Assembly (NCBI GenBank): GCA_000934665.2
Contig: KZ538868.1
Coordinates: 186,001-238,343, forward strand
Length of the DNA: 52,343 nucleotides
DNA from: Catajapyx aquilonaris
Lineage: Eukaryota
Direction: 5' to 3'
In this document: positions 1-52,343 of the stretch, one piece after another
Layout: every line of letters begins with the position of its first letter
How positions within the stretch are numbered: position 1 is the stretch's first letter
Notes under the pieces: generated by a model
Databases searched by the model: none
Seen by the model: only the letters and a program-made list of their open reading frames with translations
Told to the model about the DNA's origin: nothing
Position numbers and translations under genes: made by a program

Positions 1-761
1 CCCCTTAATTCTGCACATTTTCACTTGCTGAAGGAAGTTAGTCACCGTGTATATACAGGGAGCGACAGTGTAGGTTCAGTCAGTCTCCATGTAAAATGAC
101 CATGTGTTGAATAGTGATAGTAAAATAGGAAATGTCAGTGGCTATAGATGCGTGGCAACCTGTTCCCAGAACCACTGCATTCTGGTCGTGCCTGTGCTTG
201 GGAGAGGAATTGTTAATTGAGAGCTCCTTTTTGTACCGGTATATCAAAAGCGGTCCATTAGACGGAATTTTCTCTAGCGATCAGGAAAACATGGTTTTAT
301 TTTACGGCCCCAGTTACATCAGAGGACCTACATCTACATGCCTTGGAGACCTCGAAAAATTACCTCTGGAAAGCCCATCTAAACGACATTGAGGAGGGCA
401 TCTTCAAGCGGACGGGAATCTGCGTCCCCCAGACCCCAGCTAGATTTGCTTCGCTATCAGCACCGAGGTAAGCAACGTAGAAGTTGGTAACGACGTTGTT
501 AAAGAATTAAATGTCATTGTTATTGGAGACATGCGATGCGAGTATCGTCAGAAAGGAATATGTACAACCGGCCGCACCGTTACCTTGACTAAATAATTAT
601 GTCCCATACATAACGGATATGGAATTTACAGGATTTGTCCTAAGCATATTATGTTGATTTAGGTCTTTAAAAACTACTATGTTGTGTTAATTTTGAGTTA
701 ACACCTAATGCCGACCAACAATAATTCATTTAGTCTATTTCATTTGGAAGTCCAGAGAGTG

Positions 762-2799
762 TCAGAGTTCTTTATCTGCTTTCTTAGGAGAAGGCTGTTT
801 CGGTTTGGGTTGTTGACCCGCAGCCTTCCAGTCCTCCTTGATCATATCTGCGGCCTTCTCTGCGATCATGATGGCCGGAGCGTTGGTGTTTCCACTGACC
901 ACCTCGGGCATGACGGAGGCGTCGACCACCCTGAGTCCCTCGACGCCCCTCACTCTTAGGCGGGGGTCCAGAACAGCCTCCTTGTCCGAATCCGGACCCA
1001 TCTTGCAGGTGCCCACGGGGTGGTAGAGGGTCATGGTGAACTGCCTGACGTAGCACTCCCAGAAGGAGTCTGTTCCGGGCTTGTGCTTCTCGCATCCGGG
1101 GAAAGGCCCCGTCCAGAGGGTGGCGTTGAGGGAGGACAGGGCTGGGGCCTCTCCCACCTTGGAGGACAACTGGATGCCCCTCAACAAGGTGGCGACGTCG
1201 TCCGGATGCTGGAGGTAGTTGGTCTGTATGTCAGGGTAGGCCTCCGGATCGTTGCTGGACAGACGGAGGTGACCGCGGCTCTTTGGATGCAGGAGTGCAG
1301 GAAAGACTATCCACGACTCGCGTCCAAAGTGTTGAGAGAATGACGACTGGTAGACCTGAGTGTCCAGACCGAATGGTGAGGGTCTTACCTCGCCCATCGC
1401 CAAGAACGACCCGCTCTGGAAATAGATCTGGATGTCTGGCCATTCCTTGTCCTTGTTCAGGTCCGTGCTGACGAAGGCAATGATCTCTACGCCTCCCGCT
1501 GAAGTCAGCAAGCCCTTGCCTCTCACCAGCCAGTTCTGAGAGGAACCACAATAGTGACGTCATTTGTGACTTATTAATCACACTACACCTACCCAAAAAC
1601 TTGAAATGGTGAGAGCATTCTTGGGGTTGGCGTCTATTTCAGCTTCGGTTAGGTAGATCATTGGTACCATAACGTGATCCTGCAAGTTGGCACCCACCCC
1701 TGGAGAGTGGTGCACCAAAGGAACCCCCACATCTTCCAGGTGATCCTTAGGGCCAACTCCTGACAGCAGCAGCAGTTGGGGAGATCCCACCGAGCCAGCA
1801 GACAGTATCACTTCCTTCCGGGCTCGAACAGTGCGAATGACCCCATCTTGTTTGTAGGAAACTCCGTACGCCTTCTTGTCCTTGGCTGAAATAAACCAAA
1901 GCGTTTTGTATTATAATTATCATCACCACAGCAGCTGTTTGCCAAGTGTATCACAATAACTGACGGCACTTACTATTGATCAGGACCTTGTGAACCGTGG
2001 CAAAGGTGGCCACGTGTAGGTTGGGCCTCAGACTGCCCCAAACTGGTGCAAGAAAGGCCTTGTCGGTGTCGCATCTGCCTCCGTCCCTGGTGGTGGTCTG
2101 GGCTGGCGTGAACCCGACCTGGTGCCGTCCATTGATGTCCCTTACCGAGTACCCCATCTCCTTTCCGGCCTGCAGGAACCTCCTGGCCATCTCCGACTTG
2201 TCTACCGTCTCCACGGTCAGAGGACCCACAGTCCCGTGGAAGTACTCGTGGTCGTCCTTCTCCAGCGGAGGGGAGTCGGCGGGGGGTCGTCGCCACCCCT
2301 CCGCCTTCTTGAAGTATCGCAGTGCCTCGGAGTATCCCCATCCGGTGTTGCCCAGGGACTCCCATCGGTCGTAGTCCCTGCGATTCCCCCTGACGTACAG
2401 CATGTAGTTGAGCAGACTGGAGCCTCCCAGCCCCTTTCCTCTGGGCCAGAAGGAGCGTCGTCCGGCCATGGCCCCGCAGGTGTCCTCCGGACAGCGGGCG
2501 TAGTAGGCAAAGTCCAGCGGGCTGTGCTGGACCATGAAGGCGGTGTAGGGGATGCGACAGGAGAGCCAGGCGACAGGTCCTGCGCTATGTGCGGGCCCTC
2601 CTGCGTCCAGCACCAGGACGGACCACTTGGAGTTCTCCGAGAGTCTCCTGGCCATGACGGCCCCTGCACTGCCCGCTCCCACCACCACGAAGTCGTACTC
2701 GTCCATCACTGGGTCCCCGAATGTTCCCCCTGCCGAGGACCACCACCACCACATCCAGGCCACCGTCAGGGCCACCGTCGCCGTCCTCCACCCTACCAT
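762..2799 (-). CDS. GMC oxidoreductase (glucose dehydrogenase-like) GMC1, ~630 aa, signal peptide, C-terminal DKEL
   Basis: Exons 2799-1974, 1885-1593, 1535-762 joined by GT-AG introns in matching phase (1, 0); 1893 nt. Motifs: [11 protein letters not shown] (FAD Rossmann fold), [49 protein letters not shown] (catalytic His), VSGNTNAP (Asn). Confidence 0.95.
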
Positions 2800-3273
2800 C
2801 CTCAGGCGGTGATGGTGCTGCTGTTTGCTCTCTCTCTTTCTCTCTCGGGATCAGCTGGAGGAAGGTGTGCTCTCACTCTTCGGTACTGAGCCAGAAAAGT
2901 AGTCCGCAGTGGGAAGGAAAAAGATACTCTTCCGACGATAAAATATGGAATTACAGCATTTTGCAAGGGCTCCCACTATTAGTCGATATAAATTTAACGT
3001 ACCGCATTGCCACACGTACTCAGTGGAAAGCGAATTATTGATGTACAGCGATCAACTACGGCGGTTATTCTGCCAGAATTGCCCATGTAATCCTACTCAG
3101 GGTGGGATGCCTGATCTAGGGGAGTTTGCTCAAATAGACTATTGTATGCGCCGTGGTATTTGCTATAACATTAAAAATCTATAATGCGGTGCCATTTCAC
3201 ACCATGTATTAAGAGGTAGGCTATACTTCGATTTTCAGACGGAATCTGGGACATTCTATTCTCATACAAGTAT

Positions 3274-3372
3274 ACAGCTGAATCCGGATAAACCAGACTT
3301 CAAGGAACCGCGGAAATCCGTGTTATAACCATGGTCAGTTTTATCCGATGATGTTATCCGGATTCAACTCTG
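3274..3372. mobile_element. Very short MITE-like inverted-repeat element
   Basis: TA-CAGCTGAATCCGGATAAAC on the left pairs with GTTATCCGGATTCAACTCTG ~80 nt downstream. CAG terminus after TA is Tc1/mariner/pogo-like. Confidence 0.4.
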
Positions 3373-4635
3373 CTTACTAGAATGAGAAGGGAAAACCACT
3401 ATACTGTGATCGAACCCAGGTTCTATACTCTTCACGTGATAATCACACAACGTCACATTATTATTAATTTCGACTTTAAATGCACATCTAGTCAGATTAG
3501 CCTAATGCATACGACTCAGACTGGAAGCAGTCCGCAAAAATACACGGTCGGAAAATAATGCCTTTTTTCTGTCCCGATCGTTGTAATAAGTCACTCACCT
3601 CCACCTGAATCATAGATTGCGTATGCTTGTCATTTGTAGGATTGCATCTGGAGCCTAATAAGAGATTACAAATTGCAGCCGCCTGACATGAAAATCCTAC
3701 TTGATGACTTTGGCTTGTCTGTGAGTCTGTCTAATAACGATGATTTAGGGGTGACATCTTGCTCAAGTATAATAATTATGGATCCTATGTTGCTTTGCAA
3801 TTGTGATGACGTCATTGTTTGAAGAAAAATACAGCCCTAGACTGTACATTTGCCCCTTAATCCGATTGGTCTAGGTGGCGCAGTTCGTTCCTCAGCAGGC
3901 CCAGTCCTGTATAAAGTGCCAGTGGTCACTGTGGACAGGCAAGTGTGGCTATTGCCTGCAATAATTGCCATCAGATAGTTCTCTCACAGATATTGCGCAA
4001 GACCAGAAGCGTTTGTGGAGCCGGCTCTTGGAAGCGACCTCTTACCTCATTTAGAGTTCCGAACATACTCTGCCGTCTCGTTCAACCAACCTCCCCTGTA
4101 TTTATTGAAAAACACAGATTGTGTTGCCGTTGCCAACAGAGTGCAGCTGAAGTGATTTATTGCCAAACCTTACTGATCCCCTTTTTTACAAAATAAAATT
4201 ATTTAAGATAACTGTAACATGCAAAATAGAAGCATGCACGCAGAACTATAGCAGATATAACTATTAATTAATAGTGTTTCCATTTGTTGCCAGTATGCTT
4301 CATTTTAATGCAAAATTAATCTCTTAGGAGCGAACCATTTCTCGTGGCCAAATGAATATTGAATCCATAAAAAATTGAAGTGGTCGAGGAAGGGGTTTAG
4401 ATGAAGTAAGCTGCACAAAGGGATTAAGTTAAGTAGAGGATTAAAACTCATTAAAATTAATTGTTTGGCTAGGCTGTTTTTAATATAATGCACTATCGCT
4501 ACTGCAGATTACCTTTGCTTTACTTTTCGACATACGATGTATGCAGTAGGAGGTAGTGTAATTTAATAATAGTAAAATAATTTTCAATCATGAAATGGGA
4601 ATTTATTCTCAATTATCTATGGAATGCAAATAACA

Positions 4636-6803
4636 CTAGAGTTCCACTTTGTCTGATGAGTGATGTTTGGGTTGCGCAGAGGACTCCATGTTCCAGTCTT
4701 CTTTAATCAAATCAGAAGCTTTTTCTCCTATCATAATGGAAGGAGCATTGGTATTTCCACTGACTAACGTGGGCATGATGGATGCATCTGCTACTCTCAA
4801 GCCCTTGATCCCCCTCACCCTGAGGCGCGAGTCTACCACTGATTCCGGATCTGAATCAGGACCCATTTTGCATGTTCCCGCTGGATGGTACAGTGTTATT
4901 GTCAAGTGTCGCAGGTAGCACTCCCAGAATGCCTCCGAACCTACTTGATCCTCAAAACCCTCACAGCCTGGAAGTGGTCCTGACCAGAGTTTGGACTCAA
5001 ATCCATCCTGCAGGGCTTTAGTGCGAGAAAGGCGGTGCACTAAAACACCTGCTTGAATCATATCATCTAGATCTTGTTGGTGACTGTAATAATTTGGATA
5101 GATTTTCGGATAGGCTTCTGGATCCTTGCTGGACAACTCTATGCTGCCTCGGCTACGGGGTCGGAGGAGAGTGGCCAGGGTGGTCCATGAGTCTTGACCA
5201 AGGGCAGGTCCAAATGCTTTGATGAAATTTTCCGCGGTCAAACCAAATGGTGGTTGAAGATCTTCTCTTATCTCCGCGTCAGAGAAGAACGTACGGGACA
5301 AGAAGTGTATCTGTATATCTGGGTAGTCTTCTGATTCGTGCCCTCCAACAGCTCTTTTAGTGTCCACAAAGCCAATTGCTTCCAGAGCGCATGGGATGGA
5401 CAGAGGTCCCGTTCCATTCGTCAGCCATTTCTAAGACAGTAAGAGGAACAATATTATTAATGAACAATATTATTTGCAGGAATATGCGCTTTGCTTATAT
5501 GCACAGACATTGACGTAACACCACTGGTTACTTTTGCCAATTATTAGTCGCATGTTGCAAATTACTAAACATTTAACTTCTGTGCTAAATAAGTATGTAG
5601 GCCTACTAAACATCTCGATATTCTAAAGATATTGATCTAAAATGTTGCTTTAGATTCTTTCAATGCCCTTGTTTTTTGATGAATAATTTGTGATATTATC
5701 AGGCTATAGGAGAAAAATTCTTTGCACAACAACATACTAAGTTACCTGTTACGTACCTCAACATTCAGCTGGGTGAAAACTCGAGCATCATTCACGGCAA
5801 CATTCTCCTTCACAACAAAATTGATGGGCGCGGCCACATGATCTTGAAGGTTTTGGCCGACTCCTGGTAGGTGAACAGCAACTGGGACGCCCATGTCCTG
5901 CAGGTGCTTCTCAGGCCCAATCCCGGACAGCAGCAAGAGGTGAGGTGAACCCACAGCGCCAGCAGACAGCACTATTTCCTTTCTGGCCGTGACCCTCCTG
6001 ATCTGTCCATCCCGCTTGAATTCCACCCCAACTGCCCGTCCCTGCTCCAGAATCACCCTATGGACCTGGGAGTGAGGGCTGATCCTGAGGTTGCGTCTGC
6101 CCTTGATGGGCTCCAAAAAGGCCTTAGCTGTGCTCCACCTGACTCCATTCCTGGTGGTGCACTGGTTCACCATGAATCCCGTTTGGTGCTCCCCGTTGCA
6201 GTCCCTGATGGGATACCCCATCTCCTGCCCGGCTTCCAGGTACGCCTCCAGCAGTGGAGTCTGCTCCTGTGGGTGCTCGACGGTGAGGTACCCTCCTTTA
6301 CCATGGTAAGGCGAGTCTGCCAGGTCTGGCGCCCGGTTGTCCTCCGATTTCTTGAAGTAGGGCAGGACATTTTCGTAGCTCCAACCGGGGTTTCCCAGGG
6401 ATGCCCAGTGGTCGTAGTCGTGTCTGTTGCCTCGGATGTACACCATGCAGTTGAGCACACTGCTGCCTCCCAGGACCTTTCCTCTTGGCCAGAAGGACCG
6501 GCCGTCCTTCATGGACAGGCAGTTCTTACCGTCTGATTCGGCGTAGAACTGCCAGTCCATGTCCGTCTGCATGGTGCGGCCGAAGAAGTAAGGGAGGGAA
6601 GAGATAGCCGATGCTTCTCCGCCTGCTTCCAGAAGAAGGACGGACCAATCTGGATTCTCCGAGAGACGGTTGGCCACCACTGCCCCCGCTGAACCAGCAC
6701 CCACCACTATGAAGTCATACTCGTCCTGGTCGGCAAGAACCGCGCCGCACCAACATGAGACGGTCAACACCAAGAAAGACAGCACTGACGATGACCGAAC
6801 CAT
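4636..6803 (-). CDS. GMC oxidoreductase GMC2, ~613 aa, signal peptide, C-terminal KVEL
   Basis: Exons 6803-5757 and 5430-4636, phase-0 GT-AG intron (...[14 protein letters not shown]...). All GMC motifs present, His/Asn pair. Start at [30 protein letters not shown] on minus strand at 4602-4607. Confidence 0.95.
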
Positions 6804-6906
6804 TATTGCCCGTTTTACCCTCCCTTGTTCCTTTTGCGGACTGACTCGTCGTGTTTGGCAGCTAAAACGCATAAGGATTGAAATGCAGGTCACTGGATTT
6901 CCTTTC

Positions 6907-6936
6907 ACTGATAGCTTGGTCAGACTTGTTTATATA
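6907..6936 (-). promoter_or_regulatory. Candidate core promoter of GMC2 (TATA plus Inr)
   Basis: Minus-strand TATATAAA at 6936-6929, followed about 27 nt downstream by TCAGT (arthropod initiator consensus, 6911-6907), ~105 nt before the ATG. Confidence 0.5.
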
Positions 6937-7289
6937 GGTCAGATTTGATATATCTAGGCCAAGATTGATTCACTGCCACGGGAGGTATTACGAAGCGATT
7001 TCCATTTGCAATCTGTGTAGCAAGTGCAGCTTGAATGCGTAATTGGCTGCTCAGTTTAAATAGACGTGAAGTGATGCTGTCATAAATGTCATAAATTGAT
7101 GGCTGATGTCACCTTCCTTGCCGCAATATCGGAGGCACAATATTGTTGACCATCAATCTGAAATTTTGAGAAGATGCATGCAATAAATATTATGGATCAG
7201 TTTGATATCAGTCACCTGCAATGTTATCTAGCACCGTCAGACTAAGTAATGAGTTTGATCACATCATCTCTACACCTCTGATGATAATA

Positions 7290-8016
7290 CAGGGTGGTCG
7301 AAAAATAATGCCTCGATTTTAAAACCATATAACTTGACAACTTGTAGCCATATCTTAATGATTTAAGTTTTGAAATGCTAAGTAAGGTCTAAAGTTTTGG
7401 TCTCACCTTAAGTATGTTTCGATATGAGATCCATTTGTCGCTCGGCAGATAAAAAAGACGGTATTCGATCTTGTGCCAAACTCGCTCAATTATATCTGGA
7501 GCTATACCGTTGCGATCTTATGCAGTAGGTCCTGGATATCCCGGATCTTTACACCACACATATTGCTCTTGATGATTTACCTAAAAAATCGCCTCATCCA
7601 TGAAACAAACCTGCCGTAGAAAGGTTTCATTTGTTTAGCCTCCCATCAGTGTGCAACGTCTTGAATGAGAAGTTTCCCAATGCCTAGCTCCCCCAGAAGC
7701 CCATATATTACCCCGATGAACATTTTTGTAAAGATACATGCACGGTGAAAAGATCCGGCATCTCCAGCACCTCAGGGATAGGATCACAATGGTGACTCCA
7801 AACATGTCTGACCGGGTTAGGCATGTCATCAATTAGACTATTAGAGTATTGACATTTTCTGAGCAACAAATGGAGTTCATTTCGAAAGAACCTATAGTAA
7901 GAGCAAAACCTTAGACCTTTCTTAGCATTTCAAAACTTAAATCATTAAGATAATTATGTCTACAAGTTTTAGAGTTATAGGGTTTCAGAATCGGGGCATC
8001 TTTTTCGACCACCCTG
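7290..8016 (-). mobile_element. Internally deleted, decayed Tc1/mariner DNA transposon
   Basis: ~110-bp imperfect TIRs starting CAGGGTGGTCGAAAAA (7290 onward; reverse complement ending 8016). TA on the left flank, CA on the right. Minus-strand transposase remnants: FLRQVCFMDEAIF (first catalytic Asp motif) and IAPDIIERVWHKIEYRL..CRATNGSHIE (typical C-terminus), with stops and frameshifts. Confidence 0.85.
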
Positions 8017-8032
8017 CATTTTGCAGCATATA

Positions 8033-8434
8033 CAGTGCGATCAAATTTTTATCCTACTGATGTTGCAATCTTTGTACTAAGCTGCATGTTATTAAGCAGT
8101 TATCCTTGCACAGTTAACATTTAGTGGTTCCATCATCAAAGGGATTAACTGGTAATAATTATTAGGCCTGCTTGAATCATATATCCAAGCTCTGAATTCC
8201 AATGAACTTCCTATTTCAAATAACGCCCATTGGAACGATATTATCATTAAAGCTGAATGACAGAATCAATTTTTGCAGGCTTTAAGCAGAATTGGTAGGC
8301 ATACACAACACTCTACTCTTAATAGCTAATATTTTGATACCCATTAAATTGACTGCAAGAGTAACTGCTTAATAATGAAGCTTAGTGCGAAAAAAATCGC
8401 AACAGCAATCGAGCAATTATTTTGAATCACCCTG
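8033..8434. mobile_element. Old MITE, Tc1/mariner-type ends
   Basis: TA-CAG...CTG-TA boundaries. ~85-bp degenerate inverted arms share CTAAGCT and TTATTAAGCAGTTA..CTTGCA blocks. No coding remnants recognised. Confidence 0.6.
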
Positions 8435-9401
8435 TAGGCTATAGCTAGTACCGTATGCTCTTATATTACGACAAATACAGTAGACTATATCTACAAGTAG
8501 GGACTGCATTAAAACTAGAGGCCTCTTTTGCCGTGTACTGCCCAGTCCAGAGCACTGCTAGGCATTACTGCGACTGCTGTATAATGAACGGTTTTTTTGA
8601 GATCTAATTGAGGGCACTGATAAGCAGTTACCATAAAGAGGGCAAGCAGGAGCACAATAATAATTATTGTGTAGCTTGCATTGATCGTTCCAGTTTTTTA
8701 CATTCACTAATTACGAAATCTCTTCAAGTATGGAAACAAAATAAGGCGGAAATATGACAAGAAAGAGTAATTACGCGTACATTATTTGGAATCATGATCT
8801 TAGTAGAAAAGTGACACTCTACAAACCTCGCAGTAGTTGTAGCGCAGGTGTAGCTCAGTAAGCTCGCACACTTACGACAGCCAGCAGTCCTTGGATAGCA
8901 CTCCTGTTCTAGCTATAAGGTATGGACGACCTGTACGCAAGAATAGTGCCGTTTCTCACTGGGTTCATTGATATGTGAAGCGTGTAGTCTAATCAACCAT
9001 ATAAGGTTTATCCTGGTAGCGGTCAGTCAAGGTGACTACTAACGAGAAACTACAGTACGAGAGCCCCAGGATGATGCGTAGTAGTCAAACATTTGGCAAA
9101 AAAAAGTTGCACTGCAACTAACACTGGGTATAAAAAATCTGTGCACCAAAAAACTCGTAATCGCGCTGGCATAGGCCGACTTGAGCAAATAACAGTGAAG
9201 AATGAGCTCAAAAGCATGCAACAAAAAAAAAACCCTGCACTTCAAAGGGAGAATATTTCGCTCAAACAATGCGTTCACTAAGGACGGCTGATGTGTGTAT
9301 TATATAGTGACCCCCTTCTGCCTCGTCTCGTATGCTGAAATATTACAGACGTATAACGTGTGACCTTCCAGTTATCATACGACTGTAATTATTATGCCAA
9401 A

Positions 9402-9748
9402 GGGAGGCGAGGTGGTGCTGCGGTAACGTATGCGCCCACGGATGTTAAGGTCCCGGGTTCGATTCCAGCCCGGGGACACCCCCTTATCATCTCGTGCAGA
9501 GTTGGGTCGTCTCTGATGGCTTCGTCTCGGGTGGAATTTCCATAGACTAATCCACCCGGGGGAGATCACAAAATTACATTAGCAACGACATTACACTGCA
9601 CCTTGCACATCCCCTCACTGTCATCCCGCCCGTGGGTCCGGGCGTTTCGCAAATGGTTCCAATATGTACGGGTACGAAGATTAACAACAATAAACGTCCG
9701 TGCAAGATACCGAAAAGGTGAAGCACCACGATGATGATGATGATGAAG

Positions 9749-9820
<72 letters not shown>
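9402..9820 (+). mobile_element. tRNA-derived SINE with (GAT)n(ATT)n tail
   Basis: Pol III A-box TGGTGCTGCGG at 9413-9423 and B-box GGTTCGATTCC at 9456-9466, an unrelated body, then a microsatellite tail. Flanks ATTATTATGCCAA (9388-9400) and ATTATTATGTCAA (9815-9827) resemble a target-site duplication. Confidence 0.7.
9730..9820 (+). repeat. (GAT)5 plus (ATT)24 microsatellite
   Basis: Perfect trinucleotide runs directly visible. Confidence 0.95.
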
Positions 9821-9822
<2 letters not shown>

Positions 9823-9863
9823 GTCAATAGGAAGAAGTGCAGTATGATTTGCTGTCAAGTTTA

Positions 9864-12800
9864 TTACAATTCTTCTTTGATATGTGATGTTGGGGGGCCA
9901 GGCTTTCCCCAATCCTGCTTGATGAGATCCGATGCCTTCTCGGCCACCATAATGACAGCCGCGTTGATGGGTGCGCTGGGCAGCGTGGGCATCACGGAAG
10001 CGTCCACCACCCTGAGTCCCTGTATGCCCCTCACCCTCAGCCTGCTGTCGACCACCGCTTCTGGGTCATCTTCTGGGCCCATCTTGCATGTGCCCGCCGG
10101 GTGGTACAGGGTCTTGGTGAAGTGCCTCACGTAGCACTCCCAGAAGGGCAGAGAGCCCATCTGGAATTGCTCGCATCCCGGGAGTGGACCTGGCCAGAAG
10201 GAGGACTCGTACTCACTCTGCAAGGGCTGAGTCTTGGAGATGGCCACACCCAGACGAGCACCTCGGGTCAGGACTGTCGTGTCCTGCGGGTGGACCAAGT
10301 AGTTGGGACGGATGACCGGGTGGGATTGGGGGTCTGAACTGGACAGCTCCAGGGAACCCCTGCTCTTGGGTCGCAGCAGGGTCACCATCATCATCCACGA
10401 ATCTCGGCCGATCACAGGGCCATAGGCGGACAGGAAGGCCTCCTTCGAAAATCCGTATGGCGGGATGGGATTCTCGCCAACAGACTTCTCCGAAAATAAG
10501 GACTTGGATCCTATCATCAGCTGGATGTCGGGATAGTCCTCGTTGTCATAGTCTTCAGGTCTGGCGATGGGCTCACCGTTGCTGTAGAGATCCAGATGGC
10601 GGTGGGTATTTACAAATGCCATAGCTTCTACCGAGCAGGGACTGGAAATTGGGCCTGTTCCATTGGTCAGCCATCTCTGAAAATTATAAGAAAATTAATG
10701 CAGTGTGTTGAGCTATTGTGGGCGGTTTTCAAGTACCGGTACTCTATTCAAAAATTGTGTTGTTAAGTGGCTGCGTATTAGCGTAATTAAATTATGTTCT
10801 AAAAAAGAATACTGAAATAATTATGGAGTGCAGTTGAGCTCAATGGCCAGGCGCTCTCGAGACGTTGTCACAATGACATGCAGGCTCGACTCGGCCATAG
10901 CAGTAAATGAGTCATTTCTACGTGATATAATGAAGAAATAAATAATTATCATTTTATAATAAATGTTTCATGCTGTACAGCGTTATGCCATTCTATTCTG
11001 TGTACTCTAGAATTCTAGATCAATGGTAAAATTGTGAGAACATAAAACCGAAGGGAAAACCATGTGATTTACCATGGAGCATAATTATACAGCTCCAAGA
11101 TGTACTGTACTCTGCATGACTAATATATTGAGAAAGTTATTCTCATTAATGTAACATATTATCTAGTATAGTATTTAAACCTACCATGTAGAGCATGCAT
11201 CAACTGTACAGCATCAAATTTACTGCATCAGTAATTGTGCAAATTAGAGTATGTACATAATAATGCAACATACTGTATAATATGTTCATGTCATATACAT
11301 AATCAATTATTATTATCAGCGGACTTTTGAAAATCATGTTACAGGCACTATATGCGCTTTGATGCGCTTGTAGTGACTTAATTTTCCTCATACACTTGCC
11401 CTTCATACTGTGACAAGGGAGTACGTCTTCTTGTCTGGCTCCTGTCTATATTCCAATAGAACCTTGGTTAAACGGAGTATTGTCAGATCCACGGTCACAT
11501 CCATAATATTACAGATTAATGCTGGCTTTGTCCTCTTCAGTGTTTTAGAAGACATTAAAGTATTGATTATGCAAGTCAGTGTCGACTCCTTTCTCTAATT
11601 TGAGAAAGGTTGGAATCTTGAACAGCAGCCCACAAGTGTGGGGTGAAGAAGAATACCGCAGTTAGTTTGGGATGAATCATAAATGAAGTGTGGTAAGTCT
11701 ACATCTCTGGAACTTGAAGGCCTTCCTCACAGGATTATGGAGCAGGGATTTCAGTAGCGGGGAAGCAATGTTATTGGCCCTGCATGAATTTCACGAGAAT
11801 GATTATATACTGGGTCTTTATGTCAAATGGCATTTGTATATGTAATCATCCAATTATAAATCCTTGACCTCCAATTCGTTCGTTACTCGGTATAAGAACA
11901 AGGGGGTGGTCTTATAAAATTAATACGAGGATGCTGAAAGGCATTAGACAAGAAGTTAAATGACGATTTCTCGGAGCGACAGCTGATTATTCCATTTCTT
12001 CAAGAAGTCTGAAGAAAGAAAGATAAGACTTGTCTGAAGGTGGATTGTCTGGTAGCAATAAACTCAGATGTTGTTAAAATATAACCTGAACAGGTAAGTG
12101 CAGTGTGAACAGGTAACACAACAGCAACCCATTTTCATCCTAAAGACACTTACCTCTAAGTTTAATTGTGTCACAACCCTTGCGTCATTCATGGTCACGT
12201 CCTTCTTGACAAGAAAAGGGAGCGCAGTGGACACATGATCCTGGAGGTTTTGTCCCACTCCTGACAAGTGAACCTCAACAGGTACGCCCTTATCTTCGAG
12301 GTGCCTTTCAGGACCAATACCAGACAACATCAACAAGTGAGGAGAACCCAACGCTCCTGCAGACAAAATCACTTCCTTCCGGGCTGTCACCACCTTCAGT
12401 TGTCCGTCATGCTTGAGCTCAACACCAACGGCCTTTCCCTCCTCAAGAAGCACCCTGTGGACATGCGCCCTAGTGATCACCTTCAGGTTAGGCCTTCCTC
12501 TGACTGGACGGAGAAATGCTCGGGACGTGTCCCATCTCACCCCTTTCTTAGTGTTGCACGGGGCCACGGTGAATCCCGTCTGTTTTTCTCCGTTGCTGTC
12601 CCTCACCTCGTACCCCATTGCTTGACCCGCTGCCAGGTATGCATCCAACAAGGGTGTCTTGTAGGACGGGTTCTCCACAGCCAGGTATCCTCCTGCTCCG
12701 TGGTATGGAGAGTCAACCAGCCCCGGCACCAGCATGTCTTCTGATTTCTTAAAGTAAGGCAGGACGTCGTCATACCCCCAGCCCGAGTTACCCAGGGATG

Positions 12801-13200
12801 CCCAGTGGTCGTAGTCTCGTCGATTTCCACGGACATACATCATGCAGTTGAGGACACTGCTGCCACCCAGCACCTTTCCTCTGGGCCACAAAGAGCGCGT
12901 GTCATTCATGGACAGGGACGTTCTGTGGTCCGGCTCGGTTCTAAACCCCCAGTCCATGTCCGAGTTCTGTGTCCTGCCAGCAAGGTAAGGAAGGGACGAC
13001 ACGTGGTTGTCCGGTGCCTCCCTCCCTGCCTCTAACAAGAGCACTGACCATGCGCTTTCTTCCGAGAGGCGGTTTGCTGCAACTGATCCTGCAGACCCAC
13101 CGCCCACTACCACGAAATCGTACTCACTTCCTGCATCCGCAAAGCTGCACCACGTCACCATGAGGAAGAAGAACACAAGTGGTGTAAGTTGATGCTTCAT
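9864..13200 (-). CDS. GMC oxidoreductase GMC3, ~619 aa, signal peptide, C-terminal KEEL, His/Pro active site
   Basis: Exons 13200-12154 and 10676-9864, phase-0 intron (GAG|GTAAGT ... TTTCAG|AGA TGG). FAD motifs intact, [10 protein letters not shown] present; the SGNTNAP motif reads SAPINAA. Confidence 0.95.
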
Positions 13201-13507
13201 GTTCCTTTGATCTTTGAATAAACTGAAGTTCACTTGAAATCAATTGGAACTAATGTATATCTAGCTGTCACTTCATAAATGGTGCTGATGTGGACTATAA
13301 AGGACACTTCGATATTTCTGTTGCTGCCCCGCATTATCGCAGCTTGAGTCAAGTTCAAGAGGTCATAGTCTGGAAAAAAATATGCTTGGAGTATAGATTG
13401 CCTCAAGGTCATTATGCGTCAAGTAAGTTACTCTGCGCATGGCAAGCATGATATTGACAGATATATTTCAGGTATAATTGCTTGGACAGTACTAAATCAA
13501 TGTGTTA

Positions 13508-13634
13508 GGGCCGGTTTCACCGAACTCAGTATATGATAAAACCAGGGTTCTTTCTCAAAATCCCTATCTATTTGTATGGGATTTTCCTAAAGAAACGTGG
13601 TTTTATCATATACCAAGTTCGGTGAAACCGGCCC
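13508..13634. mobile_element. 127-bp palindromic MITE, PIF/Harbinger (Tourist)-like
   Basis: GGGCCGGTTTCACCGAACT...AGTTCGGTGAAACCGGCCC, with inverted symmetry along nearly the whole length. Flanked by TTA and TGA (near-match to a TWA target duplication). Confidence 0.75.
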
Positions 13635-15330
13635 TGAGTCGCACAACCATATAGCTAGTTAAATGGTATTGTATACTATAGTGTCAAAAACTATTGTTTA
13701 AAACCTTAATATTGTCTTCCAGATAAGTCAGTTAAAATCAGGGATGTTTGTTTTGTCATTATGAAGATACATGATACTGGCCAAACCACCGTCGGGGGTA
13801 TATGAAAAGATCAATCGATTCAATTATTACGGCACGACAAATCCGATTACGCGATACACAAGACCTGTGCAATCAGTGTCGTCCTTGGGCTCGTATAATA
13901 ATTCATGATACCTTTCTTGCCCAAGGCCAATTTCCAGAGAAGGAATTCAATATTATCATTTTATTTCATTTGCTTTGATTGTTGTACCAGCAGTACGTAC
14001 ACTAGAGTTGCAGTATTGTGTCCATAAAATCCCGGACACGCTTTAAAGGTCGTCCAAATTTAGTAATAAATAATTCTCAGAGACCCACGAGGCTTTATCT
14101 CCACGTTGTCGTACCCCAATGCATCTTCATCCAACATCCATTACATCAAATTAAATCTACCCCTTTAAAGTTCTTCTGCACAAATTTTGCACACTTGGTT
14201 ACATCCCAGACTCTCTGCCACATTCAAATAGCCTCAGGGGCAGGTTTCACACACAATACACTGGGCCACATTCACACTCCCCGGGCTACACGCAGCTCCA
14301 AAACACCCAGAGTTTGTTGCCTTCTCTCACCCGAATTCCCGACATTATGTAAACAACCTCCTTCATTAGCAGTGCAGTGTAACTGTTTTGGTTGTATTCT
14401 ACAGTATTCCTCCGTATTCGCAGAGTAAAAAGTTCCACGCCCCCGCGGATACGGGAAACGGCGGATATTACCGAACTCTATATAAAACATTTTAAACATA
14501 CACTCACATAATATTATGCATAATATGATAAGTGTAATTCAAAAAATTATACACTCTATAGGTCCTATAGGAGAGCAACAAAACCGATTAATAATAAAGT
14601 AGAATAGGTGTAACTACAGTACACTTCAGTTTTAAAACGTTTTGAATGTTCTCAATTTCATTTTTTTTTAAATATGTACCTATAGAGTATAGAATATCAT
14701 ATATTAAAACCGTTGATATCTGAAACCGTGACTGTACACTTTTTTTGTTAATTATTTAAATTTTAATTGTGTTAATTTTCCTAGCAAGAATGGTAGAAAT
14801 AAAAAATAATGACGGTTTGTTGTGAGAGACCGAGTGCTCAACTGATTAGTAACTATTACCCAAGGTCAGCACAGCAACGGGGATAAGCACTATATCGCCA
14901 CAAGTATGATGTAGTAACACTGACATTGAAATGTCAATGTCAAATTACTTATATTAGCTGTTTATCGACTAGTGATTGTTCTGATATAAATGTGCTCCAC
15001 CTATTATTTTAATTGATTTATCACCGTAACATTTGCGCCTAATAAGTCAAACACACCTCCCTTATTACGCTGTAGTATACCGCCTCCACGTGTCCTTAAC
15101 TATATTTTCTGTCAAAGGTGATATGGTAATTAAAACACATTTCTAAACCAAATATTTCTGATATGTCTGGCCTTTGCCGATGAAGATAATGCTATCATAC
15201 TGATATATCTGTTTGCCATGTTACCTTTCGATAACTGGCTTTGAAAATTTCAAGTGTATTAGAGAAATAATCGACACTCCTAGCTGGGAAGAATCTCCAG
15301 ATGAACGTGCTCTAGTGCCTACCAAAGATA

Positions 15331-17502
15331 ATGGACCCTGGGATGAAGTTGCTGTTCCTTTTGATCTCTCTCTGCTCATCGGCAGTGGCCAGAGAGGATG
15401 CAGAATTCGATTTCATCGTGGTTGGAGCCGGATCTGCGGGAGCAGTTGTGGCAAACAGGCTCTCGGAAGAGACAGAATGGACCGTTCTTCTTCTGGAGGC
15501 CGGAGGAGAGCTGCCTCACACCCACTTGACTGATGTGCCATACTTTACCGATCGCTCCAAGCACACCGACATCGACTGGCAGTTCTACGCAGAGAATGAC
15601 GGGAAAACGTCTCTGTCTATGAAAGACGGCCGTTCATTCTGGCCCAGAGGAAAGGTCCTGGGAGGCAGCAGCGTCATGAACAGCATGCTGTACATCCGAG
15701 GCAACAGACGGGATTACGACCTGTGGGAGACCTTAGGCAACCCAGGTTGGAGCTATGAAGACGTCCTTCCCTACTTCAAGAAGTCAGAAGACAACAGCAT
15801 GCCTGAGTTGCAAGACTCGCCATACCACGGCAAAGGGGGGTACTTGTCTGTGGAGCATTCCTCGTACAGGACACCACTATTGGACCCATTTTTGCAGGCA
15901 GGAGTGGAACTGGGCTACCCAACAATTGATTGTAATGGAGAGAAACAGACTGGATTCATGGTGTCTCAGGTTGCTTCAAGAAATGGAGTCAGATGCAGCA
16001 CAGCCAGAGCCTTCCTGGACCCAGTGAGAGGCAGGCCCAACCTCAGGATAGCCACCCACTCCCAGGTGCACAGGGTGCTGGTGGAGGGAGGGAAGGTCAC
16101 CGGGGTGGAGTTCAAGCAAGAAGGTGGGGAGGTGAAGAGGGTGAGGGCCAGGAAGGAAGTGGTGCTCTCTGCTGGGGCTGTGCAGTCTCCTCAGCTGCTC
16201 ATGCTCTCGGGGATCGGACCCCGGAAGCATCTGGAGGATGTAGGAATACCTGTGGTTCACGACCTGCCAGGGGTGGGCAGAAATTTGCAAGACCACGTGT
16301 CGACCATTCTTCCCTTCGTCACAATGAAAACTGTTTTTAATAATGATGGATACATTGCGACACAGCTGAATTTTGAGGTTTGTTTAGATTCTGTAGCCTA
16401 TACATTTGCTTTATTTGGTAGTTGTTGATTTCTCAAGGAAGAGTGGACAGGAAGTCTCCTTTTGACACCCTCTGCGACAGGGAAAATATGAGATAGGCCC
16501 TACTGACTACAGTAACCGTCTAAAACAGTAATAATATGGAAAGGGATACTGTAATATGCCCTAACATTACTCCTAAAGGCCAAAAGAGCGATGCTAATAT
16601 TGTAGAGAGCAATACTTGGTAATAATCGACAAAATAGGCATGCCACGTAATCGACTATGTAATTACAGAGATGGCTAACTAACGGCACAGGACCTCTAGC
16701 CATGCCTGGTTCATTGGAGGGCAAAGCCTTTGTCCACACTAAGCGACACCAAGACTTGGATCGAGACAAAGGAGAAACCATACCATCGAAAGACTTCACC
16801 GATCAGGACTACCCGGACATCCAGTTCCATTTTGTGTCCCGTTCCTTTTTCTCTGACCCAGAACTTCCTGTTGACCTACCCCCGCCATTCGGGTTGTCTC
16901 GAGAGGCTTACATGGCAACCTACGGGTCAGTCCTCGGGAGGGATTCCTGGCACATGGTGGTCACTCTTCTCAGGCCGAAAAGCGTGGGAAGCATAGAGCT
17001 GGCCAGTGCTGACCCAGAGGCCTATCCCGTCATCCGACCCAATTATTTCACAGACGAGCATGACCTTGACCTCGCGGACATGATACAGGGCGTCAGACTG
17101 GGCCATCGCCTCTCTAAGACTGATGCTTTGCAAAAGGACTACGAGTCTTCCTTCTGGTACGGCCCTTTCCCAGGATGCGAGGAGTTTCAGGACAAAGTTG
17201 GGTCCAGGGCTTTTTGGGAGTGTTATCTCCGGCACTTCACTATGACGCTGTTCCATCCCGTGGGAACCTGCAAGATGGGACCAGACTCGGACCCGGAGGC
17301 TGTTCTGGACCCGCGTCTCAGGGTGAGAGGAGTTGTGGGCTTGAGGGTGGCGGACGCTTCCATTATGCCCAACGTGGTCAGCGGAAACACAAATGCTCCT
17401 GCCATCATGATTGGAGAGAAGGCTGCAGATTTGATAAAAGAAGACTGGGAGAAAACGCCTTCACTCGCACCAAAACCATGCGCGAGAAAGGACGAGTTGT
17501 GA
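15331..17502 (+). CDS. GMC oxidoreductase GMC4, ~626 aa, signal peptide, C-terminal KDEL
   Basis: Exons 15331-16377 and 16669-17502, phase-0 GT-AG intron. Motifs [44 protein letters not shown] at 17532-17537. Alternative start ATG at 15343. Confidence 0.95.
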
Positions 17503-18155
17503 CTGTTTAGGCCTGTTCTCGAGCGAAGACCAATAAAAATATAGGCGTTAATGATTTATTGTATCCTTGTTTATTACCGGTATATTACAAGCTTTCCATT
17601 GCTTTAACTCAGATTTGAATGCAAGTAATGACTGAGTTAACTCTTGATATGCACAAAATCTGTAGACAGGCAGAAAAATAGTTTTTGTGTCTGCATTAAC
17701 ACTCAGGACAGACTATTGGTTAAAGAAGGTTTCCATGTCAAAAGGGCAGCCATCGGATGAATTTGCCGATGTATCATTTTTACGCCATCGAGTCTCTCAA
17801 TATCCGCATTGATAAATCAACGAATATTTTTGTAACTAAAACCTAAAGGGATTGAATTTTTTTGAGAATGTTCCACTGCATTACAAGCATAGAATTTCTG
17901 TTCCAATATTGAGGCTATTAATCTTCAATTGCTCCAGACATCATGTCCTTCTACTTGACCCTTAGCTTATACACGCTGGGGTTTACTTGAAGATACTCTA
18001 TCTCTTACATGAAGTGAGTAAAAATCCAACTCTCCTATGCCACGATAAGAGCTATAGATTGTGACCTTTTACAAATGAGAGTCACATGAGTGATAGTAGC
18101 TGCTTTGAAGAAGACTGTCTAGCAGAGAGTAGTAGAGACTGACTGATCTTCAATC

Positions 18156-20946
18156 ATGGAGGGGCCAGGGAGGATGGCGACATGTCTTGTTTTGGTGGTG
18201 ACAGCCGGGTACATCATAGCATCTGTGGCGGGAGAAACAGAGTTCGATTTCATCGTGGTTGGAGCCGGATCTGCGGGAGCGGTGGTGGCAAACAGACTGT
18301 CGGAAGAACCAGAATGGACAGTCCTTCTTCTGGAGGCCGGAGGAGAGCCCACTCGTCTCTCAGACGCGCCTTACTTCATGGACCGAGCCCAGCACAGCCA
18401 CATTGACTGGGAGTTTTACGCAGAGAAGGATGGAAAGACGTGCCTGTCCATGAAAGACGGACGATCTTTCTGGCCAAGAGGGAAGGTCCTGGGAGGAAGC
18501 AGCGTGCTCAACGCCAACATGTACATCCGAGGCAATCGTCGCGACTACGACCGTTGGACAGCTCTGGGCAACCCAGGTTGGAGCTACGACGAGGTCCTCC
18601 CATATTTCAAGAAATCCGAAGACAACCTGGTTCCTGAACTGGCTGACTCGCAATACCACGGAAAAGGAGGGTACTTGTCTGTGGAGCATTCGCCTCACAA
18701 GACGCCACTCTTGGATGCAATTTTAGAAGCAGGACAGGAACTGGGCTACTCAACAATCGACTGCAACGGAGAGCATCAGACCGGATTCATGCTGACCCAG
18801 CAGACCACCAGGAAAGGGGTGAGGTGCAACACGGCCAGAGCCTTCCTGGACCCAGTGAGAGGCAGGCCCAACCTGAGGATAGCCACCCACTCCCAGGTGC
18901 ACAGGGTGCTGGTGGAGGGAGGGAAGGTCACCGGGGTGGAGTTCAAGCAAGAAGGTGGGGAGGTGAAGAGGGTGAGGGCCAGGAAGGAAGTGGTTCTGTC
19001 TGCTGGAGCTGTGCAGTCTCCACAGCTGCTCATGCTCTCGGGGATCGGACCCAGGAAGCATCTGGAGAATGTAGGAATACCTGTGGTTCACGACCTGCCA
19101 GGTGTGGGGCGTAATTTGCAAGACCACGTATCGACTATGATACCCTTTATCTCCAAAAAGGATGTCTTTATTGATGACGCCCACGTAGGAACGCAGTTGA
19201 ACTTTGAGGTAGGCCTGCTTTTAAAACATTAGTTCACAGAGTATCACATCACTGTAGGTCTAAAGCCGTAGCTGGTTGAGCATGGTTGATAAAGGAAGCT
19301 TTTTGTGCAGATTGTAGGGTTAAAATCATAATAAGTTAATAAAAATTCTATTTTCATAATGTATTAAGCTGCAATCCAAAAATAATAACACAATACTCTA
19401 ATGAAGAAAGTGTTTAAAATGTAAGATCTAGAGTTTTGATAATCACAAATAATAGTACTAAGTGGCTTGGAGCCAAAAATTATAACTACTGACTCTATAA
19501 GGACATTCATATGGGACATCTGTGCAGAAAATTAAACACGAGAGAATAATGCAGTTCTTTCTTGTAAAGTACATCTGATTTATGTATCATGGGGCCATAA
19601 AGTTGCACAGAGACCTAACAACCCATGTCTCCTTTTGTAGAGTTCATTACAGTTTTATTAGGTTTCGTCAGGCAGAGTTTCGATTTCCATTGAAGTGATA
19701 TTGTAATAATTATGAATTTATACTTTTATATCACACACTACAGTGAAGTATAGCTGAGTGCCAAAAAGGCATGCACATAATTTATTTGATGCACTGTGAA
19801 TGTTATTTTAAAATAACCCGGTTTTATTTTTCTGACCATTTAATATCAGAAGTATGGTGGGAATGTTATGCTAGATTGTTTTTCGGCCTGCCTGGATCAT
19901 TTTTACTGCCTGTAGCCTACAGTGATTAGCTATTAAAAGCGTTTCAGCCATGACTGTCCTACATTTACTGGTAGGATACTGTATGGTGTATGCTAAATAT
20001 CCTATGGGGCAATGTCCTTCAGGTGGTCACTTGAATGACAAGACACAGAGTAACAGCAGCACGTAATTTAAATGATTTAATGAGATTGTAATTTCTCCGG
20101 CTATACCATTAACAGAAATGGCTGACCAATGGAACTGGCCCAATTTCTCTGGCGACTACCATAGAGGCCATGGCTTTCGTCCATACTAAACGACATCCAG
20201 ACCTGGATAAGGACGGGGTTGAAGCAGCAGCCGAAGATCTCCTGGACAGTGATTATCCAGACATTCAGTTTCACGTAGGCTCCCGCTCCATCTTTTCGGA
20301 CAAGGAGCTTCGGGAAGACTTGCATCCGCCATTTGGGCTGTCCAAAGAAGCCTTCATTGCAGCCTACGGGCCAGTCATCGGGACGACTTCGTGGGCCAAT
20401 GTGGTCACTCTTCTCAGGCCAAGAAGCGTGGGCAGCATAGAGCTGGCCAGCGCTGACCCGGAGGACTACCCTGTCATCCGAGCCAACTATTACACCGACG
20501 AGGAAGGTCGTGACCTTTCAGACATGATCCAGGGTGCCAGAATTGCCCTACGGTTTTCCAAGGCTGAAGCCCTGCAAAAAGGATACGAGTCCAGCATGTG
20601 GTCTGGACCACTTCCAGGATGCGAAGAGTTCGAGGACCAAGTTGATTCCAGGGCTTTTTGGGAATGCTACCTGCGACACTTCACCATGACCCTCTACCAT
20701 CCTTCGGGCACTTGCAAGATGGGGCCAGACTCGGACCCGGAGGCTGTTCTGGACCCTCGTCTCAGGGTGAGAGGCATCGAGGGACTGAGAGTGGTTGACT
20801 GCTCTGTCATGCCCAATTTGGTCAGCGGAAACACCAACGCTCCAACCATCATGATTGGAGAGAAGGCGTCCGATTTGATCAAAGAAGACTGGGGGAAGAA
20901 GCCTTCCCTCACGCCAAAACCACGTGTGGGAAAGGACGAATTGTGA
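18156..20946 (+). CDS. GMC oxidoreductase GMC5, ~627 aa, signal peptide, C-terminal KDEL
   Basis: Exons 18156-19208 and 20116-20946, phase-0 GT-AG intron. Motifs [38 protein letters not shown] at 20980-20985. Confidence 0.95.
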
Positions 20947-22157
20947 TTATGTACTAGCGTGTGAAGGACGTGCTAAACGAATAAATGAAAAGTCAGTGTC
21001 ACGTACAGGCCTATATATACTTTCATGCATAACGACAGTCTCCTTTCCATTGAGAATAGCAAAGAAATATTGTGTGCAAGACTGTACTGCATTCACATTT
21101 GACAGGCACATGCTGATGTATCAACTCTTAAAGAAATATAGTTTTATTTACAGTTATCTGGGAGTTCCTTGCCATTAATTACGTTGTCATACAAGTTGGT
21201 GAGGAGTATGTTCAGATCTGTGGGTATAGTAGCCACCTGAGGAATTTTTCAGCAATTTGTATAGTAATTTTACTGCAGAGGAGCTGCCAAACTAATCTTT
21301 AGTAATCGCAAATATAACAGCATACAGCACACTAGCTCTAACATAATACATGGCTTTACACTGTCACGATTTCCAAAAGCAGCGTTGCAATCAATGTGAC
21401 ATCCACTGTACCAGAATACAGGTAATAAATAATTTTCCCGTGTTTAGAACTGTTCAAAATCTACAATAGTAGGCCACCCGGAAATTAGAGGTTGACCATA
21501 ATCGCAGGTGCAGATATGATGTAAGTTATTAGACGTTTGTGAAATTAGCTGACAGTCTGCCAGTTCAAGTTTTGAAGTGCGTAAGAAAATAATTTAAATA
21601 TTTATTGCGAAAATATTTTGACCCAAAGTCTTTAAAATCCACTTGTTCAACGCCTTATTAATTACATGTAATATAAAATGCAGAGTGTTTTTTTTTCAAA
21701 ATTTCACTGCAATGCATTAGCGGAGGCAACAAGCTCTTAACTTGCTCACTAATAGTGAAGCTAAAATTATTAACCTGGCACTGGGATCAATTTTAAAAGT
21801 TTACTGACATCAACTGATGTAACACATATAATATTTATAATTGAAAACAAAATTTATAAGATATGGCTTATTACAGATCTGAACGCGTTAGAATTTTATC
21901 CCGACATGACGTAATCAATAAAGTGAAGTGGCCAGACATAACGACCTCTCTTTTTTACCGCAGTAGTCTGCTACATACAAGCAACTGCACTTGAAGATAG
22001 AGTATCGCAAAGGAGGGTGAAAATGCCATTTTTATGGAGGGTGATAAAATCCATACTGTGACCTTTCACAAATCAGCGCAACATGAGTGATAGCAGCTGA
22101 TCAGAAGAGCCCTGTCGAAGAACAGCAGTGGCGACAGACTGCTCCTCGAAACCGATC

Positions 22158-24140
22158 ATGGAGGGGCCATCAGGGAGGATTGGGGCATTTTTATTATTAT
22201 TGACCGCAGCCTCTTGTTGGTGCATCGTAGCATCTGTGGCGGGAAATGAGGCAGAGTTTGATTTCATCGTGGTTGGTGCTGGATCTGCAGGAGCGGTGGT
22301 GGCAAACAGGCTCTCGGAAGAGTCAGAATGGACAGTCCTTCTTCTGGAGGCCGGAGGAGAACCACCTCATCTGACTGATGTGCCTTACTTCGCCGATAGA
22401 TCCAAATACACAGACATTGATTGGCAGTTTTACGCAGAGAAGGATGAGAACACGTTTCTATCCATGAAAGACGGCCGTTCATTTTGGCCCAGAGGAAAGG
22501 TCCTGGGAGGAAGTAGTGTCATGAACTCCATGGTGTACATCCGAGGAAATCGACACGACTACGACCGTTGGGCAGCTCTGGGCAACCCAGGTTGGAGCTA
22601 CGACGAGGTCCTCCCATATTTCAAGAAATCCGAAGACAACCTTGTTCCTGAACTGGCTGACTCGCCTTACCATGGTAGAGGAGGATATTTGTCTGTGGAG
22701 CATTCCTCGTACAGGACACCACTCATGGATGCGTTTCTGGAAGCCGGGAAGGAACTGGGCTACTCAACAATCGACTCTAATGGAGAGCATCAGTCAGGAT
22801 TCATGGTGCCTCAGTTTTCGACGAAAAATGGAGTCAGATGCAGCACAGCCAGGGCCTTCCTGGACCCAGTGAGAGGCAGGCCCAACCTGAGGATAGCCAC
22901 CCACTCCCAGGTGCACAGGATGCTGGTGGAGGGTGGGAAGGTCACCGGGGTTGAGTTCAAGCAAGAAGGTGGGGAGGTGAAGAGGGTGAGGGCCAGGAAG
23001 GAAGTGGTTCTGTCTGCTGGGGCTGTGCAGTCTCCGCAGCTGCTCATGCTCTCGGGGATCGGACCCAGGAAGCATCTGGAGGATGTAGGAATACCTGTGG
23101 TTCATGACCTGCCAGGTGTGGGCAGAAATTTGCAGGACCACGTGTCGACTCTCCTTTCCTTCATCATGAAGAAAACAGTTTTTCATAATGATGCACACTT
23201 TGCTACACAGTTGAATTTTGAGGTATGGCCTGCTGTTATAATTCTGTTATAATTTCTGCATCATTCAGCATTCAATTGTGTATTTTAAAAATCCCCACAG
23301 AGATGGCTGACTAACGGAACTGGTCCTCTCGCCTTGCCTGCTTCAGTGGAAACAAACGCCTATGTTCATCCCAAGCGACACCACGACTTGGATCGAGACG
23401 ATGGAGAATCACCCACGCCCTCAGAAGAATCCCATGATCAGGACTACCCGGACATCGCGTTTCATTTTGGTTCGCGGTCCATATTTTCGGACTCAGGTAC
23501 TCGTGACGACCTACCACTGCCTTTCGCCCTGTCCAAAGAAGCATTCCAGGGAGCCTACGGGACAGTGATTGGGAAAGATTCATGGTCCATGTCGGTGACC
23601 CTTCTTAGGCCACGAAGTGTGGGTAGCATAAAACTGGCCAGTGCTGACCCAGAGGACCATCCCATCATTAGACCTAACTATTACAGCGATGAGCAAGGTC
23701 GCGACCTCGCAGATGTGATACAGGGTGCTAGATTAGCCCTCCGGTTGTCCAAAACTGAAGCGTTGCAAAAGGACTACGAGTCTTCCTTCTGGTACGGCCC
23801 TTTCCCAGGATGCGAGGAGTTTCAGGACAAAGTTGGGTCCAGGGCTTTTTGGGAGTGTTATCTCCGGCACTTCACTATGACGCTGTTCCATCCCGTGGGA
23901 ACCTGCAAGATGGGACCAGACTCGGACCCTGAGGCTGTTCTGGACCCGCGTCTCAGGGTGAGAGGAGTTGAGGGCTTGAGAGTGGCAGACGCATCCATCA
24001 TGCCCAAACTGGTCAGCGGAAACACCAACGCTCCTACCATCATGATTGGAGAGAAAGCTGCCGATTTGATCAAAGAGGACTGGGGAAAAAAGCCTTCCCT
24101 CGCGCCAAAACCACATGTGATGGGAAAGGATGAGTTGTGA
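22158..24140 (+). CDS. GMC oxidoreductase GMC6, ~634 aa, signal peptide, C-terminal KDEL
   Basis: Exons 22158-23222 and 23301-24140, 78-nt phase-0 GT-AG intron. ATG 22158 (MEGPSG) is homologous to the GMC5 start (MEGPG). All GMC motifs intact. Confidence 0.95.
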
Positions 24141-26337
24141 TTGTATAGGTCAATTGTTACGTGAAATCTATTAGATAAGAATTCAAAAACCTTAACGAAT
24201 TTGTCATTTGTTTTATTGCATTATAAAGTATATGCATTACAATGACCATATATTTTGGTGCAAGTTATTATTGAAAATACACCTGACAGAATCAACCCAT
24301 CGGCAGGGGAAACGGGTATATTTGTTCATTATTACTGCCAAATAAATTCAGTGTTCATAACTGAATCACATCCATACTGGTTAAAATTTCCCAGATTATG
24401 ATTTCATCTCATGTCTGTCTACTCACCTTACTGGCGGTGAATTACTTTCATCGTGGAATTGCCATTTAGTGAACTTTTCAGGATCAAGTGAAATTCCACG
24501 CCAAACTTCAAAGTAAGTTCACAGGAGCGGAAGTCCGCGAAATATCCATTGATACGGATGGGACCTCGATTCTGAACTAGGTCGTGCATCATTATTAAAA
24601 TATTCTGCGTGCATCGAAATATTGAAATTCATTTGGGGCTCTGGTGTATTGCAGAATTCTGGTTGAGTAGGGCGCATTCCCCCAGGCGCCGCATCTGGCC
24701 CTCTCCTGCAGTCAGGAAGTGGGGGAAACGTGATTACCAGCCAACGAGACATTTCCACCAATACGGATATGAGCTCAAATCTGATATACACGGTACGGTG
24801 TCATTTTTGAAAATACATTACCAGGATATTATACAATCTGCAGAATATACCAGTATTTGCGGAATTCTTAAATACGGGCTAGTGGACAAGGACCATAACA
24901 TATCTTACGTAATGTTATATTCTCATGGGTGTTGTGACCGTTAGTGATTATTTCTTCTTGATTAGATGTGAATCACTTCTCTAGAGTACTCAGCGTTAAA
25001 GTCATATCTCTTTCCATCTTTCTTTCTTACCATGGTCAATTCAAGTTCAAGTGGTAGAAGGTGAGTTTACTGAGTTGTAGGCAAAGGTCAACAGGTTTGT
25101 GTCATATGAAACAGAGCGTGTTGTAATATTGAAGCTACCGGAGATGTGGAGTACATCCCTATTCGTCCTTGCCTGGTGTCAACGCATCATGTTCAGTAAA
25201 TAGAGTTGTCTCTACTGCATGTCCGCTAAAAATAGATATTACAGACTGTAACTGCCTCGGACATGACATATTCTTTAATTAATAAACTGGCTGCCAGCTA
25301 GGCCATCTTTTCCAGGGCATTAAAAATCTCTGACATGATGTCATACGCCTACGGACCTGTTATTTTGAGAGCCCTTTATTACAAGTGGCATCAAAATTAA
25401 AACGAGAGTCGCATTACCGTAGTGCCATATCAGTTCCACTTTGGTGACAAAGCAGGATTTCGATCCCGAGCTGTCCGAGTTCCTGACGCAAACACGGGGT
25501 GCTTTGTCATTAATGCAGCATGAGTCCCAGTAAGATCATCATGTCGGGCCACCACTCAAAAATAAAAGGCTCTCTGAAAACAAGTGCAGGAAAGTAGCAA
25601 CAATACTGAACAAGCCCTAACGTGTTGCATGATGGGGAGTTATGTATAGTAGAAGTCACTGAAATTTTATTGCTGCTTTTGCTGCGTTTGTAAATTATTA
25701 TTGCATTCATTATTTTGTTGCTAATTGTTTGGTTAACATGAAACTCGATACCTGACTGGAAAAATAAATTATTCTGCATACTACCCTTCGGAAAGTAATA
25801 TCAATAACGTACCTTAATGGTTTAGTAAATAAAGTTGTCAGGCAAATGATATATAGGTGGAGTTAAGAAGGTGCAGGTGATGCCTGCAAGAAAAGGGCTT
25901 AGGTTAAAAAATAAGTTCAAGCAAGGGCTGCACCTCATTTTACTCAATGCTTTTAGCATAGACCGGTGTTGCGTGCCTGCACGGACCATCGCTGCCATAT
26001 TGATTTTTTGACGAACTGTTGGCCAAAAGGAAGGAAGCGCTTCTTATCCCGAGAAGATGATAAAAGTTCAAAGAGTCCTTACTTTGATGGCCATCTTTTT
26101 ACTCATCCTTGGTACAAAAGTCAGCGGATTTTTATCTCTTAAGAGCTATCTATGAAGTCTAAGTATTTTCCACTGTACAGTATTTTATTGGTAATCAATA
26201 TTACACAATTTTGACTCTAGAAGCTTGTAGCCTTGCCTATCCGAAATTAATGAAATCCACTCATATATTCACAGCCTGATCTTCATTTATTGTGACACAT
26301 TTAAAACAATGCCGTACGTCTTACAGTCACAATGATT

Positions 26338-29300
26338 TCAAAGTTCATCAATTTCCCTGACTGGTCGAGGCTGATGGGATGGGCGCTTCCCCCAGTCCTC
26401 CTTGATCAGATCGGACCCCTTTTCGCCGATCATGATGATGGGAGCATTGACGTTACCGCTGACCATGACAGGCATGACCGACGCGTCCACCACCCTCAAC
26501 CCTTGGATGCCTCTCACTCTCAAGCGTGGGTCCAGCACCGCATCCTTGTCCGAATCTGGTCCCATCTTGCAGGTGCCCACCGGATGATAAGTGGTCATGG
26601 TGATCCTTCGCAGGTAGCACTCCCAGAAGGCCCTAGACCCAACTTGGTCCTGAAACTCCTCGCACCCTGGGTGCGGCCCGTACCACAGGGTCGACTCGTA
26701 CTTCTTCTGAAGGGCCTGGGTGCGGGCCATGCGGTGGGCCAACCGGGCACCCTGTATCATGGTCCTCATGTCGTAACCTTCCTTATCGCTGTAATAATTG
26801 GGTCGGATGGTCGGATGGGCCTCCGGGTCAGCGCTGGCCAGCTCTATGCTTCCGATACTCTTTGGCCTGAGGAGCGAAATCACGTTCATCCAGGAGTCCT
26901 TGCCCAGCACTGGTCCGTAGGCTGCCAGATACGCCTCTTCGGACATCCCATAGGGAGGGTGCAGGTCGTCCCGAAGAGATTTGTCAGAAAACATTGAGCG
27001 GGACACTAAGTGGAACTCGATGTCTGGAAAGTCCTCGTCTCGAAAGCTTTCTCCCTCAGATGTTTCATCAGCGTCCTTATCTAGGTCGTCATGACGCTTC
27101 GTGTCGAGAAAAGCTTTTGCCTCTACTGACACAGGCATTGAGATGGGACCAGTACCGTTGGTTAGCCATCTCTGGAAGGATTGAAAATTCCTGTGAGTTA
27201 AAATGTATTCTGCCTGAGAACACATATCACATAATTGTTAGTTTATTGTTGATAATATTGAGGGTCATTTTTGTTCGTCGGAGAAATACAAGTGACTTAA
27301 TAATACAGTCGTTAATACTAAGCCTAAAAGCGTAGGCTGTTAAGAACAGGCTTCCACATCCGCATAATATTTCCGTTTTATATTGAATAATAGTCTAGTC
27401 TGTAATCATTGTGGGTATTTACCAGGATGTGAAAGCTTGGATTAAATGTATGGAAGATTATTACCAAGTACAAAACTTTTTAAAAAGTTTTGCCTGCCAA
27501 TAATCTCCCCCTAGAACAAAATTCCAATTAGACATCCCTTAAATCCGGATGCACTCTATTTCAGCCTATCAGATCGATATTTATTCAGTACCGGCACCCT
27601 GACCCACCTTCGTGATTATGATCCAAAAGTGAGTTGTTACCGACGCCATCAAATGTGAAAGTTTTGACATGAATTAACTTCTAATCAATATTGACGTTGA
27701 TAGATGACTAAGCGTGTCAGGAGATGTCGTCTACTGAGTTTGACACTCGTACTGTAGCTGTCGCACAAAAAATTGTCACCCAAAGGAAAATAATTGGAAT
27801 TGCAGTGGCTGATAGTGACAAGTCCTGCTTTATTTATGACAGCATTTTATTAATTTGTGCCATATGTACTAAGTGGGCATGTCATAAATGGAACACATTC
27901 CATGATTACAGCAACGTAGTGTATGAAATCGATACAGTTTTTTAAACCATAGAATCATAGATCGTCGCATATAGCCACGTCCCCTCATATTATTATGTAT
28001 AGAAACCTAAACGAAATGCAGAACGATCTGAGTCACACTGGAATTTAGTTTGAAGCTTGAAATCCGCATTATTTATGTGGATCCTTTTTATTCAAAACAT
28101 CTTTATGGGACTTATTCACATATCAGATAACTGAACTGACCATCAGAAATCACTCGTCAAGGGCAACATTACACAACGCCTAATCAACTGCGAATGTTAA
28201 GTGACAATCATACATATCGTGCTTACTTGGACGCATCTTTGAACTTATTCTGCACTCTCATTAGTATTAAAGGCTCATTAATGCACTAATTAGTAAACAC
28301 GATGGACCATACCTCAAAATTCAGTTGGGTAGCGACGAGGTCATCATTATTGGACACGCTCTTCTGAATGACGAATGGGACCACCGTGGCTGTGTGGTCC
28401 TGAAGATTCTGCCCTACTCCTGGCAAGTGATGCACAACAGGTATTCCGACGTCCTTGAGGTGCTTCTCAGGTCCGATACCCGACAGCATCAGCAGCTGGG
28501 GCGAACCCAGAGCCCCAGCAGAGAGAACCACCTCCTTCCTCGCTCTCACCCTCTTCAGCTTCCCACCTTGTTTGAATTCCACTCCAGCCGCCTTCCCGTC
28601 CTCGAGAAGCACTCGATGGACGTGAGCTCGCGTTGATATTTCCAGGTTGGGCCTTCCTCTGACTGGATCCAGGAATGCCTTTGCAGTGTGGCATCTCTCT
28701 CCGTTCCGAGACGTGTACTGGGCCACCATAAACCCAGTTTGACTTTCTCCATTGCAGTCGGTCACAGGGTAGCCCAGTTCTCTTCCGGCTTCCAGGTATG
28801 CTTCCAGAAGGGGTGTGTTGTACGAAGGATGCTCGATGGAGAGGTACCCGCCTTTTCCGTGGTAAAGCGAGTGTTGCAGGTCGGGCATGCGGTTGTCTTC
28901 TGATTTCTTGAAGTATGGCAGGACGTCTTCGTAGCTCCAGCCTGGGTTGCCCATGGACTCCCAGATGTCGTAGTCCTTTCGGTTGCCTCGGATGTACATG
29001 AGGCTGTTCAGAACACTGGTTCCACCCAAGACCTTTCCTCTGGGCCAGAATGAACGGCCGTCCTTCATGGACAGGCAGGTCGTTCCGTCTGGTTCGGTGA
29101 AGAACTCCCAGTCGACGTGAGAGTGCTGGACTCGATCGGCAAAGTAAGGCACGTCTCCCATGTGAGGGACTTCCCCTCCTGCCTCCAGCAGCAGCACTGA
29201 CCATTCAGGCTCTTCCGACAAACGATTTGCCACCACCGCTCCTGCCGAGCCGCCTCCTACGACAATGAAGTCATACTCATGCTCTTCCGCCCAGGCACAT

Positions 29301-29350
29301 AAGGAAAATGGTGATGCCAACAGAACCAGTATTAAGGACTTGGCGTCCAT
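26338..29350 (-). CDS. GMC oxidoreductase GMC7, ~623 aa, signal peptide, C-terminal IDEL
   Basis: Exons 29350-28313 and 27171-26338, phase-0 GT-AG intron. Motifs [45 protein letters not shown] on minus strand at 26286-26291. Confidence 0.95.
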
Positions 29351-31267
29351 GATTTCCTGACAAGTTGACTGAAGTGTTGAGCGCAAGCAGTACCCTACTT
29401 CTCTGATGGGCTACTGCATTCTATCAGTTGGAAGCATTTATCAGAGCCTCAATTGATATCAAGTTCAAGGTTAAAGAATAAAGATAACTAGAGTAAGGTC
29501 AGTTCTGACAAGATTTCGAAAGTTAAACGCTGTACAGAGTGCGTTATGTTTTCTGTGTAGGCTATTTGGAAGCAAAAAGGAATTTATTATGTAGATTCCA
29601 TTAAAATGGGTATAGGAATGAGGCATGTGTTGTGGCCGTAGGTTTGTCCGAGGTTTAAAATCAAGGTTCTAAAACTAATTGCGACAAACTTTGCAGGCGA
29701 TATCCTTACGTCATGATAAGCCTGTGGCAACAAAGCCTGGGTCGGCCTGGATCTTGGGGACAGCCATTCGTTGGGTTTAAAACTTGGTTTATACTCATTG
29801 TTTCTCATCCTCACGATTTTTTTTATTTTTCTTACCTATCAATAGTGAATAAAGTGTATATACCTGGCGGGTAGGAAAAAATGAGAAGTGTGGTAGATGA
29901 ATCGACTGTACAGTAGGGCCTACTTGTTTGCAGGAGATAGACCGGATGAAATTGACCTTTTTTCGTTGCCTCAATGTAACACTGACAAAGGTTAGAATCA
30001 CTCTGATTAAATGCAAACATTGTGCTTCTTGTTTACTTGGACAATTCCAGGTTGACAGTGTAATGAGAAAAATATTTTGAAGTAATTTTTACCAAGTACG
30101 CGTCACTACAGTATATCAGTACAGTGAGGATAATCATTATTTGGCTTTAAAAATTGATCGACCTAGAGCAGCAGTTAATCTGCTGTTGACCTAGCTTTGC
30201 ATTCCACCGCATAACTGTAACTTTCGCTGCTCTTGATCTTGTTTTTCGTAATTCAAATTAATACAATGCCATGCCACACAGGCATAACCAGCAGACATGT
30301 AGCAAAGTTGAAATTTATGCGGCGTAGAACAAATATAAAAATTTGATGATTGACATCTGTAGATATTTGGTTGTCACCAATGAACCATGGCTGTCAGTGT
30401 CACGTTGGAAAACCAGACCTCTGACAACATTGGCGATTATTATATCATATTGCAATATTGTCAGAGCACAGCGTAAAGTTTAATTATTATCTTATTTTGC
30501 CAGGGATCGTCGTTATAATAATTTGTACTTTATTTTTGTACTATATTTTCATCTCACTATGAAATTCAGAAAATGACATTTCGTGTCAGTTTTAAGTAAA
30601 ATGTGTAGTTTTCCTCGTGAAGGAAGAAGAATTAACAACTAATTAGCATTAATAATTGAGTGCGGTATACAATCTAATATTTTATGCGGATTACAATGCA
30701 GGTTACAACACTACAAAAAATGTCTGATACAATAATAATTAGGCCTACCTGTAGGGCTGTAGCACATTTTCAACAAAATGAAAAATTAAAGCTTCAAAAA
30801 CAGTAAACACCTTTTGGGAGGCTTCTCTGATGAAAACAATCTCATGGGAAATTGTAACGTTTTATTGTCACAACATCAAAGAGTACATAATTATTATAAA
30901 AGCCCTTAATATTAATGATGTAACGTGAAGGTTATTTATTATATTGAATTACTATAAAAAGCTGAATATTTATTATCGAGCAAGTTGAGAAACCGCAAGC
31001 AATTCCGCTGTATTTCTTGTCGCATTTGCAGCATTTCCTAGGCCTATATACAGTATAATAATAGTCGCAATACCAAAAAGGTGTATAAATATTATTAAAG
31101 ATGAAACCTGAGCTTTAAAGTAATGAATCAGGAATTATGTTCTCACCTATACTCTACCTAATAATGACAACTGGCCATGGTCATAAAAGGCTTCCTTCTA
31201 TACGAAAAGTCACAGGTAAATAGAGCTCTCTATTCCGACTATTTGGACAAGCTCGATCCAGCCAACT

Positions 31268-34200
31268 TCAATCTCGAGCCAAAAATCCCGTGGGACGAAC
31301 CATCATTTTGGAAGCTTTGAGTGAATAATGGTATCCGTGCCAGTCCTTCCAGTTGATCCCGTCAGCATACGTAATGTGCTCACCTCTCAGGTACAGTCCA
31401 TTCAGGTTCACCTGGAAGATATACCCCACATGCATCACTTCTAGTTGCATAACAGACGTCAACTCTTGCATTTACAGGGTGCGGAGAAAGTTTTCATCTA
31501 GCAGCCAGCCAAGCCTCATTTTGTCACCCGCAGAGGCTAATTTTCCTCCACCAGAGTACATATAAACAGGGATACCGGTCTTGCTTCCTAGAGACTCATT
31601 GCGGCTCTTTTTATTTCTTTCTACGACTGTAAAGGGGCTTTTCGAGGCGATAATAAAAATGCCGGGTGGGATATCTGCGTCTCGGGAACGTAAAAAATTA
31701 TTGAGCTGAGGGGAAACTTTAATGCTCTCCGCCATCTGTGCGTTGTAAACCGCTACTTATTAATATTGCCAGTGAGTATATCCGTTCTGGCAGTGCGTAT
31801 AGCCAACAATGGGATATGGTAAATATTATGGGAATATCCACTGGTATAGGTCCCGGCATCATTATAAGCATATAATGCACGTATCCATTATGTAGGCTAT
31901 TCAGCGACTCACTTTTTGCTGTTAACTTATGCAATGTTTTATTTACATAGCAATGTGGAAAATACCCTCCCTTTAAAAGTTAACTCATATTCCAAAAGCG
32001 GCAGCACATTATTTGATATTCTGGAGCCTGTTTCTATTTTAATATTACCCCCAACCATTTTTGGGTATATCCAACTTTTTTTTCTCTCCATCCTCGTTTC
32101 CCTCTTGACTTTGACGCTATACGGATGAGAATATTGGATGATCTCAGGGAGCGCAACTTTCTCAAGTTAATTGAAATGTCGATGAAGTCTTCCGTCGAGA
32201 CCTCCGTATATATACAAGAGGAATTTGTAAAGTAACTGAGAAATAAGACCTCCAGCTCAGCAGGCGGTATCGGAAAATTTTTGTGGCGCCCAACCGTGCA
32301 AATACCTGACACCAGCACCTGCACCCTTCCCTCTGGATTCTGCGGTCCATTCCCCAGCAAGGTGTGGCTAGATCCCTTCCAGGACTGCGAAAACGAGCCT
32401 GTCAGGTTTAAAGACGTAAAGTGGTCGGTGTGGAATCAGGATATCGAATGGAGTTGGAGGATATGTATCTCTGTTGGCGAGGAGAGACTCCGGAATCACC
32501 TGGGAGAGAAGAGCTGGAGCTCCGGATCGATCCGGACACACCCGCTGCTTCGTAATCAGCGCACACAGCCAAAGGTACCGGAGGGGAGGGGGGTAATGGG
32601 GATGGAAGTCTATATGTATCTATGCAGGTCTGTAATAATACAGAGGTTTTGGTAAGAACTCCTGGGGACCAACTTTCCCTGCTAGAGTAGAGAGCTTCTT
32701 TTCTACTTCGATCGAGTGGAGGCTCTTCACTTATCTCATGCTGGAATGAGTGTTCCAGACTTGATCCTTCAACGGCATCAAGGACTGATCCGTACTATTT
32801 GCATTTATGAGCGTGATGGATGGAGCGGAATTTAGGAGCTGATGGGTCTGAGCCAACACCATGATCATATCGTGAAAATCATTTTCTTTTATTATGGACC
32901 CAGGCATATTGTTCAGGGCAGATAATGCACGCACGTGAGCAATTTTTAAACACTCTCGTCATTTAATCAACGTGGAATAGGGCGGATTCGCAGCAGGTCT
33001 CGCATTGCGTGTGTGCTGCCTTCTGAATGATTCGCGGAGATTGTCTCATTATTTATTAGCAAGCAGTTATGTCATGTAAGAGACTGAAGTGACAATGTAG
33101 TGATGTAATCTTAACTTTTACACAATTTAGGCTATTTTTCACTTGGCTGCTCGGCTAATATTAAAAGTGCAATCATTATAATTGGTGGATTAGGATAGTA
33201 GGTATATCCTGAAGCTGATGAATGGCCTGCCTTCTCCAAGATCGCTGCGGAAGTTTGGCCCTTACAATGTAAACATAATTATTGCAACCCTCTTTGCCAT
33301 TAGTTACAACATGGCAACGTGCCCAAAGTTCCGCCGAGATTTCCTTGCGTATTTCCCCAGTTATATCTAATGGCGAGAAACTGCCAAAAGAAATATCATT
33401 CGATGGCCCAAACATACCTTGTGACAAGAGCGGTACCACCAAGCTCCTCTGTACAGACGAGCACAACTGCCGGTGTGGTACACATCGTTGTCTCTGTCTT
33501 TTGTGCTGAACGGCATTTCGGAGTGGTAGCTGAGGGAGTCACCTGGAAATCATACACGATGTTAAAACTCGCCCTTAGGACCGGCTTAATTGCCCCTTTT
33601 AAATCGTTAACCATCTCTTGACGCATCCTGCAAATCAGATTACATACTCCGTTAGTGCAGCACTTTTGCGTCGACTTGATCTCGTCAGAGTGTCAGCCTC
33701 GTTTTTATTCCCCGAAAAGCAATCTAGCATCTTACACACGCTCAGGTGAGGAAGAGGAATTTTTATGTCGACATTTGGGATGCTTTTGGTGGGCGGTTGG
33801 TGCTGCAGTTCCTTTCGAGATGCAAATGGGAGCACCTCCCGAGAGGCGAAGGTTCTGGTTACCTTGCTGCAAAACAAGTTGCTGAGTAAATCCGAACCCA
33901 GTGCGCAATTTCTTTTCCTTTTTTTTCTATCCCGCCCACCACGTCGGCCCCATTCCAGTCGCTGCCATCGCAACGGCCATTCCCTTTTATTTTCCATCCA
34001 TCGATTGATCGGATGCTGCTTCATGCTTGCTCACCCACCCAGAAAGCATCTCTTCCATCATCTATTGCCTTCCTGTCCGCCATCATTATTCCACCCTTCT
34101 ACCAACAGTCAATTTGACCCTTCCAGATTAGCGTTTTCTGTCAAAACAGGCTGGACTTTTCAGGGTTGACACTGTCTTGACCAGATGCAAAATAATGGCT

Positions 34201-37200
34201 GTTGATGGCGGCCGTAAATATTTGAAATCGAAGCGTGCAAGTGACGGAAGTGCGTTTTCTGGGCCACTTCCAATTGCCATCTCTCTAGTTCCTTGCTTTC
34301 TTCCAATGGAGGCTGAGAGTTTGCATCTGAAGCAAGCTGCTCTCTCCTTGTGCTATTGGATTTCTGTGCAAATTGCTGAGGATGCCGGGATCCTTTTCTT
34401 CAGATTCACCATGCGTAGTCTGGGTTTGGATTCAATTTTGAATAGTTGGTGCATTTTCTCCAGACTTGGTTGGGATCCTCGTTATTTAGCTTGGATTCAG
34501 TGTGGTAATAAGAGAATAAACGTACCCGCATTTCCCGAATATCCGGAAACGTGGAGGCGGAAATTGTCGTCATTGTCGGCCAGCCTGAAGTTCCTATAAA
34601 GAGCGTGTTTACGCTCTCCTCCAAAATCCTCCAGGTCCACTCTCATGCTTTGAGATTCTCCAGATGTAATGAGATGAATTGTCTCCAAGCCTGCGAGGAG
34701 ATTTCATATAGAGACAATGAGCCAGCCAGAACCACCCATTCAGCTGATACCTATCCAAAACTCGGACCGCAACTCTCCAAACCCCCATCTGTAGTCGTTC
34801 CACGTGCCAAAGAAGTCCAGCTGCTGCTCTGGAGACACGTCACCTCGACGTTGAATCACTGTCCAACCGCCGCCGTCAGTCTCCAAGTCGCACAGAACCT
34901 GCAACCAAATCATAGGCTCCAATATAATTCATCTCAGCTAATACTGACATAACTTATCATTCAAAATTCAAAAAGCAATTTTGATTCATCATGTACATTT
35001 TGTGCATATCAAATCACATTGAAGTCTGAATTTCCAGTCTGCGGATCACGCGCCAGTGTATAACTGTTTACATTATGTATTATTTGGCTCCGCTTGGTAT
35101 ACAGTCGAATGACCGTACAGTACACTAAAGCGTCAAAGGGTACAGTATCTTCAGCTAGATTTTGCGGTTCGAATGCTTCTGCCATAGGTTTCTGCTCCGT
35201 GAACTAATTGAACCCGAGCCCAATTGAAATGCCAGGAGCCGAGACAAATAAAGTCGACCCAATCAAGAGTGCGGTACCTTAATGTTGTAACCTCCTTTGC
35301 AGGTGCGGGGGTGAATGGTGTATATCCCGCTGACGTTGTGACCTGCCTTTTGGACCTCTGCACAGTCGGACGGGGCTGCCTCCAGGTTTTTGTTGCGCTC
35401 CTTACACACGGCTGCACTCAGGTTAATCATTTTAGACATTTTAGTCCACCTTTGACCATATTGCTGTACATGGTGTGCCATAACTACGTTCTAAGATAAA
35501 CGCGAGTTCATCCCAGAACGTTGGTGGTGTTGTTATGGAACACCCTGTACCATCACTCATCCTTACTTACCATCAACGTGTCTGGTGATGTCGTGAGCAC
35601 TTATTGATGGCGGTCCGCTTTTAGATCCAGCGCAATCTTGCCCTAGGTTGAGGAAGTGGTCCATCAACTGCACCACCAGTTCCTCTTGTTCCTTCAGCGC
35701 CTCCACCGTCGCCTTGGACGCTGACGACGACGACATTTCAATCTCCTGATAGCAACAATAAGGCCGTGAGGTAACGTTTATTGATGCACAGACACATGGT
35801 GTTCCCACCATTCATTGATGCACAGAAGCACAACGTTAACACAGCGGATTAATCCTGTACAGCCTTAAAGTGCCTTTCAAGGATTGCTTCAGATATGCGA
35901 CCTTGAGAATGTAAAGAAGTTGAGTGCATAACGTCTGAAATGGGCTCTTACTTCTAAATAATTAAGGAGCAGCTGTAGGACTGCAGAGGCATAAATACGA
36001 TGATGACTATAATTGGAGTCAGGGCTAAAACCCTGGTCGATTATTAAAATGGTCCGAATGGCGTAACGGACCTCACTCTAGGATACTGTCATAGTTACGC
36101 ATAATTATTAATTAGTCCGACATTGGCATAGCGGAAGTATGCGCGATTTGCCAACAATGAGGGCTTTTCGTTGGTGGATGTAGAACTGTGATTACATCTA
36201 ATTGAATCTATTGATCGAGACACGTATAGAAATCTCGTTGCAGGGAAACGGGAAAGAAAAGTCTCATTTGCGAGATTGCCAGGCACTTGATTGTGATTGG
36301 CTGTGAGGCAACTGGGGAAGCCTGTAATTATATCCGGTACCAACTTAACTGATAGTGAAGCAAGCTGCGGGGCTCACAAATTTTGCGAGAACGTTCCGCC
36401 AGCCCGGATTTCATGTTTGGAGCAACTTCCGCACGGCCGATATTCAATTTTGTTGACAGAGTGACAATTCTGCCTTTATAATAAGTGCAACAGAATGGAA
36501 ATTTATGATTGACAGTGCCCAAATCTGTTATTTACGCCTGTTATGTTATTCGGATAGGATATGTTTGTGAGCACTGCTTGATTAATGTACCTGTTTCTAA
36601 AGGTGGCTTCGATAACACTGTTAGCGATAATGAGTTGAAGCCATGGCAAATTATTGGAATCCGCTGAAAGAACACCCTAATGGAGTTCATTGAAAGAGGA
36701 AGCAATTTCAGCTCCTGAAAGTGTGTTCCCGGGCAGGTAACATAATTAGGAGTTGATTAGAATTTTTATCAGGCAGTTTCGGGTCTGTGGTGAGCCTCAG
36801 AATAGGCCAGATATATGAAATTGGAAATCCGGATCTTGTGATGTCCGGAAGTGAGCTGCAATAGCCTTCCTTTTGTTTCCATTTAGTCCCCCCTATTCCT
36901 CAAGGCTTTGTTCCGATTGTGCCTTACCGCACTTGGGAGATAGGCATTCGATTCCTAGAGTTGCATTCCCCTTTCCCCCCAAGAAAAAGGCCCCAGTTAC
37001 GTGATTGGGAAAAGGGCGAAAGGCTTTTGGGATGTATGCGGTAATGGGAGTGGCATTTATAGTCCCAGGACTGAATTGAAGAAAGGAACTAGGTTTCAGG
37101 ATGCAATTCGTTGCTAGCCAATAGCCTGTTCCACCCCTAGTGTATTGCTCGACAAGCGTGTACTGCACTTCCACCTAATCACACGAAGTATCGACTGGTG

Positions 37201-38970
37201 TGTCGCTGATTGTCGTTTTAATTTATATAGGAAATTACAGGTTACCTTAAAATGGGTCATGGCTTGCTGAAGATGTTCGTTGGTTGCACGAAGTTCGTGC
37301 TCAATACCGGCTATCCAGATAGGGGCTGTTCTGAAATGTTCAATTTTGTTTTGAAAAGAATTTTCTGAAAAGTCTGCCGTAACTTACTGGTGTGATGTAG
37401 CATTATCACTTAGAACGTCCTCCAATTTTCCCTGCATTTCTTCCAGACGAGACTCCATCTGAGACAGTCGCAGACCTATATAAAAAAGAGCGCTTACAAG
37501 ATATACCCGGGACCCCCAATCGAGAAAGCAATATCCGGGCAAGAATGACCAATTACTTAATAGTATACACTCACCCACTGATTTGAGCTGAGTTTTAATG
37601 TCCGGTGGTGATATCTCCTTCATTTTGTCAACCTGCAACAGAGTCCAACTTTTTACTGCATCCTCATAATGTGTCATAGTTGCATGCGACTGTAATGCTC
37701 CACTCGGTTCGAAGTTATCCGCGGTGCTAAAAGTTATATGCAGCACTTGTGCGTTTAAAGAGCGATCGTTAATAGTGTTGCGCTACCACCTTCTCAGGCA
37801 TAAAGTCCCTGCAAATTCGAGCCTGGCCCAAATCCTAGCTGGCAGAAATCCTCCAGAATGGAAAGAGAAGGTCGATTTATTACAATCAAGCCTTGGCAAT
37901 AAACTTAACCTTGGTGTTCAATGAATTTGAGCGTCAGAAGAAGCAAAAGTGGTAAAAAAAATCAATGTTTGTCTGGGTTGTTGGAAGCGCTGAGGCGTGA
38001 ATATCGAGCGATGTCAAGGCTAAATAAGCAGAGCCGCGGACCAACTACTGCGCCAATGGCCTGGCCTATGGGAGGAAGGGGTATGGGGTGGACATATTTT
38101 TCTGTGATATGACTCTTATGTAACTTTGATTATGTTTACTTCTCCGACGGAGGTCAAACTGATGAGCCGTGTGGTCTATTTGGAGCCACGAGTTTACGAG
38201 TTAGTTACCTGTTGGATAAACTCGTGCAGGACTGGGGTCAATTTCTCTTCCACGATGCGACCCACAGTAGCTTCCAGCCCGGCACTGTCCACTGTTATCT
38301 GAAATTAATAAGTTAGTATGGACAAAATAGGCAATTAGCTATATATTTGCGGAGCGATAAATAATTTTCTAGCTCTAAGTGCTAAGGCCAGTCGGCACAA
38401 TAAAAGGTTTTTAAAACGCATTCGAGTCATATATTGGTCCAAAATGAAATATTTACATCGTGGCTATAAGGGCTGAAGGGTGCCTTCGTAGCTTCATTTC
38501 AGTAATGTCCCTCATCTGTTTTTTTTCGGGGCCCCCGTTATCTTCAAATTAATTTTTTGGGACAAAGACCATCTTTTGAATGGGACCCGTTCAATTAGAG
38601 CTTGGCTCAGAAAAGGATCATCAACTTCCTTTCAGAGACTTCACATAAACAGATAATTTATTACTCTGGTTGGCCTGTGAGTGATTAGACCCCCGGTAAT
38701 GAAGGCTGGGAATAACAGTTGCAAAGGGCCCATTTAAAATCTCTTTAGACGCTATTGAATAGCAGTGGTATGCTATATTTTTGCAACTATGCTGAATGCT
38801 ATTTTCCCACACCGTCCGATTTATAAAGATAGCGATATGAATGCTTAGTTTTTTTTTTTTACCTGAGGTGGAAACGGTTTGAGCACATCGTTGTCCTGAG
38901 AACGTGCAACCAAATTCAAGTCGCACACAATCAAACAAGGAAGCAGGAAGGCCACCAAGGACCAGCTCAT
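31268..38970 (-). CDS. Secreted fibrinogen-related protein (FReP; tachylectin-5/ficolin/angiopoietin-like architecture), ~463 aa
   Basis: Phase-compatible GT-AG exons 38970-38863 (signal peptide [16 protein letters not shown]...), 38298-38209, 37632-37575, 37475-37388, 37330-37246, 35745-35571, 35483-35278, 34898-34751, 34690-34526, 33542-33418, 31411-31268; total 1392 nt. FReD motifs: [78 protein letters not shown]. FReD exons are secure; the N-terminal exons are inferred from splice signals and phase. Confidence 0.88.
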
Positions 38971-41900
38971 CTTGAAAATCAACACTGACAAACGAGAGTG
39001 AAGTCACAGCCAATTTATACCCAGAACATGCCCTCGAAAAAAAAAGCAATCCCAGATCTCCCAAACGGCCTCAGCCTTTTGCCAAAGTTCAGAGTCACGG
39101 TTACAAAACCATCTGCATATACCAACACACATATCTCACTTTATCTGGCACTAGCTAGTAAATTGATGTATGGGAGGTTGTAACGTGCATTCTCATTTTT
39201 AGAGGGTGACAAGTAGCCCTGCAGGCAGTAAAAAAACCGAACCAAATTAAGGGGGTATTATGTAACATCTGGCCTAATGGAGTGCTCGTGAATTATCCTG
39301 CACAGTCTGCAACCATGGAGTCATTGTTAGGTGTGGAGCATACTTGACAGGGGTAAATGGGACGTGGGTTTTGTTCGTGTCCGAAGGGCATGCCAGAGCT
39401 CTGGCAGCTTTTATCTTTCATGCTGCGACTATGCCAGTACTGAGTTGATTCATTATTCTGATCCTGGAACAAAAACTTTATTAATAATGTGGCCAATGGA
39501 ATTAGAAACTTGTTTGAACGGGAGCGGATGAATAAAGGAGATAGTTATTTTGGGATTATTTGACAGTCAGGAGGGTTAAAAAGAGCATTATTGATGCAAG
39601 TGGTTAAATTGCTGCAAAGTGCATCACTTATAGTTGCATAATTCAGGGTGTCAATCAACATGTGAGGTACAGTGTGAGAATATTGCAGGTTTTGCAGTGT
39701 GAAAGAGTCATTGATGGCTGTATGTGTTTGCTGGAGTTGTTTCATTGGATTGTAGGTTTTGCCTTCATGTGGGTGGTCTTCCATGACTCCCCGGAGGACG
39801 AAATCGATGGTGATAAACACTGAAGCAAAACATTATGGACGTCACTGCCAAGCATTTCTGCCAGCGTCACGTGTAATCAATAGAGTAGTTTTTTTAAATC
39901 GAGCAAACAACACTCACCACTGTTTTTAGCTGTTGCTCTCGTTGCAATCGAGATGAAGTCACACCTAATTGCAAAACCCAGTTCATACTGTGTATGAGAA
40001 GCATATAAACAAGAATCCGCCAGCCTTAGGAAAGATAAGAGAAAAAACTTTCCATAAACCACAATACTAAAATGCAAAATGCCACTCTCCGAGCCCATTT
40101 ACAGTCTTCCTTGTTTCAAGCTTGCCAGTCTTCCGTCTAAATCTCATAGTAGAGAACTGTATTCCTCAGCAAACCTTTGGGCAACTCACTGTCATTTCGG
40201 ATTTTCATAGCATTAATTTTTTAAAGATGGACAAGTAGATAACCCTATTTTTTCTCATTATTGCGATGAATATTATGCTTTGTGGATTGATTAATATTGC
40301 ACCAGCTTATCATATATGCAAAGATGCGTCTGCAAATTGGCAACCAAATTAGCTTTACCTAGTCGCATCAGGTTCGGCAGGATGCGGTTAGGCACAGTTC
40401 TGAGTCTCGAAATTGGAAGGAATATACACGGCCTTGGTGTCATTAATCTTTGGCGAAACTTAAGCTTCACTTAGATTAGTTAGTCATTAGTGATCCCGCA
40501 GCTGCTCGTGTGGTAAGCAGCATTAAGCCTGAATGCAGAGGCCTTGATATAATTCGGTACGTACAGAGTTAGGAGTCGGGATGCTGGCAAAGGATTTCCG
40601 GGAGAGGAAGCGTCTCTGCCTGGGGATAAGCCCATTCTAGGCGTCTGTTGTGACGGGAATAAGCCAACCCCAGATTTTTCTTCCTTCATACTTCCATCCA
40701 TCATTCCGGCCCAACAAGTTGCGGGGCCTCTCCAGAGAATCTTCCAAGAAAAACTGGCCCCCTGCATGAAAAGCCGCCGATTCGACCCTTTAAACAAAAT
40801 GGCATCCTTGCTCGATCCCAACTACTTCCTTCCTTCCCTCAACTCCTTTCTTGCCCCCGTATAACCCTCTTTAATTCGCAAGTTCTCCCTACGTCCTTCG
40901 CCTCTTAAGTTGGCTGTTACGAAGGCGGCAGCCTTTAAAAAAAAAGTTGAGCCTTGAAGATTGTTCGGAGCTTTCCACAGGAGACCGAACTTTCTTCATG
41001 CGGAGAGATTGGCCAAACTGAAAGAGAAACAGCAAAAGGCTTGCTACCTCCTGGGCACAATAACCGCAGGGTGTGTCAGAATTTTTAGCAGCTGTCCTAT
41101 AGTTCTGTCTCACCCTGTGTTGTGACCGGTGTGTGAGACAGTTGGTTTGACAAACAAGGTGCTGGTTGCGATTTGAAATTGATATTGCCATAGTTATTAC
41201 GTTTTACAGCATACCTTCGACAGAATGTTCTGAGGAGGTCGGCCTTTTCTACTTGCAACTACTGAGTGCATACTGGTATTCCAGTTTTAATTTGCAGGAG
41301 GATCACGTAGGTCGTCAGGCGTTGCCGAATGGGAGATTGGGCTTGTCGTAAACATAAGCTCCTCTGGGGATAATCGCCCAACATGCTTGGGAGGGAATCC
41401 CTAGCCTACAAAGAAGTTCAGTACTTCTTCCTCTTATATACCACTGTGGAGTGTTTGTCGGCCAGTGTGGAGGGCACTACTTTTGATTTCTCTCGAGAAA
41501 TTGACTCTCATGGACCCACACCCTTTTGCACCAAATGAACTTTCCTAGCCCCCAGTGGACATTGGCTGCGTTTGATTTGACGTATCGGTTTCCTTAAAAT
41601 GTCACGCAAACTCTAGAATTTTTGTGCAATTTTTTTCCGGTTCTATCTCAACCGGCTGATTGCGCGGCTGCCAACAAATGAGAACTAATGAACCAATTAG
41701 CCCCCTTTGATTGGGCCGACATCTGCTAATTGATTACCCGAGAACGATGCCAGAGAGGTGAGGCCAAGAATGTCCTTCTCCACGACGGAAATTGAACTGC
41801 TGCGATTGCATCTTTGTCCCTTCTCAATTCCATGCATCTAAATCGTATAATGATGTACCCATTGCTGGAATAAGTGACACTCGGAGCCTACTTTTGGATA

Positions 41901-44900
41901 CGTCTCAGAAAAAGGAAGACACCCGTCTCCCTCGAAAAAAAACTGGAAAAATGGATGAGACTGAAAAAGGATCCGTGAAGCTTCTTTACCTCCTGCCCGC
42001 AGGAGATATGCCGTTTTTTGTGTATGATACATCCATCCATCTTAGGCACGCAGCACAAGGCTTACAGTCCATCCTTTCTTGGATTTATCGGATCTTGTGT
42101 TATCTCCAAAAATACAGTCTTGTCCCGATGCATGTTGTTGCCCATAGAAATATATGAGAAGGTGGGTTTAGGTTGGGCGGCATAGAGAAGAACTATAAAT
42201 TGGAAATGGTTCAGCTGCGTATGTAGCACTGTTTAAGGGTTGAGAAAGTGGGGGTGGGTTGTAGGGAGGCTGGGAAGATGAGGAAGAGGCTGCGGGCATC
42301 GATCGTGCATGCAGCTTGCCTGCGCCCTGGAGGAAGAAGAAGGAAAAGAAAAAAAGGGTTTGGGAGAATAGAATTCTTTCTATTTCCTTTTCCTTCGACT
42401 GTGACGTACATTTTCAGCCAAGTCGTTCAGGCAGATAATTAGGTCAATTATTGGAACATTCGGGTGTGCGGAACCGCACCTAGTGGCTGACGTAGCCGGT
42501 ACAAGGGACTGTAGTACTGAATAATTATTTCGGGTTTTGATTTCGGAGTGTCCTGGGCTGCATTACTAAAAGTAATGCGTTGTGCATGACGTTGCTGTAA
42601 TTGCATCCTATTACGTATGCTCACCTACCTCATTTTGGTTAAATACAGGAACACTTCTGGGATCTGCCGCTATGGTGTAACCACAGTGAGCGCGTAACAC
42701 GAGATTGCATTGCGGTGAACGTTCCTTTGCGAAATATCGTGCCACCTACCTCATTCAATCAAGCGCTCGTTAAATATTTGATGCTTCCCGAAAACAAAAC
42801 AATCAACATCCCCCAGCTGATACTCAAGCTCAACAAGCCATGAAGTGAGCACGTTCGATTTCAAATCCGATTTAACAATTTACATAACAACCCGCAAATT
42901 GCAATTACACCCCGATTTGTATGGCCTATACATTGCCATACAGTGTCGCCAGTAATTAGGTGCCTTGATATATCCGGATGATTCTATGACTCAGGCCACA
43001 AAAGTCTCGCAATATTTATTAGTATTTTTTAAATATTTGGCCATTGCTCATAGGTTGGTGAAATTTTTTTTTCGATAATTTCCAATATTTGGTGCTTTCA
43101 AAACCCTATATTTCATCCTATAGAATACGACCGTCCCAGGAGCCAGACTTGGTCCTTCCTGGCGCAAGAAAAGGCCCATATCTCATCCGTTTAAAATCCG
43201 GTCAAAAAATAGGGGAGACCAGCAATGGAGGGAGGTTCCGGGCAAGTGAGCCTTGTTATATGAACCAACTGGGAGTCGTGAAGAATTCTAATTCAACTCC
43301 TGTCCCACATCTTTCTGATGATTAGAGGCTCCGGGGCCAGATCCCCACAGGGATCCTCATCTCGCTGCGGAAAACTGACCCCCGCCCCTTGCCCTTTTGT
43401 GATCTAACTCATAACTTTTGGAAAGTTTGAGGATTTTTTTGTAACGTGATGACAGTTATTTATTCGCCAAGCCGCTTTTTTGAGGCAGCATGAGTGGAAG
43501 GGCTCACGTCCTACAAGTGCGATATTGCCATGGAAAGGATGGCCTCTTTTTTCCACCACCCAAAAAACCAAGTTTGAGCCATAAATTACACGGAGGCTTG
43601 AATTTTCGCACGCGAGATCCGCTCGTCTTTTGCGCCTTGATTCTAATAAGCGACGCTGTGGAAATAGGATTTTTCGGGGCTGGTCCAAGCCTCTTGCTAG
43701 AATAATAATGCTTGGAACTCGACAAAGAAGAGGGCCACAAGTGGGCCCAGGCGTTTGGCCAGATGAGCCGTTGTATTGAGCGAGAAGCCCGAAAGCTGTG
43801 CAGGAACTGGTCGTAAATCTAGGGGTAAAAAATCAATTACATTTCCGCCTTTCATGTGTCCTCCCAGTGGAAATATTATTCATGTGGGTCACCCCCCGGA
43901 ATAGCATTGTAAAAAATTTGGCCTGGACTATACAGTGGATAAAGCCAAACTGTAGAGGATGTGGAGAAGTCGACCTGGAAATGGCATGTCCGGTTCGAAT
44001 GATAGCAAAACATTTCCGGGGATCTCTTTTATGTCCAGTGTGGCTATCTGGACCGGTCCTATTGTACCAACGTAACAGTTTGAATTTTATGGCTGGTACT
44101 GGAGAGCTCTGAAGGCCTTGAAAAATTTAATTTCTGGAACCCAATCAAGCCTGGGAGGGGTGGTGCTCTACTCATCCGTCCTACAAAGTTCGATTGTGCT
44201 CCGAGAAAGATTTCCAGGCCTTCGCTCCCATGCCAACAGTGGAAAGTAGGTTTTTCATTTGATTCGCATATCTCTTTCTCGATGCCACACATTCGTTTCC
44301 ACCCCCTAAAAATATCGCTTTAACAAATAATGAATGGCAAAATGGCGGTGGACGACAGTGAATTAACAGCCCATGCGAGGTAATCCCGTATCCGAGGGCT
44401 ACTGCTGCATAGTGCTCGCAGGGATGCTGATCGGCAATCGATCGCTCGATTACATTCTAGTTGAAATATTTCACGAGCGAATCACTCCAGCGGACCAACC
44501 TGAGCGAAACAAGATCGGCCAAATAATTCAGTAGCTTAAAAATTTAAAAATTAATTTAATTAGAAACGTACACAATTAAATAATTTATATGTTTATATTT
44601 GACATCAGCTGAATCTACTCCCATGTCATGACCTGTCACACCGTCCCTAATCGGGCATCCGATTTTGTCCCACCAAGGGCAATCTATAAATAAAACCAGC
44701 TGATAAATAATTATGCAAAGTTTCAGCGCTGGCCTGGATGAATACACCGTGGGATGTCACCCCCTCCCCTCCCTTTTTTTCCAGAACCGTATTTGCATAA
44801 ATGTTTAAGTCGAGAGCGGACACGGTGCTGATATTAAATGGCGGCGGGCCGGACTTGTCCTCAACCTGCATGTCATGAATCGGTTAGTAAGAAAAGGGGA

Positions 44901-46063
44901 AATTTAGGAGCGGGACAAGTCATCAACTGGGATTGGCCGCCCGTATCCACGTAAATGGAAGTTACTCCGCCGTAAAATCCGGTGCGTGCTGTTCAGACAA
45001 GAACCGCTACACTTTTGGTCCCATGTAATTAGTTCTGGGGCTTGAAGCTGTCAAGTGCATTGATCATCACTTTTAAAATCTAGGGAGCCAAAATTAGGTG
45101 TAAGTTCCATTCGAGAAAAAGTTTCATACTGTGCAGCAATTTGCAAAATGGTAATGGCGGAATTGCCTCCAGATTGGGTCAAGAGGCATATATGCCATGC
45201 ATTTTCCTCCGCTCTTCTTCCTCCTGTGCAGATCAATACGCGACCTCCAACCGACCCCCGGACCAACCCGGTTCCAGCATTGCATCACAACCAGCATCAG
45301 GGTCAAGTCCGCATAGGCCCACCACTTGTTTCTGGTATTTGATGATGGTACCTGTGGAGCGTTGTCATTCATGAGTGGTGTCGGTCAATCACCGCCAAAT
45401 TAATAGGGACGGATGCAAGACGGATGTAATCCGGTACCGAGACAGTTAGAGAAAAGAATGTAATATCGCTGTCATGTGGGAAGGATTCAGCTGTCTGCCA
45501 GTTGAGGTCTTAAGGAGTGGATGGGAAAGAAAGAAAAAAATGGGGGTTCGCTTTATTGCGCAGAGAATTATTTCCTCCAGACGTCTGAAGCTTTCAACAA
45601 TATTGACGTAGACATTACAGGAGAAATAAGTTTGCAACATATCCAGAGCCGAAAGGCGAGAGGAGAAACGGGCTCAAGTAAAATATAGGGGAAGTTGAAA
45701 CTTTCTTGGTCTTATTACATATAGGCCTTTAACTTACGTAAGTCAGTCTATAGGGCGTGGTTGCTTCACAAACTTGGCTTTTCTGTCCAGCTTATTGCAT
45801 TTAAAAATTTACTGTTGCAATTTGCCGCATGTATCGCCAAGAGAAAACATCGTAAAATAATGATTAAGTAATAGACTTCTAAGTTGACAGCGCAGAGGCA
45901 TGTGAAATAGTTTTGCAAGCCTTCCTTTGTTACTAACAAAAATGGCATACTCTATATTTGGCAGAGCACGATTATAGATAAGTATAGATGATAGGTTACT
46001 TATAAAGTTAAATTCAATCGTGAATCAGTAAGCTACCGGGTTATATATTCTGTGGTATAAATA

Positions 46064-46626
46064 CCGGGGGTGACTTTGTGACAGTTTTTGAGGTTTTTCG
46101 TATCAGCAGAAACGGTTTAATGTTTTTCCATTAAATGTTTTGTTGATTATTGTACCCTCATCTTTTCTCTACATATACGTGTGCAGATCAGATCGATAAC
46201 TTTATTCGTTATAAAAATATTCACATTTATATATGTCACAAAGTCACACCTCAAAAGTACGAAATTCATCTATTAAAACACCCTCGTATCTCTTACAGAA
46301 CAAGTTCAATCTTGCTTCATGTTATATCATTTCTTAGCCAATAAATATTTCTTCAAAATAGTGTACATGTTTTACTCTCTTCGCAACTATGCCGCATGCC
46401 GATAGCTATTAGGGAAAGTAGTCGGAAGAAGTGGCAACAATACTCGCAGTTTGCAAACTTGGAATGCAACTGCCAATAATGCTCGAGGTGGAGGAACTTT
46501 CAAAGTTGGATTTAGGTAGCACAACATACGTAGCCATCTACTGGCGCTGGTTTCAGTCAGAAAGGTCAAATAACAGTGGCCCGAGATTCGAAAAACTGAT
46601 TTGTCACAAAGTCACCCCCCTTACGG
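46064..46626. mobile_element. Non-autonomous DNA transposon (MITE), Tc1/mariner/pogo-type
   Basis: TA-CCGGGGGTGACTTTGTGACA on the left, TGTCACAAAGTCACCCCCCTTACGG-TA on the right. Internal copy TGTCACAAAGTCACACC near 46234. TA on both flanks. Confidence 0.75.
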
Positions 46627-49257
46627 TATGGTAGTAACTCTGCTTAATGATCACAGTTGTCAACTAAAACAAGTGTCACCGTGATATAGCCAAGGTGGAT
46701 AGCAACGACCTTCCGAGAATGGAAAAGAAGTAATTAAGGGGAAATTATATTGCACTGCACTTAGGGCCCATGGCAACAGATTGCGCGTTAATTAGTATTG
46801 GGCAGTAACTGAAGGATTATTACTATGGGGCAAGTCAGTCTCATGAGATCCCAAAACTTGAGCGATCAGACAAACAACGTCAATAAAATAATTACTTATC
46901 CCGAAACACATATATCAGAGCTTCTCCCTATGAAGCATTTAAATAAGTTATTTATTATGAGTGCATGCAAGTGCAGATAAACCTTATTCTGAAACCTTGC
47001 AATATCAATCATCACTCAGCACAGCCACGTGCAAGTTATTTTCTTGACGTCATATATGCTCGGTATAGTTTGTAAAATCAGAATTACACGCAGGCACACA
47101 CAAACTTACGATACTTGATAGAGGCATAATTCCCCTTCAATATCTCAGAATAAGTAATCCAAATCGAAACTCAAGTGCCATATGGTACAATATGAAAAAC
47201 GGCATTCATTCGTTGACATTACCCGTACTCTTTTGCATGTGACTTGAATTTCTCCCCCGTCGCGTCGCTTCGTAAGGCACCTCAACCATAATGTAATGCA
47301 CTTACAACCTGTAGATATGCCATCAACCTGCACTGTACAACCTTCTACTCCTCAAAGTATCGCGTCTGTCAGAGACCATACCATATCATTTGCTATTTGT
47401 CCCACATTTGCAGTCCAACCTATACTGTACTACTGCGCCGCTGTGAATAAATATCCGAACTCACCATTTCCAACGGAAAGAGCAGCTTCTCATCCGGTAA
47501 TTAGCACGTGTAAGCTCATTCAGTGTAATTACGTAAGTCTATTAGTATGCCACAAGTAGTCCTGCACATGCTAAGAGGGGCTATTTAATTACTTTGCAGA
47601 TTACCTCCGCGAATTGGCGGATGTATTATTTCATTTTAAAATGAACATCGATCGGTTCTGAAAGTCAAACTGTGCCTCTCCTATTATTTACAAAAATGGT
47701 TATTTACGCAAATTAATGTTTAAATAACTCTTCTGCTTCTTGGAAGGTTCAGTGCAATGAACGGAACCAAAAATATGCACTATACTTTCTCCGAGAACTC
47801 TTCTTCAACCTGCACTGCATGATACTGATGTAACTGCGCAGCACCAGCTATTTCCCTGCGCCCTACCTAGAATGGAAGGCTGTGAATAGAGTGGATATAG
47901 AGGTGTTATTGAAAGAACCGCAGGGTGTGACTCACAGCCAACATTCATTAGGAAAATGGGGCAGTTCCGCAAATATACACACCAAAACAGCAGCTGGGGA
48001 AAACCCCACATGCTGACAAACAAGCACACAAGTAACAGAATATTGTTCAGCAAAAATATGGATTTTTACTTTACTCTAGGATGTCATGACTTGGAGCATG
48101 TCAGCTATGAAGTGAATACCTTTGAATGACATGCATTACCGTCAATTAATTTTGCTAATGCGCCTGCATACATGGGAAGCACCGTAATTCGCGTGTCAGC
48201 CCCGGGTACGTGTATAACTTTCATATCTTATCTGATGTTTATTTTGCCTCATTTCTCTTTTACGTCGCATTATCAGTCCTTCTAGAGCCACAACTCTACG
48301 CACAGAAACACATCATTGCGAATTCTCTTCAAAAAAAAAAGAACACTCGAACCTGAGAAAACAGAACCGATCCCAGATCTACTTCAGTATGAACAGTAAG
48401 CAATTAACGACAATCCCCTTTGCAGTGGTATGTAATTAGAAGGTAACTTTAACACGCCTATGGGATAGCTTGTTGTTTAACAGACATGATTATAGTAGTT
48501 ACCCGCGAGTAAATTACCTCTTCTGGCCAGGGCAGGGCCCCTACTAATGCCATTAGATTCGTGCTGGAATGATCAAGTAGTTGACAGTTATGAAGAGCAG
48601 CACCGATTGCGAATAATTAAAGTGCATGCCACCCAACAGTCCCCTGTTGTCGCAAACAACACACCTTTTGATTGATCATGAGCACATTGTGACCATTGTC
48701 CCTGAGTAGAATTGCGTCGAACCACCTGTGCACGTGGAGGTCAGGGGCATAGTAAGGTCACCCAGAGAGGGTGGTGTTGGGTGGGTGGTTGGGTGGCTAC
48801 GTGCTGTGCTGTGCTGGCTGGCTGCGATGTGATGGCAGCTGGGGGGAGCAGCAGGGACGGGAGCAGGGAAGGAAGGGGAGGGCGCCTGCGCTGGACCACT
48901 GTGGCGCCCCCTTTCCCTCTACGTCTCTACGTCTGTGGTGGCGGGCAGTCGACCAGTGGACTTCTCTTCTACCACCACCACCACCAACTTCCAACCAAAC
49001 CCATCCCCAACATATCGGGCTTACTAAAAATCGGCCGTGTGAGTGACAAGCCTTTTGAGACACCCCCCAACCTGTCTCTTCTTCCCCGGTCCGACGGTTG
49101 TTCCCGGAACAGGAAGGAAGACAAGCGATGCTTGCCTGTTGAGCAGCCCCCCCACCACTGGGTCGAAGCTCAACACCTACCTACAGGAAGACTTCTTTTC
49201 CTCCTCCTCCTTCTTCTCCAGTGAGCTACCACTCTCTTTATTGATGGGGGGGGGGGG

Positions 49258-49264
49258 NNNNNNN
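49258..49264. other. Assembly gap (7 N) after poly-G
   Basis: Run of n in the sequence. Confidence 0.95.
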
Positions 49265-49572
49265 GTTTGCCATTTGGGATTTTTGCATTTGTATGTTCAG
49301 TGATGGAGTGTGAATCGCTGCTGACCTTCGGTTTGCTCTTGCGGAATTATACATTATGCACCAAACTGCGCATTACTGCGGCGCTCATTTATTTAGAGGA
49401 GATCGGTGGGACTGCCTCTCACGCCCTTTTATAATATTAATTGCCCAACAAAGAAGCGAATACCACTGGCTCAACTTTCAGAGCCTCTCCCGTCACCGGG
49501 TTTTTAATATTTCATACATGAGATAAACAACTACATGAGGTCGATATTATTAGGTTCGTCCCGGGACCAGAG

Positions 49573-49904
49573 CGTGTCGAAACTATAGGTACACGCAATG
49601 TGTGTGGTGACAGAGGGCTCAATATATGGAATCGTTTTAAAAAAACCTGTTGAAGGTATCCCTTTCAACCTGTATGTAAAAGAGTGATTTTATTACACGC
49701 CAATTTGCCAGTTCTTTCTTCCACCACTCTCACTGTANCGTGTCGAAACTATAGGTACACGCAATGTGTGTGGTGACAGAGGGCTCAATATATGGAATCG
49801 TTTTTTAAAAAACCTGTTGAAGGTATCCCTTTCAACCTGTATGTAAAAGAGTGATTTTATTACACGCCAATTTGCCAGTTCTTTCTTCCACCACTCTCAC
49901 TGTA
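49573..49904. repeat. ~165-bp tandem duplication across a single N; probable assembly artefact
   Basis: 49573-49737 and 49739-49904 are identical except for T/A homopolymer lengths, and they meet at n 49738. Confidence 0.85.
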
Positions 49905-52343
49905 TGTTGTTGCAGTACATGGACCGCGACCGCGTGCGTCGAAGCTCGAATGTGTAACGCAATAACATTGGAGTACGTACAGTCCCACGGGGTTAGTAGA
50001 GGGCTTTTGTCACTTTGATGCATGAAATGAGGAAGAAATTATTCATAAAACCTGAACGAGTATGGTAAATAGCCAGTAGTGAACGATTTGAATTTCACAG
50101 ATGTCGGTTTGAATCTTCAGGCCAACTAATATTTTGCCGCAAAATTCGGCAATTTTCTTCGCCATTTCTATGCAAATGGTTGAATATTTTATGTAAACAA
50201 ACCCATTTCTTCTCGACAGTTGCGTATGGATTTGAAAAATAATAATAATCTGCGGAATGAAAGTGGGCATTACAGGGCATATCAACCGTCCCCCAAAAAA
50301 TTCTGAACCGCGCGACAATGATAAATGGCTGCCATTAGAGGCAGTTGCATACCAGCGGCTGTAGCATCCTATTGCGTAATAACCCGGAGTAATGCATTGC
50401 GACGCCACCTTTAGCATAATAAGTGAAGAGATTGATTCACAATGGGAAAGACGCCAGTCTTGACTCGATTATTCATTGACTTATAGGCGTCCATGAGTGA
50501 ATTATCTCAAAGGCTGAGAATAATTCATTTTGGTGGAACGAACCCTGCCAGAAAATAATATTGACCTTCCTCTTTGAGTAGGGCAGCAGGGTTGGGTTAG
50601 CGGTTTCTATTGGCGACTATGAACCTGGGCTGGTGAGGCAGGAAAAGCTAAAAGAGACGATTATTCTGGGTATGTGTACATTACTTGAGGACTGCAGCCG
50701 CGAAATGTAAACCAACCTCTGAAAAGTGCCCATCCCCATCTCCGACTAAGAATAAATAGTTATACAGTGCCTCTGTCCTACTGTTTAACTAGTATTCCTC
50801 ACACAGACTTTCACTTAATTAATCCAGTACGTCACATTCAATTAGTCAATGTGGTGACGTGCAAAATGAACGAGTTACATCCACGTCATCGATCAATGCC
50901 ATTCGAATAACAGGAGCTCGAGTATCGCCTGCTACTGCACTAGGCTTCCAATCAAATATCTAGAACCCCGAAAGTCGAAGCAAATATTTACCTTCAGTAA
51001 GTGAAGCCCTTCCGACTGACAAGACGGGTATCAATCCGCCTGCATATATCTGGGCGCAAACAATTTAGTTTCCCTCGCTCTATTTTGGCAGATTTGTTTT
51101 TTCTATGTTAGAAAAAAAAGGTTCATCTTCACAGAATCGATTCGTCGGATTAACCCGGACATTATTATTACCGCAATCGATATCCCATAAGGTGGTCTCC
51201 TTTCCCACACTAATCCTTCCGATAAGACATAGTGGTCCGGATTCTGCTAATACCATCAAGACAGTCGGACTTACGTGCTTATTGGCCCAGTTTGGGACAG
51301 TCACACATTTCTACTCGCACAATTACGTCGTCTCTGTGCGAATAAGCGCAACGGGATAACCGCATCATCCGGTTGGGCGCCGGGAATGAATGGCTTCCAC
51401 TGCTCGAGTGCAATCAAACGGGTTTTGTGTCGCGATTTACGTCGAGCCTCGTCCCGACAGGGGTTTTTTGGATGGGAGGATTCAACCCTCTTTTTTTTGT
51501 AACGAAGTTGCAGCATCCCCTGTACAAAAAGTAATAGGGTGCTGAAACAGACCACAAAAGGGTGTGTCTTCCTGCGTGCTGATATAATATTTCGGAAATG
51601 CTGTTGTGTTATGGGGATTGAATTAGATTATGTGAAATTAGCGTGGATGGGCCACCCGATTTGTTTAACGTCCGATAATCAGTGCTGGGAAAATGCAGAC
51701 ACACACGATTTCCCCAATGGTGAAGCACGTTCTATCGTTGAAAATCGAAGCACTTGGTCATTCGGATCTGGTACACGGGATTGGAGGCGCAAAACATGTA
51801 CGGTGTTCACCTGCCGCTTGAGGAATAATAAAAAAATTACCGCAGTGCAGGGTTTATTTTAAATTGCTGCCTTATTATCAGATGAAGGTGCAACATCTGG
51901 GGCACATATATTGCTCGGGTGTGGATATAACAAGGCTGGGTGTTGGAGTTTTCTTACCTGAACTTTTGCAGTTGGCAGCTCAGGGAGATAATCACTTTTG
52001 GGAATTTCATTATGTGGCTGACTGAGTTATTTTCTTTGGGCCGCAGCTGTCAGATGCAATAAAATACAATTTAGTAGCAGTAAACGGAACACTTGGCAGT
52101 ACGTCGCTCATACAAAAACGTCGGTCTGTGAGCTATAATCATAATGTTATGCAACAATAACTAAAGGCAAAAAAAAAATATGTGCAACACTCGAAGGAAC
52201 GAATTATTTATTTAGAGGACATACCCAACTAGTGTAAATTTATACCTGCCATTGTGCCATTGCTATCGGTTCTGTATCTGACTCATTGATATATTTTATT
52301 TACTCTTTGATAGTATGCAAATATCACGTTTATTTTACCCATG

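Follow-up and report, generated by a model that had tools for sequence, protein, structure and literature searches.

Seven tandem GMC flavoprotein genes with signal-peptide-like leaders and KDEL-like tails in Catajapyx aquilonaris: a candidate family of ER-lumen oxidoreductases

The GMC enzymes so far characterised in insects and other animals are secreted, and this holds for GLD as well. Soluble enzymes of the ER lumen which act on small molecules, are encoded by tandem duplicates and end in varied xxEL tails are represented in mammalian liver by the carboxylesterases of the CES1 family. As for the signals themselves, passages of Raykhel 2007 (PMC2140024) list HVEL as a strong ERD22 motif and, in Table I, report the human FAD enzymes FOXRED2 and PCYOX1 as found in the ER, both with and without their tails. 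Within the GMC family, action in the ER lumen has been proposed for the aphid nepetalactol oxidase ApNEPO, a member of the GMC epsilon clade working in a specialised-metabolite pathway; in the passages of Koellner et al. 2022 concerned (PMC9586269) the proposal rests solely on a predicted signal peptide, and neither KDEL nor HDEL occurs in those passages or in one supplementary file.

The locus described here lies in a window of 52,343 nucleotides, the whole stretch of C. aquilonaris DNA analysed. Between positions 762, the stop codon of the first gene, and 29350, the start codon of the last, stop-to-stop open reading frames and the reading of splice sites delineate seven intact GMC flavoprotein genes in tandem, G1 to G7. 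Their coding sequences measure 613–634 codons and carry one terminal stop apiece; G2 to G7 have two exons and G1 three, a phase-0 GT..AG intron being common to all. Reading frames, splice sites and single stops thus bear out the claim of seven intact genes made in an earlier note on this DNA. Searching the window by tblastn, with the seven proteins as queries, returned 12 merged intervals, all within G1–G7, and no additional GMC fragments.

G1, G2, G3 and G7 are read from the minus strand, G4, G5 and G6 from the plus strand. In G1, the open reading frame of exon 1 (1974..2799) starts at the codon at 2799 with a 34-residue leader (2799–2698), contains the FAD motif and ends at a phase-1 donor (A/GTAAGT); exon 2 (1593..1885) lies between acceptor TTTCAG/CC and donor TGG/GTAGGT and closes the frame into a 630-codon coding sequence, while exon 3 (762..1535) matches GMC_oxred_C with 147.5 bits and terminates, by alignment, in ..ADKEL (DKEL 765–776, stop 762–764). 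Exon 1 of G2 (5757..6803, leader 6803–6720) scores 199.8 bits against GMC_oxred_N and leads, through donor GAG/GTACGT and acceptor CTTAG, to exon 2 (4636..5430; GMC_oxred_C, 137 bits), where the tail ..SDKVEL was placed by alignment (KVEL 4639–4650, stop 4636–4638). Alignment also defined both exons of G3 (12154..13200, leader 13200–13123, donor GTAAGT; 9864..10676, acceptor TTTCAG) and its tail ..HIKEEL (KEEL 9867–9878, stop 9864–9866). G4 consists of exon 1 (15331..16377, leader 15331–15405, 189.2 bits, donor GTTTGT) and exon 2 (16669..17502, 132.5 bits), which can be aligned to solved alcohol oxidases as far as the IKED helix, ahead of the tail ..ARKDEL (KDEL 17488–17499, stop 17500–17502). 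The remaining genes are G5 (18156..19208, leader 18156–18242, donor GTAGGC; 20116..20946, tail ..VGKDEL, KDEL 20932–20943, stop 20944–20946), G6 (22158..23222, leader 22158–22256, donor GTATGG; 23301..24140, tail ..MGKDEL, KDEL 24126–24137, stop 24138–24140) and G7 (28313..29350, leader 29350–29276, 190.8 bits; 26338..27171, 134.7 bits, tail ..REIDEL, IDEL 26341–26352, stop 26338–26340).

Of the 15 exons, 7 were run against Pfam and the rest assigned from alignment. All three exon-1 translations tested (G2, G4, G7) matched GMC_oxred_N (PF00732) with 189–200 bits against a cut-off of 23, and all four last exons tested (G1, G2, G4, G7) matched GMC_oxred_C (PF05199) with 132–147 bits against a cut-off of 24.6. 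Every protein displays the FAD motif (GxGxxG, beta-alpha-beta) in the form [YF]DF[IV]VVG[AG]GSAG, as well as HP[VAS]GTCKMG, which includes what we take to be the catalytic histidine of GMC enzymes; its presumed His/Asn partner, about 44 residues downstream, falls in GN[TV]NAP, present in six of the seven, the first N of which shares an alignment column with the 'GHT' His of solved alcohol oxidases. The catalytic His is therefore kept throughout and the Asn partner in all members except G3, where SAPINAA replaces SGNTNAP and puts a Pro at the partner position. To judge from these sequences, the array members belong to the arthropod 'glucose dehydrogenase-like' type of FAD-dependent GMC oxidoreductases and are alcohol oxidases or dehydrogenases.

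At the N-terminus, each of the seven proteins has a hydrophobic leader of 25–34 residues, ending 3–11 residues before the FAD motif. By a home-made heuristic, the leaders contain an uncharged run of 9–23 residues, with a best 10-residue Kyte-Doolittle mean of 1.7–2.7, and in all seven the (-3,-1) rule is satisfied by small residues directly before an acidic stretch and the FAD motif; by the same kind of measure, the only other hydrophobic peak resembling a transmembrane segment is the conserved Rossmann segment. The leader of G1, unusual in its WMWWWW, is the least hydrophobic of the set. An NGT sequon, within WLTNGTG, is present in G2–G7; G1 reads WLVRGKG at that position and has a separate NAT sequon elsewhere. 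The short leader close to the FAD motif and the sequon of the last six genes had both been claimed in the earlier note, and both were recovered, the former as signal-peptide-like by the heuristic and the latter in the alignment.

At the opposite end, IKEDW (IKQDW in G3) is followed in all seven proteins by a linker of 10–17 residues and then by xxEL and the stop, the tails from G1 to G7 being DKEL, KVEL, KEEL, KDEL, KDEL, KDEL and IDEL. Since solved alcohol oxidases stop 1–3 residues past the stretch aligned to ..AADLIKED, this tail lies outside the GMC fold, and every protein continues for 14–21 residues after the fold's final helix. The linkers vary in both length and sequence while E-L stays, encoded by GAA or GAG for E and by CTC, TTG or CTT for L. 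The dN/dS ratio ranges from 0.06 to 0.32 in all 21 paralogue pairs, and dS lies above 1.4 for each of the 18 pairs that fall outside G4–G6, synonymous sites being largely saturated. The seven genes, all intact, are subject to purifying selection; because E and L have been kept with varying codons despite near-saturated synonymous sites, the tail itself is under selection. Thus the endings described in the earlier note can be read in every protein, and the selection it had deduced from a conserved xxEL behind a diverging linker agrees with the dN/dS and dS values and with the codon changes.

How readily these tails would be recognised is expected to differ from gene to gene. The PROSITE ER-retention pattern, [KRHQSA]-[DENQ]-E-L, fits four of the seven (three KDEL and KEEL), with DKEL of G1 and IDEL of G7 falling outside. 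In passages of Raykhel 2007 (PMC2140024), reporters or native proteins that end in KDEL, KEEL or KVEL are directed to the ER of human cells, KVEL being the ER signal of ERp27, and the receptor is described as accepting any residue but Pro at -3 and as preferring K, R, H, N, F, W or Y at -4. Five of the seven tails (three KDEL, KEEL, KVEL) are therefore tetrapeptides that localise to the ER in human cells, a human code which may differ from that of this animal; D and I, found at -4 in G1 and G7, are absent from the list of efficient residues in those passages, and the two proteins may be less tightly retained.

Contigs of one public run, X5, were compared with G4–G7 and splice all four as modelled, joining 16377/16669 (G4), 19208/20116 (G5), 23222/23301 (G6) and 28313/27171 (G7, CT..AC on the plus strand); no joints of these genes were seen in the DNA run X1. 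The shorter side of the G5 joint measures 242 letters, whereas the G4 joint skips 291 bases with a shorter side of only 22 letters and is more weakly supported. Further contigs are colinear past the stops of G5 (20435–21109, with no joint), G6 (23763–24374) and G7 (26310–26849), so that these three tails are transcribed. At least G5, G6 and G7 are transcribed and spliced as modelled, and G4 is so on weaker evidence.

In one tree the seven proteins form a single clade (support 99); in a second one (IQ-TREE quick) G2–G7 group at support 100, the placement of G1 not being settled there. Paralogue identity is 50–81%, G1 being the most divergent at about 51%, and the nearest relatives of any kind reach at most about 55% over the C-terminal half. 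Without constraint, the IQ-TREE quick analysis leaves the array clade, on an unresolved backbone, outside a clade of insect KDEL-tailed GMC proteins (starred at 98); constraining the two together, a grouping chosen once that tree was known, changed lnL by +0.59 and was not rejected (p-AU 0.52). The array does not fall within insect GLD in the free tree, where the GLD-like clade (20 rows, starred at 99) excludes all seven proteins.

The tail is not confined to the array. EL is the commonest C-terminal dipeptide of the 150 nearest cluster representatives; it closes 20 of them, and in 19 of these position -4 is K, H or R. A profile search with such proteins gave 110 new matches; 81, from mosquitoes, sand flies, ants and beetles, end in EL, a proportion enriched by design, the profile having been built from EL/EF-tailed proteins, so that 20 out of 150 is the unbiased figure. 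Here too K, H or R precedes at -4 in most EL tails (74 of 81), and four EF endings were also seen. EL dominates the insect clade across Diptera, Hymenoptera and Coleoptera, while it ends only 2 of 120 GLD-like arthropod matches in one search and none of 97 in another. Members of the insect clade are named 'glucose dehydrogenase [FAD, quinone]-like' in databases. The clade also takes in a multi-cassette gene of mosquitoes: five culicid species possess alternative C-terminal cassettes, only 46–52% identical, each with a KDEL-like tail of its own; from the common architecture, we infer that this gene corresponds to the Anopheles GMCbeta4 of Iida et al. 2007 (PMC1891103), a paper in which the words KDEL, retention, endoplasmic and signal peptide are all absent. 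Full-text literature searched for GMC terms paired with KDEL or 'retention signal' yielded no relevant paper. The lineage-specific battery proposed in the earlier note stands as regards the genes, the array being, as far as the trees indicate, a lineage-specific expansion within the KDEL-tailed GMC class, but not as regards the tail, which is widespread in insects. The same note had considered that xxEL tails might turn out to be common and already characterised: common they are, but an earlier characterisation was not found in the literature. KDEL-tailed GMC enzymes of the arthropod type are a widespread class, apparently unrecognised so far.

The seven enzymes probably work inside the ER, because all of them carry both a leader and a KDEL-like tail; residence in the ER lumen is the best reading, with a probability of roughly 60%. 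The leader would direct entry into the ER and then be cleaved; FAD binding would take place in the lumen, and G2–G7 may be glycosylated at the NGT site. In the cis-Golgi, a flexible Pro/Lys-rich linker would make xxEL accessible to the KDEL receptor, which would return escaped enzyme in COPI vesicles, leaving the steady-state pool in the ER lumen. There, hydroxyl groups on small lumenal or membrane-dissolved substrates would be oxidised, with electrons passing to O2, giving H2O2, or to quinone. The spread of identities suggests, by analogy with detoxifying and biosynthetic families of the ER, different substrates.

These could instead be ordinary secreted GMC enzymes, like the animal members characterised to date, among them insect glucose dehydrogenase and the leaf-beetle oxidases, with an xxEL that the KDEL receptor of this animal does not read, or that is overridden in the tissue which secretes them, and that is kept for another reason such as stability or protein contact. 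Such signals can leak, Armet having one yet occurring in aphid saliva (according to passages of PMC13256243), and two of the tails (DKEL, IDEL) are off-consensus. As a caution on the ER reading in general, many proteins in Table I of Raykhel 2007, in the passages concerned (PMC2140024), remained in the ER once deprived of the tail, so that a tail is neither necessary nor sufficient. We nevertheless consider secretion rather unlikely: E-L was held through saturated synonymous divergence while the linker was free to vary, the K, H or R at -4 in relatives is the known receptor preference, the F at -1 of the EF endings is allowed by the receptor, and a C-terminal [KHR]xEL has no other known role that fits.

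Localisation might also be mixed or regulated, G2–G6, with their strong motifs, forming an ER-held store or working pool and G1 and G7 escaping to act extracellularly. The tails do differ in expected strength, and G1 is the most divergent member and lacks the NGT sequon; the closest parallel would be the mouse carboxylesterase array, some members of which have lost HxEL and become plasma enzymes. E-L is still present in G1 and G7, however, and has been lost in no paralogue, which makes this division of labour improbable. That the N-terminus acts as an uncleaved signal anchor or as a signal for another organelle, keeping the catalytic domain from being free in the ER lumen, is very improbable indeed: the leaders lie only 3–11 residues ahead of beta strand 1 of the FAD fold, and that of G1 is atypical, but every hydrophobic core is followed by small residues in keeping with the (-3,-1) rule, the leaders are not amphipathic, Arg-rich presequences, and a lumenal retrieval tail would be useless on a cytosolic or mitochondrial protein.

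More tentatively, at somewhat below even odds, a large and old branch of animal GMC oxidoreductases may reside in the ER lumen instead of being secreted. The branch would span the seven-gene array, the clade of flies, ants, wasps and beetles, and the mosquito gene with alternative cassettes, and the blanket annotation of the family as 'glucose dehydrogenase' would explain why it has been overlooked. If so, arthropod-type cells would have a whole set of FAD-dependent alcohol oxidases in the lumen, and hence a second lumenal source of H2O2 beside Ero1, with roles in specialised metabolism or in the oxidation of sterols, retinoids or xenobiotics.

Of the known systems, ApNEPO resembles the array as a GMC oxidase with a proposed site of action in the ER lumen. 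FOXRED2 (KEEL) and the prenylcysteine oxidase PCYOX1 (KTEL) are FAD enzymes of the secretory pathway with non-canonical KDEL variants, as here, but they come from different flavoprotein families, and each is a single gene, whereas the present ones form a GMC array. Carboxylesterases are alpha/beta hydrolases, not flavoenzymes, and offer an analogy in mechanism and gene organisation only. Insect and crustacean GLD proper shares fold and motifs with the array, and 44–51% identity with the C-terminal half of G4, but GLD-like proteins form a clade of their own without the EL tail which the array proteins carry. The insect KDEL-tailed clade differs in having a 45–60-residue N-terminal region with a conserved ..AAQC.. 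motif before the FAD motif, in place of a 25–34-residue leader without ..AAQC..; its proteins likewise combine PF00732 and PF05199, and end, through ..GNTNAP..IMIGEK..IKEDW and a short linker, in [KHR]xEL.

The seven intact GMC flavo-oxidoreductase genes that the earlier note had read at 762-29350 were recovered as splice-site models, designated here G1 to G7. In a stop-to-stop ORF scan of the window, long ORFs bearing GMC motifs come in pairs, on either strand, from 762 to 29410, and no similar ORFs lie past this interval; the G+C content of the array region is 42-52%. G1 (2799-1974, 1885-1593 and 1535-762, minus strand) has three exons and 630 codons. All others have two exons: G2 (6803-5757 and 5430-4636, minus, 613 codons), G3 (13200-12154 and 10676-9864, minus, 619 codons), G4 (15331-16377 and 16669-17502, plus, 626 codons), G5 (18156-19208 and 20116-20946, plus, 627 codons), G6 (22158-23222 and 23301-24140, plus, 634 codons) and G7 (29350-28313 and 27171-26338, minus, 623 codons). 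In G2-G7 canonical GT..AG splice sites occur at one common position, in phase 0, after QLN[FLV]E and before [RK]WLTNGT; G1 has the homologous intron plus an extra one. Each model contains a single, terminal stop, the Pfam domains GMC_oxred_N or GMC_oxred_C score well above cut-off in all exon translations scanned (7 of the 15 exons), and no eighth GMC copy or fragment was found in the window by tblastn. Protein identity is 59-81% among G2-G7, and about 51% between G1 and the rest.

The minus strand carries G1-G3 and G7, and the plus strand G4-G6. This arrangement sets G3 and G4 head to head, separated by 2.1 kb (13201-15330) which may include a promoter region common to both, and leaves G6 and G7 tail to tail, 2.2 kb apart (24141-26337). 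A long AAT/ATT-type microsatellite, at about 9694-9860, immediately 3' of the G3 stop, shows up as poly-Ile and poly-Tyr ORFs. The remaining 23 kb (29411-52343), interrupted by N runs at 49258-49264 and 49738, lack long coding ORFs from any recognisable family, although genes made of short exons would be missed by an ORF scan. None of 14 long ORFs outside G1-G7, 12 of them from 32-51 kb (128-155 residues) and two located between genes, has a Pfam match.

All seven spliced proteins feature the leader and the C-terminal tail previously noticed in the raw sequence. The leaders, hydrophobic and signal-peptide-like, are 25-34 residues long, contain a hydrophobic core and end 3-11 residues upstream of [YF]DF[IV]VVG[AG]GSAG. 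At the opposite end, IK[EQ]DW is followed by a linker of 10-17 variable, Pro/Lys/Ser-rich residues and by a KDEL-type tetrapeptide, xxEL, which from G1 to G7 reads DKEL, KVEL, KEEL, KDEL, KDEL, KDEL and IDEL. In the alignment to G4, solved alcohol oxidases terminate 1-3 residues from the ..LIKED helix, which places the tail outside the fold. The NGT within WLTNGTG, also pointed out in the earlier note, is indeed present in G2-G7, where it is the sole sequon in common; G1 lacks it.

Values of dN/dS range from 0.06 to 0.32 in all 21 pairs, indicating purifying selection on all seven genes; dS is 0.54-0.84 for the pairs among G4-G6 and exceeds 1.4 for all others. Both the length and the sequence of the linker vary among paralogues, and Glu-Leu persists under different codons (GAA or GAG, and CTC, TTG or CTT), so that the residues are conserved, not the DNA. 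Judged from these codon comparisons, the tails are under selection, as had been argued from the divergence of the linker next to an invariant EL.

In contrast to the overall dS of G4-G6, two tracts are nearly identical among these genes. One, of 219 bases (16087-16305 in G4, 18918-19136 in G5 and 22932-23150 in G6), shares 207-209 bases in all three pairs; the other, of 195 bases (17140-17334 in G4 and 23775-23969 in G6), shares 194. Both look like gene-conversion tracts among adjacent, same-strand paralogues. Exon 2 of G3 (9864-10676) encodes SAPINAA, against SGN[TV]NAP in the other six genes, with a Pro in place of the Asn that matches, in solved alcohol oxidases, the His of 'GHT'. The chemistry of G3 may be altered, or its activity lost; dN/dS between G3 and its G2-G7 paralogues, 0.09-0.16, still indicates purifying selection.

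Two sequencing runs from the same organism were compared over 15200-29500, corresponding to G4-G7: X5, a run of unrecorded kind, and X1, a DNA run; none of the runs listed for this DNA is recorded as RNA. X5 contigs join the predicted exon ends of G5, G6 and G7 exactly, with GT..AG borders; the G4 joint is weak, having 22 letters on its shorter side, and X5 cover of this gene is patchy, uncovered stretches being given no weight. X1 contains none of the predicted exon joints of G4-G7, and X5 was taken as RNA-derived because its contigs carry GT..AG joints without a counterpart in X1. On this reading G5, G6 and G7, and G4 with weaker support, are transcribed and spliced in line with the models. 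The four other letters found in an X5 contig at 23009-23067, inside the 219-base tract of G6, may stem from a paralogue or an allele. At G5, G6 and G7, X5 contigs continue past the stop codon into 3' flanking sequence with no joint, and no further X5 joint was reported over the interval; among G4-G7 there is thus no sign in X5 of the alternative terminal exons which, according to the earlier note, would have spoken against its reading.

The most likely mechanism, to which we assign a probability of about 0.6, is that these proteins would be soluble, lumenal flavoenzymes retrieved by the KDEL receptor. A peroxisomal reading of the tail was rejected on inspection for want of an SKL-type motif, and a GPI anchor for want of a C-terminal hydrophobic stretch. 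In human cells, according to Raykhel et al. 2007 (PMC2140024), working KDEL variants extend far past the PROSITE pattern: counting from the C-terminus, L or F is accepted at -1 and any residue except Pro at -3, K, R, H, N, F, W and Y being the best residues at -4; ER proteins ending in KVEL (ERp27) and KEEL (FOXRED2, a flavoprotein) are among those mentioned. By these rules the tails of G2-G6 are expected to be efficient, and the D of G1 and the I of G7 at -4 fall outside the efficient residues. The same paper reports that many KDEL-variant proteins remain in the ER without their tail, and KDEL-like signals can be leaky, as stated in an aphid paper (PMC13256243). ER residence is, on these grounds, the best reading of the array proteins, yet one that we infer.

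The C-terminal half of G4 matches arthropod 'glucose dehydrogenase [FAD, quinone]-like' proteins with identities up to 51%. Among 1.84 billion representatives, searched exhaustively with HMMER, full-length matches reach at most about 55% identity and two short fragments are 66-69% identical over part of the domain; comparison with a protein atlas gave generic GMC_oxred_C clusters only. As far as these searches go, the family is without a close sampled relative.

EL endings are found in 2 out of 120 matches to the G4 C-terminal half resembling GLD, the insect and crustacean glucose dehydrogenase, and in none of 97 new GLD-like matches. Among the 150 nearest cluster representatives (P0121-P0270, most without a taxon label) EL is by far the commonest ending (20 cases, 19 with K, H or R at -4), and four others end in EF. 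The fraction rises to 81 out of 110 in the new matches to profile A1, enriched by design, this profile being built from 20 EL- or EF-tailed proteins. The new matches carry names and come from mosquitoes, sand flies, midges, ants, a parasitoid wasp and beetles; K, H or R stands at -4 in 74 of their 81 EL tails (KDEL 24, HEEL 12, HSEL 8, HTEL 8, and others). Culicid GMC isoforms (P0373-P0451, five species) combine an identical N-terminal part of 97-99 residues with alternative cassettes of about 530 residues, 46-52% identical, each ending with its own KDEL-like tail (KDEL, RDEL, HNEL, HTEL, HTEF, HSEL, HVEL or RTEL). The culicids showing this cassette gene are Topomyia, Toxorhynchites, Aedes albopictus, Malaya and Culex; its architecture is the one described for Anopheles GMCbeta4 in Iida et al. 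2007.

A FastTree analysis of C-terminal domains (122 rows) places all seven window proteins in a single clade (support 99); outside it, EL tails occur in scattered clusters. In a quick IQ-TREE analysis (LG+G4, 74 full-length rows) G2-G7 group together with support 100, G1 falls in the backbone without resolution, GLD is a separate clade, and an insect clade of 25 rows, with support 98, includes 17 EL/EF-tailed proteins. Constraining the window proteins together with this insect clade was not rejected (p-AU 0.52); common descent of the two groups of tails is therefore possible on these trees. A single clade of all 26 EL/EF-tailed rows was rejected (AU p 7.6e-62), a badly posed test, in that tail-less rows (Bradysia, Chironomus and others) are nested in the insect clade; as read from the trees, this rejection shows tail losses or gains within clades, and has no bearing on a single origin.

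The GMC oxidoreductases rank with the largest of the enzyme families expanded in arthropods; their functions are mostly unknown, and they are usually taken as secreted, into haemolymph, saliva or glands. ER retrieval, if true, would place a substantial share of the family, the array included, in the ER lumen, alongside P450s, carboxylesterases and UGTs and at a site of processing for hormones, xenobiotics and lipophilic metabolites. Such a location would alter the plausible substrates and electron acceptors, and predicts lumenal H2O2 production. The tail would also provide a simple sequence criterion by which the uncharacterised 'glucose dehydrogenase-like' genes, which number in the hundreds, could be told apart as retained or secreted. 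By itself the window brings a modest gain: the class acquires a further lineage-specific expansion.

The lineage-specific battery proposed earlier holds in part: the array is a lineage-specific expansion, but the tail is widespread in arthropod-type GMC enzymes, including those of flies, ants and beetles. Such tails are common, as the count in the nearest representatives indicates, and apparently undescribed: in full-text searches of the literature outside subscription journals, no paper was found linking GMC oxidoreductases to KDEL or an ER retention signal, and broader searches yielded irrelevant papers only. A 2025 survey of the family does not mention subcellular, endoplasmic, KDEL or signal peptide, nor does Iida 2007 mention KDEL, retention, endoplasmic, signal peptide or secreted. 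The aphid GMC oxidase ApNEPO comes closest to a precedent: an ER-lumenal location was proposed for it from the signal peptide alone (PMC9586269).
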